DNA of 49,941 nt from Octopus sinensis (Eukaryota), in assembly GCF_006345805.1 (NCBI RefSeq), contig NW_021833923.1, forward strand, positions 1-49,941. Reading direction: 5' to 3'. The first letter of the stretch is position 1. Each line of letters opens with the position of its first letter. A model generated the notes under the pieces. The model was not told the DNA's origin and did no database searches. It was given only the letters and a program-made list of their open reading frames with translations. Shown here piece after piece: positions 1-49,941 of this stretch. Made by a program: the position numbers and the translations under genes.

Positions 1-183
1 CTAACCCTAAACCCTAACCCTAACCCTAACCCTAACCCAAACCTAACCCCTAACCCTAACCCAACCCCTACCCTTAAACCCTAACCCAACCCTAACCTTA
101 AACCTAACCCCAACCCTAACCCTAACCTAACCCCCTAACCTAACCCCACCTAACCCTAAACCAACCCCCTAACCCTAAACCCC
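1..183. repeat. Terminal telomeric repeat (CCCTAA)n (TTAGGG on minus strand), about 6 perfect units then degenerate
   Basis: Window opens with ctaaccctaaccctaaccc... and decays into variants such as cccaaa, cccctaa, ccttaa. C-rich strand faces the window start, as expected for a left chromosome end. Confidence 0.95.
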
Positions 184-1625
184 AATCGTAACGAATAACA
201 TGTAAGGGAAGTAACTCTGGATAATGTTCTACTCTCTAAGTTACTTCCCTTGAATCCTATAATTTAAAAATACATAACAGTAACTTAATTAGATTGAAGG
301 GAGGTAACTCTGAGATATTTTTTAAAATTATTTCCCTTTCTAGAGTTAGTTTACGGGCATGTTATTATTAATTATAATATGCAAGGTAAGTAACTCTACG
401 AAGGAAGACAACTCCTAAATCTTCGAGAGTTACTTCCCTCACATCTAATTAAATTACTATTATATATTATTAAATTATAATATTCAAGGGGAATAACTCT
501 AGAAAGGGAGATAACTAACCCTAACCCAAGCCCTAACCTTAAATCCTAACCCCAACCTTATCCCTAAACCTAACCCCCTAACCCTAAACCAAAATCGTAA
601 CGTAATAACATGTAAGGGAAGTAACTCTGGGTAATGTTCTACCTCTCTAGAGTTACTTCCCTTGAATCTTATAAATTAAAAATTCATAGCAGTAACTAAT
701 TAGATTGAAGGGAGGAAACTCTGGGATATTTTTCTTTAATTATTTCCCTTTCTAGAGTTACTCCCCTGGCATATAATTATTAATTGTAATATGCAAGGTA
801 AGTAACTCTACGAAGGAAGACAACTCCTAAATCTTCGAGAGTTTTTTCCCTCACATCTAATTAAATTACCATTATGTATTATTAAATTGTAATATTCAAG
901 GGGAATAACTCAAGAAAGGGAGATAACTAACCCTAACCTAACCCCTAACCTTAAATCCTAACCCCAACCTTATCCCTAAACCTAACCCCCTAACCCTAAA
1001 CCCGAATCGTAACGTAATAACATGTAAGGGAAGTAACTCTGGATAATGTTCTACCTTTCTAGAGTTACTTCCCTTGAATCTTATAATTTAAAAATACATA
1101 ACAGTAACTTAATTAGATTGGACGGAGGTAACTCTGGGATATGTTTTAAAATTATTTCCCTTTCTAGAGTTACTCTAATGGCATATTATTATTAATTATA
1201 ATATGCAAGGTAAGTAACTCTACGAAGGAAGACAACTCCTAAATCATCGAGAGTTACTTCCGTCACATCTAATTAAATTACTATTATGTATTATTAAATT
1301 ATAATATTCAAGGGGAATAACTCTAGAAAGGGAGATAACTAACCCTAACCGAAGCCCTAACCTTAAATCCTAACCCCAACCTTATCCGTAAACCTAACCC
1401 CCTAACCCTAAGCCTAAATCGTAACGTAAATAACATGTAAGGGAAGTAACTCTGGATAATGTTCTACCTTTCTAGAGTTACTTCCCTTGAATCTTATAAT
1501 TTAAAAATACATAACAGTAACTTAATTAGATTAAAGGGAGGTAACTCTGGGATATTTTTTTAATTATTTCCCTTTCTAGAGTTACTCCCCTGGCATATTT
1601 TAATATTCAAGGGGAATAACTCTGG
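184..1625. repeat. Subtelomeric tandem repeat, ~410-bp unit, ~3.5 copies, each with internal inverted motifs and a ~75-bp telomere-like tract
   Basis: aatcgtaacg recurs with its first t at 186, 595, 1007 and 1419 (periods 409, 412, 412). Telomere-like tracts at ~515-590, ~927-1003 and ~1339-1415. Confidence 0.93.
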
Positions 1626-1734
1626 GAAGGAAGAAAACTAAAAAATCTTCAAATGTTACCTCCCTTACATTTAGTTTAAAATGTATTTTGGAAGCTAATT
1701 ACCTCTACACTATAATGCTTACTCTTTTCGTTGT

Positions 1735-1905
1735 TTTGTCATTTCACTGTGCCGATCCTGGGGCACAGCCTTTTCTAGAGCAAATCGACACGAAGACTTA
1801 TCTACGTCAGTGTAGTATTAATTCTATTGGTCTTCTTTTCCCGAATGGATAAGTTAATGGAGTGTTAAAAACACCTGCATTGGTTGTCAAGCGGTTTTGG
1901 TGACA
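1735..1905 (+). mobile_element. Degenerate copy of an abundant dispersed repeat (probable SINE)
   Basis: catttcactgtgccgatcctggggcacagcc...gcaaatcgac...ttggttgtcaagcgg aligns by eye with copies at 37930-38130 and 38430-38625, and is followed by a CA/TA tract. Family assignment is from recall of octopus repeats, not a search. Confidence 0.65.
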
Positions 1906-1964
1906 CCGAAACATACACACATATACATATATATAAATATCTTTATGTATATACATGTTTGTCG

Positions 1965-3075
1965 CTCCCAACACAAAATTGCAGACATAACCTTCACAGC
2001 CACTGACATCGTAGCAGCAATAAATGAGGTCAAATACTACTCTGCCGTATTGTACGTCAGTCTCCTGATGGAAAGTAAACACCAACTTGCTGTCCGACTG
2101 ACCAACCTATGGAGAAATTCATTAGATGCAGGTTATATACCAGAACAGTTTCTATCCCAGTCAGTCATCCCGGTTTTCAAACAGGGAAACAGGTCCCTCG
2201 CACTCAACTATCGCCCAATCTCACTCACCTCCCACATCATCAAAGTGTTTGAAAGTGTGTTAAGATCAAGTATGGCTGACTTCCTGGAGACCCAGAAACT
2301 ACTAGATGCAAATCAGCATGGCTTTCGCTGTGGCAGGGACTGTCTAAAACAGCTCTTACACCAAATTGAAGATGTACTCAAAGCCTTGGGAACAGGTTCG
2401 AACTCTGATGTCATATATCTTGACTTCAGTAAAGCATTCGACAGGGTAAACCATACTACCCTACTCTCAAAATTGGCAAATGTTGGAATCCGTGGAAAAG
2501 TTCTACACTGGATCAAGAATTTTCTGGCGAATACAACACATGTTGTAGTTGATGGAATCCATTCCAGCCCAGCAAAAGTCACCAGCGATGTCCCCCAGCG
2601 GACTCTCTTGGGTCCGCTACTCTTCGTAATCTACATAAACGACCAGTGTCATACATTACTGCAAAGTGAAAATATTTGCTGATGACAAGCTCCGACAAAT
2701 AATCAATGAAGAAGCAGACCGAACTCAACTCCAGTCTGATGTATATGCTGTGAGTCAATGGGCAAACAAAAAATGCAACTAAACGACGGAAAATTTGAGC
2801 TGATGCATTCTGGAAGAAACTCCTCAAAAAACAGCTATACTCTCTTCCTTAAGGGGAACCGCTCACACAGATTCTAACAATATCAGAGATCTGGGTGTAA
2901 TTGTTGATGACGCTCTCACTTGAAATGCACACAATATAGGTCGATATAGGTCGTAGGATGAGTTCCTGGATATTAAGAACTCTCCGGTCCAGAGAACAAG
3001 GTGTCATCATACCACTTTTTTCCTCCTTTGTACGGCCATTACTCGAATACTGCTGCTTATCATATTCAATGAGAA
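1965..3075 (+). pseudogene. Non-LTR retrotransposon reverse transcriptase fragment (CR1/L2-like), frameshifted
   Basis: ORF 1897-2682 contains NYRPISLTSHIIKVFE, NQHGFR, DVIYLDFSKAFDRV and VPQ.TLLGPLLFVIYIND. After a frameshift near 2645 it continues KVKIFADD...QWA and later FVRPLLEYC. The ORF N-terminus is SINE/microsatellite read-through. Confidence 0.9.
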
Positions 3076-3179
3076 ATTGTGTTTCAAACCAATGAAGTTT
3101 TGAACGGTTTAAAGCGCAATTTTTACAGTAAACAAAGTGCAAGTTTTGAGGTAAGAACAAAAATGACGTAAATAACATA

Positions 3180-3660
3180 AGAAAACACAAAACCGTTGTA
3201 AAGGTTAAAAAGAATTTGTTACAGAAAAAACCGTAAACAACGGAAAAAGAGAACGATTGTAAAAGTTATTAGGAAATGTATATAGTAATAAAGTACTATA
3301 GGTTCAAAGCGGAATTTGTCAGTGAACGAAAGAGCTAGTATAGAAGAAAGTACAAAGAAAGCAAAACCGTTGTTACAGTAAATAAGAAATGTTTACAGAA
3401 ACTAATGTATGAAACGGTATAAAAAAAAATTTCTCAGTGAATATGAAAGCCAGCATCGAAGCAAGTAGAAGAAAGCCGTAAACAACAGAAAAACAGAAAA
3501 CCGTTGCTATAGTAAATACGAAATTTTTACATTAACTGAAGTATTAAACGTCTTGAAGCTCAATTTCTTAGTGAACTATTTATTGAAGAAACGATAAAAA
3601 ATCCGTAAAGAACAGAAACGCAAAACCGCTGTAAAAGCAAATATATTTAGGAAAGAAATG
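3180..3660. repeat. Highly degenerate A-rich tandem-like repeat
   Basis: aaaaccgttg or aaaaccgctg at ~3190, 3364, 3498 and 3623; ccgtaaa(c/g)aac at ~3231, 3476 and 3603. Spacing irregular, 125-175 bp. Confidence 0.45.
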
Positions 3661-3679
3661 ACAAAATTCATGTTGTTTG

Positions 3680-5450
3680 ACATTTTTCAACCTGAAAACT
3701 TTTGCGATTCTAGTGATCTCTTGGATACATATATGCTTGTTATTAATCAGTTAACTTATATTTAACCAAGAAATCACTAAATTTCTTTGTTGTTTATGCA
3801 ATATTTTGACATTTTCTAAACTAAAAACTTTTATAAGCTTATTAACAATCAGTTAATTTTGCTGAGATCACTAAATATTTTGTTGATTTTCAAGTACACA
3901 TATTTTGATATTTTCTAACCTAAAAACTTTTGAGATTTTAGGAAACTCATGGATAAATAAAAGCTTTTTATCAATCACTTAACTTATATTTAGCTGAGTT
4001 CACTAAATTTTTTGTTGTCTTTCAAGTATACATATGCAATATTTTGAAATTTTAGAACCTATATACATTTAAGACTTTAGTGATCCCTTGGATAAATATA
4101 AGCTTTTTATCAATCAGTTAACTTATATTTAGCTAAAAGATCATAAAATTTTTTGTTGATTTTCAAGTACACATGCAATATTTTCACATTTTACAACCTG
4201 AAAACTTCTGCGATTTTAGTGATCACTTGAGTAAATAAAAGCTTTTTATCAATCAGTTAACTTATATTTAGCTAAGAGTTCATTAAATTTTTTGTTGTCT
4301 TTCAAGTATACATATGCAATATTTTAAAATTTTAGAACCTATATACATTTAAGACTTTAGTGATCCCTTGGATAAATATAAGCTTTTTATCAATCAGTTA
4401 ACTTATATTTAGCTAAAAGATCATAAAATTTTTTGTTGTTTTTCAATTACACATGCAATATTTTGACATTTTACAACCTGAAAACATGCGATTTTAGTGA
4501 TCACTTAAGTAAATAAAAGCTTTTTATCAATCACTTAACTTATATTTAGCTGAGTTCACTAAATTTTTTGTTGTCTTTCAAGTATACATATGCAATATTT
4601 TGAAATTTTAGAACCTATATACATTTAAGACTTTAGTGATCCCTTGGATAAATATAAGCTTTTTATCAATTTTTTGTTGTTTTTCAATTACACATGCAAT
4701 ATTTTGACATTTTACAACCTGAAAACATGCGATTTTAGTGATCACTTAAGTAAATAAAAGCTTTTTATCAATCACTTAACTTATATTTAGCTAAGAGTTC
4801 ACTAAATTTTTTGTTGTCTTTCAAGTATACATATGCAATATTTTGAAATTTTAGAACCTATATACATTTAAGACTTTAGTGATCCCTTGGATAAATATAA
4901 GCTTTTTATCAATCAGTTAACTTATATTTAGCTAAAAGATCATAAAATTTTTTGTTGTTTTTCAATTACACATGCAATATTTTGACATTTTACAACCTGA
5001 AAACATGCGATTTTAGTGATCACTTAAGTAAATAAAAGCTTTTTATCAATCACTTAACTTATATTTAGCTAAGAGTTCACTAAATTTTTTGTTGTCTTTC
5101 AAGTACACATATGCAATATTTTGACATTTTACAACTTATATACTATATACATATGCAATATTTTGACATTTTATAACGTGAAAACTGTTGCGATTTTAGT
5201 GATCTCTTATATAAATATAAGTTTTTGATGAATCACTTAACATATTTAGCAAAGAGATTACTTAGTTTTTTATTGTTCTTCAAGTACACATATGCAATAT
5301 TTTAACATTTGATAACCTGGAAACATTGCGATTTTAGTGATCTCTTCGATAAATATAAGCTTCTTATCAATCATTTAACTTATACTTGGCTAAGACATCA
5401 CTAATTTTTTGTTGTTTTTTAAGTACACATATGCAATATTTTGACATTGT
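3680..5450. repeat. AT-rich satellite, ~140-bp monomer arranged as an A/B dimer (~280 bp)
   Basis: ataaatataagc at 4092, 4372, 4648 and 4891 (last interval shortened by a deletion near 4670), alternating with a gtaaataaaagc monomer. Shared core ttatcaatca(g/c)ttaacttatatttagct. Confidence 0.9.
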
Positions 5451-5454
5451 CAAC

Positions 5455-8400
5455 TAGGCTTGTATGGAGGCATGATGTTTGAACGAGGCCTCTTTCCATA
5501 GACGCATGATGTGTGAACGAGGCATGTTTGTATGGACGCATGATGTGTGAAGGTGGCATGATGTATAGACGCTTAATGTGTGAACGAGGCATGTTTGTAT
5601 GGAGGCATGATGTTTGAACGAGGCTGTTTGTATAGATGCATGATGTGTGAACGATGTTCGTTTGTATGGACGCATGATGTGTGATCAAGGCTTCTTTGTA
5701 TGGATGCATGTTGTTTGAACGCGGAATGTTTGTACAGACGGATAATGTGTGAACGAGGTTTATTTCTTTGGACGCATGATGGTTTAAACAAGTATAAACG
5801 CATGATTTGTGGACGAGGCTTGTTTGTATAAACGCATGATGGGTTAACGTTTCTTGTTTCTATGGACGCATGAATCGTTCACAGATCATGCGGCCATACA
5901 AACAAGCCTCGTTCACACATCATGCGTTCATACAAAGTAGCCTCGTTCACAAATCATGCGTGAATACAAACATACCTCGTTCACACATCATACAAACAGG
6001 CCTCGTTCACACATGAAGCGTTCATACAAACATGCCTCGTTCACAGATTATGCGTCCATACAAACAAGCCTCATTCACACATCATGTGTGCAAGCAAACA
6101 TGTCTCGTTCACACATCAATTGTCCATACAAACATACCTCGTTCACAAATTATGCGTCTGTAGAAACAAGCCTCGCTCACCCATCATGCGTGCATAGAAA
6201 TAAGCCCCGTTAATTTATGATGTGAGACGCATGACGTTTGGACGGGGCATATTTGTATGGACGCATGATGTGTGAACGAGGCTTGTTTCTATGGCGGCAT
6301 GATGTGTGTATGTGACTTGTCTCTATGGACGCATCATGGTATAAACAAGTATAAACTAGTATGGACGCATGATGTGTGAACGAGGCATATATGTTTGGAC
6401 GCATGATATGAGAAGGAGGCATGTTTGTATAAACGCATGATGTGTGAACGAGACTACTTTGTATAAACGCATGATTTGAGAACCAGGCTTGTTTGTATGG
6501 AAGCATGATTTGTGAACGAGGTTTGTTTGTATGGACGCATGATGGGTGAACGAGGCTTGTTTCTACAGATGCATGAACCGTTCACAAATCATGCGTCCAT
6601 ACAAACAAGCCTCGTTCACACATCGAGCATCGATACAAACATGCCTCGTCCATACATCATGCGTGCAAACAAACAGTCCTCGTTCACACATCAAGCGTCC
6701 ATACAAACATGCCTCGTTCACACATTATGCATCCATACAAAGAAGCCTCGCTCACCCATCATGCGTGCATACAAACAAGCCTTGTTCACACATCATGCGT
6801 CCATACAAACAGGCCTCGTTCACACATCAAGCGTTCATACAAACATGCTACGTTCACAGATTATGCGTCCATACAAACAAGCCTCATTCACACATCATGT
6901 GTGCAAGCAAACATGCCTCGCTCACCCATCATGCGTGCATAGAAACAAGCCTCGTTAATTTATGATATGTCACACATGACGTTTGGACGGGGCATATTTG
7001 TATGGACGCATGATGTGTGAACGAGGCTTGTTTCTATGGCGGCATGATGTGTGTACGTGACTTGTCTCTATGGACGCATCATGGTATAAACAAATATAAA
7101 CTAGTATGGACGCATGATGTGTGAACGAGGCATATTTGTTTGGACGCATGATATGAGAAGGGGGCAGTTTTGTATAAACGCATGATTTGAGAACCAAGCA
7201 TGTTTGTATGGAAGCATGATTTGTGAACGAGGTTTGTTTGTATGGACGCATGATGGGTGAACGAGGCTTGTTTCTACGGATGCATGAACCGTTCACAAAT
7301 CATGCGTCCATATAGATAAGCCTCGTTCACACATCATGCGTCCATACAAACAAGGCCCGTTCACACTTCATGCGTCCATACAAACAGGCCTCGTTAACAC
7401 ATCGAGCATCGATACGAACATGCCTCGTCCATACATCATGCGTGCAAACAAACAGGCCTCGTTCACACATCAAGCGTCCATACAAACATGCCTCGTTCAC
7501 ACATTATGCGTCCATACAAAGAAGCCTCGCTCACCCATCATGCATGCATACAAACAAGCATCGTTAATCCATGGTATGTGAATGAGGCATGTTTGTATGA
7601 ACGAGGCTTGTTTGTATGGACGCAAGATGTGTGAACGAGGTTTGTTTGTATGGATGCTTGTATGAATAAAGCCTCATTCACTCATCATGTGTGCAAGCAA
7701 ACATGCCTCGTTCACACATCAATTGTCCATACAAACATACCTCGTTCACAAATTATGCGTCTGTAGAAACAAGCCTCGCTCACCCATCATGCGTGCATAG
7801 AAACAAGCCTCGTTAATTTATGATGTGTGACGCATGACGTTTGGACGGGGCATATTTGTATGGACGCATGATGTGTGAACGAGGCTTGTTTCTATGGCGG
7901 CATGATGTGTGTACGTGACTTGTCTTTATGGACGCATCATGGTATAAACAAGTATAAACTAGTATGGACGTATGATGTGTGAACGCGGCATATTTGTTTG
8001 GACGCATGATATGAGAAGGAGGCAGGTTTGTATAAACGCATGATGTGTGAACGAGACTACTTTGTATGGACGCATGATTTGAGAACCAGGCTTGTTTGTA
8101 TGGAAGCATGATTTGTGAACGAGGTTTGTTAGTATGGACGCATGATGGGTGAACGAGGCTTGTTTCTACGGATGCATGAACCGTTCACAAATCATGCGTC
8201 CATACAGATAAGCCTCGTTCACACATCATGCGTCCATACAAACAAGGCCCGTTCACACATCATGCGTCCATACAAACAAGCCTCGTTCACACATCGAGCA
8301 TCGATACAAACATGCCTCGTCCATACATCATGCGTGCAAACAAACAGGCCTCGTTCACACATAAAGCGTCCATACAAACATGCCTCGTTCACACATTATG

Positions 8401-10030
8401 CGTCCATACAAAGAAGCCTCGCTCACCCATCATGCGTGCATACAAACAAGCATCGTTAATCCATGGTATGTGAACAAGGCATGTTTGTATGAACGAGGCT
8501 TGTTTGTATGGACGCAAGATGTGTGAACGAGGCTTCTTTGTATGGATGCTTGTATGAATAAATCTTGTTTGTATGGACGCATGATTTGTGAACGAGGCTA
8601 ATTTGTTATGAGGCATGATTTGAGAACGAGGCTTGTTTTTATGGACGCATGATTTGTGGACGAGGCTTGTTTGTATGGACGCATGAATCGTTCACAGATC
8701 ATGCGGCCATACAAACAAGCCTCGTTCACACATCATGCGTTCATACAAAGAAGCCTCGTTCATAAATCATGCGTGAATACAAACAGGCCTCGTTCACACA
8801 TCAAGCGTTCATACAAACATGCCTCGTTCACACATCATGTGTGCAAGCAAACATGCCTCGTTCACACATCAATTGTCGATACAAACATACCTCGTTCACA
8901 CATTATGCGCCTGTAGAAACAAGCCTCGCTCACCCATCATGCGTGCATAGAAACAAGCCTCGTCAATTTATGACGTGTGACGCATGACGTTTGGACGGGG
9001 CATATTTGTATGGACGCATGATGTGTGAACGAGGCTTGTTTCTATGGAGGCATGATGTGTGTACGAGGCATGTTTGTTTGCACGCATGATGTATGCACGA
9101 GGCATGTTTGTATCGATGCTCGATGTGTGAACGAGGCTTGTTTGTATGGACGCATGATGTGTGAACGGGCCTTGTTTGTATGGACGCATGATGTGTGAAC
9201 GAGGCTTGTCTGTATGGACGCATGATTTCTGAACGGTTCATGCATCCGTAGAAACAAGCCTCGTTCACCCATCATGCGTCCATACAAAGAAACCTCGTTC
9301 ACAAATCATGCTTCCATACAAACAAGCCTGGTTCTCAAATCATGCGTCCATACAAAGTAGTCTTGTTCACACATCATGCGTTTATACAAACCTGCCTCCT
9401 TCTCATATCATGCGTCCATACAAACATGCCTCTTTCACAAATCATGCGTCCATACTAGTTTATACTTGTTTATACCATGATGCGTCCATAAACTAGTATG
9501 GACGCATGATTTGTGAAAGAGGCATGTTTGTATGGACGCATGATATGAGAAGGAGGCAGGTTTGTATAAACGCATGATGTGTGAACGAGACTACTTTGTA
9601 TGGACGCATGATTTGAGAACCAGGCTTGTTTGTATGGAAGCATGATTTGTGAACGAGGTTTCTTTGTATGGACGCATGATGGGTGAACGAGGCTTGTTTC
9701 TACGGATGCATGAACCGTTCACAAATCATGCGTCCATACAGACAAGCCTCGTTCACACATCATGCGTCCATACAAACAAGGCCCGTTCACACATCATGCG
9801 TCCATACAAACAAGCCTCGTTCACACATCGAGCATCGATACAAACATGCCTCGTCCATACATCATGCGTGCAAACAAACATGCCTCGTTCACACATTATG
9901 CGTCCATACAAACAAGCCTCACTCACCCATCATGCGTGCATACAAACAAGCATTGTTAATCCATGATATGTGAACGAGGCATGTTTGTATGAACGAGACT
10001 TGTTTGTATGGACGCATGATGTGTGAACGA
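5455..10030. repeat. 34-bp minisatellite, diverged, in about 14 blocks of alternating orientation
   Basis: Consensus CATCATGCGTCCATACAAACAAGCCTCGTTCACA and its reverse complement alternate. Switches near 5872, 6210, 6575, 6956, 7284, 7566, 7665, 7815, 8178, 8459, 8687, 8965, 9234, 9490, 9713 and 9960. Confidence 0.93.
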
Positions 10031-13000
10031 GGCGGTGCGACAGCATGGGCACAGTGAAATGAATTAGACAAATAGGTCGTTTATGTAAAATGTAAGGGAG
10101 TTAACATAGCTTCGGGCCAAATAAAGGAGACCGATGGAATAAATACTATGATTAGAAAGTCCTGGCGTCGATTTTCTTGAAAAAAGGCGGGGCTACAGCA
10201 TGGACACGTTATATGAATGAAACAAATAGCGTCGTTAACATAAGGGAGGTAACCCTAGAATATATTTAGTTTAGTTATAAATATGGGAGATAATTAAAAT
10301 AAATGTTTCCTAGAGTTACCTCCCTTACATTTTCCATCAGCCACACTATTTGTCTCATTTATTTGACTCCCCTATAAGGGAAAATAGATAACTTAATAAC
10401 CTGTAAAGGTAAGGGAGGTAACTCTAGAACTCTAGAAATGTAAGGGAGGTAACTCTATGTTCGTAGGAGATAACTGAAATAAATATTTTGTGGAGTTACC
10501 TCCCTTACATTTTACGTAAACGACTTAGTTGTCTAATTCATTTCACTGTGCCCATGCTGTCGCACCGCCTCTTCTCAAGCAAATCGACCCCAGGACTTAT
10601 TCTTTCCTAGCCTAGTACTTGCTCTATCGTTCACACGTCATGCGTCCATACAAACAAGCCTCGTTCACCCATCATGCGCCCAACGAGGCTTCTTTGTATG
10701 GACGCAGGACGTGTGAACTATAGAGCAAGTACTTGGCTGAGAAAGAATAAGTCCTAGACTCGATTTTCTTGAGAAGAGGCGGTGCGACAGCATGGGCACA
10801 GTCAAATGAATTAGACAAATAAGTTGTTTATGTAAAATGTAAGGGAGTTAACTCCAGAAAATATTTATTTCAGTTATCTCCTACGAACATAGAGTTACCT
10901 CCCTTACATTCCTAGAGTTACCTCCCTTACCTTTACAGGTTATTAAGTTAATTCTAGATATCTAGAAAGGTAAGGGAGGTAACTCTATGTTCGTAGGAGA
11001 TAAATGAAATAAATATTTTCTGGAGTTAACTCCCTTACATTTTACATAAACAACTTATTTTTCTCAGTCATTTGACTGTGCCCATGCTGTCGCACCGCCT
11101 CTTCTCAAGAAAATCGACTCTAGGACTTATTCTTTCTAAGCCTAGTACTTGCTCTATCGTTCACACGTCCTGCGTCCATACAAAGAAGCCTCTTTGGGCG
11201 CATGATGGGTGAACGAGGCTTGTTTGTATGGACGCATGACGTGTGAACTATAGAGCAAGTACTGGGCTAGGAAAGAATAAGTCCTGGGGTCGATTTGCTT
11301 GAGAAGAGGCGGTGCGACAGCATGGGCACAGTCAAATGAATTAGACAAATAAGTTGTTTATGTAAAATGTAAGGGAGTTAACTCCAGAAAATATTTATTT
11401 CAGTTATCTCCTACGACCATAGAGTTACCTCCCTTACATTCCTAGAGTTACCTCCCTTACCTTTACAGGTTATTAAGTTAATTCTAGATATCTAGAAAGG
11501 TAAGGGAGGTAACTCTATGTTCTTAGGAGATAAATGAAATAAATATTTTCTGGAGTTAACTCCCTTACATTTTACATAAACAACTTATTTTTCTCAGTCA
11601 TTTGACTGTGCCCATGCTGTCGCACCGCCTCTTCTCAAGAAAATCGACTCTAGGACTTATTCTTTCTAAGCCTAGTACTTGCTCTATCGTTCACACGTCC
11701 TGCGTCCATACAAAGAAGCCTCTTTGGGCGCATGATGGGTGAACGAGGCTTGTTTGTATGGACGCATGACGTGTGAACGATAGAGCAAGTACTGGGCTAG
11801 GAAAGAATAAGTCCTGGGGTCGATTTGCTTGAGAAGAGGCGGTGCGACAGCATGGGCACAGTCAAATGAATTAGACAAATAAGTTGTTTATGTAAAATGT
11901 AAGGGAGTTAACTCCAGAAAATATTTATTTCAGTTATCTCCTACGAACATAGAGTTACCTCCCTTACATTTCTAGAGTTCTAGTGTTACCTCCCTTACCT
12001 TTACAGGTTATTAAGTTATCATTTTTCTAGAGTTACTTCCCTTATAGGGGAGTCAAATAAATGAGACAAATAGTGTGGCTGATGGAAAATGTAAGGGAGG
12101 TAACTCTAGGAAACATTTATTTTAATTATCTCCCTTTATAACTAACCTAAATATATTCTAGGGTTACCTCCCTTATGTTAACGACGCTATTTGTTTCATT
12201 CATATAACGTGTCCATGCTGTAGCCCCGCCTTTTTTCAAGAAAATCGACGCCAGGACTTTCTAATCATAGTATTTATTCCATCGGTCTCCTTTCTTTGGC
12301 CCGAAGCTATGTTAACTCCCTTACATTTTACATAAACGACCTATTTGTCTAATTCATTTCACTGTGCCCATGCTGTCGCACCGCCTCGTTCACACATCAT
12401 GCGTCCATACAAACAAGCCTCGTTCACATGACGTGTGAACGAGACTTGTTTGTATGGACGCATGACGTGTAAATGCTCTGCTTAGAAAGAATGAGTCCCG
12501 GGGACTCATTTGCTTGAGAAAAGGTGCTACAGCATGGTCACAGTCAAATAAAGGAGACAAATAGCGTCGCTGATGTAAAATGTAAGGGAGGTAACTCTAG
12601 AACTCTAGAAATGTAAGGGAGGTAACTCTATGTTCGTAGGAGATAACTGAAATAAATATTTTGTGGAGTTACCTCCCTTACATTTTACGTAAACGACTTA
12701 TTTGTCTAATTCATTTCACTGTGCCCATGCTATCGCACCGCCTCTTCTCAAGCAAATCGACCCCAGGACTTATTCTTTCCTAGCCTAGTACTTGCTCTAT
12801 CGTTCACACGTCATGCGTCCATACAAACAAGCCTCGTTCACCCATCATGCGTCCATACAAACAAGCCTCGTTCACCCATCATGCGTCCAACGAGGCTTCT
12901 TTGTATGGACGCATGATGGGTGAACGAGTCTTGTTTGTGTGAACGCATGATGGGTGAACGAGGCTTGTTTGTATGGACGCATGACGTGTGAACGATAGAG

Positions 13001-13140
13001 CAAGTACTTGGCTGAGAAAGAATAAGTCCTAGACTCGATTTTCCTGAGAAGAGGCGGCGCGACAGCATGGGCACAGTGAAATGAATTAGACAAATAAGTC
13101 GTTTACTTAAAATGTAAGGGAAGTAACTCCACAAAATATT
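9989..13140. repeat. Nested inverted-repeat (fold-back) cassette built from a SINE-like head, AAGGGAGGTAACTCTAG motifs and 34-mer fragments
   Basis: 9989-10890 is the reverse complement of ~11525-12427. An internal 530-bp direct repeat (gctctatcgt at 10621, 11151, 11681) and a further copy at ~12580-13140 are present. Confidence 0.9.
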
Positions 13141-16100
13141 TAGCCTCGTTCACACATCATGCGTCCATACAAACAAGCCTGGATCACACATCATGCGTCC
13201 ATACAAACAAGCCTAGATCACACATCATGCGTCCATATGGACAAGCCTCGTTCACACATCATGCGTCCATACAAACAAGCCTAATTCACACATAACGCGT
13301 CCATACAAACAAGCCTGGATCACACATCATGCGTCCATATGGACAAGCCTCGTTCACACATCATGCGTCCATACAAACAAGCCTGGATCACACATCATGC
13401 GTCCATACAAACAAGCCTAATTCACACATCATGCGTCCATACAAACAATCGTCGTTCACACATCATGCGTCCATACAAACAAGCCTCGTTCACACATCAT
13501 GCGTCCATACAAACAAGCCTCGTTCACACATCATGCGTCCATACAAACAAGCCTCGTTCACACATCATGCGTCCATACAAACAAGCCTCGTTCACACATC
13601 ATGCGTCCATACAAACAAGCCTATTTCACACATCATGCGTCCATACAAAGAAGCCTGGATCACACATCATGCGTCCATATGGACAAGCCTCGTTCACACA
13701 TCATGCGTCCATACAAACAAGCCTGGATCACACATCATGCGTTTATACAAACAAGCCTAATTCACACATCATGCGTCCATACAAACAAGCCTCGTTCACA
13801 CATCATGCGTCCATACAAACAAGCCTAATTTACACATCATGCGTCCATACAAACAAGCCTGGATCACACATCATGCGTCCATACAAACAAGCCTGGATCA
13901 CACATCATGCGTCCATACAAACAAGCCTGGATCACACATCATGCGTCCATATGGACAAGCCTCGTTCACACATCATGCGTCCATACAAACAAGCCTAATT
14001 CACACATCATGCGTCCATACAAACAAGCCTGGATCACACATCATGAGTCCATACAAACAAGCCTCGTTCACACATCATGCGTCCATACAAACAAGCCTCG
14101 TTCACACATCATGCCTCCATACAAACAAGCCTAATTCACACATCATGCGTCCATACAAACAAGCCTCGATCACACATCATGCGTCCATACAAACAAGCCT
14201 CGTTCACACATCATGCGTCCATACAAAAAAGCCTAATTCACACCTCATGCGTCCATACAAACAAGCCTGGATCACACATCATGCGTCCATACAAACAAGC
14301 CTCGTTCACACATCATGCGTCCATACAAACAAGCCTCGTTCACACATCATGCGTCCATACAAACAAGCCTAATTCACACATCATGCGTCCATATAAACAA
14401 GCCTCGTTCACACATCATGCGTTCATACAAACAAGCCTCGTTCACACATCATTTGTCCATACAAACAAGCCTAATTCACACATCATGCGTCCATACAAAC
14501 AAGCCTCGTTCACACATCATGCGTTCATACAAACAAGCCTCGTTCACACATCATGCGTCCATACAAACAAGCCTAATTCACACATCATGCGTCCATACAA
14601 ACAAGCCTGCATCACACATCATGCGTCCATACAAACAAGCCTCGTTCACACATCATGCGTCCATACAAACAAGCCTCGTTCACACATCATGCGTCCATAC
14701 AAACAAGCCTAATTCACACATCATGCGTCCATACAAACAAGCCTGGATCACACATCATGCGTCCATACAAACAAGCCTCGTTCACACATCATGCGTCCAT
14801 ACAAACAAGCCTAATTCACACATCATGCGTCCATACAAACAAGCCTGGATCACACAACATGCGTCCATATGGACAAGCCTCGTTCACACATCATGCGTCC
14901 ATACAAACAAGCCTGGATCACACATCATGCGTCCATATGGACAAGCCTCGTTCACACATCATGCGTCCATACAAACAAGCCTAATTCACACATCATGCGT
15001 CCATACAAACAAGCCTAATTCACACATCATGCGTCCATACAAACAAGCCTAATTCACACATCATGCGTCCATATGGACAAGCCTCGTTCACACATCATGC
15101 GTTCATACATACAAGCCTAATTCACACATCATGCGTCCATACAAACAAGCCTAATTCACACATCATGCGTCCATACAAACAAGCCTAATTCACACATCAT
15201 GCGTCCATACAAACAAGCCTCGTTCACACATCATGCGTCCATACAAACAAGCCTAATTCACACATCATGCGTCCATACAAACAAGCCTCGTTCACACATG
15301 TTGCGTCCATACAAACAAGCCTCGTTCACACATCATGCGTCCATACAAACAAGCCTAATTCACACATCATGCGTCCATACAAACAAGACTCGTTCACAGA
15401 TCTTGCGTCCATACAAACAAGCCTCGTTCACACATCATGCGTCCATACAAACAAGCCTAATTCACACATCATGCGTCCATACAAACAAGCCTCGTTCACA
15501 CATCTTGCGTCCATACAAACAAGCCTCGTTCACACATCATGCGTCCATACAAACAAGCCTCGTTCACACATCTTGCGTCCATACAAACAAGCCTCGTTCA
15601 CACATCATGCGTCCATACAAACAAGCCTCGTTCACACATCATGCGTTCATACAAACAAGCCTAATTCACACATCATGCGTCCATAAAAACAAGCCTAGTT
15701 CACACATCTTGCGTCCATACAAACAAGCCTCGTTCACACATCATGCGTCCATACAAACAAGCCTAGTTCACACATCTTGCGTCCATACAAACAAGCCTCG
15801 TTCACACATCTTGCGTCCATACAAACAAGCCTCGTTCACACATCATGCGTCCATACAAACAAGCCTAATTCACACATCATGTGTCCATACAAACAAGCCT
15901 CGTTCACACATCTTGCGTCCATACAAACAAGCCTCGTTCACACATCATGCGTCCATACAAACAAGCCTAATTCACACATCATGCGTCCATACAAACAAGC
16001 CTCGTTCACACATCACGCGTCCATACAAACAAGCCTCGTTCACACATCATGCGTCCATACAAACAAGCCTAATTCACACATCATGCGTCCATACAAACAA

Positions 16101-19100
16101 GCCTAATTCACACATCATGCGTCCATATGGACAAGCCTCGTTCACACATCAAGCGTTCATACAAACAAGCCTCGTCCACACATCATGCGTCCATACAAAC
16201 AAGCCTGGATCACACATCATGCGTCCATATGTACAAGCCTCGTTCACACATCATGCGTCCATACAAACAAGCCTAATTCACACATCATGCGTCCATACAA
16301 ACAAGCCTAATTCACACATCATGCGTCCATATGGACAAGCCTCGTTCACACATCATGCGTTCATACAAACAAGCCTCGTTCACACATCATGCGTCCATAC
16401 AAACAAGCCTAATTCACACATCATGCGTCCATACAAACAAGCCTGGATCACACATCATGCGTCCATATGGACAAGCCTCGTTCACACATCATGCGTTCAT
16501 ACAAACAAGCCTAATTCACACATCATGCGTCCATACAAACAAGCCTCGTTCACACATCATGCGTCCATACAAACAAGCCTGTATCACACATCATGCGTCC
16601 ATACAAACAAGCCTCGTTCACACATCATGCGTCCATACAAACAAGCCTCGTTCACACATCATGCGTCCATACCAACAAGCCTAATTCACACATCATGCGT
16701 CCATACAAACAAGCCTCGTTCACACATCATGCGTCCATACAAACAAGCCTCGTTCACACATCATGCGTCCATACAAACAAGCCTAATTCACACATCATGC
16801 CTCCATACAAACAAGCCTCGTTCACACATCATGCGTCCATACAAACAAGCCTGGATCACACATCATGCGTCCATACAAACAAGCCTCGTTCACACATCAT
16901 GCGTCCATACAAACAAGCCTGGATCACACATCATGCGTCCATACAAAAAAGCCTCGTTCACACATCATGCGTCCATACAAACAAGCCTAATTCACACATT
17001 ATGCGTCCATACAAACAAGCCTGGATCACACATCATGCGTCCATACAAACAAGCCTCGTTCACACATCATGCGTCCATACAAACAAGCCTAATTCACACA
17101 TCATGCGTCCATACAAACAAGCCTAATTCACACATCATGCGTCCATACAAGCAAGCCTCGTTCACACATCATGCGTCCATACAAACAAGCCTAAGTCACA
17201 CATCATCCCCACATACCCCCCACACCCCCCCCCCCCCCACCCATGCGTCCATACAACAAGCCTGGATCACACATCATGCGTCCATACAAGCCTATTCACA
17301 CATCATGCGTCCATACAAACAACCTCGTTCACACATCAGGTCCATAAAAACAAGCCTATTCACACATCATGCGTCCATACAAACAAGCCTCGTTCACACA
17401 TCATGCGTCCATACAACAAGCCTAATTCACACATCATGCGTCCATACAAACAGCCTGGATCACACATCATGCGTCCATACAAACAAGCCTAATTCACACA
17501 TCATGCCTCCATACAAACAAGCCTCGTTCACACATCATGCGTCCATACAAACAAGCCTCGTTCACACATCATGCGTCCATACAAACAAGCCTAATTCACA
17601 CATCATGCGTCCATAAAAACAAGCCGGATCACACATCATGCGTCCATACAAACAAGCCTAATTCACACATCATGCGTCCATACAAACAAGCCTAATTCAC
17701 ACATCATGCGTCCATACAAAGAAGCCTAATTCACACATTATGCGTCCATACAAACAAGCCTCGTTCACACATCATGCGTCCATACAAACAAGCCTAATTC
17801 ATACGTCATGCGTCCATACAAACATGCCTCGTTCACACATCATGCGTCCATACAAACAAGCCTAATTCACATATCATGCGTCCATACAACAAGCCTCGTT
17901 CACACATCATGCGTCCATACAAACAAGCCTAATTCACACATCATGCGTCCATACAAACAAGCCTCGTTCACACATCATCATGCGTCCAATAAACAAGCCA
18001 CGTTCACACATCATGCTTCCATACAAACAAGCCTCGTTCACACATCATGCGTCCATACAAACAAGCCTCGTTCACACATCATGCGTCCATACAAACAAGC
18101 CTCGTTCACACATCATGCGTCCATACAAACAAGCCTCGTTCACATCATGCGTCCATACAAACAAGCCTCGTTCACACATCATGCGTCCATACAAACAAGC
18201 CTAATTCACACATCACGCGTCCATACAAACAAGCCTGGATCACACACATCATGCGTCCATATGGACAAGCCTTTTCACACATCATGCGTCCATACAAACA
18301 AGCCTGGATCACACATCATGCGTCCATACAAACAAGCCTAATTCACACATCATGCGTCCATACAAACAATCGTCGTTCACACACACACATGCGTCCATAC
18401 TAACAAGCCTCGTTCACACATCATGCGTCCATACAAACAAGCCTCGTTCACACATCATGCGTCCATACAAACAAGCCTCGTTCACACATCATGCGTCCAT
18501 ACAAACAAGCCTCGTTCACACATCATGCGTCCATACAAACAAGCCTAATTCACACATCATGCGTCCATACAAAGAAGCCTGGATCACACATCATGCGTCC
18601 ATATGGACAAGCCTCGTTCACACATCATGCGTCCATACAAACAAGCCTGGATCACACATCATGCGTCCATACAAACAAGCCTAATTCACACATCATGCGT
18701 CCATACAAACAAGCCTCGTTCACACATCATGCGTCCATACAAACAAGCCTAATTCACACATCATGCGTCCATACAAACAAGCCTGGATCACACATCAAGC
18801 GTCCATATTGACAAGCCTCGATCACACATCATGCGTCCATACAAACAAGCCTGGATCACACATCATGCGTCCATACAAACAACACTAATTCACACATCAT
18901 GCGTCCATACAAACAAGTCTCGTTCAGACATCATGCGTCCATACAAACAAGCCTAATTCACACATCATGCGTCCATACAAACAAGCCTCGTTCACACATC
19001 ATGCGTCCATACAAACTAGCCTAATTCACACAACATGCGTCCATACAAACAAGCCTGGATCACACATCATGCGTCCATATGGACAAGCCTCGTTCACACA

Positions 19101-22100
19101 TCATGCGTCCATACAAACAAGCGTGGATCACACATCATGCGTCCATACAAACAAGCCTAATTCACACATCATGCGTCCATACAAACAAGCCTCGTTCACA
19201 CATGCGTCCATACAAACAAGCCTAATTCACACATCATGCGTCCATACAAACAAGCCTCGTTCACACATCATGCGTCCACAAACAAGCCTAATCACACATC
19301 ATGCGTCCATACAAACAAGCCTCGTTCACACATCATGCGTCCATACAAACAAGCCTAATTCACACATCATGCGTCCATACAAACAAGCCTAATTCACACA
19401 TCATGCGTCCATACAAACAAGCCTGGATCACACATCATGCGTCCATATGGACAAGCCTCGTTCACACATCATGCGTCCATACAAACAAGCCTGGATCACA
19501 CATCATGCGTCCATACAAACAAGTCTAATTCACACATCATGCGTCCATACAAACAAGCCTGGATCACACATCATGCGTCCATATGGACAAGCCTCGTTCA
19601 CACATCATGCGTCCATACAAACAAGCCTGGATCACACATCATGCGTCCATATGGATAAGCCTCGTTCACACATCATGCGTCCATACAAACAAGCCTAATT
19701 CACACATCATGCGTCCATACAAACAAACCTAATTCACACATCATGCGTCCATACAAACAAGCCTCGTTCACACATCATGCGTCCATACAAACAAGCCTAA
19801 TTCACACATCATGCGTCCATACAAACAAGCCTGGATCACACATCATGCGTCCATACAAACAAGACTCGTTCACACATCATGCGTCCATACAAACAAGCCT
19901 CGTTCACACATCATGCGTCCATACAAACAAGCCTAATTCACACATCATGCGTCCATACAGACAAACCTGGATAACACATCATGCGTCCATATGGACAAGC
20001 CTCGTTCACACATCATGCGTCCATACAAACAAGCCTGGATCACACATCATGCGTCCATATGGATAAGCCTAATTCACACATCATGCGTCCATACAAACAA
20101 GCCTCGTTCACACATCATGCGTCCATACAAACAAGCCTCGTTCACACATCATGCGTCCATACAAACAAGCCTTGATCACACATCATGCGTCCATATGGAC
20201 AAGTCTCGTTCACACATCATGCGTCCATACAAACAAGCCTGGATCACACATCATGCGTCCATACAAACAAGCCTAATTCACACATCATGCGTCCATACAA
20301 ACAAGCCTAATTCACACATCATGCGTCCATACAAACAAGCCTTGATCACACATCATGCGTCCATACAAACAAGCCTCGTTCACACATCATGCGTCCATAC
20401 AAACAAGCCTAATTCACACATCATGCGTCCATACAAACAAGCCCGTTCACACATCATGCGTCCATACAAACAAGCCTAATTCACACATCATGCGTCCATA
20501 CAAACAAGCCTCGTTCACACATCATGCGTCCATACAAACAAGCCTAATTCACACATCATGCGTCCATACAAGCAAGCCTCGTTCACACATCATGCGTCCA
20601 TACAAACAAGCCTAATTCACACATCATGCGTCCATACAAACAAGCCTGGATCACACATCATGCGTCCATATGGACAAGCCTCGTTCACACATCATGCGTC
20701 CATACAAACAAGCCTAATTCACACATCATGCGTCCATACAAACAAGCCTAATTCACACATCATGCGTCCATACAAACAAGCCTCGTTCACACATCATGCG
20801 TCCATACAAACAAGCCTCGTTCACACATCATGCGTCCATACAAACAAGCCTAATTCACACATCATGCGTCCATACAAACAAGCCTCGTTCACACATCATG
20901 CGTCCATACAAACAAGCCTCGTTCACACATCATGCGTCCATACAAACAAGCCTAATTCACACATCATGCGTCCATACAAACAAGCCTGGATCACACATCA
21001 TGCGTCCATATGGACAAGCCTGGATCACACATCATGCGTCCATATGGACAAGCCTCGTTCACACATCATGCGTCCATACAAACAAGCCTCGTTCACACAT
21101 CATGCGTCCATACAAACAAGCCTAATTCACACATCATGCGTCCATACAAACAAGCCTCGTTCACACATCATGCGTCCATACAAACAAGCCTAATTCACAC
21201 ATCATGCGTCCATACAAACAAGCCTGGATCACACATCATGCGTCCATACAAACAAGCCTAATTCACACATCATGCCTCCATACAAACAAGCCTCGTTCAC
21301 ACATCATGCGTCCATACAAACAAGCCTCGTTCACACATCATGCGTCCATACAAACAAGCCTAATTCACACATCATGCGTCCATACAAACAAGCCTAATTC
21401 ACACATCATGCGTCCATACAAGCAAGCCTCGTTCACACATCATGCGTCCATACAAACAAGCCTAATTCACACATCATGCGTCCATACAAACAAGCCTCGT
21501 TCACACATCATGCGTCCATACAAACAAGCCTAATTCACACATCATGCGTCCATACAAACAAGCCTGGATCACACATCATGCGTCCATACAAACAAGCCTA
21601 ATTCACACATCATGCCTCCATACAAACAAGCCTCGTTCACACATCATGCGTCCATACAAACAACCCTCGTTCACACATCATGCGTCCATACAAACAAGCC
21701 TAATTCACACATCATGCGTCCATACAAACAAGCCTGGATCACACATCATGCGTCCATATGGACAAGCCTCGTTCACACATCATGCGTCCATACAAACAAG
21801 CCTGGATCACACATCATGCGTCCATACAAACAAGCCTAATTCACACATCATGCGTCCATACAAACAAGCCTAATTCACACATCATGCGTCCATACAAACA
21901 AGCCTGGATCACACATCATGCGTCCATACAAACAAGCCTCGTTCACACATCATGCGTCCATACAAACAAGCCTAATTCACACATCATGCGTCCATACAAA
22001 CAAGCCTCGTTCACACATCATGCGTCCATACAAACAAGCCTAATTCACACATCATGCGTCCATACAAACAAGCCTCGTTCACACATCATGCGTCCATACA

Positions 22101-25100
22101 AACAAGCCTAATTCACACATCATCCGTCCATACAAACAAGCCTCGTTCACACATCATGCGTCCATACAAACAAGCCTAATTCACACATCATGCGTCCATA
22201 CAAAGAAGCCTAATTCACACATCATGCGTCCATATGGACAAGCCTCGTTCACACATCATGCGTCTATACAAACAAGCCTGATCACACATCATGCGTCCAT
22301 ACAAACAAGCCATTCACACATCATGCGTCCATACAAACAAGCTAATCACACAATCTGCGTCCATACAAACAAGCCTGGATCACACATCATGCGCCCATAT
22401 GGACAAGCTTCGTTCACACATCATGCGTCCATACAAACAAGCCTGGATCACACATCATGCGTCCATACAAACAAGCCTAATTCACACATCATGCGTCCAT
22501 ACAAACAAGCCTCGTTCACACATCATGCGTCCATACAAACAAGCCTAATTCACACATCATGCGTCCATACAAACAAGCCTCGTTCACACATCATGCGTCC
22601 ATACAAACAAGCCTAATTCACACATCATGCGTCCATACAAACAAGCCTGGATCACACATCATGCGTCCATACAAACAAGCCTAATTCACACATCATGCGT
22701 CCATACAAACAAGCCTCGTTCACACATCATGCGTCCATACAAACAAGCCTAATTCACACATCATGCGTCCATACAAACAAGCCTAATTCACACATCATGC
22801 GTCCATACAAACAAGCCTCGTTCACACATCATGCGTCCATACAAACAAGCCTAATTCACACATCATGCGTCCATACAAACAAGCCTGGATCACACATCAT
22901 GCGTCCATATGGACAAGCCTCGTTCAGACATCATGCGTCCATACAAACAAGCCTGGATCACACATCATGCGTCCATACAAACAAGCCTAATTCACACATC
23001 ATGCGTCCATACAAACAAGCCTAATTCACACATTATGCGTCCATACAAACAAGCCTGGATCACACATCATGCGTCCATACAAACAAGCCTCGTTCACACA
23101 TCATGCGTCCATACAAACAAGCCTAATTCACACATCATGCGTCCATACAGGCAAGCCTCGTTCACACATCATGCGTCCATACAAACAAGCCTAATTCACA
23201 CATCATGCGTCCATACAAACAAGCCTGGATCACACATCATGCGTCCATACAAACAAGCCTAATTCACACATCATGCGTCCATACAAACAAGCCTCGTTCA
23301 CACATCATGCGTCCATACAAACAAGCCTAATTCACACATCGTGCGTCCATACAAACAAGCCTCGTTCACACATCATGCGTCCATACAAACAAGCCTAATT
23401 CACACATCATGCGTCCATACAAACAAGCCTGGATCACACATCATGCGTCCATACAAACAAGACTAATTCACACATCATGCCTCCATACAAACAAGCCTCG
23501 TTCACTCATCATGCGTCCATACAAACAAGCCTCGTTCACACATCATGCGTCCATACAAACAAGCCTAATTCACACATCCTGCGTCCATAGAAACAAGCCT
23601 GGATCACACATCATGCGTCCATACAAACAAGCCTAATTCACACATCATGCGTCCATACAAACAAGCCTAATTCACACATCATGCGTCCATACAAACAAGC
23701 CTGGATCACACATCATGCGTCCATACAAACAAGCCTCGTTCACACATCATGCGTCCATACAAACAAGCCTAATTCATACATCATGCGTCCATACTAACAA
23801 GCCTCGTTCACACATCATGCGTCCATACAAACAAGCCTAATTCACATATCAGCGTCCAGTCCATACAAACAAGCCTCGTTCACACATCATGCGTCCATAC
23901 AAACAAGCCTAATTCACACATCATGCGTCCATACAAACAAGCCTCGTTCACACATCATGCGTCCATACAAACAAGCCTAATTCACACATCATGCGTCCAT
24001 ACAAACAAGCCTGGATCACACATCATGCGTCCATATGGACAAGCCTCGTTCACACATCATGCGTCCATACAAACAAGCCTGGATCACACATCATGCGTCA
24101 TACAAAAACAAGCTAATTCACACATCATGCGTCCATACAAACAAGCCTAATTCACACATCATGCGTCCATACAAACAAGCCTGGATCACACATCATGCGT
24201 CCATACAAACAAGCCTCGTTCACACATCATGCGTCCATACAAACAAGCCTAATTCACACATCATGCGTCCATACAAACAAGCCTCGTTCACACATCATGC
24301 GTCCATACAAACAAGCCTAATTCACATATCATGCGTCCATACAAACAAGCCTGGATCACACATCATGCGTCCATACAAACAAGCCTAATTCACACATCAT
24401 GCGTCCATACAAACAAGCCTCGTTCACACATGATGCGTCCATACAAACAAGCCTAATTCACACATCATGCGTCCATACAAACAAGCCTCGTTCACACATG
24501 ATGCGTCCATACAAACAAGCCTAATTCACACATGATGCGTCCATACAAACAAGCCTCGTTCACACATCATGCGTCCATACAAACAAGCCTAATTCACACA
24601 TCATGCGTCCATACAATCAAGCCTCGTTCACACATCATGCGTCCATACAAACAAGCCTAATTCACACATCATGCGTCCATACAAACAAGCCTGGATCACA
24701 CATCATGCGTCCATACAAACAAGCCTAATTCACACATCATGCGTCCATACAAACAAGCCTCGTTCACACATCATGCGTCCATACAAACAAGCCTCGTTCA
24801 CACATCATGCGTCCATACAAACAAGCCTAATTCACACATCATGCGTCCATACAAACAAGCCTAATTCACACATCATGCGTCCATATGGACAAGCCTCGTT
24901 CACACATCATGCGTCCATACAAACAAGCCTGGATCACACATCATGCGTCCATACAAACAAGCCTGGATCACACATCATGCGTCCATACAAACAAGCCTAA
25001 TTCACACATCATGCGTCCATACAAACAAGCCTAATTCACACATCATGCGTCCATACAAACAGCCTAATTCACACATCATGCGTCCATACAAACAAGCCTA

Positions 25101-26790
25101 ATTCACACATCATGCGTCGATACAAACAAGCCTAATTCACACATCATGCGTCCATACAAACAAGCCTGGATCACACATCATGCGTCCATACAAACAAGCC
25201 TCGTTCACACATCATGCGTCCATACAAACAAGCCTAATTCACACATCATGCGTCCATACAAACAAGCCTCGTTCACACATCATGCGTCCATACAAACAAG
25301 CCTAATTCACATATCATGCGTCCATACAAACAAGCCTCGTTCACACATCATGCGTCCATACAAACAATCCTAATTCACACATCATGCGTCCATACACACA
25401 AGCCTCGTTCACACATCATGCGTCCATACAAACAAGCCTAATTCACACATCATGCGTCCATACAAACAAGCCTGGATCACACATCATGCGTCCATATGGA
25501 CAAGCCTCGTTCACACATCATGCGTCCATACAAACAAGCCTGGATCACACATCATGCGTCCATACAAACAAGCCTAATTCACACATCATGCGTCCATACA
25601 ATCAAGCCTAATTCACACATCATGCGTCCATACAAACAAGCCTGGATCACACATCATGCGTCCATACAAACAAGCCTCGTTCACACATCATGCGTCCATA
25701 CAAACAAGCCTAATTCACACATCATGCGTCCATCCAAACAAGCCTCGTTCACACATCATGCGTCCATACAAACAAGCCTCGTTCACACATCAAACGTCAT
25801 ACAAACAAGCCTCGCTCACACATCAAACGTCCATACAAACAAGCCTCGCTCACATATCATGCGTCTATACAAACAAGCCTCGTTCACACATCAAACGTCC
25901 ATACAAACAAGCCTCGCTCACACATCAAACGTCCATACAAACAAGCCTCGCTCACATATCATGCGTTTATACAAACAAGCCTCGTTCACACATCAAACGT
26001 CCATACAAACAAGCCTAATTCACATATCATGCGTCCATACAAACAAGCCTCGTTCACACATCATGCGTCTATACAAACAAGCCTCGTTCACACATCAAAC
26101 GTCCATACAAACAAGCCTCGCTCACATATCATGCGTCTATACAAACAAGCCTCGTTCACACATCAAACGTCCATACAAACAAGCCTCGTTCACACATCAT
26201 GCGTCTATACAAACAAGCCGCGTTCACACATCAAACGTCCATACAAACAAGCCTCGTTTACACATCATGCGTCTATACAAACAAGCCTCGTTCACACATC
26301 ATGCGTCCATACAAACAAGCCTCGTTCACACATCATGCGTCCATACAAACAAGCCTCGTTCACACATCATGCGTCAATACAAACAAGCCTCGTTCACACA
26401 TCATGCGTCCATACAAACAAGCCTCGTTCACACATCATGCGTCCATACAAACAAGCCTTGTTCACGCATCATGCGTCCATACAAAAAAGCCTCGTTCACA
26501 CATCATGCGTCCATACAAACAAGCCTCGTTCACACATCATGCGTCCATACAAACAAGCCTCGTTCACACATCATGCGTCCATACAAACAAGCCTCGATCA
26601 CACATCATGCGTCCATACAAACAAGCCTCGATCACACATCATGCGTCCATACAAACAAGCCTTGTTCACACATCATGCGTCCATACAAACAAGCCTCGAT
26701 CACACATCATGCGTCCATAGAAACAAGCCTCGATCACACATCATGCGTCCATAGAAACAAGCCTCGATCACACATCATGCGTCCATACAC
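13141..26790 (+). repeat. Main 34-bp minisatellite array, ~400 monomers, single orientation
   Basis: Continuous CATCATGCGTCCATACAAACAAGCCT[CGTT/AATT/GGAT/CGAT]CACA; 13650 bp / 34 is about 400 monomers. No unique spacers. Confidence 0.97.
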
Positions 26791-26792
26791 AC

Positions 26793-27266
26793 AACCCTAA
26801 CCCTAACCCTTAACCTAACCCTAACCCTAACCCTAATCTTTAACCCGAACCCTAAAACTTACCCTAACCCTAAACCTAACCCGATCCCTAACCCTAATCC
26901 TAACCATAACCCTAACCCTAAACCTAAACCTAACACTAACCCTAACCCTAGCCATTACCCTTAACCCTAACCCTAACCCTTAAACCTAACCCTAACTCTT
27001 AACCTAACCCTAACCCTTAACCCGATCCCTACCCCTAACCCTAACCCCAACCCTAACCCTTAACCCTTAACCCTAACCCCTAACCCCTAACCCCTAACCC
27101 TAACCCCTTAACCCTTACCCCAACCCTAACCCTAACCCTAACCCAAACCCTAACCCTTAACCCTAACCCTTAACCCTAAACCCCTAACCCTAACCTTAAA
27201 ACCTAGCCCTAAACCTAACCCCTTAACCCTAATCCCAACCCTAACCCTAACCCAAACCCTAACCCC
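26793..27266. repeat. Internal telomeric tract (CCCTAA)n, degenerate, same orientation as the terminal tract
   Basis: About 470 bp of ccctaa and variants starting right after the last 34-mer (...gcgtccatacacac|aaccctaaccc) and ending at ...cctaacccc|tcttattatt. Confidence 0.95.
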
Positions 27267-27745
27267 TCTTATTATTAAATACACACTCACCAGTAAAAAT
27301 TGAAGGAGTGATATTAGTAGAGGCCAGAGCCCATGGAGAACTAGCCCGTAGATTTAGAAAAGCTCTGAAAGAGACCAAACTCAACATTAAAATTGTTGAA
27401 AAGCCAAGGAACTCCGTCAGGTCACAATTATGAAGGACATGCCCGTTTAAGAATACCATATGCACAATTGATAACTGCATGGCATGTAGAATTAGCCCTG
27501 GTATTAACTGTAGAACTCGAAATGTAGTTTGTTTACAATATAAGATGCATAGAAAGTGCTTGTAAGGACATGAACATGATGTACATAGAGGAGACGTCTA
27601 TGAGCATTGCGGAACGGATAAATGAACATTTAAGACAACTTGACGACAGAAAATAGTCTTCTATACTCTACCAACATGCCAAAGACCACCATGGAGATAA
27701 CTTGGATCAACCTGACATCCGCATCTTATCCAAGCACCCAGCCCC
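27267..27745 (+). pseudogene. 5'-truncated Penelope-like element: Cys-rich linker plus GIY-YIG endonuclease remnant
   Basis: Manual translation: VILVEARAHGELARRFRKALKETKLNIKIVEKPRNSVRSQL*RTCPFKNTICTIDNCMACRISPGINCRTRNVV, a 4-bp insertion at 27530, then YNIRCIESACKDMNMMYIEETSMSIAERINEHLRQLDDRK*SSILYQHAKDHH. This fits the PLE pattern NVVY.I.C..C...YIGET.R...R..EH...H...H. Confidence 0.85.
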
Positions 27746-28629
27746 CATCCCTGCTTTTCAATGCTAAACCCGATATAAAACAGTCATCAACACTATAAAT
27801 AAACCTGTTCAATCTCTACTCTCCTCATCACCCCAAATCCCAACCCCTAGTTCAAACTTTGATCCCTTACTTGACTATTCTCTCTTAAAACCCTTCACAA
27901 ATCCTCAAGACTAAACTCTGAAAACCAATCCTAACAGCAAACCCACACCAAAATAAGAAAGACCACTTACCTTTGGCCATTTGGGATCTATAATACAAGG
28001 CATGATATGCAAAAACAAGCAAAATATCAACCAACATTTGAAAGTCAAGTTTTATCTGTGTCGAATCATGATATACACTTGTTTAATAAATACAGTTGTC
28101 CTTACATTTACACAGTACATTGCTTCCACAAGTCATCAAACTAATCATTCTCATGCGAAATCAATTGTTTTTATTTATAAATAGAAACAAATTAATTATT
28201 GAAATTAATATAAGAAATACAATTAACGTGTATGTGTGTCATCATCATTTAACATTCGTTTTTCATGTTGTCATGGGTTGGACTATTTCACACTATCTGA
28301 GATGAATTACTACACGTACATCTAATGTCTGTTTTCACATGGTTTCTATGTCTGAGAAAAGTTTTGGTAACACTGACACTAGTAAAATTAAAAAGTAAAT
28401 TTCAAGGATGAGTGGACTGCTAGTAGTGAGAGAGGTGGCTTCATCCTAACCTGTAGTATGATAGAGAGACAGGCAGAGGTGTGTCGCTGTAGAGAAAGTA
28501 CATGGTTACCCTGCATATATGTATGTATATAGGTAGACATCGATTAGAGCGCTTTCTCATTGCTAATATGTTTACATATGCCTGATGTGTGCTTTAAAAA
28601 TAAAGTGCTTGCAATGGCACTAATTTCTT

Positions 28630-28877
28630 CAGATGATGAAAATCACGGAGAGGATCATAGCCCAACTAATTAGGGAAAGACTTAATCTAGATGAGATGCA
28701 ATTTGGTTTTGTATCAGGAAGAAACACCAGTCATGATATATTTCTGGTAAGAAACCCCAGGAGAAGTACCTAACAAAGTATGAACCTATGTACTTGACTT
28801 TTGTTGGTATCATAATCATTCAGGTAATAACAGATAAATATAAAACAGGCAGACCCTAGCAACTCCTCTATGCTGAT
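28630..28877 (+). mobile_element. RTE-clade LINE RT fragment, 5' part (interrupted by a Gypsy insertion)
   Basis: Translates as MKITERIIAQLIRERLNLDEMQFGFVSGRNT...QEKYL...LTFV and ends LLYAD at 28863-28877. Confidence 0.75.
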
Positions 28878-30758
28878 TACAGGATTACAACTAAACACAT
28901 ATATTACAATTTATTACATTACATTCAATTCGCCATATATTATTCATTTTATTATCCATCATCTTTCCCTTCACATTTCAGGTATACTGAAGACCCTTTA
29001 CTCATTGCTTCAGACTGCGTAAAATATTGGTGAAAGCAAACAGTTGTCAGACTTATTTATGACAAAAAGCGAGTCAGTATGACCAACGTACCCTGTCCTG
29101 CACCTGATTGTGCCATGAGTTGGCCTGTAAACAATCCATGGGAGAGAGTACTGACAAGCCTCATCGATCATCTGCAACAATGACACAGAATGTATGCACC
29201 TGCCACCTACAACAAATACAACCCCCCTCCTCCAACTACACTACCATTCCCAGCCACTGAGGAAATACTACAGCTCCAGCACATTCAACGTCTGCAACCA
29301 TCGGCAATTCTCCAAGATGTCTGACCAACCGATCCGCTTAATGCTAAACCAGTCGCCCACCATACGCCCATACCAGTCCTGGTTCATTGGCAAGAGGAAG
29401 TAAAAGTAGGTCTCGACCGGAATGTTCCACTTGAAGTTATCAAGCCTATTCCCATTGGTACATCTGTCAATTGGTGACAGACAATGGTGGTATGTCCTAA
29501 CAGGTCTGGAAAACCATCTTAAAGGAGCATCGAATGGCGCACAGGCACTTAACACTGCCCTATCAGCTATGAGCTGACATTGTACCTTCTTCCACAATTG
29601 GGGAGAATCACCGCCATTGCATTTCCCCATGACAACTGCCGCGCCAAAGTCGGTATTGAGACAATAAAGGGCCTCGTTACAGACAACACTGACACTCCAG
29701 TGCACAATGCTACAATAAAGAAATACACCTGACTGGGACACACACTTGTCCCCAGCCATGTGCATCTTTGGCAGCCCTATACAATACTTTATTCCCATCC
29801 ATCCCGGCAAGTACAAGCTACATTCCACATGGCATGAAACTATGACTTATTGAAAAGAAGACCTGCGTAAACACAACATGAGTGCTACTGAACGGTTGTC
29901 AAAACACACATGCTCACTTCTTTCGAACTGTCCTAATCCATAGCCAAGTTTGACTCAATCCTACAAATGGGGGGAAAACTGGTGCCATTTAGATGTACGT
30001 CATTTCGATCTGTACATGTTGAGAGTGGATGGATCAGGCTGAGTCACACTGTGCAACAAAATTCCTCTGGAAGTATCTACTGCTTCTTCCCCACACCCCA
30101 CTGCTCATGGTGTCTGGACCACCTGCGTTCCCTACGCCAACACCAGTGATGAGACTACCTTCTCAACCAACTTTAACAGCACCTCATGCAGCTGCAACAC
30201 CAATGCCCACTTCCCAACTCCAAAATTACCATGACCAGAAATGCATCTCACCGCCTACCCACAGAGCCACGCCAACTTACCCCACCTTTACCACAAGTGG
30301 TCATACCCCAACACCCTTTGAAACCCCTGCTTTCCAAAAGTGACCCTTGCCTGATGCAGTTTATCCTCCATCCAGCAATTGTCCTGTTTGTCGCTCTGCC
30401 AGACTTGCAAAGACTGACACAAAAGCCTGATGCACAACTGACACGTTGCTCCTTGATCGTCACACCGTCAATATTGATTAAGGGTCTCTTGCACTAATTA
30501 TTATTTTCGTTAATCATTTAATACATATTATTAGTCTTCTTTGCTTCTCTCAAAGGAATTATGGAGGGCATAGAGGATGACAACTGAACACTCATATATT
30601 ATCATTTATTACATTACATTCAATTACCCATACATTATTCGTTTCATTATCCAAATATTTTCCTTCACGTTTCAGGTATACCGAGGACCTTTTTTTTCAT
30701 TGCTTCAATCAGTGTACATAAAGTGTTTGTGAAAGCAAAGAGTTTTAACACTTATTTA
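28878..30758 (+). mobile_element. Internally deleted Gypsy/Ty3-like LTR retrotransposon with two diverged ~185-bp LTRs
   Basis: Direct repeats at 28878-29059 and 30570-30758 (e.g. ttattacattacattcaatt...tttcaggtata..ga.gacc). Internal pol remnants PVAHHTPIPVLVHWQEEVKVGLDRNVPLEVIKPIPIG (~29350-29460) and FDLYMLRVDGSG*VTL..KFLWKY (~30000-30080). Confidence 0.78.
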
Positions 30759-31300
30759 CTAATGAGCTTCTTCTTATAGCTAAATCACTACCAGAACTAG
30801 AGAACAAATTTTGCGTACGGAAGCAAGGTCTAGAATTGAAAGGTCACAGAATTAACCTACCCAATCCTAACACAAAGTCTTAGTAAGTAGGACAACAGAT
30901 AAATCGTAAAGCCCTTCAGGTACATGGCCATCCTCAATATGAAGGAAACAGGTAGGTAGATGTACTCTGTATAACACATAATAGGTGTAGCAATATCAGA
31001 GGAAGGTAAACTGGGAAAATATTTTTTGCATGTGGAAGGTGCACATGTACAGTAAACACTAAAATGGGCTTCATCAAATACCAGAGGAATACGATAAAGA
31101 TTGTTGAGCAACAAAGTCAGTAGCAGAGGTGGATGAACCCAGAATGTGGCTGCAAGAATAAAAATAGGCTGAGCAAATTCAGAGAGCTCCTTCCTCTGTT
31201 TGGTAACTAAGGGTCTCTCCTTCAGAGTGAAAGCCAGATTTATTATACCTGTGCAGACAACTATGCTACATGGCAGAAGAAGTAGACATAAGAAGGCATT
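30759..31300 (+). mobile_element. RTE-clade LINE RT fragment, 3' continuation
   Basis: Resumes directly after the right LTR with ELLLIAKSLPELENKF...KQGLELKG.RINL and later KARFYYTCADNYATWQ-like / TMLHG remnants. Confidence 0.7.
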
Positions 31301-31469
31301 GGACAAGGTGGTAATGCATGATCTTTGACTGTTGGAACTTATAAAGGCAATGACTAATGACTGACACCTTTCATGACATGCTGTGCCTTAGAAAACAATA
31401 TATTGTAATTAATTTCCCATCAATTAATTTTTTTCACAACCCCTGCCCACAACACTCATGGAGTGCTTG

Positions 31470-31610
31470 ATGTTAAGAAGGGCATCCAGCCATAGAAACA
31501 ATGACAAATCAAGACTGGAGTCTGCTGCAGACCCTCAGCTTACCAGTCCTGATGAAACTGTTCAACCCAAGCCAGCATAGATAATGGACATTAAATGATG
31601 ATGATGATGA
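31470..31610 (+). mobile_element. SINE/LINE 3' tail ending in (GAT)n
   Basis: aagggcatccagccatagaaac...gccagcat...gacattaaatgatgatgatgatga. A similar copy lies at ~44120-44235 and a minus-strand copy at ~28240-28290. Confidence 0.6.
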
Positions 31611-32639
31611 GGACAATTCTTTTTGTAAAACTTTTGCATTTTATGCTGAACATCTAGTTTAAAGTTAATTTTATACATTGAATTTTCATTTCCAGTGAAA
31701 TCAATTTTAATATTTCAAATTCAAAAATATTTAACAAAATATTATGAGAAACTGAAGCAAGTACTACTTCTATATTTGTAAAAACAAAAAGAAACAAATA
31801 GAGGAAAATGAGCAAAATTGTGCAAAAGTGAACTAAGAAACAGAATACTGTGTAAGGCAAGAGACAACTGTATTTTATGAAAGTACCATATTGCATAAAC
31901 ACAAAAAAAGAAACTATTGCAGAGGGAATTAAACTGAAACAGATATTAACATGACACACACAACCCATGCTAGTATGGATAAAATGATTAGATATTTCTG
32001 TCGAGAGAAAATTCAGCAACCAACAATAACCTCAAATTTATCAGATTATTGTAGATGAGCAACAACTCAAGAAAACCTGTCAAATTTCTATGTTCTTACA
32101 ATGAATTAATTGCAAGTATTTAAGTATGTAGACAACATAATTTCATGTTTTATATGCATCAATACATGTGTAAAAATAAGTCTCATATCTACGTTCATTT
32201 TTCCATACTAGCATGAGTTTGAAAAATATAAGATTTAATAGTTGGATAACATTGTCGTAGCTAATGCTAATTTTCTACTAAAGGTTTTCTTTTTTCTTTC
32301 AAAGTGCAGTTCTAACAAATGATACATTTGTACACAAACATGACAAAAGTAAATAGATACCCATTAACACACTGTTTTATGGTTATTATAACTTGAAGAG
32401 GTTTATATTTTTTTTATTAATTGACATTTATATGTTTCAGGTTCTATATGTAACTGTTTAATCATGTCATGTACAAAAGAAGCCTTAAAAATGTCCAATT
32501 TACAAAGAGGCCATATGCTGCGCCTATTTCAAGACTGACTTAGCCTAAAACCACAGAAAACATTGTGATTCCACTTTCTACAGTAAATAGAGTAATTATT
32601 CAATTCACTAAATGGGAAAGTAGTCCATATCACCTTACC

Positions 32640-33440
32640 CAGGTAGACTAAGGCCCTCTGACAGAACACTTTGCTTTCTTAAGAGAAGTGTGTAAGATAA
32701 TCCTCATTGCAAGGCCTCCAATATAGCAGAATAAGTTGATGTCAGTCCCAGAATAGCTGTCAGTTATCTCTGCAAAATTGGCTATTATGGCAGAGCAGCA
32801 AGAAAGAAGACACTGCTTCGACCAGCCAATATCAAATGGAGAAAAGATTGGACAAGTGAGATGGTAGAGAGGTCACTAGCACTTTGGGACACTGTCAAAT
32901 TCTCTGATGAATCCAGATTTGCTGTATTTTCTGACACTGGTCGAATGTGGGTCTGGAGAATCAGTCACCAATATTTTCACGTGAATATATTGCAGCCAAC
33001 AATGAAACATGTGATGGTCTGGAGAGCAGTTTGGAGCAATAGTCAATCAGAAATGGTGGAGTGTGAGGGATACATAAACTCAGATAAATATGTGTCCATA
33101 TTATAGAAAAATCTTCTTCCTATAACCTCCAGGGGTAAAATGATTAAATAACACTATTTATGGAAGATAGGGCTTTCTTGCACAACTAAAAGACCCAGGA
33201 TTGGTTGGAAGAGAATGGCATTAAAAAGCTTCCATAGCTAAGCCAATCACCAGATATGAACCCTACTGAACACCTCTGAGGCATGATGGATGGGATACTT
33301 CCTAAAATGAAAAAAAAGCATCCTTAAAGCCAGATCTTTTGATATTACTGCAAGAAACTTGGCAAGAAAATCATGAAGAGAATATTCATCAGATCAGTAG
33401 CATGCCTGCTAGGGTCCTTGCATTCAAAAATGCAAGGAGC
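32640..33440 (+). pseudogene. Tc1-like DD34E transposase remnant
   Basis: GYYGRAARKKTLL...WDTVKFSDESRF...VWVWR...QPTMKH.VMVW (ORF 32861-33106), followed by W.EENGIK.L...SQSPDMNPTEHL with stops and frameshifts. Confidence 0.85.
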
Positions 33441-33757
33441 CTGTCTACTAAATATTAGATATTCCCATTATAATAATTAATAAATAATTTAAATAAATTT
33501 TAACAATTATAAGGATGTCTATTTAATTCTGTCATGTCTATGTAGTTTTTGAAGCAAAACACAATGGAAACATTAATATTAAGACCTTTTCAAAAATCTC
33601 TCTCAAGCTTTTCATGCACACTAAGATTTTATTGACATTCATTCAAATTCACTCATTCCAACATGAAACAATTTTTTCCATCAAAAACTTTGTGATGTTT
33701 TCACTTTCTCTAATATGATCTAGATCCTCTAAGTGTCTCTAATGACTTTCATGCCTT

Positions 33758-35359
33758 AGTTTGATAAACAGAAATAAATATACGTACCAAACAAATAAAT
33801 ACTGGAGCTGATAACTAAAAACCTTTAACCCTATCAGTGTATTCTTCAGTTGTTTTGTTTCAAATGATATTTATCAATTAATCTTTGTTGTTAACTGTTC
33901 CCGCCTTCCTCATGTGCGTATGTGCGTATACAAAAAGGTACAATTATATATATATAATCAAGAGATTTAAGGAGTAAATGGTTGTGTTTATAATTTGCGC
34001 TCAATACCGTAATTTTGCTACAAAATTCCTTTGATCATATGTCTGTTTGGTTAAATTTTAGTTCACTAGGAAAGAATGTTATGAATTATAATATCCTATC
34101 AATAGTTTATTTCTACAATAGAGAATAATACATAAAAATATAAATATCATATTTGTATAGGATACGAAAATAACGTTGATTTATGTTGAAACAAACGCGC
34201 GTCACTTAAGAAATATCACTCGGGCTAATTTTCTCCATGTCAAAGTAAATAAATCGAAAAGTAATTAACTTACCTTCGTATATTGATTGAAGAAATCAAC
34301 CTTTTTCTCCGTTAATTAAATTTTAAAACGAAAAAACTTTTCCGTTGTATTTTTCCCTCGTTTTTCATTTAAACATGGCGCTTCATTTAAACATGGTAGC
34401 AGTTTCCGACGTCACATTACTTTCGCATTCGTATCAAACGAAATAACTGAATTAAGATCTATTAATAGAGAATAAAATCAACAAAAATATTTAAAACTGT
34501 TTTTTATTAAACTTTATTCAAACTTTATTACTATTCGCTGTGTAATCGGCTAACTATTGCTGTCTTAATACAATTAAGACAGCAATAGTTAGCCGATTAC
34601 ACAGCGAATAGTAATAAAGTTTGAATAAAGTTTAATAAAAAACAGTTTTTAATATTTTTGTTGATTTTATTCTCTATTAATAGATCTTAATTCAGTTATT
34701 TCGTTTGATACGAATGCGAAAGTAATGTGACGTCGGAAACTGCTACCATGTTTAAATGAAGCGCCATGTATAAATGAAAAACGAGGGAAAAATACAACGG
34801 AAAAGTTTTTCGTTTTAAAATTTAATTAACGGAGAAAAAGGTTGATTTCTTCAATCAATATACGAAGGTAAGTTAATTACTTTTCGATTTATTTACTTTG
34901 ACATGGAGAAAATTAGCCCGAGTGATATTTCTTAAGTGACGCGCTGTTTCAACATAAATCAACGTTATTTTCGTATCCTATACAAAATATGATATTTATA
35001 TTTTTATGTATTATTCTCTATTGTAGAAATAAACTATTGATAGGATATTATAATTCATAACATTCTTTCCTAGTGAACTAAAATTTAACCAAACAGACAT
35101 ATGATCAAAGGAATTTTGTAGCAAAATTACGGTATTGAGCGCAAATTATAAACACAACCATTTACTCCTTAAATCTCTTGATTATATATATATAATTGTA
35201 CCTTTTTGTATACGCACATACGCACATGAGGAAGGCGGGAACAGTTAACAACAAGATTAATTGATAAATATCATTTGAAACAAAACAACTGAAGGTTTTT
35301 AGTTATCAGCTCCAGTATTTATTTGTTTGGTACGTATATTTATTTCTGTTTATCAAACT
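33758..35359. repeat. Near-perfect 1.6-kb palindrome, 3-nt loop
   Basis: Centre gctgtcttaat-ACA-attaagacagc (loop 34570-34572). Arms 33758-34569 and 34573-35359 match except for a few substitutions, small indels and one 21-bp indel near 33820-33840. Confidence 0.95.
34715..34873 (+). promoter_or_regulatory. Candidate promoter/non-coding first exon ending in a consensus 5' splice donor (mirrored on minus strand at ~34268-34430)
   Basis: gtgacgtcggaaa (CRE/ETS-like), two ccatgt(t/a)taaatgaa repeats including gcgccatg (YY1-like), then gaag|GTAAGT at 34868-34873. The segment looks CpG-rich relative to its flanks. Motif-level evidence only. Confidence 0.3.
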
Positions 35360-35392
35360 GTTGAGTTAAAGGATATATATATATATATATAT

Positions 35393-35429
<37 letters not shown>

Positions 35430-36289
35430 AAAACCTTTGGAAAATGTTCTCTACTATATCCTAATGCTTACGAAAGCCTTGTGAGTGAATTTAGTAGATG
35501 GAAACTAATGGGAGCCTACACGATTGTTGGCCATTTCTGTTTTTGTATTCTTCCGCCTTTTTCTTTTGGACATACCTACAAAACTGTGCCCACCACCAAC
35601 TTTCTTTCCTCATAGCTTCCAATAAAATCGATATTTGTCATTGAAATTTTCAACAAATATGCTTCAGGCTGTTTGATTGGATTTTGTTATAAAAACTATT
35701 TTTTCCAAGGGTGAGAAGTTTTGGAAAATTCACATGAGTCAGCTTTTCTTCCTCATAACTTACAGAAATATGGGTGTTTTTAATGAAAATTTATACAAAT
35801 ACATTTCAGATGGTGTAGATTGTGCTTAGATCAAATTTTAATGTGAAAAATAAAATTGCTGGGCAAGTACACATACATACTAATATACATCACAATATTT
35901 GTTAGAAATTTCAAGTTTCATTTCAAGTTTCATCTTAACTCACTGAGCCACTGTGATCAGTCCTCCAAGTCTAAAGAGTGGGATCAGATTGTGCAAACTG
36001 ACCCACACTTTAAGATGGATAAATTGTTGCTAAACATTTTTCCTGGAGTGCTAATGATTCTGTCAGCTCACCACCTTAAATGATTCAAATACTAAGAAAG
36101 AAGATGTATTGGAGACATATGCGTAACATTCTTTGTTTATACTCATTACAAAAATCTTGAATATTTTTGTTTTGTCACAGGTAGTGATGTGTAGTGCAAA
36201 TGTAAGCACAATATCTGACATTTGGAGAGAGAAATTGGGATAACATCACTTTGTAGTTGAGAGGTACTATATTTTATTGACCTCGGAAA

Positions 36290-36400
36290 AATTAAATGTA
36301 AGTTTGACTTGGGTGAGATTTGAACCCAGAAGAGAAAGAACAAGATAAATACCACCAGGTATTTTGTCTGATGCTCTAAAAATTCTGCCGACTTACTGCC
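36290..36400 (-). mobile_element. tRNA-derived SINE fragment
   Basis: gagatttgaacccagaag...aataccaccaggtattttgtctgatgctctaa resembles a reversed B-box/head region. A similar copy lies at 39200-39400. Confidence 0.5.
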
Positions 36401-36649
36401 CTAAATATATATATATTTATAAAATACTTTATTTTTAATCTATTTGTCAGGAGAAAAAGCAGTGCTCATGACTATTTTTAGGGCTCCAGATACTCATGAA
36501 TGAGAATTATCCATGATTCAGAGATCTGAGTGCTTACAGCACTCAGTAGTATGTTGAGGCCTTGGAGTCATGGACTGGTTACCTAATTTTCATGGAGGAT
36601 ATATGTGACTGAGATTACAATATTACACCCTGAATAAGTCTGTTGCAGT

Positions 36650-36790
36650 GTTACTCATTTACAGCTAAGTGGACTGGTGCAATGTGGAATGAAATGCTTA
36701 CTCAAGAACCAACATTGCTAGGTCCAGCAGCTGAAACTACAACCTTCCGATCATGAGTGCAAAGCCGAAACCATTAAGCCATATGCCTTC
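36650..36790 (-). mobile_element. tRNA-derived CORE-type SINE fragment
   Basis: ttactcatttacagctaagtggactgg...gaaatgcttactcaag...gaaactacaaccttccgatcatgag. Similar copies at ~44560-44710 (minus) and ~40600-40880 (plus). Confidence 0.5.
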
Positions 36791-37154
36791 ATCAACACAG
36801 AGCCAGGAGCCAGTGTTGAACTGACGGTGGGTGGGGGTAGAATAAGTCTGTCTCACAAGAAAACTATGGCTATCCCTTAAAAACCATGGAGTAACCAAAG
36901 GTGTTTAATTAGAGGCTAAACAGCAACAACAACAACTACACCAATGAAAGCAACTTTCCCTTCCAGTCACTCTGATTGGAAAGGAGACAACTTTCAGAGG
37001 AAAGGTTCCTTAGACTAATATTTTATTGCACCTCCCACCCACAAGTATGAATGGCTGTAGGGACTTGAACTCAGCAAATATATATATATATCATCATCAT
37101 CATCATATAATATATTCATACATACATACATATAAATATATACATACATACATG

Positions 37155-37189
<35 letters not shown>

Positions 37190-37788
37190 GACTACATATT
37201 CTTTTCATAAGTGAATGAAAGGAATGGAAGAAGCAGTTGGTGCACTACATATGTTTCAAAAGTGTATGGAATTTCTATCATGTAATGTTAAATATGGTAT
37301 GTAATTTTACCATGCACCTCATATTTAGGAGCAGCTTACTTGTGTTGGGAATCATTTGCAGTAATAAGTAATTTTGGAAAATGTGAAATGGAAGCATATA
37401 CATCTTTTGATTGAAAATAGGAGTGGAAAGTGGTTTTGGCAAACAGCCAATCAAATTTGGATTACTTTATGCATTTAATATAGGACAAAGTGGACGTGTT
37501 GCTACATGAATCAATAAGGTTTTACTGATAGATTATCTTTCACACTTTGTATATACAAGCCTGCTAGGGGAAAATCTATTGTTTTACCACAACCAATGAA
37601 TCCCACTACTTTCACACACACACACACACACATTTATTGAAAGAATGAGAAATGCAAAAAAGGTAAATAAAAATATATTTATGCATATTTTATATTCAAC
37701 TGGAGTTAAATACCATGTGTCATTTCCTTTCCTATGATACTCTAGGGATTCTGCCAGTTTGCTGCATATTTAATGAGTTTTAGTTAAA

Positions 37789-37870
37789 TTCATCATTGCC
37801 ATGTGGTGAAAGCAGTGGACTAGAAATCCATTAAGGTTTCCCCACATAGGTTCAAACCATACTTGTAATG
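37789..37870 (+). pseudogene. tRNA-Ser(AGA) pseudogene / tRNA-derived relic
   Basis: gccatgtggtgaaagcagtGGACTAGAAATCCAttaaggtttccccacataGGTTCAAAcc aligns with canonical eukaryotic tRNA-Ser(AGA), including the long variable arm. Anticodon AGA at 37822-37824. Acceptor stem is disrupted and CpGs have decayed to TpG/CpA. Confidence 0.75.
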
Positions 37871-37929
37871 AATAAATAAAAAAAACTTCAGTATATATAT
37901 TTTTACTTCAGAACATCTATCTATATTTT

Positions 37930-38130
37930 TAACTTGTTTCATTTACTGAACTGCAGTCATGTTGGGGCACAGCCTTCAAGGGTTTGCTCAAAGAAATCGA
38001 ATGACCTGAGTACATATTCTTCAGCCAGGTACTTATTTTTATGCTGAACTCCTAAGATACTGGGATGTAAACAAACCAGCACTTGTTGTCAAGTGGTGGG
38101 GTGGACAAACAAAAAGACCAGACATATACA
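37930..38130 (+). mobile_element. Dispersed repeat, same family as 1735-1905 (probable SINE)
   Basis: acttgtttc...ctgcagtcatgttggggcacagcc...gtaaacaaaccagcacttgttgtcaagtggtgg. Confidence 0.6.
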
Positions 38131-38429
38131 CAAAAATCCATATATTCATACATTATATATATATATATATTTGTAAGGCTTGGCAAGTATCTCAACTGGC
38201 AGGACTGACTACCCTGTCTTCAGGTGCTAATCCTAGCTGGTGAAGGTGCTTGCCTCCCCTTCGCAAATGTAAGGACACAGGAAATGTGTCAAAGGCGACA
38301 GGAAGCGTTGATGCATCCTAGGGCTAAGTAGCAGTGATGTAATTCCCTTTACAGGACTGTCACATTATGTTGACAATATACAACCACTCTCTCTCTCTAT
38401 ATATATATATACACATATATATTCTTATA

Positions 38430-38623
38430 TTTGTTTCAGTCATTTGACTGTGGTCATGCTGGGGCACCACCTTTTTTAGTTGAAGAACACAACCCCAGAA
38501 CTTATTCTTTGTAAGCCTGGCACATTCTATCGGTCTCTTTGCCAAACAGCTAAGTTATGGGAATGTAAATACACCAACATTGGTTGCCAAGCAATTTTGG
38601 GGTGGCAGACAAAGTCACAAAGC

Positions 38624-38625
<2 letters not shown>
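38430..38625 (+). mobile_element. Dispersed repeat, same family (probable SINE), best-preserved copy
   Basis: tttcagtcatttgactgtggtcatgctggggcaccacc...ccccagaacttattctttgtaagcctgg...ctatcggtctc...gtaaatacaccaacattggttgccaagc followed by (TA)n. Short minus-strand head fragments at ~40170-40220 and ~48725-48765. Confidence 0.7.
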
Positions 38626-38679
<54 letters not shown>

Positions 38680-38719
38680 ATATACATACATATATTTACA
38701 CACATACATATGTATATAT

Positions 38720-38884
38720 ATGACAGGCTTCTTTCAGTTTCCATCAACCAAATCCACTCACAAGGCTTTGCTTTCCCAGAGGCTACATTAGAAGACACTT
38801 GCCCAAGGTGCCACTCAGTAGGACTGAACCCAGAACCATGTGGTTGGGAAGCAAGCTTCTTACCACACAGTCATGCCTGTGCCT

Positions 38885-38885
<1 letters not shown>
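38720..38885 (-). mobile_element. tRNA-derived CORE-SINE (OR-like)
   Basis: Reverse complement reads gcatgactgtgTGGTAAGAAGcttgcttcccaaccacatggttctgGGTTCAGTCCtactgagtggcACCTTGGGCAAGTgtc (A box, B box, CORE-like segment). Confidence 0.75.
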
Positions 38886-38920
<35 letters not shown>

Positions 38921-38929
38921 CTGTACATA

Positions 38930-39095
38930 CAACAAGCTTCTTTCAGTTTCTGTCAACTGAATCCACTCACAAAGTTTTTGTTGGTTTGGGGCTATAGTAA
39001 GTCATTTGTCCAAGGTGCCACGCAGTCAGTGGGACTGATCCTGAAGCTATGCAGCTGGGAAGCAAGCTTCTTACCACACATTGATGCCAGCCATA
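38930..39095 (-). mobile_element. Second tandem CORE-SINE copy
   Basis: Same layout as 38720-38885 (cttctttcagttt...ccactcacaaag...ccaaggtgccacgc...ggactga...gcaagcttcttaccacac). A third copy lies at ~42590-42735. Confidence 0.7.
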
Positions 39096-40959
39096 CCTTC
39101 ACTAGAAATATTTGAAAAAATTCAAAATATTCATAATATCACAACACATTTACAGGAGACAAAATCTAAAAAAATATTTCACCCTAAAATTAGAATGAAA
39201 TATTGGTTTCAAATTTGGCACAAGGTCAATTTCAGGGAGGGGTTAAGTCAATTACATCGACCCCAATGCTCAACAGGTGCTTGTTTTATCGACCCTGAAA
39301 GGACAAATGGCAATGTCAACCTCAGTGGAATCTGAACTTACAACACAAAGAGAAACAAAATGCTACTAAGTATTTTGCCAGGCATGATACCTATTCTGTA
39401 AGCTTGCCTCCTGAAACTAGTATGAAATATCAATTTCATGATGTTCTTAGGAAATTAGCTTTGCTTTTTATTGTAACATTAAAAAGGTAATGAAACAAAC
39501 GGTGTTGGTCACAGGATTCTTGATTTGCCACAATGAGTTGCTATATTAAATGGTTAGAAACTTCTGATGTATAAGAATATAAATTTCAAACATTTCTACA
39601 ATGTCACACTTTTTGGAGGTATAGTATATAGTTGCTTAATTTGAACCTAGTACTTGCTTTTTTCAACCCTACTCACCTCAGGAGAATGATAGGCAAAATT
39701 TGACCCCAGATGATGATGATGGGGAAGAGACTGAACACAAAAAAATCTTTCACAAATATTGAAATTTGAAATCATTCAGCAATTTATGATAAATTATTCT
39801 TCAAATAAGATTGTGATTGAAATTTAAATTTTAATTTAAAGAATTCTTTATTTTTTTCTTTTTAAATTACCATCAATTTCATATCTGAATTAAAATTTTC
39901 ATGTCCTTTTTTTTATTCTCATTCCTAGATTTTTTAATTATGAAAATATTTCAGCTTTTGTTAAACTGTAATTCCTCCCAATACAATAAATAAATATATA
40001 AATAGTTAAATAATAAAACATAAAAATAATACAATAATAAAAAGGGAGAAGCAAAAATCATTTAAAATCTAAAATAGAAATTAAAAACTGATAATTTAAT
40101 TAATATATTAATTAAATTATATGCACACAGGCATCATCATCATCATAATTACCATCATCAACAACATCGAATAGGCAGTGCCCCAGTATGGCCATAGTCT
40201 AATGACTGAAACAAGTAAAAAAAGATAAATCACTGTTATAATATTGCCTATTTAAATTTATTATTTATTTTACAGTGACACATATGAAGAGAGGTCTGGC
40301 TTTGATCGACCCTTTAATGTTTAAACCAGGTCCAAATATTGTATGTTTCATGTACAAACTGGCCAGATTCAGCCTTTCACACTTACCCTACTGTGTCATT
40401 CTAAAAATTATACAATCATCAGTGAAATCTCAAAGCTATGAGATAATTCATGTTAAAATTCAAACCAATTTGAATAAATATGCATTATATCTGACAGATG
40501 TTTGAATAATTAGATATTTCAGCTTGTCAATTTAGTTCAGTCTCATCCTGAACACAACTGCTATTCAATAAATACATTTTTTCATTTCATCCTCAACATA
40601 GTTTAAATCTCAAGTAGTACCTTTTCCTGCTCATGATCGTAAGGATGCAAAATTGATTCCTGGTGGCATGTTGTGTCCTTGAGCAAGATGCTTTATTTCA
40701 CATTGCTCAAGTTCACTCAGCTGGCAAAAATGAGGGGTACCTGTAATTCTGTGTCATGCTGAATTACCTTGAGAACTACATTAAGGGTACACATCACAGT
40801 GGGGTGCTCAGCTATTTGCACGTTAATTTTATGAGCATTGATTAGAAAACTGATCGTAATCCTACCTTGCTCACACTCTTTCTTATTACCAGAATAACCA
40901 CTGCTACTCCATACCATTGAAAATTAGAGAAACTTTCCTTTGACATACAAGAAATAGGG

Positions 40960-41228
40960 AAGATTAGAGAAATTCTACCTGGTGGTCATTTGATGTTCAA
41001 GAAACTGCAGCCAAATAGTTCTCAGTGAAGATTAGAGACACTCTTTTTGGTGCTCCTATGACATGCAAAAATTGCAACCAAATTATCCTCAGAGAAAATT
41101 AGAGGAGTTATATCTGGTGGTCATTTGATGTGTAAGAAATTGCTGCCAATTTGTCCTCAGAGAGTATTAGAGAAGCTCTGCTCGATTGTCATTTGATGTG
41201 CAAGAAACTGTAGCCAAAGTGTCTCAAT
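40960..41228. repeat. Degenerate 68-bp minisatellite, 4 copies
   Basis: attagag at 40963, 41031, 41098 and 41166, each followed by ...ggtggtcatttgatgt..aagaaa.tgc.gccaa. Confidence 0.75.
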
Positions 41229-41859
41229 ATAATCAAATCTATTAAAATGTATATTTCTAACAGCACACTGTCTGAATAAAAACCAGGATGGTTGCAGCTG
41301 CATTGTTTTTGACCATGGGTTTATTATTTCAAGCAGAGCTGACATATGACTACATAACAACTTTCCAAATAAACAACTCTACAGTTATTTATCCTTTTAC
41401 AGATATATAGTTATAATATTCTTTTACTCGAGTCTACAAAACTTTAAATTGCATGGAGCTGAGTCAAACTGTTATTAAGTAATATATGTAACAGCAACAG
41501 TTTCTCTAATTACATCTCTACTTTTGTATAGTTTCTTTTTTAAATTTGAAAAATATAATTACTTTTTGTCTGATCAACAACATCTTAGTGAATGGTAGCA
41601 GTTATTGCCCTCACTTCCCTGTTCTAGAAAGGGTAGATGCATTAAAAGGACAGACAAAGGGCACTGTCCCTTCAACTGGAAATTAGACAAGAAAATAAAA
41701 TATTGATACCAAAATATGAGATACAAACAGGTATATGAGGATAATGAAATGTAGACAAAAATGTTGTTTTTTAAAGAAAACTTTTATCTACGTACACACA
41801 TTGATATATTGTGGCAGTGAACTGTTATCGTCCTCATTGCCATCATATAGGTTTGATGG

Positions 41860-42400
41860 GTTTGCTCCAGTACAGCATCCTGCCACTTGTTGCAGATCTT
41901 TGTTGAATTCTCTGAAATAAACCTTTGTCATTTTTTCTCATGCTGTTTTTCTTCCACAATGACCTTCCATTGAAACAGCTTAATCCTTCTTCACGTGTCC
42001 ATACCCTACAAACCATTGTCTCTCTTTCTGACTACAGCTGATATTGTTAATACATTTATACATCAGTGCTCATGCAGCAGCTCTTTTCATTTCCAAACCA
42101 TTGGCACATGCACTATGATTTGCCTGAAATACTTTCAGCCTTTGCATACCTTCCACATTTCCACATTCAGTGCACAGATATTGCTCACTACCATACAATA
42201 TCACACATTGCATACCAACACCATACAATTTGCCTTTCATGTAGACTTAGAAAAAATTTTTCATTGGTATTCAGGTGTGCATTTAGCCTACCAAGGAGGG
42301 TTGAACTCTCAGCTATGGCAAAAGAAACTAACTCAGGAGATAAAGAACTCAGAATGAGGTATATTGTTCATTAAGTCTGCAACAAAAATTTGTACCAACT
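41860..42400 (-). mobile_element. RTE-clade LINE 3' fragment
   Basis: Minus strand shows decayed RTE C-terminal motifs (..YGHV.., VEG.CGR, WQDAVLEQT) similar to the 30759-31300 family. Heavily degraded. Confidence 0.5.
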
Positions 42401-43324
42401 TTCTGCTCTCAGCATTTCCCAAAGGTGTGGCTGGTCCTTCACCATTGAAAACAAAACCCTTCTGTGAATAGCCTAACAGTTATAATATTGGCTATTGGAC
42501 ATCAAGACCATAATGAGAATCCACTACACACACACACACATACAAATATGCATACATATATATTTACATACATGCATACACACACATACACAAATAGTGG
42601 CTTTCACACAGTTCCCATCTATCAATTTCCCTCACAGGGTGTTAGTCAACTTGAGAAACTTGCCCAAGATGTCACACAATGGAACTGAACCCAAAGCTAC
42701 ATGGCTGCAAACCAAATTTCTGAACCCTGCGCCCTTGGGCTTTAAAAAACAACAAATCTCCTTGCAAATACAATGTTATAAAAAGCTTATCTACAGACAA
42801 TTGACTGAAACTAAATATATATATATATATACATAGAAGTATCATTCTAATAACAATGTTATAAAAGAAATTAAAATTCTCTACACACTGAACTGAAAGG
42901 GTTTGCTATCACTGGCCTTACATATCAAACAGTCATATATACTGAATCTACTGTATCAGAGAATGTGATACAAAATTGGTTTCATTGATAGAAAAAAAAA
43001 TTACATTTTCTTTCTTCCTCTCTCTTTCATACAAATATTCTTTGCCAATTAAATTTCTTTAAAATTTTAAGTTTCTGCAGCACTACATGACTAAAGGAGT
43101 TCTCAGACAAACCAATATGTGGATATTAGTTTGTTTCATAAATTCATTTCTTTTTTCATTTATTTTAATCCTTTTGAAAGTTATTTGAATTAACATGAAA
43201 AATATTTTTTATTGGAGTGTCTTAAAGGTTTTTAAAATTTTTTGTAGCACTATTCTTTCTCTACATGTTTTGATCACTGTTTGTAAATTCTGAATACATT
43301 TCATCTGTTTTCAGACATATGATA

Positions 43325-43863
43325 ATGGAGTGTTGAATAGAAAAAAATTTTTTTTAATGAGCATTTTTGACACCTGCTTCTCTTCACTTTCAGTCAAGGT
43401 TCCAAAGTTTCCAATGTTGCCAAAACTACCCATGACATAAGTACTATGTACAGAGAAAGTGCTGTTACTGAAAGAACTGCACAGAAATGGTTTCAGGCTT
43501 GAAGGAAGGGAAATTTAACTTTACAAACTCTCTGAATTCTGGCCTACTTGCTCAGTTCAATGAATATCAAATGGATGGGATCATCCATGAGGATCTGTGC
43601 CAATCCACTTGGGAATTTATCCAGCAGATGAGATACCCTCATGATACCGTTGCCAATCACTTTTACTCAATAAAGGCAATACAGCTGAAATGACCATACT
43701 GGCAACACAGCATGCTTTTTTCATTGCTGTCCAACAGTTTGAAGGACATTTTGCTCAACAACGACATGGAATTGAAAATGTGGCTCAATAAAGTTTGTTA
43801 ATCAAGCTTGTGGAACATTGGCAAAAAATTGTGAACAATGAAGGAGAGAGTATTATTGGATGA
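43325..43863 (+). pseudogene. Internally deleted mariner transposase remnant
   Basis: MEC*IEK..NEHF*HLLLFTFSQGSK...YRESAVTERTAQKWF...GNL...NSGLLAQFNEYQMDGIIHEDLCQSTWE, then the C-terminus LSNSLKDILLNNDMELKMWL...KLVEHWQKIVNNEGESIIG*. Confidence 0.8.
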
Positions 43864-44231
43864 TTTATTAAAACTTGATGACAAATAAGGATTAAAATGA
43901 ACAGGAGAAAGGGAAAACCAGAGAAAAGAATATACACAAGACAGTTATATAGTCTTGTAATCTCCCTAGATACTTGATGAGATAGGTTCATTCTATGAGC
44001 CTACAAAAGTTTAAGTTGCTTGGAGCTGAGTCAGACTGTTATCAAATGATATATGTAACTCCTACCAAATGTCCACTCACTCCTCACTTGTGGATATATA
44101 TATTATATACACTCTTGGATTGGTTAACATTAGGAAGGGCGTCCAGCTGTAGAAACCAAATCAGCTCCTCAGTTTACCAGTTTTCAGTCAGACCCATGCC
44201 AGCATGGAAAACGAATGTTAAATGATGATGA

Positions 44232-44264
<33 letters not shown>

Positions 44265-44931
44265 GTATGTATGTATGTAAATATATATATGCATATAAAT
44301 ATGTATGTGTGTGTGTGTATGAATATGTATATATATGATCTCCAGTTGTGATTTGCACACACATATTACTTGGTCAAGTGTACCATGCTTTTGTTAAGTT
44401 TTTTAGGTGCCCGTTTAGTTGCAAACCAATCATAGAGGCACTCCTAACCTCATCTCACCCTTTCACCAAGGAAAACATCCAGGATGATGAGATGGATGAA
44501 GGGAGAGAGAAAGAGAGCGAGAGTGAGTGACAGAGAGTGGAAAGCTGCATAAGCATTGATTCTGGTAATCATTCACAGATAAGTAAGTTGGAGTATCATG
44601 AAGTAAAGTGACTTACTCAAGGACACAATACAAAATGGCCTGCCTGGTGCAGGACTCCAAACCATGACCTTTTGATCATGAGGTCAAATCCTGAAACACC
44701 AGGTCATAAGACTCCACAGATACATATTTATATGCATGTATGTATGTGTGTGTATATATGTGTACATACACATATATATACATATACCCAGTGTGTTACT
44801 TTTAGGGTATGATGTCTGAAGGTAAATCATTGGCAATTGATGGAAGACTCTTGAAATGTTGGATGCAAAATGGCTTTGGTAAGATTAATTCTTAATTTAT
44901 CATCAAGAATAAGGAATGATAAAGCTTTTGA

Positions 44932-44964
44932 CTACACACACAAACACACACACACACACCAAAC

Positions 44965-44997
<33 letters not shown>

Positions 44998-45012
44998 AAC
45001 ACACACACAAAC

Positions 45013-45043
<31 letters not shown>

Positions 45044-45046
45044 AAC

Positions 45047-45079
<33 letters not shown>

Positions 45080-45091
45080 AACACACACACA

Positions 45092-45143
<52 letters not shown>
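44932..45143. repeat. (CA)n / CACAAA compound microsatellite
   Basis: Directly visible. Produces the spurious HT/CV-rich ORFs. Confidence 0.97.
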
Positions 45144-45352
45144 GAACCTTTTAACCAGGCATATGACAACAATTTTAATTCTATGCACATATACCCAAAT
45201 GAGGGAACCACTACTAGTATGCATTTGACCTGCCAGAAATAGTAGCCAAATCTTCCTTATATTACATCCTGTGATTTTAAAGAAAGGAAGGACAGATTGG
45301 ATAATGAAGTCATAGATACTGTTTGGGTATATAAAAATAAATGAAAAATAAG

Positions 45353-45923
45353 TATTGAGTTGTCAGATAAATTTGTTCATTTTGATCCAATGTTGTTTGA
45401 TTTAACAAGAAAAATATTTTACCATAGTCTTTTATGTTTGAATTTTTTAGCTCTATTTTTCTTCTATAACTTTTGTTTATTTGTTTTAAAATGTGAATAA
45501 ATGTTATCACTTTTGTTGCATATGATGATGGAGCATAAAGAAAAAAATTATGAGCATTTTCGACATCTGCTTCTTTTCCCAATGCTAATTTGACCAAAAA
45601 TGCCATTTAAGAGTTTGGTTGAGATGTTCTACCACACCTACTGCATTCTCTTGATATAGTGCCTTCAGATTATCACCTTCTTCAGTTGCTCTCCAACAAT
45701 CGCTGAGATGTTTTGTTCAGCAACAATGTGGAGTGGAAAACATGGCTCAAGAAATTCTTCCAGTCAAGGCCCTGTGATTTTAACCCCCGAGGCATTAAGA
45801 AATGAGTGTAAATTTGGCAAGAAATCATGAACAATGATGGAGAATATATTACTGTATGATTTGTTAAAATTGTAGAAGAAAAGTAGAATTAAAAAATGAA
45901 TAAATTTATCTGACAATCCAATA
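45353..45923 (+). mobile_element. Non-autonomous mariner derivative with TIRs and TA target duplication
   Basis: TATTGAGTTGTCAGATAAATTT (45353-45374) and AAATTTATCTGACAATCCAATA (45902-45923) are inverted with 2 mismatches, with TA at both outer ends. Internal EHFRHLLL N-terminus and WQEIMNNDGEYIT C-terminus. Confidence 0.85.
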
Positions 45924-46360
45924 AATAAGATTAGATGACAACACATGGAATTTCTTTACTGGTAAGTTCTGCTCGACCAGGGCTGACCAGAGGTTAAACA
46001 ACAACAGTGCATAAGTATGATCAACAATTGAACTGGCAGCAACTAAGATAGGAATTAAAACCAAGAATATTTGATCTTTGGTTTTCTAGCAGTAAATCTG
46101 ATACTATATAAATAGCCACAGCGTTACACTTGACTAATGTCTACATGTATAACAAAATATAGAAAACTATTGGATCTATGAGAGCTAATAAAGAATCTAC
46201 TCATTTTTGCATATATTAATTAAATTAATTTATAAATATGAGAAAAGAAAACAACACAAATGGAGACACAATAACTATAGTGCATAAGCATTTTTAAAGC
46301 ACCAATACTTGCCAACCATAAATGATTGCATATGTGTGCATGCATATATATATATATATG

Positions 46361-46409
<49 letters not shown>

Positions 46410-46547
46410 ATATATATATTATATATATATATATATACAAATAAGTACTAACCCAAACAAGGAATCTGCGTTGACTCAGATGGTCTTCTAAAAGCAATAA
46501 AGCAATCCTCTCTAGGTAATATAATCAGAAAAATAACACACACACAC

Positions 46548-46592
<45 letters not shown>

Positions 46593-46609
46593 TATATATA
46601 TAATATATA

Positions 46610-46951
46610 TTGGTAAAAACGGTAAGATAACAAAAGAAGGAAAGAGACCTCAATATTATGTAAATAGAGGAAATTTATCTGTAAAATAATATGTGACAAT
46701 TATTCAATAGCCAAGATAAAACTCTGAGTTCGGATTCCGAGGTGGAAATCCACAACACCATATTCTCGGTTATCTGGCCATCTAAAAAATGCTATGAAAA
46801 AAACTCATAGCATTTTTCAGATGGCCAGATAACCGAAGAGATGGTGTTGTGGATTTCCACCTCGGAATCCGAACTCAGAGTTTTATCTTGGTTATTGAAT
46901 TATATATATTATCTTGGTTATTGAATATATATATATTATTTTACAGATAAT
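46610..46951. mobile_element. Probable Penelope-like terminal-repeat relic forming a ~200-bp hairpin
   Basis: Arms 46702-46797 and 46805-46900 with a 7-nt loop. The right arm contains a hammerhead-like layout gataa-CCGAAGA-...-GAAC-tcaga-GTT-ttatc. PLE assignment is inference. Confidence 0.5.
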
Positions 46952-47149
46952 ATATATATATATATATATATATCATATATACTTTCTACAAATTATATAC
47001 ATTATTATTATTATTTTTTTGCAATTTACTTAATCATTGACATTTTATTGTTATTTTAATTTTAATATTTCTATTATATGTAATTTTCTAGATGGTGTAA
47101 TTTAATTGTTCATTTTGAATTGATAAAAGGTGTTTTTTTTTCTAATTTT

Positions 47150-47249
47150 ATATATATATAATATATATATATATAATATATATTATATAATATAATATAT
47201 ATATAATATATATATATATAATATATATATATAATATATATATATAATA

Positions 47250-47292
<43 letters not shown>

Positions 47293-47470
47293 ATATATAT
47301 ATAAATATATATATAATATATATATAATTTATATATATATATAATATATATATATATAATACATATATATAATACATATATATATATGTATAATATATAT
47401 TATATAATATCTATATAATATATATTATATAATATATATATAATATATATATATATATAATAATATATAT
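47150..47470. repeat. (TA)n / TAA low-complexity microsatellite
   Basis: Directly visible. Further TA tracts at ~35372-35425, 37140-37190, 38630-38690, 46340-46440, 48603-48722 and 48775-48968. Confidence 0.95.
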
Positions 47471-48279
47471 AATACACGGATGGCGGGTGTGTATGCGTAT
47501 CTTATCTTGGGGAGCTGGTTTGAGATTCTGTTATATTAATATATAATGAATGCGAGTCTATATTGAGTATATGTTGTTCATTTTGGATGAGCATATGAGT
47601 TTTTGCATGTATTTGTTTGGCAGTCTTATATATTAAGTTTATCTTTGTACTCATCTTAATTTGTATTTTATGTTATTTATCTATTTATTTATTTATTTAT
47701 TTATATGTAGATATATACATATATTTCTATTTATTTTTTACTTGTTTATTTATTTATTTACTTATTTATTTTATTTTATTTTATTTTTTTAATATTTTTT
47801 TATTTTATTCTATTTTTTTTAAGTAATAACACTTAGTAATTTGTAATTAATTTAATTTATAATTATTTACTTATATATTATTTAATGGTAAGTCCTGTTA
47901 ACTTATTGTATATGTATTTATACGTCCATTAATATTTAAATATATATATATATGTATGCGAATGTTTGCATACACAGTAAAGGTGAATGTGCGTATGTTT
48001 GTGGATATGCACGAATGTACGTATGTGTGTGTGTATGTGTAGATGTTAATATAATTTTCCTGTACCTATATTGGTTTGCTGGTTAGAGGTTGAATGGAAA
48101 TAAAATGGTAATACAACGATATAGGAGTTTCAGTGATGTGATGGTATGTTTAAGAAATGTACAGTGTTATTTTGATTATATATCGTAGAATAATAACGTA
48201 TTTTGACTATTTACAATTAATTTACTTATATCTTAATTAATAGTATTTTCTGTTAACTTATTGTGTATGTATTTATACG

Positions 48280-48388
48280 TCCTCTTATAATGATTGTACT
48301 TATTGTATTGTATTACTCATTCATGTACGCTGTTTTGTTATATATTTTTATATTTAATCCTAATGTTTTTATGTAGTGGTTTAATAAA
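48280..48388 (+). repeat. 109-bp direct repeat, copy 1 (copy 2 at 49833-49941), ends in AATAAA
   Basis: tcctcttataatgattgtac...gtagtggtttaataaa, one mismatch between copies, offset 1553 bp. Confidence 0.9.
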
Positions 48389-48454
48389 GTATGTGATTGG
48401 GTATTATCTGGTAGTTGATAAATGATTTAGATGTATTTCTCCATTTTCTTATTT

Positions 48455-48488
<34 letters not shown>

Positions 48489-48557
48489 GGAGTAAACACA
48501 TAAATGTGAAACAAGGTGGAAAAAAGAGTACTCAAATACCAGTGGTAGAGTAATATG

Positions 48558-48608
48558 CTTTATTTTAAGCAGCAGAATTTGTTGAATTTTCTGCTGCTTA
48601 AAATAAAG
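48558..48608. repeat. Perfect 20-bp-stem hairpin
   Basis: ctttattttaagcagcagaa - tttgttgaatt - ttctgctgcttaaaataaag. Confidence 0.9.
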
Positions 48609-48617
48609 TATATATAT

Positions 48618-48679
<62 letters not shown>

Positions 48680-48686
48680 AATATAT

Positions 48687-48717
<31 letters not shown>

Positions 48718-49648
48718 TATATAATGGCGGTGCCCCAGCATGGCCACAGCTTGTGAGCTGAAACTAGATAAATAAATAAAATATATATAATATATAATAT
48801 ATATATATATATATATAATACATATATATAATACATATATATATAATATATATATAATATGTAATATATATATGTATATAATATATATATAAATATATAT
48901 ATATTATAATATATATATATATATTATAATATATAATATAAATAATATATATATATATATATATATAAATTGAGATAGGGGTTTCAAATTCAACCCTCCA
49001 TGGGATACCATATATCCAAAGTGTGCGCGTGTGGATGTTTCTCAACTAACCAACCGTAAAAAAAACAATTATAATTTAAATTTAAAAGTATAAGCCAATC
49101 AAATTCCGGCGTTCGTTTCATAACTATTTCGGAAATTAATAATATATTAGTGTCACAATAGAAATTATTAATTTACATGCATCTGTGGAAATTAACACCA
49201 TGTAAACTGATTGACTTGACTGCTTTTTGTATGTATGTGCAAATATTTAATACCTTGCATAATACTGTGGTATTATGTTGGTCCCTAGTTTTGATACTAT
49301 ATTGCTAATTATGTGATATATGTATTGTTTTATTAGTATTAATGTTATTAGAAATAAGAACAATGATATTGGTAGCATAAATGATATTGATAACAGTATT
49401 GATGTTAACATTAATGACTTTTTGTAAATTAATATAAGGTAATACTGACTCTATATATCTGCATTGAAGTATGAATATGTCTACGTTCTCTACGTTGTAA
49501 TATCTTAATATTAAGTTGAAAAACATTGAATATGGAACATATATATATTTATTGATTTGTATTATTTGTATTATTATGTATATGTATATGTAAATGATTT
49601 ATTATGGGTATGTACCCACACTTATATGAGTATATATGTAATTTGGTT

Positions 49649-49796
49649 TATACTTTAGAATCTCCGAAGAGGCCTTAAGATATCTTTGTAAATGTCTCAT
49701 TTTTAACTTCATATTGACATACTATACATGGCTAATATAAGTAAAATGAGGCATACTTATCTGCATGGCCGAAACAGCTGTAAGATATAGTGTATA
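49649..49796 (+). ncRNA. Type I hammerhead ribozyme motif (Penelope-like/retrozyme style)
   Basis: Stem I atct (49660-63)/agat (49783-86) plus tatac/gtata. Core CCGAAGA (49664-70). Stem II ggcc/ggcc extended by atgtctcatttt/aaaatgaggcat. GAAA-C-agct-G-TA with predicted cleavage after 49782. Confidence 0.72.
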
Positions 49797-49832
49797 TTTA
49801 TATTTATATCTATTTATATTTATTTATTTATA

Positions 49833-49941
49833 TCCTCTTATAATGATTGTACTTATTGTATTGTATTACTCATTCATGTACGCTGTTTTGTTATATATTT
49901 TTATATTTAATCCTAATGTTCTTATGTAGTGGTTTAATAAA
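49833..49941 (+). repeat. 109-bp direct repeat, copy 2, just downstream of the hammerhead motif
   Basis: See copy 1. May continue past the window edge. Confidence 0.9.

What the first reader, a model, noticed from the sequence alone, without database searches (positions are those of the whole stretch)
1..27266. A ~27-kb subtelomeric block bracketed by two same-orientation telomeric tracts (Y-prime-like, potentially excisable cap)
Seen: (CCCTAA)n at 1-183 and again at 26793-27266 on the same strand. Everything between them is satellite, fold-back DNA or a LINE relic, sharply different from the TE/microsatellite landscape after 27267. Established: yeast Y-prime elements are flanked by direct telomeric tracts and can move between ends or loop out as circles. 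Inference: the internal tract is a former chromosome end later capped by a mobile satellite block. Recombination between the tracts would release a ~27-kb circle and leave a ready-made telomere.
Basis: partly seen in the sequence, partly recalled or inferred. Interest (0 to 1): 0.8.

Follow-up and report, generated by a model that had tools for sequence, protein, structure and literature searches.

The report
Satellite chromosome-end block beyond old telomere tract
The first 27 kb of this window are a satellite-rich chromosome-end domain lying outside a decayed internal stretch of telomere repeats, a layout already known from yeast, humans and green algae, and nothing here shows that it is a mobile or excisable element.

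Summary
Degenerate (CCCTAA)n lies at 1-183 and 26793-27265 on the same strand. The DNA between is 81% tandem repeat, against 11% after 27266.

Four qualifications:
- Both tracts are equally decayed, about 88-89% identical to perfect repeats. Longest perfect runs are 29 and 23 bp, and their longest shared exact match is 28 bp.
- Only about 1-100 is extra terminal repeat. Positions 101-183 are the telomere-like segment that every 412-bp satellite unit carries, so five same-orientation tracts exist, not two.
- The internal tract cuts off the first ~117 codons of a small GIY-YIG-type ORF relic. Its relatives show no reverse transcriptase, so the 'PLE' label is unconfirmed.
- A low-quality patch at 17171-18352, with a poly-C junk run, sits inside the 13.6-kb 34-bp array that links the two halves.

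Best reading: an ordinary subtelomeric satellite domain distal to an old healed break. This matches the degenerate subtelomeric telomere tracts of yeast and human and the telomere-seeded Sultan/Suber repeats of Chlamydomonas.

The 'former chromosome end' idea is plausible. The Y-prime-like, mobile, excisable reading is unsupported: there are no ORFs, recombination homology is poor, and copies at other ends could not be searched. Interest is low.

The parts
1..100 (+). Outermost telomeric repeats (C-rich strand). They are 89% identical to perfect (CCCTAA)n, and the longest perfect run is 29 bp at 10-38. They replace the AT-rich tail that precedes the telomere-like segment in the other 412-bp units.
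101..183 (+). Telomere-like segment belonging to the first 412-bp satellite unit. It runs on from the outer repeats without a break.
   Evidence: alignment A1
139..1599 (+). 412-bp satellite, 3.6 copies, 92% matches. Each unit is a ~78-bp degenerate telomere-like segment (515-592, 927-999, 1339-1417) plus hairpins built on the motif TAAGGGAGGTAACTCT.
1720..1959 (+). SINE-like module, 69% identical to a dispersed copy at 38420-38669.
2000..3060 (+). Frameshifted LINE-type reverse-transcriptase relic. The longest ORF is 1897-2682, and its best named relative is an Octopus sinensis protein at 59% identity.
3856..5455 (.). 139-bp AT-rich satellite with 280- and 320-bp higher-order periods.
5460..10014 (.). 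34-bp satellite in blocks of about 220-410 bp that alternate in orientation (fold-back array).
10015..13141 (.). Nested near-perfect palindromes (96-99% complementary). They are built from SINE-like modules, TAAGGGAGGTAACTCT hairpins and short 34-mer runs.
13142..26798 (+). 34-bp satellite, 402 copies in a single orientation, C-rich on the + strand like the telomere C-strand. The last ~1.3 kb next to the internal tract carries private variants.
17171..18352 (.). Low-quality or possible join patch inside the 34-bp array. It holds 14 of the array's 23 spacings that are not a multiple of 34 bp, plus a C-rich junk insert at 17203-17243 that contains the only C or G run of 8 or more in the window.
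26793..27265 (+). Internal degenerate telomeric tract, 473 bp, about 76 units of which 25 are perfect. It is 87-91% identical to perfect repeats along its whole length with no purity gradient.
27269..27740 (+). 5'-truncated, stop- and frameshift-bearing relic of a small GIY-YIG-type protein. It aligns to residues 118-264 of a 277-aa relative, and about 117 N-terminal codons are missing at the tract boundary.

Best explanation
Window 1-27266 is a subtelomere-type satellite domain, and the 473-bp tract at 26793-27265 is an old, decayed subtelomeric interstitial telomeric sequence (ITS). It marks the boundary between that distal domain and ordinary transposon- and microsatellite-rich chromosome.

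Most likely history (all steps inferred):
1. A break inside a GIY-YIG-type element was healed by de novo telomere addition, giving the proximal junction at 27265/27266.
2. That telomere was later internalised when a satellite-bearing chromosome tip was joined to it or copied onto it. This could be end joining or break-induced replication from a sister or another end. The distal junction is ...CATACACACAA|CCCTAACCC, with only 2-3 nt of possible microhomology.
3. The tract then decayed by mutation.
4. The distal domain evolved by ordinary satellite dynamics. The 34-bp array, the fold-back arrays and the 412-bp satellite all derive from one SINE-associated fold-back element family.
5. The 412-bp unit captured an already decayed telomere-like segment and was then amplified.
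6. The outermost repeats run straight into the telomere-like segment of the first unit. This suggests these segments act as seeds for telomere re-addition after terminal loss.

The block is not an autonomous element.
For: Shown:
- All five telomere-like tracts have the same orientation, and there is no G-strand copy.
- The landscape changes sharply at the tract: 81% vs 11% tandem repeat. A 16-nt motif occurs 37 times, only inside the block, against 0.01 expected.
- The ORF relic abutting the tract lacks its first ~117 codons, and nothing related lies on the distal side.
- The tract is uniformly decayed (87-91% to perfect, 25 of ~76 units perfect). About 12 units carry base substitutions, so it is not a live telomere.
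- The array edge next to the tract carries private monomer variants, as natural array edges do.
- The telomere-like segments of the 412-bp units are 89-95% identical to each other but only 82-85% to perfect repeats. They therefore decayed before they were amplified.
- The outer repeats pass seamlessly into the first unit's segment.

From the literature:
- Chlamydomonas Sultan and Suber subtelomeric repeats each carry a telomere-like sequence, about 80 bp in Suber. It is proposed to seed telomere healing and passes seamlessly into the telomere (PMC8287924).
Against: - No second chromosome end, no reads and no other individual could be examined, so every historical step is inference.
- The outer tract (89% to perfect) is no purer than the internal one. 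The window alone therefore does not prove that position 1 is near a live telomere.
- A low-quality patch at 17171-18352 lies inside the homogeneous array that physically links the two halves.
- Homopolymer-length variants dominate in both tracts. Part of the apparent decay could be long-read consensus error.
Confidence: 0.55

Rival explanations
1. First reader's model. The 27-kb block is a Y-prime-like mobile subtelomeric cassette that spreads between ends. It can loop out as a circle by recombination between its flanking telomeric tracts, leaving a functional telomere.
For: - Direct telomeric tracts flank the block.
- Block-specific sequence families are absent from the proximal 22.7 kb.
- Y-prime circles and Y-prime spread are documented in yeast (PMC11042809).
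Against: - There is no helicase or any other credible ORF. The long ORFs are frame artefacts of a 34-bp repeat and have no homologues.
- The block is a heterogeneous mosaic of four repeat types plus TE relics, not a conserved unit.
- The longest exact match between the tracts is 28 bp, and both are only about 88-89% telomere-like.
- No second copy could be found, although the searchable collections do not include this genome.
Confidence: 0.1
2. Assembly artefact. The contig joins two different loci. The join would be either inside the 34-bp array or at the satellite/telomere junction, for example through a chimeric read extending a true chromosome end. Part of the degeneracy would then be consensus noise.
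For: - The patch at 17171-18352 holds 14 of the array's 23 off-period spacings, plus a junk C-rich insert containing the only C or G run of 8 or more in the window.
- The outer tract has 13% indels.
- Homopolymer-length variants dominate both tracts.
Against: - Two true ends cannot overlap in the same orientation.
- The internal tract is degenerate from its first repeat, with about 12 substitution-type units and no stretch of pure repeat, unlike a live telomere tip.
- Monomer variant types a, b and c are mixed in the same way on both sides of the patch.
- Palindrome arms nearby match at 96-99% without gaps, so the local consensus there is good.
- Even if the patch were a misjoin, at least 8.4 kb of satellite would still lie distal to the tract.
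Confidence: 0.17
3. The internal tract was never a chromosome end. Telomerase or repair inserted the repeats at an internal break, or a short telomere-like segment of a satellite unit expanded by slippage, next to a naturally 5'-truncated element.
For: - Telomere-like segments are demonstrably part of a satellite unit in this same block.
- 5' truncation is common for retroelement copies.
- Short ITSs from repair are known (PMC6410037).
Against: - The flanks of the tract share nothing with the flanks of the 412-bp unit's segment.
- The two sides of the tract are unrelated sequence domains rather than two halves of one interrupted sequence.
- Relatives of the ORF show no reverse transcriptase, so retroelement-style truncation is not established.
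Confidence: 0.13

Closest known systems
Subtelomeric interstitial telomeric sequences that separate distal and proximal subtelomere domains (human and yeast)
   Same: A block of degenerate telomere-like repeats, in the same orientation as the terminal repeats, sits at a boundary between a distal repeat-rich domain and a proximal domain (PMC6410037; window).
   Different: Here the distal domain is almost wholly tandem satellite and fold-back DNA, not segmental duplications or X/Y-prime elements. The organism is probably a cephalopod, a group for which I found no description of subtelomere structure.
Chlamydomonas reinhardtii Sultan and Suber subtelomeric repeat arrays
   Same: Each unit of a tandem subtelomeric repeat carries a telomere-like segment, about 80 bp of degenerate repeats in Suber. 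The unit nearest the end passes seamlessly into the telomere, and these segments are proposed to seed telomere healing (PMC8287924). The 412-bp unit here behaves the same way.
   Different: The sequences are unrelated and only 3.6 units are present here. Here the block also contains much larger unrelated arrays and a long internal tract at its proximal edge. In the Sultan arrays the proximal edge is a Spacer sequence.
Saccharomyces cerevisiae Y-prime elements
   Same: Subtelomeric DNA lies between the terminal telomere and an internal telomeric tract. In yeast this arrangement allows loss, spread and circle formation (PMC11042809).
   Different: Y-prime is a conserved 5.2/6.7-kb unit with two large ORFs (helicase), an ARS consensus and a STAR element, with about 2% divergence between copies. 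None of these features is present or testable here.
Foldback (FB)-type elements, whose long inverted arms are made of short tandem repeats (from my own knowledge of Drosophila FB elements)
   Same: 5460-13141 consists of inverted arms made of 34-bp tandem repeats around SINE-like and hairpin-motif cores.
   Different: No transposase, defined termini or target-site duplications were identified. Relatedness to FB elements was not tested.

Membership tests
Y-prime element (S. cerevisiae type) | Telomeric repeat tracts on both sides | tested here: met
   Tracts at 1-183 and 26793-27265 lie on the same strand.
Y-prime element (S. cerevisiae type) | Two large ORFs, including a helicase | tested here: not met
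   The only ORFs of 90 aa or more in 1-27266 are a broken RT relic and satellite-frame artefacts. A satellite ORF has no homologue. The feature list is from PMC11042809.
Y-prime element (S. cerevisiae type) | A conserved unit of defined length present at many chromosome ends | not testable with these tools
   The source genome is not in any searchable collection.
Y-prime element (S. cerevisiae type) | Replication origin (ARS) and extrachromosomal circles | not testable with these tools
   This needs experiments or read data.
Subtelomeric ITS at a distal/proximal domain boundary | Degenerate telomere-like repeats in the same orientation as the terminal repeats | tested here: met
   The tract is 473 bp and 87-91% identical to perfect repeats, with 25 of ~76 units perfect.
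Subtelomeric ITS at a distal/proximal domain boundary | Separates two domains of different composition | tested here: met
   Tandem-repeat coverage is 81% vs 11%. The block-specific motif is absent from the proximal side.
Subtelomeric ITS at a distal/proximal domain boundary | Lies within tens of kb of a real chromosome end | tested here: inconclusive
   The window starts in about 100 bp of telomeric repeats whose purity rises toward position 1: 70% of bases in perfect hexamers in 1-60 against 39% in 61-183. Whether position 1 is a contig or chromosome end is unknown.
Telomere-seeded subtelomeric tandem repeat (Sultan/Suber-like) | Every repeat unit carries a telomere-like segment | tested here: met
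   Segments at 101-183, 515-592, 927-999 and 1339-1417.
Telomere-seeded subtelomeric tandem repeat (Sultan/Suber-like) | The outermost unit passes seamlessly into the telomeric tract | tested here: met
   Alignment A1 shows the outer repeats replacing the unit's AT-rich tail and continuing into its telomere-like segment.
Telomere-seeded subtelomeric tandem repeat (Sultan/Suber-like) | Sequence homology to Sultan or Suber | not tested
   None is expected between an alga and a metazoan. The claim is analogy only.
   The relic itself has no Pfam hit. Three relatives hit PF01541 below the curated cut-off, at 18-20 bits against 22.6. The motif pattern is visible in the alignment.
   None of the 10 relatives scanned, of 276-1411 aa, has an RVT domain. 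The closest are about 277-aa proteins ending in the nuclease-like domain.

The most novel reading that the evidence does not exclude
The block, or its 412-bp telomere-seeded satellite plus the 34-bp array, is a cassette shared by many chromosome ends of this probable cephalopod. It would be exchanged between ends and occasionally released as circles by recombination between telomeric tracts. That would make it a non-coding functional analogue of Y-prime that provides back-up telomere seeds.
Probability: 0.1. Interest if true: 0.55.

Novelty: new member of a known kind. Interest (0 to 1): 0.25.

Why it matters
If the assembly is correct, this is a clean example of the widespread subtelomere plan in a group, probably cephalopods, whose chromosome ends are poorly described. 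That plan is a distal repeat domain, a degenerate internal telomeric tract, then ordinary chromosome. The window also shows a satellite unit that has captured and amplified a telomere-like seed. This is useful for annotating and checking chromosome ends in that genome, but it opens no new question.

Tried and rejected
1. Finding the source record or other copies. Exact-product look-ups of two window ORFs found nothing. A protein search with a satellite ORF found nothing. The exact 23-mer of the 34-bp unit is absent from the metagenome, prokaryote-genome and viral collections. The 19-mer hairpin motif gave two metagenome contigs that match over the motif only, so these are chance hits.

2. Structured RNAs. 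Rfam at gathering thresholds and tRNA scans found nothing in the window, so no hammerhead or other known RNA is present.

3. Classifying the proximal ORF relic as a Penelope-like element. The word-index search found a single relative. The exhaustive search found 71 further proteins, mostly short. None of the 10 scanned has a reverse transcriptase, and GIY-YIG hits fall below Pfam's cut-off. The label was rejected as unproven.

4. Pinning down the species. The best RT hits come from anonymous ENA or TARA contigs. The only named hit is Octopus sinensis at 59% identity. The SINE sequences look cephalopod-like to me from memory, which is a lead and not a test.

5. A purity gradient along the internal tract, which would be expected if a once-pure distal telomere part survived. 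None was found.

6. Literature on cephalopod subtelomeres or internal telomeric tracts. Nothing relevant was found.
Full report
**Observation**

The window opens with degenerate C-strand telomeric repeats. Tandem Repeats Finder gives a period-6 array at 1-178 with 29.7 copies, 75% matches and 13% indels. A second array in the same orientation lies at 26793-27265, with 75.8 copies, 79% matches and 6% indels. No G-strand dimer occurs anywhere in the window.

Between the two tracts lie:
- a 412-bp satellite at 139-1599 (3.6 copies)
- a SINE-like module at 1720-1959
- a frameshifted reverse-transcriptase relic at about 2000-3060 (Pfam RVT_1, E 1e-18)
- a 139-bp satellite at 3856-5455
- 34-bp repeats in blocks of alternating orientation at 5460-10014
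- nested near-perfect palindromes at 10015-13141
- a 402-copy single-orientation 34-bp array at 13142-26798

Tandem repeats cover 81% of 1-27266 and 11% of the remainder.

**Qualifications to the observation**

1. Both tracts are heavily decayed. Only 49% and 48% of their bases lie in perfect CCCTAA hexamers. The longest perfect runs are 29 and 23 bp, and the longest exact match shared by the two tracts is 28 bp. Measured against perfect repeats, positions 1-100 are 89% identical. Four successive chunks of the internal tract are 87-91% identical, with no gradient. The 'terminal' tract is thus no purer than the internal one.

2. The first tract is composite. Alignment of the window start with the three following units shows that 101-183 corresponds to a ~78-bp telomere-like segment carried by every 412-bp unit (515-592, 927-999, 1339-1417). 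Only about 100 bp are additional repeats, and they replace the AT-rich tail of the unit. The block therefore carries five same-orientation telomere-like tracts, not two.

3. The unit-borne segments are 89-95% identical to one another but only 82-85% identical to perfect repeats. A telomere-like tract had already decayed when it was captured in the unit and amplified.

4. Whether position 1 is a contig or chromosome end cannot be determined from the window. The fraction of bases in perfect hexamers rises toward position 1, from 39% in 61-183 to 70% in 1-60. This is what the inner edge of a telomere would look like.

**The proximal junction**

Immediately after the internal tract, at 27269-27740 on the + strand, lies a relic ORF interrupted by stops and at least one frameshift.
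- It aligns at 48% identity (E 1e-46) with residues 118-264 of a 277-aa protein. It aligns at 33% identity with a 276-aa protein.
- About 117 N-terminal codons are therefore missing exactly where the telomeric tract begins.
- Nothing related to the relic lies distal to the tract.
- The family is rare in the databases. The word-index search gave one hit, and the exhaustive search gave 71 further proteins, mostly short.
- Three relatives touch Pfam GIY-YIG below the curated cut-off. None of the ten scanned has a reverse-transcriptase domain.
'Small GIY-YIG-type ORF relic' is what the data support.

**Origin of the block's repeats**

The 16-nt motif TAAGGGAGGTAACTCT, allowing up to 2 mismatches, occurs 37 times against 0.01 expected. 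All copies lie in 203-1667 and 10241-13130, in both orientations, forming hairpins. The palindromic composite also contains modules 72-76% identical to a dispersed SINE-like copy at 38420-38669, and short 34-mer runs begin directly at the ends of these modules.

The 412-bp satellite, the fold-back arrays and probably the 34-bp satellite thus derive from one SINE-associated fold-back element family. The block is a mosaic grown by satellite dynamics, not a single conserved unit.

**Assembly quality**

Spacing of a conserved 8-mer along the 34-bp array is a multiple of 34 at all but 23 places. Fourteen of those 23 cluster in 17171-18352, mostly as 1-bp deletions. The same patch holds a C-rich junk insert at 17203-17243, which contains the only C or G run of 8 or more in the window. 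This looks like thin or unpolished consensus, or a join, in the middle of the homogeneous array that links the two halves.

Several points argue against a gross artefact:
- Monomer variant types are mixed alike on both sides of the patch.
- The array's last ~1.3 kb next to the internal tract carries private variants, as natural array edges do.
- Nearby palindrome arms match at 96-99% without gaps.
- About 12 units of the internal tract carry base substitutions rather than homopolymer-length changes.
- Two true chromosome ends cannot overlap in the same orientation.
- Even a misjoin at the patch would leave at least 8.4 kb of satellite distal to the tract.

**Most likely explanation (confidence 0.55)**

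This is a subtelomere-type satellite domain lying distal to an old subtelomeric interstitial telomeric sequence. The historical steps are all inferred:
1. A break inside the GIY-YIG-type element was healed by telomere addition.
2. That telomere was internalised when a satellite-bearing tip was joined to it or copied onto it. The distal junction is ...CATACACACAA|CCCTAACCC.
3. The tract decayed.
4. The distal arrays expanded and were homogenised.
5. The telomere-like segments of the 412-bp units now provide the seamless transition into the terminal repeats, and plausibly act as seeds for re-healing after terminal loss.

**Comparison with what is known**

[quoted passage not shown] In Chlamydomonas, Sultan and Suber subtelomeric repeats each carry a telomere-like sequence, about 80 bp in Suber. 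This sequence passes seamlessly into the telomere and is proposed to prime telomere healing (PMC8287924). The present locus matches both patterns by analogy.

Y-prime elements share only the flanking telomeric tracts. They are conserved 5.2/6.7-kb units with two large ORFs including a helicase, an ARS consensus and a STAR element, and they form circles in type I survivors (PMC11042809). The ORF criterion was tested here and failed. Distribution over chromosome ends and circle formation could not be tested.

'Former chromosome end' is the most economical reading of the internal tract. 'Mobile, Y-prime-like' has no support. 'Excisable, leaving a ready-made telomere' is geometrically right but mechanistically weak, given 28 bp of maximal shared identity and about 88% telomere likeness.

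**Organism**

The only named relative of the RT relic is an Octopus sinensis protein, at 59% identity over 59% of the query. The other best hits come from anonymous marine or ENA contigs. The SINE-like sequences look cephalopod-like to me from memory. A cephalopod source is likely but not shown. From my own knowledge, TTAGGG is the expected telomere repeat for molluscs.

**Dead ends**

- The source record could not be found.
- A satellite ORF has no protein homologues.
- The satellite core has no DNA matches in the metagenome, prokaryote-genome or viral collections.
- The hairpin motif gave only chance matches.
- There are no Rfam families or tRNAs in the window.
- No literature on cephalopod subtelomeres was found.

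**Scores**

Interest is 0.25. Novelty is 'new member of a known kind'. The most novel reading not excluded is a non-coding cassette shared between ends that acts as a Y-prime analogue, with probability about 0.1 and interest 0.55 if true.

Noticed in passing
window 17171-18352 (junk insert at 17203-17243): A patch of clustered 1-bp indels inside an otherwise indel-free 34-bp array. It also holds a C-rich junk run that includes 14 consecutive C. It looks like unpolished single-read consensus or a join.
   Followed up: partly
window 203-1667 and 10241-13130: The 16-nt motif TAAGGGAGGTAACTCT occurs 37 times (allowing up to 2 mismatches) in both orientations and forms hairpins. It is shared by the 412-bp satellite and the palindromic composite and is absent from the rest of the window.
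   Followed up: partly
window 10015-13141; 1720-1959; 38420-38669: The palindromic composite and the spacer after the 412-bp satellite contain SINE-like modules, 69-76% identical to a dispersed copy in the proximal region. Short 34-mer runs start right at the ends of these modules, which suggests that the 34-bp satellite arose from this element.
   Followed up: partly
window 13142-26798: The large 34-bp array has a strong strand asymmetry (GC skew about -0.5 on the + strand). Its G-rich strand therefore has the same polarity as the telomeric G-strand. In the fold-back region both orientations occur.
   Followed up: no
window 25496-26798: The ~1.3 kb of 34-bp array nearest the internal telomeric tract lacks the common b and c monomer variants and carries private variants (TCGCT, TCGAT). 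This is typical of a poorly homogenised array edge.
   Followed up: partly
window 13329-26800: Dozens of ORFs of up to 805 aa are frame artefacts of the 34-bp repeat (3 x 34 = 102 nt, giving a 34-aa periodic peptide). A 211-aa example has no homologue among 5.8 billion proteins.
   Followed up: yes
window 9000-9951, 9990-12426, 10428-11449: Near-perfect palindromes with 96-99% complementary arms of 290-540 nt and spacers as short as 24-44 nt. Such structures are unstable in vivo and can also arise from fold-back chimeric long reads. Several different centres argue that the structure is real.
   Followed up: partly
window 28560-28800 and 29300-29830: Further transposon relics lie in the proximal flank. 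One is a LINE-type RT fragment (QFGF..GR motif, + strand). The other is a retroelement pol-like stretch with stops, whose antisense strand gives a spurious 186-aa ORF. Pfam found nothing for either.
   Followed up: partly
window 38698-39088, 44934-45143, 47149-47471, 48609-48967: A tandem pair of SINE-like copies separated by (CA)n, an (AC)105 microsatellite, and long (TA)n runs in a region that falls to 14-20% GC. This is the ordinary repeat landscape of the proximal part.
   Followed up: no
L001 (Logan SRR11869384 contig, 918 bp): This contig encodes the only relative found by the word-index search. It is 69% identical in DNA to window 27362-27735. Its called protein (P0001) is itself out of frame in its N-terminal half, so it too looks like a decayed copy.
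   Followed up: partly
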